A stretch of 15,362 nucleotides of DNA from Nitrospirota bacterium (GTDB lineage: Bacteria > Nitrospirota > Thermodesulfovibrionia > Thermodesulfovibrionales > Dissulfurispiraceae): positions 1 to 15,362 of the forward strand of contig JBFMCP010000053.1 in the NCBI GenBank assembly GCA_040754455.1, given 5' to 3'. The notes beneath the pieces are model-generated. The model did not search any database. It was not told where the DNA came from and saw only the letters and a program-made list of their open reading frames with translations. The position numbers and the translations under genes are program-made. The first letter of the stretch is position 1. Each line of letters starts with the position of its first letter. Shown here in pieces: positions 1 through 15,362 of the stretch.

Positions 1-35
1 TTGTGCCTTACCATGATAATGTCCTCTCCTGCCAT
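1..35 (-). CDS. N-terminus of a putative transposase (MAGEDIIMVRH..., partial)
   Basis: ATG at 35-33 preceded by GGAGG 8 nt upstream, just inside a TGT-ended repeated terminus. Only 11 full codons are visible. Confidence 0.5.
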   Translation of the reverse strand, partial: MAGEDIIMVRH

Positions 36-74
36 ACTGTTTCCCTCCATTACTTTGCAGTATGACATCCCTCC

Positions 75-119
75 TATAGGACATTTCTATTTTGGTCATA
101 TAGGACATTATCATTTTGG
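75..119. repeat. Two imperfect 21-bp direct repeats (TATAGGACATT-nnn-ATTTTGG), 24-bp period; likely transposase-binding sites
   Basis: 75-95 tataggacatttctattttgg vs 99-119 tataggacattatcattttgg, 18/21 identical. Confidence 0.85.
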
Positions 120-203
120 CGTGACACCCATCTCAGCCTTCGCTACAGTCACTGCATGAACTTTTCAATTCCTTCAGCTTATGGCGCGCTGCGCGGTCGC
201 ACG

Positions 204-1589
204 CTAACGAAAATCTGTTTCCAACTTCTTCCTCAATGTATTTCTCGATATGCCTAAGAGTTTCGCGGCTTGGACCTGATTGCCCTTTGTGAGTTCCAAC
301 GCCCTGCAGACCATATTTTTCTCGATTGCCGCAATAATGTCCTGGAATCTTTCCTGACATCCCTCCCTGAATGCGGAATCAATAAGATGAGCGATTGCAT
401 CTTTAAGGGTGGCACAGCTCATCTTTGCGAGTTTCAGGGAATCACAGCATGCAAGGGAGAGATAATTGTCATTGCAGAAGACCATCGCTTTCTGGATCGT
501 GTTCTCGAGTTCCCTGACATTGCCGGGCCATGCGCATCCCCTGAAGTGGTCTAACACCTCCGAGGTGACACCCTTGATTTCCTTCCCGAGCTTCCTGTTG
601 AATTTCCCGATGAAATACTGCACAAGATCGTCGATGTCCTCTCTCCTTTCCCGCAAGGGCGGCAGGGCTATCGTTACCACATTGATACGATAGAAGAGAT
701 CTTCCCTGAATGTTCCTTTCTCCACCATACTTTCAATATCTTTGTTCGTTGCGGCGATAAGCCTCACATCAGTCTTTATCGTTTCGTTTCCGCCGACCCG
801 CTGGAACGTGCCGTCCTGGATAAAGCGCAGGACCTTCGCCTGAAGGGAGAGGGACATATCGCCGATCTCATCGAGAAAGAGCGTGCCGCTGTCGCACTGC
901 TCGCATTTCCCTATGCGTCTGAATTCAGCCCCGGTAAACGCTCCCCGCTCATGCCCGAAGAGTTCGCTCTCCAAAAGCTGCTCGGGAATGGCCGCGCAGT
1001 TGATGGCGAGAAAAGGCTTGTTCGCCCGTTTGCTGTAATGGTAGACGGCCCGCGCAACCAGTTCTTTGCCTGTGCCGCTTTCCCCCCTGATGAAAACAGT
1101 GGCATCCGTAGGAGCCACCCTCCCGATCTGCTTATAGATATCGAGCATCACGTGGCTTTTGCCTATGATCGTCTCCCCTTTTGTGTAATCCTCTGTTTGA
1201 TCAAAGGTGACCACTTCTTTCACAAGTTCTTTCGCCTTGATTGCGCCCTTGACCCGTACAAGCAGTTCGTCGTTGTCGAAGGGCTTAAGAAGATAATCAT
1301 AGGCGCCGAGCTTCATGGCCTGTATCGCCTTTTCGGTCGTGCTGAAGGCGGTCATCATGATCACCTGGACTTCGGGATGGGACTCCTTAATCCTGCCCAA
1401 GGCATCCAAGCCGTCAATCTCCGGCATTCTGACATCCATAAGAACGAGATCAGGAGCTGCTCCGGCGATAAGCGCCAGGGCTTTTTCTCCGTTCGTCTCG
1501 GTTACAACGTCATAGCCCTCAGCCTGAAGCAGCCGCTGAAGCGAATAGCAGACTGTCTTCTGGTCATCGACAACAAGTATGGTGTTCAT
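204..1589 (-). CDS. Sigma54-dependent response regulator (NtrC/AtoC family: receiver + AAA+ + Fis-type HTH)
   Basis: Receiver domain (ILVVDD, DLVLMDVRMP, KPFD), Walker A GESGTGKE, GAFTGA loop, Walker B LFLDEIGD, WPGNVRELEN and C-terminal GNQVQAAKLLGISRNTLRKKL. ATGA overlap with the kinase stop. Confidence 0.97.
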   Translation of the reverse strand: MNTILVVDDQKTVCYSLQRLLQAEGYDVVTETNGEKALALIAGAAPDLVLMDVRMPEIDGLDALGRIKESHPEVQVIMMTAFSTTEKAIQAMKLGAYDYLLKPFDNDELLVRVKGAIKAKELVKEVVTFDQTEDYTKGETIIGKSHVMLDIYKQIGRVAPTDATVFIRGESGTGKELVARAVYHYSKRANKPFLAINCAAIPEQLLESELFGHERGAFTGAEFRRIGKCEQCDSGTLFLDEIGDMSLSLQAKVLRFIQDGTFQRVGGNETIKTDVRLIAATNKDIESMVEKGTFREDLFYRINVVTIALPPLRERREDIDDLVQYFIGKFNRKLGKEIKGVTSEVLDHFRGCAWPGNVRELENTIQKAMVFCNDNYLSLACCDSLKLAKMSCATLKDAIAHLIDSAFREGCQERFQDIIAAIEKNMVCRALELTKGNQVQAAKLLGISRNTLRKKLETDFR

Positions 1590-2968
1590 GCATGCACAGG
1601 AATCTTCATGGTAAATATAGTTCCCCCTCCATTACTTTCAAAGCTGATGTCGCCGCTGTGGATATTTACGATATTGTATACAATCGAGAGACCAAGGCCA
1701 GTGCCATCGCCTTTTGTCGTGAAAAACGGGTCGAATATTTTTCCCCGTATCTCTTCAGGAATGCCCTGGCCTGTGTCAGCTACCGAAATGATGTAGTGAC
1801 CATCGGCGTTTCTACTTGATACCGTCAGGGTTCCGCCTTCAGGCATCGCCTCGATCGCATTCAGCACAAGGTTCATAATCGCCTGCTCTAAAAGGCCCCT
1901 GTCCGCCTTGACCGGAGGCAGTTTCGTAAGGTCCATTTCCACCGTGACGCGTTGATTCTTCGCCTGATGCTGGGTGAGATTCACGACCTCTTTTATCACA
2001 GGGTTGATGTATACCTCCGAGGGATTGAATTCATCGCCCCGTGCAAACCGGAGAAATCTCGAAAGGATCTCATCCATCTGCTCCGTCGCTGACAGCACTA
2101 CCTGCATGTCCTCCCTTGTCAAGGACGGGTTGTCCTTGAAGGCGTTGAAGAGCACCTTAATAGAGGTCAGGGGATTCCTGATCTCATGGGCGAGTCCTGC
2201 AGAAAGCCTCCCCAGTGCGGTCAGCTTCTCGGTCCTGAGCATCTGCCTGTAGGAGTATTCCATCTTCTTTCTGTAAGTTTCAAGTTCGAGGGAGAGATGG
2301 TTGAAGGTGCTTGAAAGCTCTCCAATTTCGTCTCTCGATTTCACGTCGAGGCTCTTGCCGAATTCTCCCTTCGAAAGAAGGTTGGCGAATCCGACAAGCG
2401 CATTGAGGGGCTTTGTAATAAACCTGCTGAATAAACAGGCGAATGCTGCGCCGGTGAGCGTCACACCTATCGTCAGGGTGATAACAATGTATCTGATCCG
2501 CGCGAGCGTCTGCATTATACGTTCCTCCCGCAGCCCCACATGGACTTCCGGGCTCATACCTGCGAATATCTTCACGCCGATGTCCCGAACGAAGCCCCGT
2601 TCGGTGTCGAGCAGTTGGACGGAAGTCGGTCTGTCATAAAGCGGGTTCCAGCGCAGGACTCCCGGAGGATGGCCGTTCTTGAAGGTGTGGGCAAAGAGTT
2701 CACCGTTGTCGTCAAGGATAAAGATATATTCCACATCCCGCTCTGTCCTGAGGAGATCATCAATAGCCTCCTGCGTCCTGTAGATGTCTTGCAAAAGCAC
2801 TGAGTCCGCGATCCTTTCGGAAAGGTTTCGGGCGATAGATTCGCCCTGCCTCGACAACTCCTGCCGCAAGGAGTCGATCACAACGCTCCGGACTGCAAGA
2901 CCGAGCAATACTCCAAGGCTCAGAACGAGAAGTACATTGAGCAGGACTATCTTCAGCCAGAGCTTCAT
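1586..2968 (-). CDS. Membrane sensor histidine kinase (2 TM, extracytoplasmic domain, HAMP, HisKA, HATPase)
   Basis: Two hydrophobic segments, HAMP (ITKPLNAL...DEIGELSSTFN), H-box LAHEIRNPL, N-box NLVLNAIEAM, G1 DTGQGIP, F-box FDPFFTTK and G2 GTGLGL. ATGA overlaps at both ends. Confidence 0.96.
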   Translation of the reverse strand: MKLWLKIVLLNVLLVLSLGVLLGLAVRSVVIDSLRQELSRQGESIARNLSERIADSVLLQDIYRTQEAIDDLLRTERDVEYIFILDDNGELFAHTFKNGHPPGVLRWNPLYDRPTSVQLLDTERGFVRDIGVKIFAGMSPEVHVGLREERIMQTLARIRYIVITLTIGVTLTGAAFACLFSRFITKPLNALVGFANLLSKGEFGKSLDVKSRDEIGELSSTFNHLSLELETYRKKMEYSYRQMLRTEKLTALGRLSAGLAHEIRNPLTSIKVLFNAFKDNPSLTREDMQVVLSATEQMDEILSRFLRFARGDEFNPSEVYINPVIKEVVNLTQHQAKNQRVTVEMDLTKLPPVKADRGLLEQAIMNLVLNAIEAMPEGGTLTVSSRNADGHYIISVADTGQGIPEEIRGKIFDPFFTTKGDGTGLGLSIVYNIVNIHSGDISFESNGGGTIFTMKIPVHA

Positions 2969-3879
2969 TTAATGAGACCGTATTTAGCGGCCAGAATTTC
3001 TATTTCTTTCAGATCAGCCTCGCGATATTCAGAAAAACCTTTCGGCATCTCTGTCTTGTCCCAATCCACGAGAATCCCTGAATGTTTCCCTTTGGGGTCA
3101 AAAGAAAGAAGCGCAGTCCTGACACTTGCTATGATGGGCAGGTGGACATCTTTATTAGCGCATATGAGGCTGCTCGGGTAGGGTTTCGATGTCGCAATGA
3201 CCTTGATCTTTCCTTCCGACACCAGTCTCTTCGCCATGTTGTCCTGCAGCGAACCGGCGTCATACTCGCCGTTCAGGACGGCCCGGGCAGTCAAGGCATG
3301 AGAGCCGGTAAAGGCATGGCCCTTAAGGTCTGTTATGAGAATCCCTGCGTCTTCCAGCATCTTGCGGGGGATCACATGTCCCTGTGTCGAATACTTGTCC
3401 CCGAATGCAAAGGTCTTGCCCTTTAAGTCCTTAAGCGTATTCACAGAACTGTCGCTCCTGGTAAAGATGACCGAGCGGTACTCAGGCCTGCCGTCCTCGT
3501 TCAGGCCCATCACAAGACAGCTTGAACCATACTGCCTCTTTGCCAAAACGCAGGTTACCGGCCCGAGAGCTGCAAAATGTGTAATCCCCTTGCCGAGATT
3601 TTCAACAGTGCTTTCATACTTTTCCGTGAACTTGATGGAGAATCTGTTTCCGGTGTTCTGCTCAAGATAGCGCAAGAATGGCAGATATATCTTCGTGTCT
3701 TCTTTTGGACTGAGCCTCAGGTCGAAACCGAATTTCAGGGAACGCGCCTCAGCCTGCCGTACGACAGTCTCCTCTTGCGGTGCCCTCTTGTCAAGGCTGA
3801 CTTTTTTGGATACCTCTCTGTCTCCGCAACCGGCAATGCATAGCGTAATTATAATAAGGCAAGCAACATACTTCGCCAT
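2965..3879 (-). CDS. PhnD/AioX-like (phosphate/phosphonate-binding fold) substrate-binding lipoprotein, probably a sensory partner of the kinase
   Basis: Lipobox-like IAGC (Cys18) and PhnD-family motifs (YRSVIF, DLKGKTFAFGD..STQGH..P, GSH...AVLNGEYDAG). It is translationally coupled to the kinase, with no ABC permease or ATPase next to it. Confidence 0.85.
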   Translation of the reverse strand: MAKYVACLIIITLCIAGCGDREVSKKVSLDKRAPQEETVVRQAEARSLKFGFDLRLSPKEDTKIYLPFLRYLEQNTGNRFSIKFTEKYESTVENLGKGITHFAALGPVTCVLAKRQYGSSCLVMGLNEDGRPEYRSVIFTRSDSSVNTLKDLKGKTFAFGDKYSTQGHVIPRKMLEDAGILITDLKGHAFTGSHALTARAVLNGEYDAGSLQDNMAKRLVSEGKIKVIATSKPYPSSLICANKDVHLPIIASVRTALLSFDPKGKHSGILVDWDKTEMPKGFSEYREADLKEIEILAAKYGLIK

Positions 3880-3951
3880 AGGTACTATAAATTTTACACT
3901 ATTCCTTGCCGAAGGGACAGACCGGATATCTGCAAGGCTTGTTTCTTATTA

Positions 3952-4626
3952 TCAAGGATGCTCCTCCACCCAGACCTCTCCGTCAGGCGTCGTTTCCTTT
4001 TTCCAGATAGGCGTGATCCGCTTGAGTTCATCGATGCAGAAACGGCAGGCGCGGAACGCTTCATCGCGATGTTCCGATGCGACAACGATCAGGACGATGT
4101 TTTCTCCGACTGGGATGGTCCCTACCCGGTGAATTATCGTCACATCGATTGCTCCGAATTCCCTGATCGCCCGGTCCCTGATTTCGGAAAGCTTCTTTTC
4201 GGCCATGCCGGGATAGTGCTCGAAATCGAGCTTCGCTATCTGCTTATCCTGCGAGACATCCCTCGTGGTCCCGAGGAAAGTTACTATCCCACCGATGGAG
4301 GACGATGATTGTTTTAGCCTCTCCACCTCCTTGTCAAGGGCGAACGGTTCCTCTTGAATCCGGACGATGCCGAAGAGGCCGGATCCGCCCGAAAACGGCG
4401 GCATGAGTGCGACCTCGTCGCCGTCCCTGACCAGAGCGTCTTTCCTGACGAACTCCTCATTTACTGCGATCATCAGCCGTTCCGGGGAAAGCAGAGGAGA
4501 CAGCGACGGACATTTCTGCATCACCTGCTCAAGAAGGGCTGCCACAGTGCCCTCCCGCATATCAAGTGATAATTCAGAGACTCCGGCACGGTATTTCAAA
4601 ATAGCGAAGAGTTTGACGGTTACCAT
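3952..4626 (-). CDS. moaDE: Fused molybdopterin synthase MoaD-MoaE (MoaX-like)
   Basis: N-terminal ubiquitin-like MoaD (VKLFA...IAVNEEF...DGDEVALMPPFSGG, Gly80-Gly81) continues in frame into MoaE (GGIVTFLGTTR, EHYPGMA, HRVG, HRDEAF, IDELK..TPIWKKE). Confidence 0.93.
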   Translation of the reverse strand: MVTVKLFAILKYRAGVSELSLDMREGTVAALLEQVMQKCPSLSPLLSPERLMIAVNEEFVRKDALVRDGDEVALMPPFSGGSGLFGIVRIQEEPFALDKEVERLKQSSSSIGGIVTFLGTTRDVSQDKQIAKLDFEHYPGMAEKKLSEIRDRAIREFGAIDVTIIHRVGTIPVGENIVLIVVASEHRDEAFRACRFCIDELKRITPIWKKETTPDGEVWVEEHP

Positions 4627-4637
4627 GACCTTTCAGC

Positions 4638-5648
4638 CTATCCCCCGATCTGCGACATAGGAGACAACGAGGGCCCGAATAAAGCGGGTTCCTGGAGTGC
4701 ATGCCGGGCGGGTTTGGACAGTACGGCGTGTCGATAAAGAGCTTCAAGTTCTTCATCGGCCGCGCCGTTCCTGAGAGGCGTTTTGATGTCCACTGTCATT
4801 TCCGAAAAAAGGCAGGGTCTTAACTTGCCGACAGCCGTGAGGCGCAGCCTGTTGCAGGAACCGCAAAAGCAGTCGCTTATTGCGCTGATGAAGCCGATCA
4901 TGCCCGGCGCTCCCTCTATCCGATAATTTCGTGAAGGACCGCCGCCTTTGAATGCAAGCAGGACCAGCTTTCCCGTGGATGCCACACGGGCCATGATCTC
5001 GTCCTTGCTCAGATACGCATCGGGCTTCCACGTTTCACGGTTTCCAATAGGCATGAATTCGATAAATCGCACGTGAATATCCTTGAACATCGTTAGGGAC
5101 GCAAACCGGGATACTTCATCGTCATTGATCCCGCGCACAGGCACCATATTGATTTTAACCGGCCATAGTCCAGCCCGTTCGGACTCCCGCATTCCTTCCC
5201 ATACGCGGTCGATCTCGCCGCCTCTGGTGATCTTCCGGTACCGGTCGGCGATCAGCGTATCAAGGCTGATATTCACCCTGTCGAGACCGGCCCTTTTTAG
5301 CTGCTGCGCCATTTCAGCTAACCGCTGGCCGTTCGTAGTGATACTCAGGTCCCTGATCCCCATGCTCTTGATCCCCGAAATGAGCGGAATGATATCTTTC
5401 CGCAGCAGTGGTTCGCCACCGGTCAATCGGACTTTTTTTACGCCGTTTTTGGCCGCAATGCACACGATCCTGATGATCTCATCGGTGGTCAGGATATCTG
5501 ATTGATCGAACCGCTTCAAGCCCTTTTCAGGCATGCAATAGATGCACTTCAGATTGCATGAGTCCGTGATGGATATACGGAGATAGTCGATCTGCCGGTT
5601 GAAGGAGTCCTTTAGCGTTTCCGTGCTGCCGTTCGATACCATGTTCAT
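4638..5648 (-). CDS. moaA: GTP 3',8-cyclase MoaA (radical SAM)
   Basis: YLRISITDSCNLKCIYCMP (CxxxCxxC), RLTGGEPL, FCGSCNRLRLT...PCL and C-terminal MSQIGG. The start could alternatively be the ATG at 5642. Confidence 0.97.
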   Translation of the reverse strand: MNMVSNGSTETLKDSFNRQIDYLRISITDSCNLKCIYCMPEKGLKRFDQSDILTTDEIIRIVCIAAKNGVKKVRLTGGEPLLRKDIIPLISGIKSMGIRDLSITTNGQRLAEMAQQLKRAGLDRVNISLDTLIADRYRKITRGGEIDRVWEGMRESERAGLWPVKINMVPVRGINDDEVSRFASLTMFKDIHVRFIEFMPIGNRETWKPDAYLSKDEIMARVASTGKLVLLAFKGGGPSRNYRIEGAPGMIGFISAISDCFCGSCNRLRLTAVGKLRPCLFSEMTVDIKTPLRNGAADEELEALYRHAVLSKPARHALQEPALFGPSLSPMSQIGG

Positions 5649-5666
5649 GGGCGTCCAGGGATATCC

Positions 5667-6737
5667 TTATCCAAGTTTCCCGAACGGACAGACCGGATAA
5701 TTGCAGGTCTCGCATTTCATGCAAAGTCCTCCGTGACCGAGTTCTGATAACTCCCTTCTCCCTATCTTCTCTCCTGCAAGAACCCTCGGAAGGATCAAGT
5801 CAAAAATAGTGGTTTTTGCATACATGCCGCAGGCCGGAATACCGAGAATGGGGATATCCCCGAGATAGGCAACAAGAAACATCGCACCGGGCAGAACTGC
5901 CGAGCCGTAGGTAAGGTCCTGGGCTCCAAGTTTCCTGATCGCAAACCTCGTCACATCATCAGGGTCAACAGACATGCCGCCAGTGGTGATCAGCAGGTCA
6001 GCCCCAGCGTTTATCAATTCCCTCAGCCTTGCCTCGATGAATGTTTCATCATCCGGGGCATAATATGCGCCCACGATTTCGCCTCCCATGGCCTCTATCT
6101 TGGCCTTGATAATAGACGCGAAGGCGTCCTTTATTCTGCCGTAGTAGACTTCATTGCCGGTGATGACCACGCCTGCCTTCGGCTTCCTGATCTCTCTGAC
6201 CTGAATGATCTTTCCAGCCTGCTCGCCGATCTTCACCGCTGCCTGCACTACATCCTTCTTCACTATCAAGGGAATTGCCCTCGTTGCGGCAACCGTCTGA
6301 CCTTGTTTCACAACCGTGTTGCTGTGGAGCGTTGCACACATAATATCACCCAGCATATTGAATTCAAGAAGGGCGTCTTTGGTTATCTTCAGCAAACCGT
6401 CTCTCTCTGCAATGATATTTATCTTTCCCTCTTTGGGTTCACCCTTTATCTTCACTCCCTCTCCCATAAGGGCGTTTGAAAGGATATAGGCAGCATCGTC
6501 TTCGTGCATCTCATTATCAGCGATATTAAGAACAAAGAGATGTTCCTTACCAAGCCTCTGGAGATGACAGACATCTTCCTGTCTGATGACATGTCCTTTC
6601 TTGAAGACTCGCCCCTTGAACTCTCCAGGCCTTATTTCGGTTATGTCATGGGCAAGTACAGTGCCTATAGCTTCTTTTGCCGAAATTGTCTTTACGCCTA
6701 TCCTATCTTTTGTATCAGGCCTTTGAATATCGCACAT
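5667..6737 (-). CDS. MoeA-like molybdopterin-binding protein (MoCF biosynthesis domain) with a C-terminal Cys cluster
   Basis: AIGTVLAHDITEI N-terminus, VVITGNEV..GRIKD, TTGGMSVDPDDVT, PGAMFL, GIPACGMY and C-terminal CMKCETCNYPVCPFG. AGGAGG RBS. Confidence 0.85.
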   Translation of the reverse strand: MCDIQRPDTKDRIGVKTISAKEAIGTVLAHDITEIRPGEFKGRVFKKGHVIRQEDVCHLQRLGKEHLFVLNIADNEMHEDDAAYILSNALMGEGVKIKGEPKEGKINIIAERDGLLKITKDALLEFNMLGDIMCATLHSNTVVKQGQTVAATRAIPLIVKKDVVQAAVKIGEQAGKIIQVREIRKPKAGVVITGNEVYYGRIKDAFASIIKAKIEAMGGEIVGAYYAPDDETFIEARLRELINAGADLLITTGGMSVDPDDVTRFAIRKLGAQDLTYGSAVLPGAMFLVAYLGDIPILGIPACGMYAKTTIFDLILPRVLAGEKIGRRELSELGHGGLCMKCETCNYPVCPFGKLG

Positions 6738-6745
6738 AAAACCTC

Positions 6746-7879
6746 CTAAATTCTCAAAGTATTTTTCATCATCGTGAAGCTATAATGAACCCCTAATCCG
6801 AGGACAAAACCAACGGTAAGGTTATTTGTCAAAAATCCTGAAACAGCAACTGTTAATGCAACAAACACAGCTTTCTTATCGGCTATAATGTCCCTTATAA
6901 ACAGCGAATGTTGTATTCCTACATAACATAGCAGAACACCCAAAATCCCCAAAGGGAAGGCCGAAATAATGGACAGGGCTGACTTACCAAATAGAAGAGC
7001 AAGGACGATCAGTAGACCGCCTATTATATAGCCTGATCTCTCGCTTGTTGCACCAAATTTGCTGTGTGCTGTCAGTCCCCCGCATCCATGACACATAGGA
7101 GCGCCTCCGAAAAATCCCGACGTGATATTAGCAAAACCCATGCTCAAAGGAACGCTCTGAAGGCTAAGTCGCTCTGCTTTTTGTCCATAAAGCAATTTGC
7201 CGGTTGCCTCTGTTGCGACTATAGCATTGCCAAAAGTCAGCGCAATCTGAGGAAGAACAAGAAGAGTAAAGCCCCTCCACAGGCTGTCTGCATCAGGCAA
7301 TGCCGGGCTTAATGCCACTGGTCCGATTGCAAGAGGGGTAAGCCCTCTTATCGAGAATACTGCCCCGAGTATTAAGATAGGGATGAGCGGCGGTATTTTT
7401 TTTATCAGCGCAATATTTGTTATAAGTAGCAGCCCTGCAACGACTGCGATCAGAATGTCTGCGCTTATAAGACCTGAAGCCGATCTGACAAGCATCATCC
7501 CCAAACCAAGCTGTATGCCCCGTATTACGGACACAGGGAAAAAACTCCCGAGTTTCACACTCAGGCGGGTCAACGAAATGAAAATAAGAATGATACCCAT
7601 AGCTATACCTGCAGCATTAATCACCTCAAAATTCAACCCTGATGCTATTGCTATGGCGGACATTGCCTTGAGCGGCTGAACAGGCATTGTGATCCTGAAA
7701 TAATAAGCGGATATTACATAAAAAAGCCCTGCCATCAAGAAAAGCGCCGTGGGATTAAAGCCGTTCTTCACGATCAGTGCAATAGCTATAGGAAACAGGA
7801 CACCGATGTCGCCGAAGGCGCCTGAAATATCCCATGCGAGCTTTCTAAAATTATCTGAAGGTATCCCTGAATCTCTCAT
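6746..7879 (-). CDS. MOT1-family molybdate transporter
   Basis: Polytopic membrane protein with MOT1-type motifs DISGAFGDIG..FP, PVQPLKA and PMCHGCGGL.AH.KFGA. Start moved from 7906 to the ATG at 7879, which has AGGAG 7 nt upstream (377 aa). Confidence 0.85.
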   Translation of the reverse strand: MRDSGIPSDNFRKLAWDISGAFGDIGVLFPIAIALIVKNGFNPTALFLMAGLFYVISAYYFRITMPVQPLKAMSAIAIASGLNFEVINAAGIAMGIILIFISLTRLSVKLGSFFPVSVIRGIQLGLGMMLVRSASGLISADILIAVVAGLLLITNIALIKKIPPLIPILILGAVFSIRGLTPLAIGPVALSPALPDADSLWRGFTLLVLPQIALTFGNAIVATEATGKLLYGQKAERLSLQSVPLSMGFANITSGFFGGAPMCHGCGGLTAHSKFGATSERSGYIIGGLLIVLALLFGKSALSIISAFPLGILGVLLCYVGIQHSLFIRDIIADKKAVFVALTVAVSGFLTNNLTVGFVLGLGVHYSFTMMKNTLRI

Positions 7880-8180
7880 CAACAAGCTCCTGTATTCCTT
7901 TTTCAAGTAACTCGTATTTCTTCAAGAAGGCTCTTGCGTCATCCGTAATGATCGCCCCGCCGCCGTTTCTCCCGCCGGTCTGCCGCTCGATAAGCTTAAA
8001 ACCAAGCCTTTCTTCCATGGCCTTGATGTAACCCCAGGCCTTCCGGTAGGAGATGTTGATCTCCTTTGCAGCCTGGTTGATCGAGCCGTATTTGTCTATT
8101 GCCTCAAGCAGAAATCGTCGACCTCTGCCGAAGACCGGCTTTCCGTCAACCTCGATCCAGAGCTTTGATTTAATCTTCAT
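7851..8180 (-). CDS. modE: ModE-type winged-helix regulator, DNA-binding domain only (no TOBE/mop domains)
   Basis: FGRGR..LLEAI...GSINQAAKEINISYRKAW..I..ME..LG..LIER.TGG.NGGGA.IT is the ModE N-terminal signature. At 109 aa it is too short to carry molybdate-binding domains. Confidence 0.88.
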   Translation of the reverse strand: MKIKSKLWIEVDGKPVFGRGRRFLLEAIDKYGSINQAAKEINISYRKAWGYIKAMEERLGFKLIERQTGGRNGGGAIITDDARAFLKKYELLEKGIQELVDERFRDTFR

Positions 8181-8194
8181 GATCGCCTTTCATC

Positions 8195-8217
8195 CGTTAT
8201 GGAATAACTGCATAACG
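8195..8217. promoter_or_regulatory. ModE-box-like operator palindrome CGTTATG-N9-CATAACG
   Basis: Perfect 7-bp inverted repeat ending 14 bp upstream of the modE-like ATG. It resembles the CGTTAT...ATAACG core of ModE operators. Confidence 0.75.
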
Positions 8218-8223
8218 CAGATC

Positions 8224-8245
8224 AAAAAATATCCTGCCCGACAGG
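8224..8245 (-). terminator. Possible weak intrinsic terminator after the FmdE-family gene
   Basis: Minus strand CCTGT-CGG-GCAGG short hairpin followed by ATATTTTTT, directly after the stop codon. The stem is short. Confidence 0.3.
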
Positions 8246-8248
8246 TGA

Positions 8249-8827
8249 TTAATATCCGGCATCAGCACAAGGCCGGCAGAGGACCTTTCCCTTTATCTCG
8301 ACCTTCCGCATGTCTTGCACATATTCACCGCAGGCCTCGCATTTCACCCTCCGCAAGGGTCTTCCAGGCATGTCTTCCGGATTTATCTTCACTTTCACGT
8401 TCATGACGTCGAAGAGTTCTTCATCAGGCATGATCTTGTATGCCTCAAGCTGGGCCTCATACTTGTTTTCGATCTCAGCAAAAAGCTCTTTTGCCTTCTG
8501 TCGTGAGTCCTCCCTTGCAATGACGCGCACGGCCTTGCCCGTTTTGAGGTTGACGAATGTCGCGGCCATTTTCCCGTAATCCATGAACTTCATGGTCCTG
8601 TGGCCGAGGCTGCATCCGGTGACCGACTGAACGGCATCGGTTGCGCATCTGTCAATCTCAACAAAGACGATGATGCTCTTTCTGTCTTTGCCTTTGGGAT
8701 CTGTAATAGCGATCTCCCTTAGCCCAAGCATGGACATCTTCACCCCGAGCACTTGGCCGGGACAGAGATGGCCGTGAATCCGTGAGGACTCATTGAGGAG
8801 TTGCTCAAAGTCAAACAGATTCGTCAT
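8249..8827 (-). CDS. FmdE/FwdE-family protein with a C-terminal zinc finger
   Basis: HGHLCPGQVLG, EIDRCATDAVQSVTGCSLG, DYGKMAATF and C-terminal CEACGE...LCRPC. AGGAG RBS. Confidence 0.9.
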   Translation of the reverse strand: MTNLFDFEQLLNESSRIHGHLCPGQVLGVKMSMLGLREIAITDPKGKDRKSIIVFVEIDRCATDAVQSVTGCSLGHRTMKFMDYGKMAATFVNLKTGKAVRVIAREDSRQKAKELFAEIENKYEAQLEAYKIMPDEELFDVMNVKVKINPEDMPGRPLRRVKCEACGEYVQDMRKVEIKGKVLCRPCADAGY

Positions 8828-8834
8828 GTCTCCT

Positions 8835-9440
8835 TTAGATACAACCTTTCAATATGTATGAAGCGCCTTTGTAAAAATCATCCCCAGACGCCCCTATGAC
8901 TTTTTCGACAAAAAAGGGAACCCATAAGGCCATATGTCCCCTTATAAAATCTCCCCTGATCTCGAAAAGCCTGGACGCCTCTTCGCGCTCTCCCTTTTCG
9001 AACAGCTTTATCATCCTGCCGGTGAGGTCGTAGATGAATTCCAGCTCTATCCCAATATGATCGTCGGGAATACTGTACAATTCCTTTACCGCCATGCCTG
9101 CATCGAGGTATTTTTTTCTTACATCTATGGTTTCATCCGTCATGAGCGAATGGGATTCGGAAAGATAAAACGATGCGTAGGGCACTGCTGGGGGATTTTT
9201 CGGACCTACGAAAAGACGTGCATATTCAACGGCAAGCTCTTCCGTCCATTCATTCAATCTATGGCTGTTTCTGCGGACCGACTCGATCATCAGTTTCAGG
9301 CCGTAGGATATCTCGTCATCGGCCTCCGAAGGCAACTCGGCTTTTGACATGCCCTCGATAAGCTCCCTCATCGGTTCCTTTAAAAATACCTGCCTCAGAA
9401 GATTAAACAAAGAAAGTTCTTCCCTGAGTTCGTCTATCAT
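8835..9440 (-). CDS. TorD/DmsD-family molybdoenzyme maturation chaperone
   Basis: EYARLFVGP...VPYASFYL, PDDHIGIELEF and HMALWVPFF; lies directly downstream of the catalytic subunit. Confidence 0.92.
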   Translation of the reverse strand: MIDELREELSLFNLLRQVFLKEPMRELIEGMSKAELPSEADDEISYGLKLMIESVRRNSHRLNEWTEELAVEYARLFVGPKNPPAVPYASFYLSESHSLMTDETIDVRKKYLDAGMAVKELYSIPDDHIGIELEFIYDLTGRMIKLFEKGEREEASRLFEIRGDFIRGHMALWVPFFVEKVIGASGDDFYKGASYILKGCI

Positions 9441-9462
9441 AAACGCTTCTCCATTAGAAAGA

Positions 9463-9488
9463 GGGACAGGGCCTGTTTGCCCTGTCCC
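9463..9488 (-). terminator. GC-rich stem-loop between the catalytic subunit and chaperone genes (partial terminator or mRNA-stability element)
   Basis: Perfect 10-bp stem GGGACAGGGC (9463-9472) / GCCCTGTCCC (9479-9488) with a 6-nt loop, followed on the minus strand by TCTTTCT. Confidence 0.6.
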
Positions 9489-9515
9489 CTCTCCTCATTT
9501 CAGCAAACATTGGGA

Positions 9516-12362
9516 TTATGCCTTCTTGACCCTTACGATCATGTCAGCATATCCCGGAAAGCCCATGATCGGGCTAAGCACATCGGGATCGACGAGATCG
9601 TTGTGGCTCGGGGTGTATTGCCTGCTCTTATATGCCGGACCGAGCCCCTCGCTAAATCTGCCGCCCGTGGCAAAGCCGATCTTGATGACCCCCGGTCTCA
9701 TACCGCCCGAGGCAAAGATCTTCCCCTTTGTCGACTTGCCAAGCGGGTTTTCCACGACAACGAGGTCTCCGTTCTTGAGCCTCATTTTTTTGGCGTCATC
9801 GATGTTCATCCAGATCGTACCGACCGAATAGGAGTTCGGCTTGAATTTCATCTTCACGGATTTCATGGGATCATCACCCAGAGGCATCGCCTCCGGAACA
9901 TCCGCCTCGAACTCCTTGTTCATCGGCTGCCATGTGCCTTCTGCCTTGATCTCTCCAAGCCAGGGGACCATCTGCGTGCCGCTCATTGCATGATGCACCC
10001 TCCCGGTAATGAGCTGGAAAGGGTAATCCTTTGCGTACTTTTTGTATGCCGTGTTCGTGTAAGGGTTCCATTTGGTCTCGAACCAGTAGAAAGTGGAGGG
10101 GAATCTGTCAAAGCCGATCTCCTTCAGCCCCTTCGGTACTTCTCCGCCCGCCTTCTCGATCTTCTCGTTATGCGATTTGTACTGACCGAATCTCTTGTCT
10201 CCTTCTTTCCAGTCCCATTTGAATTCGATCAATTTCGTCGAAGTATAAGGCCATGCCTTGTTCGGCTCCTCAGCGTTGACCTTCTTGTACCTGCGCCAGC
10301 TCATGGGCCAGATGGCAACGCCGTTGTTGCTCCTGAGCCATTCTACCGTAACCGGCTTGCCCTTGATCACCTTCTTTTCGTGATCGATGGTCACTTCACC
10401 CTTTTCGAGCGATTCCGGAGTGCCTATTATCTGGTAGCCCTCGGGATACTGGGGATAGGGAAGCGGGGTCCCTACATTGTGGCGTCCGGGCGAGACCGAA
10501 AGCATCTCGTTTACGAAGTCCTCTTCGGTCTTGTACTTCTCCCAGAAGTCCGAGCCCTTGATGTCGGCGTCGCCAAGCTCACTAAGCTTCTTGGCGAGCA
10601 TGTTCATGATCTCAGTGGGCTTTTTGCACTCATGGAGAGGTTTGATCACCGCGTCCCTGTTGTAGATCACCGCATGAGACGGATATATGTCGCTCAGGCT
10701 CTGGCGTTCGGCATAGCTTGCCTCGGGAAGGATCACATCCGCATAAAGGGCGCTTTCCAAATTCAGGCTGTCTATGAAGACAAAGAGCTCGAGTTTGTAG
10801 TTGCCCGACTTGTCCTTTGCAGTGATTGCCGCTTTCCATTTCCAGGGAGCAGAGCCCGTGACCACAGAGTTCCCGGTCCTCAGGACGTATGCCTTGATCG
10901 GATAGTGATGGCCCCTGAAGGCGCCGTATCGGATATCAACGCCCTCCATAAAGGCATTGGGATAGTCGGCGACCGAGTCGTCCCAGGCGGCCGGGAACTT
11001 GCTGCCGAAGAGGTCCATATGGAGATCTCCGACCTTGCCTTCCACCTCCTTGCCGCCGATGATTCTCTTGACCTTTCTGTCCTTGAAGAAGCCGCCGGTT
11101 GCGCTGCCTCCCTTTGAGGCTTTCGTTATCTCAGTGTCGATGACTCCGCCCGGAACATCGAAGTTCCCCGTTACCACATTCAGGGCCACACCGAGGATCG
11201 ATGCGCAGTAGCCGTTATAATGGTGCCCTGGAGACTGCATGCCCCAGACGAGGGCCGCGGGCTTCGTGCTCCCGAAAAGATGGGAAAGCTCCTCTATCTG
11301 ACCTCTTGAAAGGCCTGTCCTGTCCGCCGCCCAGTCGAGGCTGAAATAGCTAAGGCCGTTTATTGGGTCCTTCTTCGCCCACCATGACTTGAAGGCCGCT
11401 TCGAACTCGTCCCAGCCGACCGAATATTTCTTGAAGCTCCAGTCGATGTACTTCTTGTTCGGGTCGTTCTGGTTGTCGTTTTCGAGGATATATCTGAGCA
11501 TGGCGCCGAAGAGATCGCCGTCAGTGCCGGCCCTCGGGGAAAGCCACATGTCGGCACGTGCGGCGGTGTTGCTCAGGGACGGGTCTATGACCACAACCTT
11601 GCAGCCGTTTTCGACCTGAGCGCCGACAGTACCTCTCTGCTCATAATAAATCCTGGTGGCTACAAAGGGGTTCCAGCCGTTATAGACAATGAGCTTCGTC
11701 CTGTAGGTGTAGTCCTTTTTCAACGAACCGTCAGGCTGTCTCACGAGCTGGGGCCTCATGATATCAGGCTCCCACCTCTTGCCGCCGACCATGAGCTTGG
11801 GGCCGTGCCGCCTCGGCGTATCGCATATCGCGCCGTGTTCCGTGCAGTTGGGTGTACCGAACGCGAAGAAAAGGCGGTAGTACTGGTCCCTGTCCGTAAC
11901 GTCGCCGCAATCCATTATCACCGACTCGGCGCCGTATTTCTTCTTGATGTCAGATAGCTTCCGGCCTATGTGGTCTATCGCCTCATCCCATGTGACACGT
12001 TTGAATTTTCCCTCGCCCCTCTTGCCGACCCGTATCATCGGGTACTTCAGCCTGTAGGGGGAATAGACAAGCTGCTGACCTGAAGCGCCCTTTGCGCATG
12101 CGGTACCCGCATTCATCGGCACCGCCTTGTTGCCGTAAATCTTCGCTATCTTTCCGTCCTTGACCCACATCTCAAGGCCGCATTCGGCAGGGCACATGGC
12201 GTCTGCGGTGTATTTCACTTCATATTTGCCCATCGCGGTCTGCATCGCCTCGGCCTCGGACGGGGAAAGGTGTTTCAAGGACAGCAGGCCTGTCTTGTTC
12301 AGCGCTGCGATACCTGCTAATGCCCCGCTATATTTTAAGAAGACTCTTCTTGATATCTGCAT
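9516..12362 (-). CDS. Tat-exported Mo/W-bisPGD oxidoreductase catalytic subunit (DMSO reductase family, Psr/Phs/Arr/Anr-like branch); substrate unassigned
   Basis: Tat motif SRRVFLK with an AEA cleavage-like site. N-terminal Fe-S motif D54-x2-C57-x3-C61-x27-C89, RLKYPMIR...TWDEA, GTPN..HGAIC180D putative Mo-ligand segment, VVIDP..S.TA..AD.WL..R.GTD, ADVILP..SY.ER and the C-terminal molydop-binding domain (YPFQLITGR..H). AGGAGG RBS. Confidence 0.93.
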   Translation of the reverse strand: MQISRRVFLKYSGALAGIAALNKTGLLSLKHLSPSEAEAMQTAMGKYEVKYTADAMCPAECGLEMWVKDGKIAKIYGNKAVPMNAGTACAKGASGQQLVYSPYRLKYPMIRVGKRGEGKFKRVTWDEAIDHIGRKLSDIKKKYGAESVIMDCGDVTDRDQYYRLFFAFGTPNCTEHGAICDTPRRHGPKLMVGGKRWEPDIMRPQLVRQPDGSLKKDYTYRTKLIVYNGWNPFVATRIYYEQRGTVGAQVENGCKVVVIDPSLSNTAARADMWLSPRAGTDGDLFGAMLRYILENDNQNDPNKKYIDWSFKKYSVGWDEFEAAFKSWWAKKDPINGLSYFSLDWAADRTGLSRGQIEELSHLFGSTKPAALVWGMQSPGHHYNGYCASILGVALNVVTGNFDVPGGVIDTEITKASKGGSATGGFFKDRKVKRIIGGKEVEGKVGDLHMDLFGSKFPAAWDDSVADYPNAFMEGVDIRYGAFRGHHYPIKAYVLRTGNSVVTGSAPWKWKAAITAKDKSGNYKLELFVFIDSLNLESALYADVILPEASYAERQSLSDIYPSHAVIYNRDAVIKPLHECKKPTEIMNMLAKKLSELGDADIKGSDFWEKYKTEEDFVNEMLSVSPGRHNVGTPLPYPQYPEGYQIIGTPESLEKGEVTIDHEKKVIKGKPVTVEWLRSNNGVAIWPMSWRRYKKVNAEEPNKAWPYTSTKLIEFKWDWKEGDKRFGQYKSHNEKIEKAGGEVPKGLKEIGFDRFPSTFYWFETKWNPYTNTAYKKYAKDYPFQLITGRVHHAMSGTQMVPWLGEIKAEGTWQPMNKEFEADVPEAMPLGDDPMKSVKMKFKPNSYSVGTIWMNIDDAKKMRLKNGDLVVVENPLGKSTKGKIFASGGMRPGVIKIGFATGGRFSEGLGPAYKSRQYTPSHNDLVDPDVLSPIMGFPGYADMIVRVKKA

Positions 12363-12373
12363 TGTTACACCTC

Positions 12374-13039
12374 CTATCCGTTAAGCTTGCCGTCGGCCGC
12401 ATCAAGCGCCTCTTTATCCGGCGCGATGTAAGGGGTTTTCGGTTTGGTTCCGTATTCAGGATGCCAGTCCAGTGTTTTCACCGAAGCCTTGAGCTTCGAA
12501 ACCTCGCTGTTGGGGTCGTTCAGATCGCCGAAGATCCTCGCGATGCCGACGCAGTTCCTCACGCACGCCGGCTCCTCGATCCCCTGTGCGAGCCTGTGGC
12601 TGCAGTAGTCGCACTTATCAACCACTCTTAAATCCTTTGCCTTCTTTCCCTTAACCTCAGGGACGTCTTTGGCGAACTTTGCCGGATCATTCTTGACAGG
12701 GATATGCGGATGCATAAACCGTGCGCCGTACGGACATGCACCAACGCACCTGCCGCAACCGATGCAGAGTTCCCTGTTTACCATCACCACACCATCCTCC
12801 CCCTTGTACGTGGCGCCAGGTACAGGGCAGGGAAGGACACAGGGAGGCTCCTCGCAGTTATTGCAGAGCTTCGGGAAAAAGTGGCGCTTCGCCTTCGGGT
12901 AATCTCCTGTATCGGCAAAGTCCACCCTTGCCCTGAAGTGGCCTATCGGCACAGAGTTTTCCATCTTGCAGCTCACCTGGCAGGATGTACAGCCGATGCA
13001 CTTCCTCAGATCCACGAGCAACGCATACTTCTTTGACAT
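12374..13039 (-). CDS. Four-cluster [4Fe-4S] electron-transfer subunit (DmsB/PsrB/ArrB-like)
   Basis: CIGCTSCQVSC, CNNCEEPPCVLPCP, CIGCGRCVGACPYGAR and KCDYC...PACVRNC..AR.FGDLNDPNSEVS. No signal peptide. AGGAGG RBS. Confidence 0.95.
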   Translation of the reverse strand: MSKKYALLVDLRKCIGCTSCQVSCKMENSVPIGHFRARVDFADTGDYPKAKRHFFPKLCNNCEEPPCVLPCPVPGATYKGEDGVVMVNRELCIGCGRCVGACPYGARFMHPHIPVKNDPAKFAKDVPEVKGKKAKDLRVVDKCDYCSHRLAQGIEEPACVRNCVGIARIFGDLNDPNSEVSKLKASVKTLDWHPEYGTKPKTPYIAPDKEALDAADGKLNG

Positions 13040-13087
13040 AATATATCTCCTCCTTTCAAATTAAATCTTTGTTAACAGGAAAATTAA

Positions 13088-13104
13088 AGCAACTGTTATG
13101 CCGG
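13088..13104 (-). promoter_or_regulatory. Sigma54 (-24/-12) promoter for the B-A-D operon
   Basis: Minus strand CCGGCATAACAGTTGCT = GG-N10-GC with TTGC, close to the TGGCAC-N5-TTGCW consensus, about 50 bp upstream of the B-subunit ATG. Confidence 0.85.
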
Positions 13105-13108
13105 TCGG

Positions 13109-13121
13109 AAACCACTTGAAA
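13109..13121 (-). promoter_or_regulatory. Possible IHF site between enhancer and sigma54 promoter
   Basis: Minus strand TTTCAAGTGGTTT vs WATCAA-N4-TTR (2 mismatches), with an adjacent A/T tract, in the expected position. Confidence 0.4.
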
Positions 13122-13146
13122 AATAAAGGAACAAGTCTAACTAAGT

Positions 13147-13182
13147 TGTGCAGGTCTTGAGCAGGTGTGCAGAAAGTGAACA
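13147..13182. promoter_or_regulatory. Tandem palindromic upstream activator sites (TGTGCA-N5-TGARCA x2)
   Basis: 13147-13163 TGTGCA-GGTCT-TGAGCA and 13166-13182 TGTGCA-GAAAG-TGAACA, 19-bp period, about 70-105 bp upstream of the predicted sigma54 start. Confidence 0.65.
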
Positions 13183-13282
13183 GTACTCATTTGCTTTCTA
13201 AGGTCTTTCATTGATCAATCAGGTTGATCCGGAAAAAAAAAGCTGCAAAAGAGGAAAGATTGGCCGAATAAAGAGATGTGAA

Positions 13283-14218
13283 CTATTTCAATATCCCTTT
13301 CACAATCACATCCACCGCCTCTTCAGGCGTCAGCCCGTGCGCCATCAGTGTCTCCATCTGGCGTTTGTCCACGCTGCCGATCGCTGCCTCATGGGTCACC
13401 TTTGCAAACTGATTTGTGACATTGACGATTGGGATGGCCTTTGCCAAGGCCTTGTCCTTCACAATCTCCATGCAATCTACATGCCCGCGTGAGCCTTCCG
13501 CATTTCCCTCCGTGATGCCGGTAACTTCTGCTGTAGCCTCATCCTCAATAGCAACTCTGGTCTTTATAATACTTCGCGAGTTTTTACCCTCCAGCGCAAC
13601 TTTTTCTTTTATTTTTATATCGTCATTCGCATGGCCGAAGACCCTTGCTGTCAGTTCAGTCACGGCATTTTCTCCTGCCTCGACCTTATAGTCCATATCG
13701 AGTTTCCCGACCCTTCCAGTGGTCAGCGTAAAATCCGCAAAGTACCTGCCGTCCTTCCCGATCTTTACAACCGCTTTCGGGACGACCTCAATGCCGCCGT
13801 AGAGCCCATGATAGTGGGTCTCCGAATATCTCATCTCTGCGCCTTCTCCGATCTCAACTACTGCGTCCATGATATGCCGCACCTTTTCAGCCTTCGGGAA
13901 TATGCAGTGGGCAATGAAATGCGCAGATGAATTCTTTTCGAGGGTAACATCCATCTTGATTTTTTGGGTCCCCTTGGCGTGCAGAACGCCGAAGCAGAGA
14001 TGAACCGGATTCTTTATCTTTATGCCTTCTTTCACCGTAACCCTGGCGCTGACCCCGGTCAGGGTCTCTCTCGCATCGACCTCAAGCCCTTCCACGCTTT
14101 TCATGCTGAGGAGTTTATGCCCGCTTGCAACAAGATGCGCTATCTCATTATTTTCAAGGATGGCCTTGTCGCCACCGGCGTCACCAAAGGCCTTCATAAG
14201 ATCATAAAGTTCACTCAT
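13283..14218 (-). CDS. sufB: SufB/SufD-family Fe-S scaffold, short form (SmsB-like)
   Basis: PVHLCFG, AHCIFP, RGHVDCMEIV and AKVTHEAAIGSVD..QMETLMAHGL..EEAVDVIVKG. Start moved from 14299 to the ATG at 14218 (GGAGG RBS, overlapping the sufC stop), giving 311 aa. Confidence 0.88.
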   Translation of the reverse strand: MSELYDLMKAFGDAGGDKAILENNEIAHLVASGHKLLSMKSVEGLEVDARETLTGVSARVTVKEGIKIKNPVHLCFGVLHAKGTQKIKMDVTLEKNSSAHFIAHCIFPKAEKVRHIMDAVVEIGEGAEMRYSETHYHGLYGGIEVVPKAVVKIGKDGRYFADFTLTTGRVGKLDMDYKVEAGENAVTELTARVFGHANDDIKIKEKVALEGKNSRSIIKTRVAIEDEATAEVTGITEGNAEGSRGHVDCMEIVKDKALAKAIPIVNVTNQFAKVTHEAAIGSVDKRQMETLMAHGLTPEEAVDVIVKGILK

Positions 14219-14924
14219 TGCACACCTCCCCGTCACAGACAACGCATTTTCTTGCTTTATAGTACTCCGCCACTTTGTGCGGCCTTCCTGAGCAGACAAT
14301 GTTCCCCCTGCATATCTGGGATGCCTTGTCCGCGATCATAGCTATCTCTTCCCTGTGGGTTATCAGCAGCACCGCTGATCCGTTTTGCTTAAACAGATTA
14401 ATGACATTTATGATATCCTGCGTCGAAAGCATATCTATGCCCGAGTCAGGCTCATCGAGGATGGCAAGCTTCGGTCGAAGCGCCAGGATCGATGCAAGCT
14501 CTATCCGCTTCCGCTCTCCTCCGCTCAGACATTTGTCGGCCATTCTTCCAAGATACAGCGCCGGGGAGAGGCCGACCATTTCGAGATAATGAGACGGATC
14601 TGCACCCTTATGTTTCAGCGTGAGATAGTCCCTGACGGAAATTCCCTCAAACCTCACCGGCTCCTGCCAGGCCATGGTGATACCTAACTGCGCCCGCTCG
14701 TGGATTTTGAGGTCGTTGATAACCTTTCCTTCAAAGGCTATTTCACCGGCTGTCGGCCTGTATCCCTCGCAACCCATAATGAGATAAGCAAGGGTGCTTT
14801 TGCCCGTGCCGTTCGTGCCGAGAAGTGCATGGACCTCCGATTGCTCAATCGTCATGTAAAGACCGTCGAGAACTCTTTTCGCGCTCGCATCGTAGGTGAG
14901 TCCTCTTATATCGAGCAACGGCAT
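14211..14924 (-). CDS. sufC: SufC-like ABC ATPase with a Cys-rich C-terminus (SmsC-like)
   Basis: Walker A GTNGTGKST, ERAQLGITMAWQEP, LSGGERKRIE, Walker B ILDEPDSGID, ITH and C-terminal CVVCDGEVC. Coupled to the SufB-like gene. Confidence 0.88.
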   Translation of the reverse strand: MPLLDIRGLTYDASAKRVLDGLYMTIEQSEVHALLGTNGTGKSTLAYLIMGCEGYRPTAGEIAFEGKVINDLKIHERAQLGITMAWQEPVRFEGISVRDYLTLKHKGADPSHYLEMVGLSPALYLGRMADKCLSGGERKRIELASILALRPKLAILDEPDSGIDMLSTQDIINVINLFKQNGSAVLLITHREEIAMIADKASQICRGNIVCSGRPHKVAEYYKARKCVVCDGEVCNE

Positions 14925-14930
14925 CCTTTC

Positions 14931-15140
14931 TTATGGCCTCCTGATCTCATTCGCGATGGAATCAATATCGTATGATACGCCCTGAGAAATATACTTCTTC
15001 TCCTTACAATATTGTATCACCTTATCAATAACATCTCTGAATTCTTCCTTCATGGTCGCCAGCTCACCCATGCCGTCACAGCCTTTTTGTCTTTGTCTTG
15101 CGAGCACGTAGACCTGGGCATATTCTCTGCCCTCGCCTAA
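14931..15140 (-). CDS. Small hypothetical protein, possibly 5'-truncated by the adjacent IS (alternative intact starts at 15071 or 15053)
   Basis: The open frame LGEGREYAQVYVLARQRQKGCDGMGELATMKEEFRDVIDKVIQYCKEKKY... ends 6 nt before the sufC ATG. The first codons of the tracked 82-aa ORF appear to fall inside the putative IS end. Confidence 0.5.
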   Translation of the reverse strand, partial: LGEGREYAQVYVLARQRQKGCDGMGELATMKEEFRDVIDKVIQYCKEKKYISQGVSYDIDSIANEIRRP

Positions 15141-15362
15141 GCAAGTCCGCAAAAGTTTTGTCACAGGTGAGCAGTTCATGATACCTTTGAAGGTAGAGGG
15201 AGGTTATCATGAACAAAACACTCCTAACACCGTATCAGCGCCGTCGACTGCAATACGAATTGCACCACGCTCAGAATGTTCACCATTACCGCCGTATCCT
15301 GGCGATACTGCAGTGCGATAAGGGAAAACCCATTCCTGAAATCTCTCAGATGCTCGAAGTAA
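15138..15362 (+). mobile_element. Left end of a probable IS630-family element (partial)
   Basis: Carries a transposase-like HTH ORF from 15209. A TA dinucleotide at 15138-15139 followed by AGCAAGTCCGCAAAAGTTTTGTC is a plausible terminus, but the boundary is unverified because the other end is not visible. Confidence 0.5.
15209..15362 (+). CDS. N-terminus of a putative IS630-family transposase (HTH domain, partial)
   Basis: GGAGG RBS at 15199-15203, then MNKTLLTPYQRRRLQYELHHAQNVHHYRRILAILQCDKGKPIPEISQMLEV... open to the window edge. The R..A.L....G....EI...L.V pattern is typical of IS630-type HTHs. Absent from the supplied ORF track. Confidence 0.65.
   Translation, partial: MNKTLLTPYQRRRLQYELHHAQNVHHYRRILAILQCDKGKPIPEISQMLEV

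What the first reader, a model, noticed from the sequence alone, without database searches (positions are those of the whole stretch)
204..14924. Near self-contained respiratory molybdoenzyme kit: enzyme, chaperone, Fe-S assembly, Mo uptake, Moco synthesis and a three-component sensor
Seen: 14 co-oriented, tightly packed genes supply a Tat-exported Mo-bisPGD enzyme (B, A), its chaperone (D), a minimal Fe-S assembly pair, a molybdate transporter, Moco enzymes and an X-S-R sensor. Established: binding protein + kinase + regulator trios accompany metalloid oxyanion enzymes (aioXSR, arxXSR, arrTSR). From memory, the B-before-A order with D and no anchor matches the anrXSRBAD antimonate reductase cluster. 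Inference: this is an oxyanion-respiration module (Sb(V), As(V), Se or S oxyanion) rearranged as BAD-[cofactor genes]-XSR that carries much of its own cofactor supply.
Basis: partly seen in the sequence, partly recalled or inferred. Interest (0 to 1): 0.85.

Follow-up and report, generated by a model that had tools for sequence, protein, structure and literature searches.

The report
Anr-like metalloid reductase operon beside cofactor genes
This is a sensor-controlled operon for an exported molybdenum enzyme that most likely respires antimonate or a related metalloid oxyanion, and the cofactor genes packed around it look like the cell's general housekeeping genes, not a private supply.

Summary
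Fourteen minus-strand genes (204-14924) encode SufC/SufBD-like proteins, a Fe-S subunit B, a 948-aa Tat-signal Mo-bisPGD subunit A, a TorD-like chaperone D, FmdE, a ModE N-domain, a MOT1 molybdate transporter, a MoeA-like protein, MoaA, a MoaD-MoaE fusion, and a PhnD-like binding protein X, a kinase S and a sigma-54 regulator R.

A belongs to a sharply isolated clade, 55-91% identical across bacteria and archaea and at most 45% to anything else. It fails every curated NCBIfam equivalog, including ArrA, PhsA, TtrA and DmsA.

In 72 related loci, B-A-D recurs in 61-66 and X in 42, mostly as X-S-R-B-A-D. ACR3 arsenite/antimonite pumps lie in 11. A Desulfuribacillus stibiiarsenatis protein is a clade member, 63% identical.

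This fits the published Anr antimonate reductase. I could not read those papers, so the equation rests on recall.

The "kit" reading is weak. Only 1 of 72 loci shares the cofactor insertion. SufBD, MoaDE and MOT1 are single-copy in the genome, and MoaC and true MoeA lie elsewhere.

The scan had already found a look-alike cluster in another genome (e1-1405561).

Verdict: a new member of a known kind, of modest interest.

The parts
14211..14924 (-). SufC-like ABC ATPase. A neighbour, probably not part of the reductase system.
   Evidence: ABC_tran. TIGR01978 sufC 161.7 bits, below the 212.8 cut-off; no close paralog in the genome.
13283..14299 (-). SufB/SufD-like scaffold, the only SUFBD_core gene in the genome. 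A neighbour.
   Evidence: PF01458, 72.9 bits; the single PF01458 match in G000; a SufBD homolog lies near A in 1 of 72 loci.
13147..13182 (-). Conserved upstream block (TGTTCA..TCTGCACA..CTG ... TG.ACA). Candidate binding site for the sigma-54 activator R.
   Evidence: columns invariant across 6 related loci, about 45-95 bases upstream of the -24/-12 element. The binding role is inferred.
13088..13103 (-). Sigma-54 type -24/-12 promoter, cGGCATaacagTTGCt, 48 bases upstream of the B start codon.
   Evidence: 1 mismatch to TGGCAY-N5-TTGCW. The count in the whole window is not above chance; the same element sits upstream of B in 17 of 26 cases with a sigma-54 R, 0 of 10 with a LuxR-type R, and 2 of 19 with no R seen. 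GG and TTGCT are invariant in 6 loci.
12374..13039 (-). B: four-cluster Fe-S electron-transfer subunit with no signal peptide. Presumed to be exported bound to A.
   Evidence: Best NCBIfam matches are TtrB 178 bits, DsrO 161 and ArrB 155, all below their cut-offs.
9516..12362 (-). A: 948-aa Tat-signal Mo-bisPGD catalytic subunit. Presumed Mo ligand Cys180; FS0 motif D54-x2-C57-x3-C61-x27-C89.
9462..9489 (-). Strong stem-loop between A and D. Candidate attenuator or mRNA-stabilising hairpin.
   Evidence: -31 kcal/mol, z -3.55, matched by 0 of 200 shuffles; a hairpin of -20 kcal/mol or stronger in 36 of 58 A-D spacers of related loci.
8835..9440 (-). D: TorD/DmsD-family Tat proofreading and cofactor-insertion chaperone.
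   Evidence: PF02613, 93.5 bits; present in 62 of 72 loci.
8249..8827 (-). FmdE-like protein with a C-terminal zinc ribbon.
   Evidence: a second copy, 73% identical, on contig C24.
7851..8180 (-). ModE N-terminal HTH domain protein with no Mop/TOBE molybdate-binding domains.
   Evidence: TIGR00637, 94.3 bits, cut-off 98.5; a second copy, 79% identical, on C24.
6746..7906 (-). MOT1-family MFS molybdate transporter, single copy in the genome. The called TTG start overlaps ModE-N, so the true start is probably further downstream.
   Evidence: PF16983, 147 bits..
5667..6737 (-). MoeA-like protein with only the MoCF_biosynth domain. Not a full MoeA.
   Evidence: NF007960 MoeA 30 bits, cut-off 440; a second copy, 69% identical, on C24.
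4638..5648 (-). MoaA, GTP 3',8-cyclase.
   Evidence: TIGR02666, 361.8 bits, cut-off 284; a second copy, 54% identical, on C20.
3952..4626 (-). MoaD-MoaE fusion (molybdopterin synthase), the only copy in the genome.
2965..3879 (-). X: PhnD/PtxB/ArrX-type periplasmic oxyanion-binding protein.
   Evidence: PF12974, 191 bits. solved relatives: PtxB 84 bits, ArrX 56, AioX 26; present in 42 of 72 loci.
1586..2968 (-). S: membrane sensor histidine kinase (HAMP, HisKA, HATPase_c).
204..1589 (-). R: NtrC-type sigma-54-dependent response regulator.
   Evidence: Sigma54_activat 243.6 bits; TIGR01818 508.8 bits, below its 558.6 cut-off.

Best explanation
The core of the finding is an Anr-type respiratory metalloid-oxyanion reductase operon. 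The most likely substrate is antimonate, Sb(V).

Shown:
- Genes B, A and D encode a Fe-S subunit, a Tat-signal Mo-bisPGD catalytic subunit and a TorD-like chaperone.
- X, S and R encode a periplasmic binding protein, a histidine kinase and a sigma-54 activator.
- A sigma-54 promoter and an upstream block are conserved in front of B.

Inferred mechanism:
- X binds the metalloid oxyanion in the periplasm and signals through S to R.
- R~P binds the conserved upstream block and opens the sigma-54 promoter.
- A receives Mo-bisPGD and its FS0 cluster in the cytoplasm with the help of D.
- A is then exported by Tat together with the signal-less B.
- In the periplasm, A reduces the oxyanion at a Cys180-ligated Mo centre. 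Electrons arrive through the four clusters of B from an unlinked quinol dehydrogenase, since no anchor is encoded here.

The flanking and intervening genes are the organism's general Fe-S and molybdenum-cofactor genes that happen to sit here in this lineage. These are sufCB, fmdE, modE-N, mot1, the moeA-like gene, moaA and moaDE. They are not a dedicated supply.
For: Gene identities.

Clade identity of A:
- At 50% clustering of 1.84 billion proteins, only one full-length representative is close (P0032, 80%). The next is 45% (P0146) and the rest are 36% or less.
- In a quick ML tree of 42 rows, the 24 family rows are monophyletic (SH-aLRT 100). They sit apart from the genome's own ArrA-like and PhsA-like paralogs.
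- No NCBIfam equivalog cut-off is reached: PhsA 223.6/694, ArrA 110.8/1600, TtrA 77/1750, DmsA 145.9/1600.
- Cys180 aligns with the Mo-ligand Cys of PsrA and ArrA. It sits in an invariant HG(A/S)ICD(T/V)PRRHGP(K/R) motif, with Thr182 and Lys189 in 13 of 14 rows.

Synteny in 72 species-level loci:
- A in 66, D in 62, B in 61, X in 42, sigma-54 R in 31, S in 28.
- The commonest order is X-S-R-B-A-D.

Metalloid link:
- ACR3 lies in 11 of 72 loci. In L010, L046 and L063 it lies between R and B.
- ArsR lies in 5 loci, and ArsA sits next to the Desulfosporosinus metallidurans locus.
- The same genome carries a separate ArrA-like enzyme (NF041714, 1152.8 bits) with its own X-S-R, so this enzyme is not the arsenate enzyme.
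- A Desulfuribacillus stibiiarsenatis protein (WP_069702695.1) is a clade member, 63% identical.

Regulation.

Housekeeping reading of the cofactor genes.

Literature seen here (passages only):
- AnrA is cited as the Sb(V) respiratory reductase of D. stibiiarsenatis.
- One search lists AnrA among the respiratory Sb(V) reductases and gives the title of the Kambara 2024 reference, which names AnrA of Geobacter sp. SVR.

Recalled, not seen: the operon name anrXSRBAD and its induction by Sb(III).
Against: - I could not show that the D. stibiiarsenatis clade member is the protein published as AnrA.
- No protein named for Geobacter sp. SVR appeared among roughly 145 clusters listed by three searches, nor in 10 clusters opened member by member.
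- Neither primary paper is held. No held paper contains 'anrXSRBAD' or the accessions I tried.
- ACR3 and Ars neighbours do not separate Sb from As.
- The direction of catalysis (reduction or oxidation) cannot be read from sequence.
- The nearest curated HMMs are sulfur enzymes (PhsA for A, TtrB for B). Many hosts are sulfur-cycling lineages: Desulfocapsa, Desulfurivibrio, Caldimicrobium, Dissulfurispiraceae.
- Against the housekeeping reading: gaps from D through MoaDE are only 7-68 bases, the terminator-like site after FmdE is not better than shuffles, and no internal promoter is established. Co-transcription from the sigma-54 promoter is therefore not excluded.
Confidence: 0.6

Rival explanations
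1. Same clade and same machinery, but the physiological reaction in this organism is not Sb(V) reduction. It could be reduction of another group-15/16 oxyanion (arsenate, selenate/selenite, tellurate). Or the enzyme could run in reverse as an anaerobic Sb(III)/As(III) oxidase, as Arx does relative to Arr.
For: - ACR3, ArsR and ArsA neighbours fit As as well as Sb.
- X is related to the arsenate binder ArrX (56 bits) and to the phosphite binder PtxB (84 bits).
- The clade also occurs in Rhodoferax, Rubrivivax, Burkholderiaceae and Opitutaceae MAGs, which are not classic metalloid respirers.
- Function in the clade is known at most for two organisms. The evidence there is transcript and proteomic evidence, from recall.
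Against: - The genome already has an ArrA-like enzyme with its own sensor trio.
- High conservation (55-91%) across phyla argues for one conserved substrate.
- The one characterised link I could see is to an antimonate respirer.
Confidence: 0.2
2. A polysulfide/thiosulfate/tetrathionate-type sulfur reductase of a divergent Psr/Phs/Ttr lineage.
For: - Best curated matches: PhsA for A (223.6 bits) and TtrB for B (178 bits).
- Best solved relative: Thermus PsrA.
- The B-before-A order, with an NrfD anchor in monoderm and archaeal loci, recalls ttrBCA.
- Many hosts are sulfur-compound metabolisers.
Against: - Scores are far below the cut-offs (PhsA 694; TtrA 77 against 1750).
- The clade is separated from the PhsA-like sequences in the tree.
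- The genome has its own PhsA-like enzyme at 538.9 bits.
- A PhnD-type oxyanion sensor and ACR3/Ars neighbours are not expected for sulfur reductases.
Confidence: 0.07
3. One reading: the whole B-to-R stretch is one sigma-54-driven transcript, so the enzyme brings molybdate uptake and Moco synthesis under the same metalloid signal as a self-provisioning island.
For: - All genes are co-oriented, with 7-72-base gaps from D to X.
- The same arrangement is kept in one related MAG, L057.
- FmdE-ModE-N-MoeA-like lies next to X-S-R-B-A-D in L017, L046 and L056, and follows B-A-D in L018.
- MoaA follows D in L037, L042 and L068.
- No convincing terminator lies inside the stretch.
Against: - 1 of 72 loci has the full insertion. 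The nearest relative, L009, has none.
- MoaDE and MOT1 are the sole copies, in a genome whose six other Mo/W-bisPGD-type enzymes include two formate dehydrogenases. Metalloid-only expression would starve these.
- MoaC and true MoeA are elsewhere, and no MobA was seen in the window.
- A strong hairpin follows A.
- A sigma-70-like site precedes X at 3912-3884, a consensus match only.
- SufCB lies upstream of the promoter and is not conserved with the module.
Confidence: 0.13

Closest known systems
Anr antimonate respiratory reductase. AnrA of Desulfuribacillus stibiiarsenatis (Abin & Hollibaugh 2019) and anrXSRBAD of Geobacter sp. SVR (Kambara et al. 2024). Neither paper was seen; only their citations appeared. 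The operon name is recalled.
   Same: - The same six gene types: X, S, R, B, A, D.
- B precedes A and D follows.
- A carries a Tat signal.
- No membrane anchor in the diderm form.
- A D. stibiiarsenatis protein is in the same tight clade, 63% identical.
   Different: - The order here is B-A-D ... X-S-R, with six cofactor and transport genes inserted between D and X.
- Identity with the published AnrA proteins was not verified.
Arr respiratory arsenate reductase with the ArrXSR sensor (ArrA structure 6cz7; ArrX structure 6x6b).
   Same: - A periplasmic Mo-bisPGD enzyme with a Cys Mo ligand, plus a Fe-S subunit and a TorD-like chaperone.
- A PhnD-type binding protein with a kinase and a regulator.
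- ACR3/Ars neighbours in some loci.
   Different: - ArrA HMM score is 110.8 bits against a 1600 cut-off.
- The order is A-B-D in Arr and B-A-D here.
- A is about 100-130 residues longer. Residues of roughly 600-848 have no detectable counterpart in ArrA or PsrA.
- The genome has a separate ArrA-like gene.
Psr/Phs polysulfide and thiosulfate reductases (PsrABC, structure 2vpw).
   Same: - The best solved relative (131 bits) and the best curated HMM.
- The same Cys-ligated Mo site and Fe-S partner.
- An NrfD anchor is present in the monoderm and archaeal versions of this clade.
   Different: - At most about 36% identity.
- Fails the PhsA cut-off (223.6/694).
- No anchor in this window.
- An oxyanion sensor trio and metalloid efflux neighbours.
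ttrBCA tetrathionate reductase and srdBCA selenate reductase (gene orders recalled).
   Same: - B-first gene order.
- B's best NCBIfam match is TtrB.
- The monoderm loci here read B-C(NrfD)-A-D.
   Different: - TtrA HMM score is 77 bits against a 1750 cut-off.

Membership tests
Anr (antimonate respiratory reductase) | The catalytic subunit falls in the clade of the published AnrA proteins (D. stibiiarsenatis, Geobacter sp. SVR). | tested here: inconclusive
   A is 63% identical to D. stibiiarsenatis WP_069702695.1 and shares a monophyletic clade with it. I could not confirm that this is the published AnrA. No Geobacter sp. SVR protein was seen, and the papers are not held.
Anr (antimonate respiratory reductase) | Gene set X, S, R, B, A, D with B before A and D after (operon name recalled). 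| tested here: met
   All six are present. The order here is B-A-D...X-S-R. X-S-R-B-A-D is the commonest order among the 72 related loci.
Anr (antimonate respiratory reductase) | Periplasmic location: a Tat signal on A and a signal-less B. | tested here: met
   SRRVFLK at residues 4-10 of A. B starts MSKKYALLVDLRKCIGC, with no signal. Read from the sequence; no predictor was run.
Anr (antimonate respiratory reductase) | Sb(V) reductase activity and induction by antimony. | not testable with these tools
   Needs an enzyme assay and expression data.
ArrA respiratory arsenate reductase (NF041714) | Score at or above the curated equivalog cut-off. | tested here: not met
   110.8 bits against 1600. 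A paralog on contig C4 scores 1152.8.
PhsA thiosulfate reductase (NF012032) | Score at or above the curated cut-off. | tested here: not met
   223.6 bits against 694.
TtrA tetrathionate reductase (NF011567) | Score at or above the curated cut-off. | tested here: not met
   77 bits against 1750.
DmsA / YnfE / YnfF (TIGR02166, NF011566, NF041884/5) | Score at or above the curated cut-offs. | tested here: not met
   204.5/777.7, 145.9/1600, 131.5/1650 and 126.9/1675.
SrdA / SrrA selenium oxyanion reductases | Clade membership of the catalytic subunit. | not tested
Mo-bisPGD (DMSO reductase) superfamily | Fe4S4, molybdopterin and dinucleotide-binding domains, plus a Mo-ligand residue. | tested here: met
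   PF04879, PF00384 and PF01568 all exceed their cut-offs. Cys180 aligns with the ligand Cys of PsrA and ArrA.
SUF / SMS Fe-S assembly (SufB TIGR01980, SmsB NF052511, SufC TIGR01978) | Score at or above the curated cut-offs. | tested here: not met
   SufB 70.8/346.4, SmsB 88.8/650, SufC 161.7/212.8. Only Pfam SUFBD_core and ABC_tran pass. It is a divergent SufBC-like pair.
MoeA molybdopterin molybdotransferase | MoeA_N and MoeA_C domains around the MoCF domain. | tested here: not met
   Only PF00994 was found. NF007960 scores 30 bits against 440. True MoeA_N genes lie on C6 and C30.
Self-contained Moco pathway | MoaA, MoaC, MoaD, MoaE, MoeB, MogA/MoaB, MoeA and MobA all present in the cluster (pathway list from established knowledge). 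| tested here: not met
   The window holds MoaA and MoaD-MoaE only. MoaC is on C3 and MoeA on C6/C30. MobA and MoeB were not searched for elsewhere.

The most novel reading that the evidence does not exclude
In this lineage the cell's only molybdopterin synthase (MoaD-MoaE) and its only MOT1 molybdate transporter have been captured inside a metalloid-sensing sigma-54 operon. If so, antimony or arsenic availability would gate cofactor supply for all of the organism's Mo/W enzymes.

In addition, the enzyme clade may be an ancient group-15 oxyanion reductase shared by bacteria and archaea, with an Asp-ligated FS0 cluster, whose real substrate range is wider than antimonate.
Probability: 0.12. Interest if true: 0.6.

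Novelty: new member of a known kind. Interest (0 to 1): 0.32.

Why it matters
If the assignment holds, it places Anr-type antimonate respiration in Thermodesulfovibrionales-like Nitrospirota. It also shows the clade to be widespread in subsurface, groundwater and hot-spring MAGs of many bacterial phyla and several archaeal lineages. That is useful for reading antimony cycling from metagenomes.

The survey gives practical markers for the family:
- B-A-D with a PhnD-type X.
- A sigma-54 or a LuxR-type regulator, depending on lineage.
- An NrfD anchor only in the Bacillota (11) and archaeal (4) loci.
- Frequent ACR3.
- The invariant HG(A/S)ICD(T/V)PRRHGP(K/R) motif.

It also cautions against reading co-oriented cofactor genes as a dedicated kit.

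Tried and rejected
Papers:
- Reading the two primary Anr papers failed. Kambara 2024 is not held by PMC id or by DOI.
- Abin & Hollibaugh 2019 appears only as a citation.
- Full-text searches for anrXSRBAD, anrXSR, WP_173201954 (a recalled accession), OEH84960, WP_069702695, BHU72_07145 (a recalled locus tag) and A0A1E5L498 found nothing relevant.
- Supplements of two papers that use anrA gave no reference accession.

Geobacter sp. SVR homolog:
- Three protein searches found no protein named for the strain.
- Opening ten clusters member by member found none either. This leaves its clade membership open.
- The genome-contig scan kept only 80 of 150 relatives. It omitted even named members such as D. 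hafniense, so absence from that list means nothing.

Other checks that led nowhere:
- A Moco riboswitch or any other Rfam family: none.
- The sigma-54 motif as a statistical signal in the window alone: 15 matches against 13.7 expected. Support comes only from its position and its conservation.
- The terminator-like site after FmdE: not better than shuffles (z -0.47).
- Inverted repeats in the B upstream region: none at seed 6.
- The careful ML tree search did not finish. The quick tree was used.
- The translation was in the wrong frame and was corrected.

Rejected: SufCB as a dedicated Fe-S supply. It lies upstream of the promoter, is single-copy, and is not syntenic in relatives.

Full report
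**What is there.**
The window is an entire 15,362-base contig (C53) of a 3.27-Mb, 92-contig genome. Fourteen ORFs between 204 and 14924 all lie on the minus strand. Pfam and NCBIfam identify them in transcription order:
- a SufC-like ABC ATPase;
- a SufB/D-core protein;
- a four-cluster Fe-S protein, B;
- a 948-aa Mo-bisPGD subunit, A;
- a TorD/NarJ-family chaperone, D;
- an FmdE protein with a zinc ribbon;
- a ModE N-terminal HTH protein;
- a MOT1-family MFS molybdate transporter;
- a protein with only the MoCF_biosynth domain (MoeA-like);
- MoaA;
- a MoaD-MoaE fusion;
- a PhnD-type periplasmic binding protein, X;
- a HAMP/HisKA kinase, S;
- an NtrC-type sigma-54 activator, R.

A begins MQISRRVFLK, a twin-arginine motif. 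B has no signal. No NrfD-type or cytochrome anchor is present. Plus-strand ORFs have no family hits, and Rfam finds nothing.

**The catalytic subunit belongs to a discrete clade.**
- No NCBIfam equivalog cut-off is reached: PhsA 223.6/694, ArrA 110.8/1600, TtrA 77/1750, DmsA 145.9/1600.
- The best solved relative is Thermus PsrA at 131 bits, and ArrA scores 86 bits.
- Against 1.84 billion 50%-identity representatives, only one full-length protein is close (P0032, 80%). The next is a 1096-aa protein at 45% (P0146), and everything else is 36% or less.
- Members at 55-91% identity occur in Nitrospirota/Thermodesulfovibrionales, Desulfobulbales-type lineages, Burkholderiales, Opitutaceae, Bacillota (Desulfosporosinus, Desulfitobacterium hafniense, Moorella humiferrea), Actinomycetota, Deferribacteres and several archaeal MAGs.
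- I built a quick ML tree of 42 rows that I chose: 24 family rows, 14 of the next-best representatives and 4 paralogs from the same genome. The family is monophyletic (SH-aLRT 100). P0146 is its sister, followed by an uncharacterised group of roughly 740-810-aa proteins. The genome's own ArrA-like and PhsA-like enzymes lie elsewhere. The careful tree search did not finish.
- Cys180 aligns with the Mo-ligand Cys of PsrA and ArrA. It sits in a motif HG(A/S)ICD(T/V)PRRHGP(K/R) that is invariant in 14 diverse members apart from the variable positions shown.

**What travels with it.**
I called ORFs in 72 species-level loci fetched around homologs and clustered them. Many of these loci are cut by contig ends, so the counts below are lower bounds.

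| Gene family | Loci of 72 |
|---|---|
| A | 66 |
| D | 62 |
| B | 61 |
| X | 42 |
| sigma-54 R | 31 |
| S | 28 |
| ACR3 | 11 |
| NrfD anchor between B and A, Bacillota | 11 |
| NrfD anchor between B and A, archaea | 4 |
| LuxR-type R | 11 |
| HisKA_3 kinase | 8 |
| FmdE | 7 |
| MoeA-like | 6 |
| ArsR | 5 |
| ModE-N | 5 |
| NapC/NirT multihaem cytochrome | 4 |
| MoaA | 4 |

- The commonest order is X-S-R-B-A-D. B-A-D-X-S-R also occurs.
- ACR3 was checked with TIGR00832. It was the best hit for all 5 proteins scanned, and 2 of the 5 exceed the cut-off.
- In L010, L046 and L063, ACR3 lies between R and B.
- The Desulfosporosinus metallidurans locus reads X-S-R(LuxR)-B-C(NrfD)-A-D, followed by ArsA, ACR3 and ArsR.
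- In the window's own genome ACR3 gives 4 matches in 3.27 Mb. Eleven of 72 windows of about 20 kb is therefore a clear enrichment. This is my rough estimate; no formal test was run.

**Regulation.**
- A -24/-12 element, cGGCATaacagTTGCt, lies at 13103-13088, 48 bases upstream of the B start codon.
- In the window alone such matches are no more frequent than chance: 15 observed against 13.7 expected.
- An element matching at least 10 of 11 positions lies within 300 bases upstream of B in 17 of 26 cases where the locus has a sigma-54 R. It does so in 0 of 10 cases with a LuxR-type R and in 2 of 19 with no R seen. Those two are the window's nearest relatives, L009 and L057.
- An alignment of six related upstream regions shows invariant GG and TTGCT, an invariant block TGTTCA..TCTGCACA..CTG 60-95 bases further upstream (window 13182-13147), and a conserved AAAGGAGG ribosome-binding site.
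- That R binds this block is inferred.

**Link to the known system.**
- A protein of Desulfuribacillus stibiiarsenatis (OEH84960.1 / WP_069702695.1, 942 aa) belongs to the clade and is 63% identical to A.
- Passages in held papers say that D. stibiiarsenatis uses AnrA for Sb(V) reduction.
- One search lists AnrA among the respiratory Sb(V) reductases. Its reference list carries the title of the Kambara 2024 paper, which names AnrA of Geobacter sp. SVR.
- From memory, not from any call, the Geobacter genes are described as anrXSRBAD and are induced by Sb(III). This matches the conserved arrangement found here.
- I could not verify that the clade member is the published AnrA, and I saw no Geobacter-named protein. 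The primary papers are not held.
- An earlier AI note of this scan reached the same reading for a look-alike cluster in another genome (e1-1405561). That is a lead, not independent evidence.
- The same genome also holds a separate ArrA-like enzyme (847 aa, NF041714 1152.8 bits) with its own tandem-PhnD protein, kinase, regulator, B and D. It also holds a PhsA-like enzyme preceded by another X..S-R set. The window's enzyme is therefore a third, distinct sensor-coupled oxidoreductase.

**The "kit".**
The cofactor genes are not a conserved part of the module.
- Only L057 shares the window's B-A-D-FmdE-MOT1-MoeA-like-MoaA-MoaDE-X-S-R order.
- The nearest relative, L009 (A 91%), has B-A-D-X-S directly adjacent.
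- FmdE-ModE-N-MoeA-like precedes X-S-R-B-A-D in three Nitrospirota loci (L017, L046, L056) and follows B-A-D in a fourth (L018). The cassette is duplicated in this genome next to carB and tatC.
- SufBD, MoaDE and MOT1 are the genome's only copies. The genome also encodes six other Mo/W-bisPGD-type enzymes, two of them formate dehydrogenases, plus a NuoG homolog.
- Two NifU-type scaffolds, MoaC and two full-length MoeA genes lie on other contigs.
- SufCB lies upstream of the sigma-54 promoter.
- A strong hairpin (-31 kcal/mol, z -3.55) follows A. Comparable hairpins occur in 36 of 58 A-D spacers of relatives.

These facts favour housekeeping genes that have come to lie inside the operon in one sublineage. 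Co-transcription is still not excluded, because the gaps are short and no internal terminator is convincing.

**Verdict.**
The core is most likely an Anr-type periplasmic metalloid-oxyanion reductase operon under X-S-R/sigma-54 control (confidence 0.6). Other substrates or reverse operation are the main rival. It is a new member of a recently described kind, with a lineage-specific insertion of general cofactor genes. Interest is modest.

Noticed in passing
window 9462-9489 (-), and the A-D spacers of L009-L080: A 16-pair stem-loop sits between A and D (-31 kcal/mol, z -3.55). Hairpins of -20 kcal/mol or stronger, with unrelated sequences, occur in 36 of 58 A-D spacers of related loci, and some are followed by U-runs. 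This may set the BA:D expression ratio. No shuffle control was run for the survey.
   Followed up: partly
window 12201-12203 (codon of Asp54 of A): The first ligand position of the N-terminal Fe-S (FS0) motif is Asp in 12 of 14 diverse family members and Cys in 2 (D/C-x2-C-x3-C-x27-C). This suggests an Asp-ligated or three-Cys cluster as a family trait.
   Followed up: partly
G000 contig C4 about 104900-115200 (L082) and contig C2 about 152400-161800 (L081): The same genome has two further sensor-coupled Mo enzymes. One is an ArrA-like A-B-D set behind a tandem-PhnD protein, a kinase and a sigma-54 regulator, with a rhodanese and an ACR3 nearby. The other is a PhsA-like enzyme behind another X..S-R set and TauE-type exporter genes.
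   Followed up: partly
G000 contig C24 12807-14900 (L088): A second FmdE / ModE-N / MoeA-like cassette, 73, 79 and 69% identical to the window's copy. It lies between carB and an unknown 278-aa gene followed by tatC. The function of this recurring trio is unknown.
   Followed up: partly
L016, L039, L041, L042, directly upstream of B: A 460-490-aa NapC/NirT plus multihaem c-type cytochrome gene sits directly upstream of B in four anchor-less loci. It is a candidate quinol dehydrogenase feeding the B-A complex.
   Followed up: no
L045-L055, L062, L074-L080: Bacillota and archaeal versions insert an NrfD-type membrane subunit between B and A. They replace the sigma-54 regulator by LuxR-type or ArsR-HTH response regulators.
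   Followed up: partly
protein P0146: The only sister representative is 45% identical and 1096 aa long. It has an extra ~225 residues at its N-terminus, possibly a fused partner domain. NCBIfam gave no hit at E 1e-80.
   Followed up: no
window 15209-15362 (+): A divergent plus-strand ORF runs off the contig end. It has a weak HTH_23 match (15.7 bits, below cut-off), as seen in some transposase N-termini, and may explain the assembly break.
   Followed up: partly
window 14931-15179 (-): An 82-aa ORF directly upstream of the SufC-like gene has no Pfam or NCBIfam match.
   Followed up: no

Follow-up and report, generated by a model that had tools for sequence, protein, structure and literature searches.

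The catalytic subunit encoded in the 15,362-nucleotide stretch of DNA analysed here (the window) carries an aspartate, Asp54, at the position of the first ligand of FS0, the iron-sulfur cluster that serves as the final relay ahead of the molybdenum cofactor in enzymes of a very large superfamily. Based on sequence comparison, we consider it probable (about 0.6) that FS0 of this AnrA-type subunit is a [4Fe-4S] cluster held by C57, C61, C89 and Asp54, and that the fourth ligand has repeatedly switched between Asp and Cys and occasionally moved to another residue within the family. The gene and the residues concerned are the following.

9516 to 12362, minus strand: catalytic (alpha) subunit of the Mo/W-bisPGD (DMSO reductase) family, AnrA-type, 948 aa (Pfam domains, homology, fold)
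12243 to 12362, minus strand: predicted twin-arginine (Tat) signal region, residues 1 to ~40, with S-R-R-V-F-L-K (translation)
12096 to 12203, minus strand: FS0 cluster motif D54-x2-C57-x3-C61-x27-C89 (translation, PsrA alignment)
12201 to 12203, minus strand: Asp54 codon GAC (GTC on the plus strand), first-ligand position of FS0 (sequence, PsrA alignment)
12192 to 12194, minus strand: Cys57 codon TGC (GCA on plus; sequence)
12180 to 12182, minus strand: Cys61 codon TGC (GCA on plus; sequence)
12096 to 12098, minus strand: Cys89 codon TGC (GCA on plus; sequence)
12087 to 12089, minus strand: Gly92 codon GGC (GCC on plus), in the context C89-A-K-G92; Cys or Glu in homologs with Ser or Ala at 54
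12075 to 12077, minus strand: Gln96 codon; Gln tends to accompany Asp54 in homologs, which is suggestive only
11823 to 11825, minus strand: Cys180 codon, probable Mo ligand (PsrA alignment, invariance)

Commonly, members of the MopB superfamily display the domains Molybdop_Fe4S4, Molybdopterin and Molydop_binding in this order. Similarly, the alpha subunit matches PF04879 (residues 52-101), PF00384 (104-592) and PF01568 (848-939), all above the gathering score. The AF2 model of the protein (mean pLDDT 92.1, pTM 0.92, with pLDDT 92-93 across residues 51-100 of the FS0 region and low values of 40-66 for residues 1-40) displays the four-domain fold of solved superfamily members, and Foldseek retrieved ArrA, PsrA, acetylene hydratase, Nap and Fdh at E 1e-43 to 1e-36, headed by ArrA (6cz7_A, E 1.1e-43) and PsrA (2vpw_A, E 2.7e-41), the latter also ranking first among PDB entries by sequence. 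None of the 25 NCBIfam models listed for the protein reaches its curated cut-off; the scores against the ArrA and PhsA equivalogs are 110.8 (cut-off 1600) and 223.6 (cut-off 694), respectively, and those against the Nar-type models are likewise below cut-off. With ArrA and PsrA the subunit has in common Tat export, the x2-C-x3-C-x27-C part of FS0, the C-x-K-G context, a cysteine aligned with that in the ...slCtapre... stretch of PsrA, and a four-cluster beta subunit as partner; it differs from them by an identity of only 19-20%, by about 130-210 extra residues, and by the first FS0 ligand, which is Cys in both ArrA and PsrA and Asp in the window.

The FS0 region reads K50-Y-T-A-D54-A-M-C57-P-A-E-C61-G-L-E...T87-A-C89-A-K-G92-A-S-G-Q96. 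In a phmmer alignment to 2vpw_A (E 2.8e-37), D54 stands opposite the first Cys of the PsrA C-x2-C-x3-C, and C180 opposite the Cys of the ...slCtapre... stretch, which we take to be the Mo ligand of PsrA. Thus, of the type I (Arr/Psr/Phs) FS0 motif with its four cysteines, the other three and the x27 spacing are present, while the first position is Asp. A preceding sequence-only reading of this DNA had placed an Asp at the first ligand position, and the codon GAC at 12201-12203 together with the PsrA alignment bears this out; the codon positions of D54 and C89 further show that the range 12096-12203 which it had noted spans exactly C89 to D54. It had also regarded a sequencing error as unlikely, and this source of Asp54 is now excluded: Asp is encoded in 29 of the 33 related genome loci with a readable motif, by GAT in 17 and GAC in 12, the other four having Cys (TGC in two, TGT in two). 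The use of both Asp codons points to long maintenance.

Several lines of evidence place the window protein by orthology within the AnrA-type family, as far as sequences can tell. It is 80% identical, free of gaps, to the 948-aa protein P0314 of Geobacter sp. SVR, and protein P0392 of Desulfuribacillus stibiiarsenatis falls inside the same family clade. Presumably, these two are the published AnrA proteins, the publications on AnrA and antimonate reductase reportedly being Kambara et al. 2024 and Abin and Hollibaugh 2019, and we assume the antimonate reductase operon of Geobacter sp. SVR to be anrXSRBAD. Both P0314 and P0392 carry Asp54. In the literature, the name AnrA is used for Geobacter sp. 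SVR and D. stibiiarsenatis (PMC12183865; PMC13284237). The genes surrounding the alpha subunit gene in the window are as follows.

12374 to 13039, minus strand: four-cluster ferredoxin (beta) subunit, 221 aa (Fer4_11; TtrB/DsrO/ArrB-like, below curated cut-offs)
8835 to 9440, minus strand: TorD/NarJ-type maturation chaperone, 201 aa (PF02613)
8249 to 8827, minus strand: FmdE-domain protein with C-terminal zinc finger (PF02663, E 2.3e-36)
7851 to 8180, minus strand: ModE N-terminal-type HTH regulator, 109 aa (TIGR00637, 94.3 bits against a cut-off of 98.5)
6746 to 7906, minus strand: MOT1-type molybdate transporter (PF16983, E 2.8e-43)
3952 to 6737, minus strand: block of molybdenum cofactor genes (profile matches)
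5667 to 6737, minus strand: MoCF_biosynth-domain protein (profile match)
4638 to 5648, minus strand: MoaA (TIGR02666, 361.8 bits, above cut-off)
3952 to 4626, minus strand: MoaD-MoaE fusion (profile match)
2965 to 3879, minus strand: X, PhnD-like periplasmic oxyanion-binding protein (PF12974)
1586 to 2968, minus strand: S, sensor histidine kinase (profile match, locus comparison)
204 to 1589, minus strand: R, sigma-54-dependent response regulator (profile match, locus comparison)

All six genes for X, S, R, beta, alpha and the TorD-like protein are therefore within the window, the same set as in the AnrA systems of D. stibiiarsenatis MLFW-2 and Geobacter sp. SVR, and the match to the X-S-R-B-A-D module indicates an AnrA-type operon. 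In related loci the beta gene precedes alpha, and a TorD-like chaperone gene follows it in 28/35. A complete X-S-R triad lies beside beta-alpha in 19/35 loci, with partial triads at contig ends in 5 more; it is mostly found upstream (17/35), whereas in the window and in locus L004 it is located downstream of the chaperone, past inserted FmdE, ModE, MOT1 and cofactor-synthesis genes. The host genome is that of a sulfate-reducing Nitrospirota for which we know of no cultured representative.

The family forms one cluster at 50% clustering, and its next relatives are at most 45% identical. Of 261 non-identical full-length family sequences, 176 carry Asp at position 54, 78 carry Cys, 4 Ser and 3 Ala (cluster members are pooled in this sample, so that percentages are rough), while C57, C61, C89, K91 and C180 are invariant in 261/261. 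Aligning the closest homologs, the check that had been proposed, therefore shows Asp to be widely kept, including in the Geobacter and Desulfuribacillus proteins; the observation that would have spoken against it, Cys in all close homologs, was not made, as Cys occurs in only 78 of the 261. Asp54 as a private mutation or assembly error is ruled out by the same count. The probability that the gene is decaying, or that the residue is an accident of this one genome, is negligible in any case: the frame is unbroken through 948 codons, many full-length homologs are 80-91% identical, and Asp is found in both codons across loci. An additional Cys at position 55 was observed in 22 Asp54 sequences, and in one sequence it follows Cys54. 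Asp is also present in all 6 sequences of two sister lineages (45-49% identity), while outgroups beyond these carry Cys; in no other representative of the DMSO reductase family that we examined did we see Asp at the first FS0 position.

In rooted trees, the Asp-bearing P0121 is sister to the whole AnrA-type family (SH-aLRT 99-100), and a Cys-bearing clade with C-Y-M-C-S-S-E-C as well as PsrA-like proteins fall outside the family and P0121. For the P0377 paralog clade, the 45-row tree leaves two placements, next to the family as its sister or within it near the base (support 82), and long branches join near the root. Fitch parsimony assigns Asp to the root of the superclade and leaves the family's own root state ambiguous, {D, C}. 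Thus, Asp looks ancestral to the superclade in which the AnrA family is joined by its two sister lineages, and probably replaced the first Cys once, on the stem of that superclade, to be exchanged for Cys many times thereafter. At least 24 Asp/Cys changes are counted on the 271-row tree, and well-supported branches force at least 16 on a 175-row tree and 9 on a 45-row IQ-TREE tree. DNA identity near the motif between the Cys-type locus L003 and Asp-type relatives is about the gene-wide 0.76-0.85 and so gives no sign of a recombined patch, in a comparison with low power at ~80% identity. Asp54 and Cys54 both occur within single 90%-identity clusters. The suggestion that Asp is a clade-defining signature could thus not be upheld in its strict form, given the 78 sequences with Cys, the number of switches and the mixed clusters.

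An indication of how the cluster is held comes from position 92, three residues past the last FS0 cysteine. Position 92 is Gly or Ala in 254/254 sequences with D/C54, and Cys or Glu in 7/7 family sequences with Ser or Ala at 54; further members of the Ser/Ala54 clusters from independent assemblies show Cys or Glu in 10/10, giving 17/17. The number of independent compensation events is small: the large tree has three, all in agreement (3/3; p 0.25 by sign test), and there would be two if P0065 and P0067 pair up as on the 45-row tree (support 92). A homolog search with P0078 yielded no Ser54/Glu92 clusters beyond P0078, P0081, P0088 and P0090, and the 5 loci obtained in a metagenome scan with P0067 all lacked Ser and Ala at this position. 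It might be speculated, from tree neighbours only, that Ser arose from Cys, and Ala from Asp, each in a single step. The covariation implies that a fourth ligand is required, and in this way favours the Asp-ligated [4Fe-4S] over the [3Fe-4S] cluster, two options that the sequence-only reading had left side by side. In two to three small lineages the ligand would accordingly have moved, position 54 decaying to Ser or Ala while Gly92 became Cys or Glu, and we infer that residue 92 is able to reach the unique iron. Other covarying columns were also considered, following a mutual-information ranking: Gln96 goes with Asp54 at a median p of 0.016 across 21 independent Asp/Cys pairs, which as the best of ~947 columns at an uncorrected p is suggestive only, and columns 55, 73, 93, 94, 95, 855, 884 and 928 showed no median p below 0.09 in independent pairs.

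Taken together, the gene product is probably the catalytic subunit of a periplasmic molybdoenzyme of the AnrA (antimonate reductase) type, in whose N-terminal FS0 domain the invariant C57, C61 and C89 and the carboxylate of Asp54 would hold a [4Fe-4S] cluster, and this cluster would pass electrons between those of the beta subunit and the molybdenum cofactor via the invariant Lys91. The repeated exchange of Asp and Cys suggests that both residues serve as the fourth ligand. The sequences themselves show the motif, the homology of D54 with the first ligand cysteine, and the conservation, switching and covariation; Fe-O ligation by Asp54, the 4Fe stoichiometry and any influence of this ligand on potential, spin state or lability are what we infer.

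Precedents exist for parts of this proposal. In Nar-type enzymes the first FS0 ligand is His, and NarG, EbdA and PcrA thereby demonstrate a non-cysteine first ligand in the same superfamily. However, the Nar-type (type II) arrangement is H-x3-C-x3-C with an Asp as Mo ligand, while the window protein has D-x2-C spacing, with Asp at the first position and, probably, Cys180 at the metal. The redox centres of EbDH are the subject of PMC8840923. Three cysteines and one carboxylate are combined in P. furiosus ferredoxin (Asp14), D. africanus ferredoxin III, NsrR (Asp8) and NfnSL. Asp or Glu is established as the fourth [4Fe-4S] ligand in Nfn and in the ferredoxin of P. furiosus, and ligands that set one iron apart in this way are considered to modulate the potential, spin state or lability of the cluster (PMC9503767); Asp8 is the fourth ligand in NsrR, the D8C variant of which still loads the cluster (PMC5411485). 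These proteins have folds and roles unrelated to those of the window protein. In none of them is the cluster the one next to the cofactor of a molybdoenzyme, nor do any offer a set of orthologs in which nature has switched repeatedly between Asp and Cys. A third point of comparison within the superfamily is the arsenite oxidase AioA, which has a [3Fe-4S] cluster with three Cys ligands only and is regulated by an AioXSR triad analogous to X-S-R. In AioA the last ligand is lost (Ser), whereas in the window protein the first is replaced by a residue capable of binding iron, and the covariation in the AnrA-type family argues for four ligands.

The example of AioA nevertheless raises the question of whether FS0 of the AnrA-type enzymes is also of the [3Fe-4S] type, with C57, C61 and C89 as its only ligands and Asp54 in the second shell. 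One canonical ligand is indeed absent, Ser and Ala variants do occur at position 54, and ferredoxins with Asp at a ligand position lose that iron easily, as stated for those of P. furiosus and D. africanus in PMC5411485. However, the occurrence of Cys or Glu at position 92 in 17/17 Ser/Ala54 sequences and in 0/254 with D/C54 is the pattern to be expected where the cluster needs a fourth ligand, position 54 is commonly D or C only, both good ligands, and a 3Fe cluster next to Asp54 would give different cluster types to near-identical enzymes (> 90% identity) with Asp54 or Cys54. We therefore regard this arrangement as rather improbable. The ready loss of the fourth iron from Asp-ligated clusters does mean that the isolated, or even the native, enzyme could hold a [3Fe-4S] form.

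Alternatively, the fourth iron might be bound by solvent, hydroxide or a residue other than 54, so that position 54 would simply accept small polar residues and the choice of D or C would reflect neutral drift. The very high turnover, with its two dozen or more changes, would fit such a scenario, as would the extra Cys55 in Asp54 sequences and the finding that NsrR D8A still binds some cluster, probably through a labile solvent ligand (PMC5411485). Under drift, though, single-step neighbours of the GAY and TGY codons (Gly, Tyr, Asn, Glu, Ser, Arg, Phe, Trp) would be expected, and the 261 sequences contain none except for the Ser and Ala that are paired with a change at 92. The change from D to C also recurs although it needs two nucleotide substitutions, and the single sequence with Cys54-Cys55 indicates that Cys55 is no substitute for position 54. 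Drift of this kind appears more doubtful still than a 3Fe cluster.

Ligation of a [4Fe-4S] cluster by Asp54 or Cys54 thus remains our preferred explanation, and it can be taken one step further. The AnrA superclade might represent a natural ligand-swap series in which the choice of ligand, with Gln96 as a partner of Asp, is a non-neutral form of tuning: the unique FS0 iron would be deliberately site-differentiated, and its potential, spin state, proton coupling or sensitivity to oxidants would be adjusted to the electron donors or habitat of the host. We put this forward tentatively, at clearly less than even odds.

In a full-text search of non-subscription papers, no paper with the motif D-x2-C-x3-C-x27-C or D-x2-C-x3-C was found, and among the papers listed for an Asp ligand of FS0 in molybdoenzymes none is on the topic by title and abstract. 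The two genome notes on Geobacter SVR do not mention the reductase, and two papers on the phylogeny of the DMSO reductase family refer to the antimonate studies solely in the bibliography. We know of two non-cysteine forms of FS0, one with a His ligand as in the Nar type and one with a 3Fe cluster as in arsenite oxidase; an Asp-ligated FS0, if true, would be a third. The gene anrA serves as a metagenome marker for antimony respiration (PMC13284237 and PMC12183865), and roughly two thirds of AnrA-type genes would be overlooked or wrongly judged by motif screens demanding C-x2-C-x3-C. Orthologs that share more than 90% of their residues but have Asp in one and Cys in the other, such as P0336 and P0337, together with the rare forms with a relocated ligand, provide a ready-made comparative series of natural variants. 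With their expression, it would become testable without disruptive mutants how the ligand influences potential, spin state and stability. Position 54 of the AnrA-type family may thus be regarded as a natural experiment on how an iron-sulfur cluster is held, and even if the choice between Asp and Cys is only neutral, it would still be a clear natural example of ligand interchangeability and compensation.

The alpha-subunit gene of the window encodes a protein with a twin-arginine signal, M-Q-I-S-R-R-V-F-L-K, at its N-terminus. Its frame and the codons of the motif for the N-terminal iron-sulfur cluster (FS0), the latter read from the DNA, are as follows:

9516-12362, minus strand: alpha-subunit gene, intact 948-codon frame
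12201-12203, minus strand: Asp54 codon GAC (GTC on the plus strand)
12192-12194, minus strand: C57 codon TGC
12180-12182, minus strand: C61 codon TGC
12096-12098, minus strand: C89 codon TGC

The translated region reads K-Y-T-A-D54-A-M-C57-P-A-E-C61-G-L-E...T-A-C89-A-K-G92-A-S-G-Q96. Both the coordinates and the D-x2-C-x3-C-x27-C spacing, in which the sequence-only reading had seen Asp in place of the first Cys, proved to be exact.

Pfam places the protein in the Mo/W-bisPGD (DMSO reductase) superfamily, all three domains being present in the correct order. None of the curated NCBIfam models reached its cut-off on the window protein, the top model being thiosulfate reductase PhsA (223.6 bits versus 694), and the ArrA model scored 110.8 against a cut-off of 1600. 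The closest solved structure by sequence is the polysulfide reductase PsrA (2vpw_A, E 2.8e-37). In this alignment the first Cys of the PsrA C-x2-C-x3-C motif is located opposite D54, and C180 opposite the Cys of the stretch slCtapre, which we take to be the Mo ligand of PsrA. An AlphaFold2 model based on a 91-row alignment (mean pLDDT 92.1, pTM 0.92; pLDDT 92-93 for residues 51-100) had as top fold matches ArrA 6cz7_A (E 1.1e-43, TM 0.74 on the target), followed by PsrA 2vpw_A (E 2.7e-41).

A search of 5.8 billion proteins yielded, among the matches listed, at least 120 relatives with 63-88% identity. The family spans many phyla, including Thermodesulfovibrionales and other Nitrospirota, and further hosts are Desulfitobacterium hafniense, Desulfosporosinus, Neomoorella humiferrea, Deferrivibrio, Rhodoferax ferrireducens, Desulfobulbaceae and others. 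It forms a tight, isolated clade, since a library clustered at 50% identity holds the entire family as one full-length representative and since, among the best 150 representatives of more than 10,000 matches, the next relative is only 45% identical and others are at most 38% identical. Members include P0314 of Geobacter sp. SVR (948 aa; from one 90% cluster; gap-free 80% identity to the window protein) and P0392 of Desulfuribacillus stibiiarsenatis (942 aa); both are presumably the published AnrA proteins. The enzyme family itself is already known as the AnrA type. Excerpts of the literature name these two organisms for AnrA, the respiratory antimonate reductase (PMC12183865, PMC11521347), and so does the title of an article by Kambara et al. 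(2024) that is cited in PMC13284237. One member with 64% identity (L025, match 10001-12850) comes from a MAG designated Sulfolobales archaeon, in which its contig spans 79 kb; either the gene moved laterally into Archaea or the contig was misbinned. At two loci, L015:9968-12826 (one stop) and L030:9977-11825 (several stops), the alpha gene is split in two frames, which may be assembly errors or pseudogenes.

Position 54 was compared across 261 full-length (900-999 aa), non-identical family rows with 56-91% identity to the window protein, pooled from database homologues and 26 locus translations; fragments, duplicates and the partial or stop-bearing loci L009, L013, L015, L024, L028, L030 and L033-L035 were left out. 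Asp occupies this position in 176 rows, Cys in 78, Ser in 4 and Ala in 3, percentages from these counts being rough because several members were sampled from some clusters. C57, C61, C89, K91 and C180 do not vary in any of the 261 rows. At the 33 loci with a readable codon, Asp is encoded by GAT (17) or GAC (12) and Cys by TGC or TGT (2 each). Because Asp is frequent in the family, is specified by two codons and is present in the proteins of Geobacter sp. SVR and D. stibiiarsenatis alike, a sequencing error, already considered unlikely in the sequence-only reading, and a private mutation are both ruled out; the alignment of homologues called for there revealed wide conservation of Asp (176/261 rows, 29/33 loci). 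An adjacent Cys55 (A-D-C-M-C-P; window 12198-12200) occurs in 22 of 176 Asp54 sequences versus 1 of 78 Cys54 sequences, an association that was not significant in an independent-pair test.

In the simplest reading, FS0 of the window enzyme would be a [4Fe-4S] cluster with Asp54 as fourth ligand. That Asp54 is a ligand is probable from the sequence comparison, because only good iron binders are common at position 54, because the remaining ligands never vary, and because a binding residue arises nearby in the sequence when residue 54 cannot bind. This nearby position is 92, the Gly of C89-A-K-G, which is Cys or Glu in 7/7 rows with Ser54 or Ala54:

P0065: Ser54 with Cys92
P0067: Ala54 with Cys92, seen on 19 contigs
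P0078, P0081, P0088: Ser54 with Glu92
P0090, P0312: Ala54 (Cys at 53) with Glu92

Gly or Ala is found at 92 in all 254 rows with Asp54 or Cys54. Ten more members of the Ser/Ala54 clusters from independent assemblies kept the same pairs, giving 17/17. Three independent events, all in one direction, are counted on the large tree (sign test p 0.25, a test unable to reach significance with n=3); as two of them join on a 45-row tree, compensation arose two or three times. On the larger of these trees the neighbours of P0065 have Cys54 and those of P0067 have Asp54, which fits decay by single steps (Cys to Ser; Asp to Ala) after a ligand at 92 exists. A [3Fe-4S] cluster, the main rival and one of two options in the sequence-only reading, is disfavoured by this covariation; however, since an Asp-bound iron is labile, covariation alone is not decisive against it. 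The other option, an Asp-ligated [4Fe-4S] cluster, stands as probable with regard to the ligand. A weaker signal comes from Gln96, which appears to accompany Asp54 (115/176 Asp54 rows versus 10/78 Cys54 rows): a test on 21 independent Asp/Cys pairs counted 6.9 changes in the same direction and 0.2 in the opposite one, with a median p of 0.016 that is uncorrected for this column being the best of about 947.

Excerpts of published work describe Asp8 of NsrR as a carboxylate ligand to one iron of a [4Fe-4S] cluster, replaced by Cys in the D8C variant (PMC5411485), and carboxylate-ligated [4Fe-4S] clusters also in Nfn and P. furiosus ferredoxin (PMC9503767). Such ligation is established for these three proteins and is proposed from sequence for the AnrA type. 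When Cys replaces Asp in P. furiosus ferredoxin, the potential reportedly drops by a few tens of millivolts. In the AnrA type, the role of Asp could lie in potential, spin state, ease of fourth-iron loss or proton coupling.

Outside the family, Asp recurs in two sister lineages. P0121 (45% identity; 1096 aa) has a ferredoxin-like, beta-type part fused before alpha and reads T-S-D-L-M-C-P-S-E-C. P0306 and P0307, like P0121 from JGI metagenomes, share the 1096-aa fusion and Asp at this position; no Tat signal is visible in this lineage within the stretch read. The second lineage, for which only three further clusters were found, is represented by the paralog P0377, whose module lies in tandem directly upstream of an AnrA-type module in a Thermodesulfovibrionales MAG:

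L014:3355-4041: own beta gene
L014:4054-6906: P0377, 49% identity to the window protein, Y-D-S-Y-C-P-S-E-C
L014:6915-7691: TorD-like gene

More distant homologues (P0126, P0129, P0131, P0134; about 27-34% identity, A1 alignment) carry C-Y-M-C-S-S-E-C. Of 149 representatives, 113 were pattern-readable, with Cys at the first position in 89 and Asp in 5, namely four fragments of the AnrA-type family and one match that is probably spurious, its spacing being wrong; this survey covers the best 150 representatives of more than 10,000 matches. P0166, P0226, P0227, P0233 and P0264 show P-x-x-G-C-H-G-G-C or a similar motif, in which the first place is held by neither Cys nor Asp, and further DMSO-reductase clades may vary in their first ligand. 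Three further paralogs encoded by the same genome as the window have the canonical Cys, L039 reads I-R-S-T-C-S-P-N-C (spacing 33; neither Cys nor Asp), and the same pattern read no motif in L041.

A FastTree phylogeny (271 rows, rooted on a Cys-bearing outgroup) placed both Asp lineages outside the family, and Fitch parsimony assigned Asp to the node uniting the family with its sisters and left the state at the base of the family itself ambiguous. With IQ-TREE (site-heterogeneous model, 45 rows, additional PsrA-like outgroups), P0121 was sister to all else (support 99-100) and the P0377 clade was weakly nested (82) at the base of the family. Asp is probably an ancestral mark of this superclade, the direction of change being probable, not certain, because long branches meet near the root. 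The proposed clade-defining signature is not supported as such, since Asp is not fixed: at least 24 Asp/Cys changes within the family are required by parsimony, and 16 are forced by well-supported branches alone (175-row tree). Even single 90%-identity clusters hold both states (e.g. P0336 Asp, P0337 Cys). Asp (GAY) to Cys (TGY) takes two adjacent nucleotide changes, and the one-step intermediates Gly and Tyr were never seen at position 54 in the 261 rows. Such frequent switching suggests that the difference between Asp and Cys is small or context-dependent.

The window carries genes for beta, alpha and a TorD-type chaperone as well as X (PhnD-like binding protein), S (histidine kinase) and R (sigma-54 regulator), in an operon type presumably named anrXSRBAD. 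Two further groups accompany them:

3952-8827, minus strand: FmdE, ModE-type regulator, MOT1 molybdate transporter, MoaA, MoaD-MoaE and MoCF_biosynth protein, inserted between chaperone and X-S-R
13283-14924, minus strand: SufBD-like gene and SufC-like ATPase, directly upstream of the beta gene

Among 35 related loci, a TorD-like gene lies 3' of alpha in 28, the remaining 7 stopping in or just past alpha; complete X-S-R adjoins beta-alpha in 19 (17 upstream, 2 downstream), and 5 more have partial X-S-R at contig ends. Locus L004 has the inserted FmdE-to-cofactor-gene block in the same order as the window; in most loci, unlike these two, X-S-R lies 5' of beta-alpha. Genes for FmdE, ModE and MoCF are again found close to the module in L003, L008, L012 and L016. 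The SufBD-like gene is nearest to the SmsB model (minimal SUF-like system; below cut-off at 88.8 bits), and its frame as listed overlaps the SufC-like one by about 90 bases. A link of this pair to FS0 assembly is unsupported, since its pairing with beta-alpha is not conserved, with only weak SufC matches in the 35 loci.

A full-text literature search, with the primary AnrA papers outside its reach, found no D-x2-C-x3-C-type motif. An FS0 site in which Asp stands for Cys, switches repeatedly and sees its ligand migrate appears not to have been described before.
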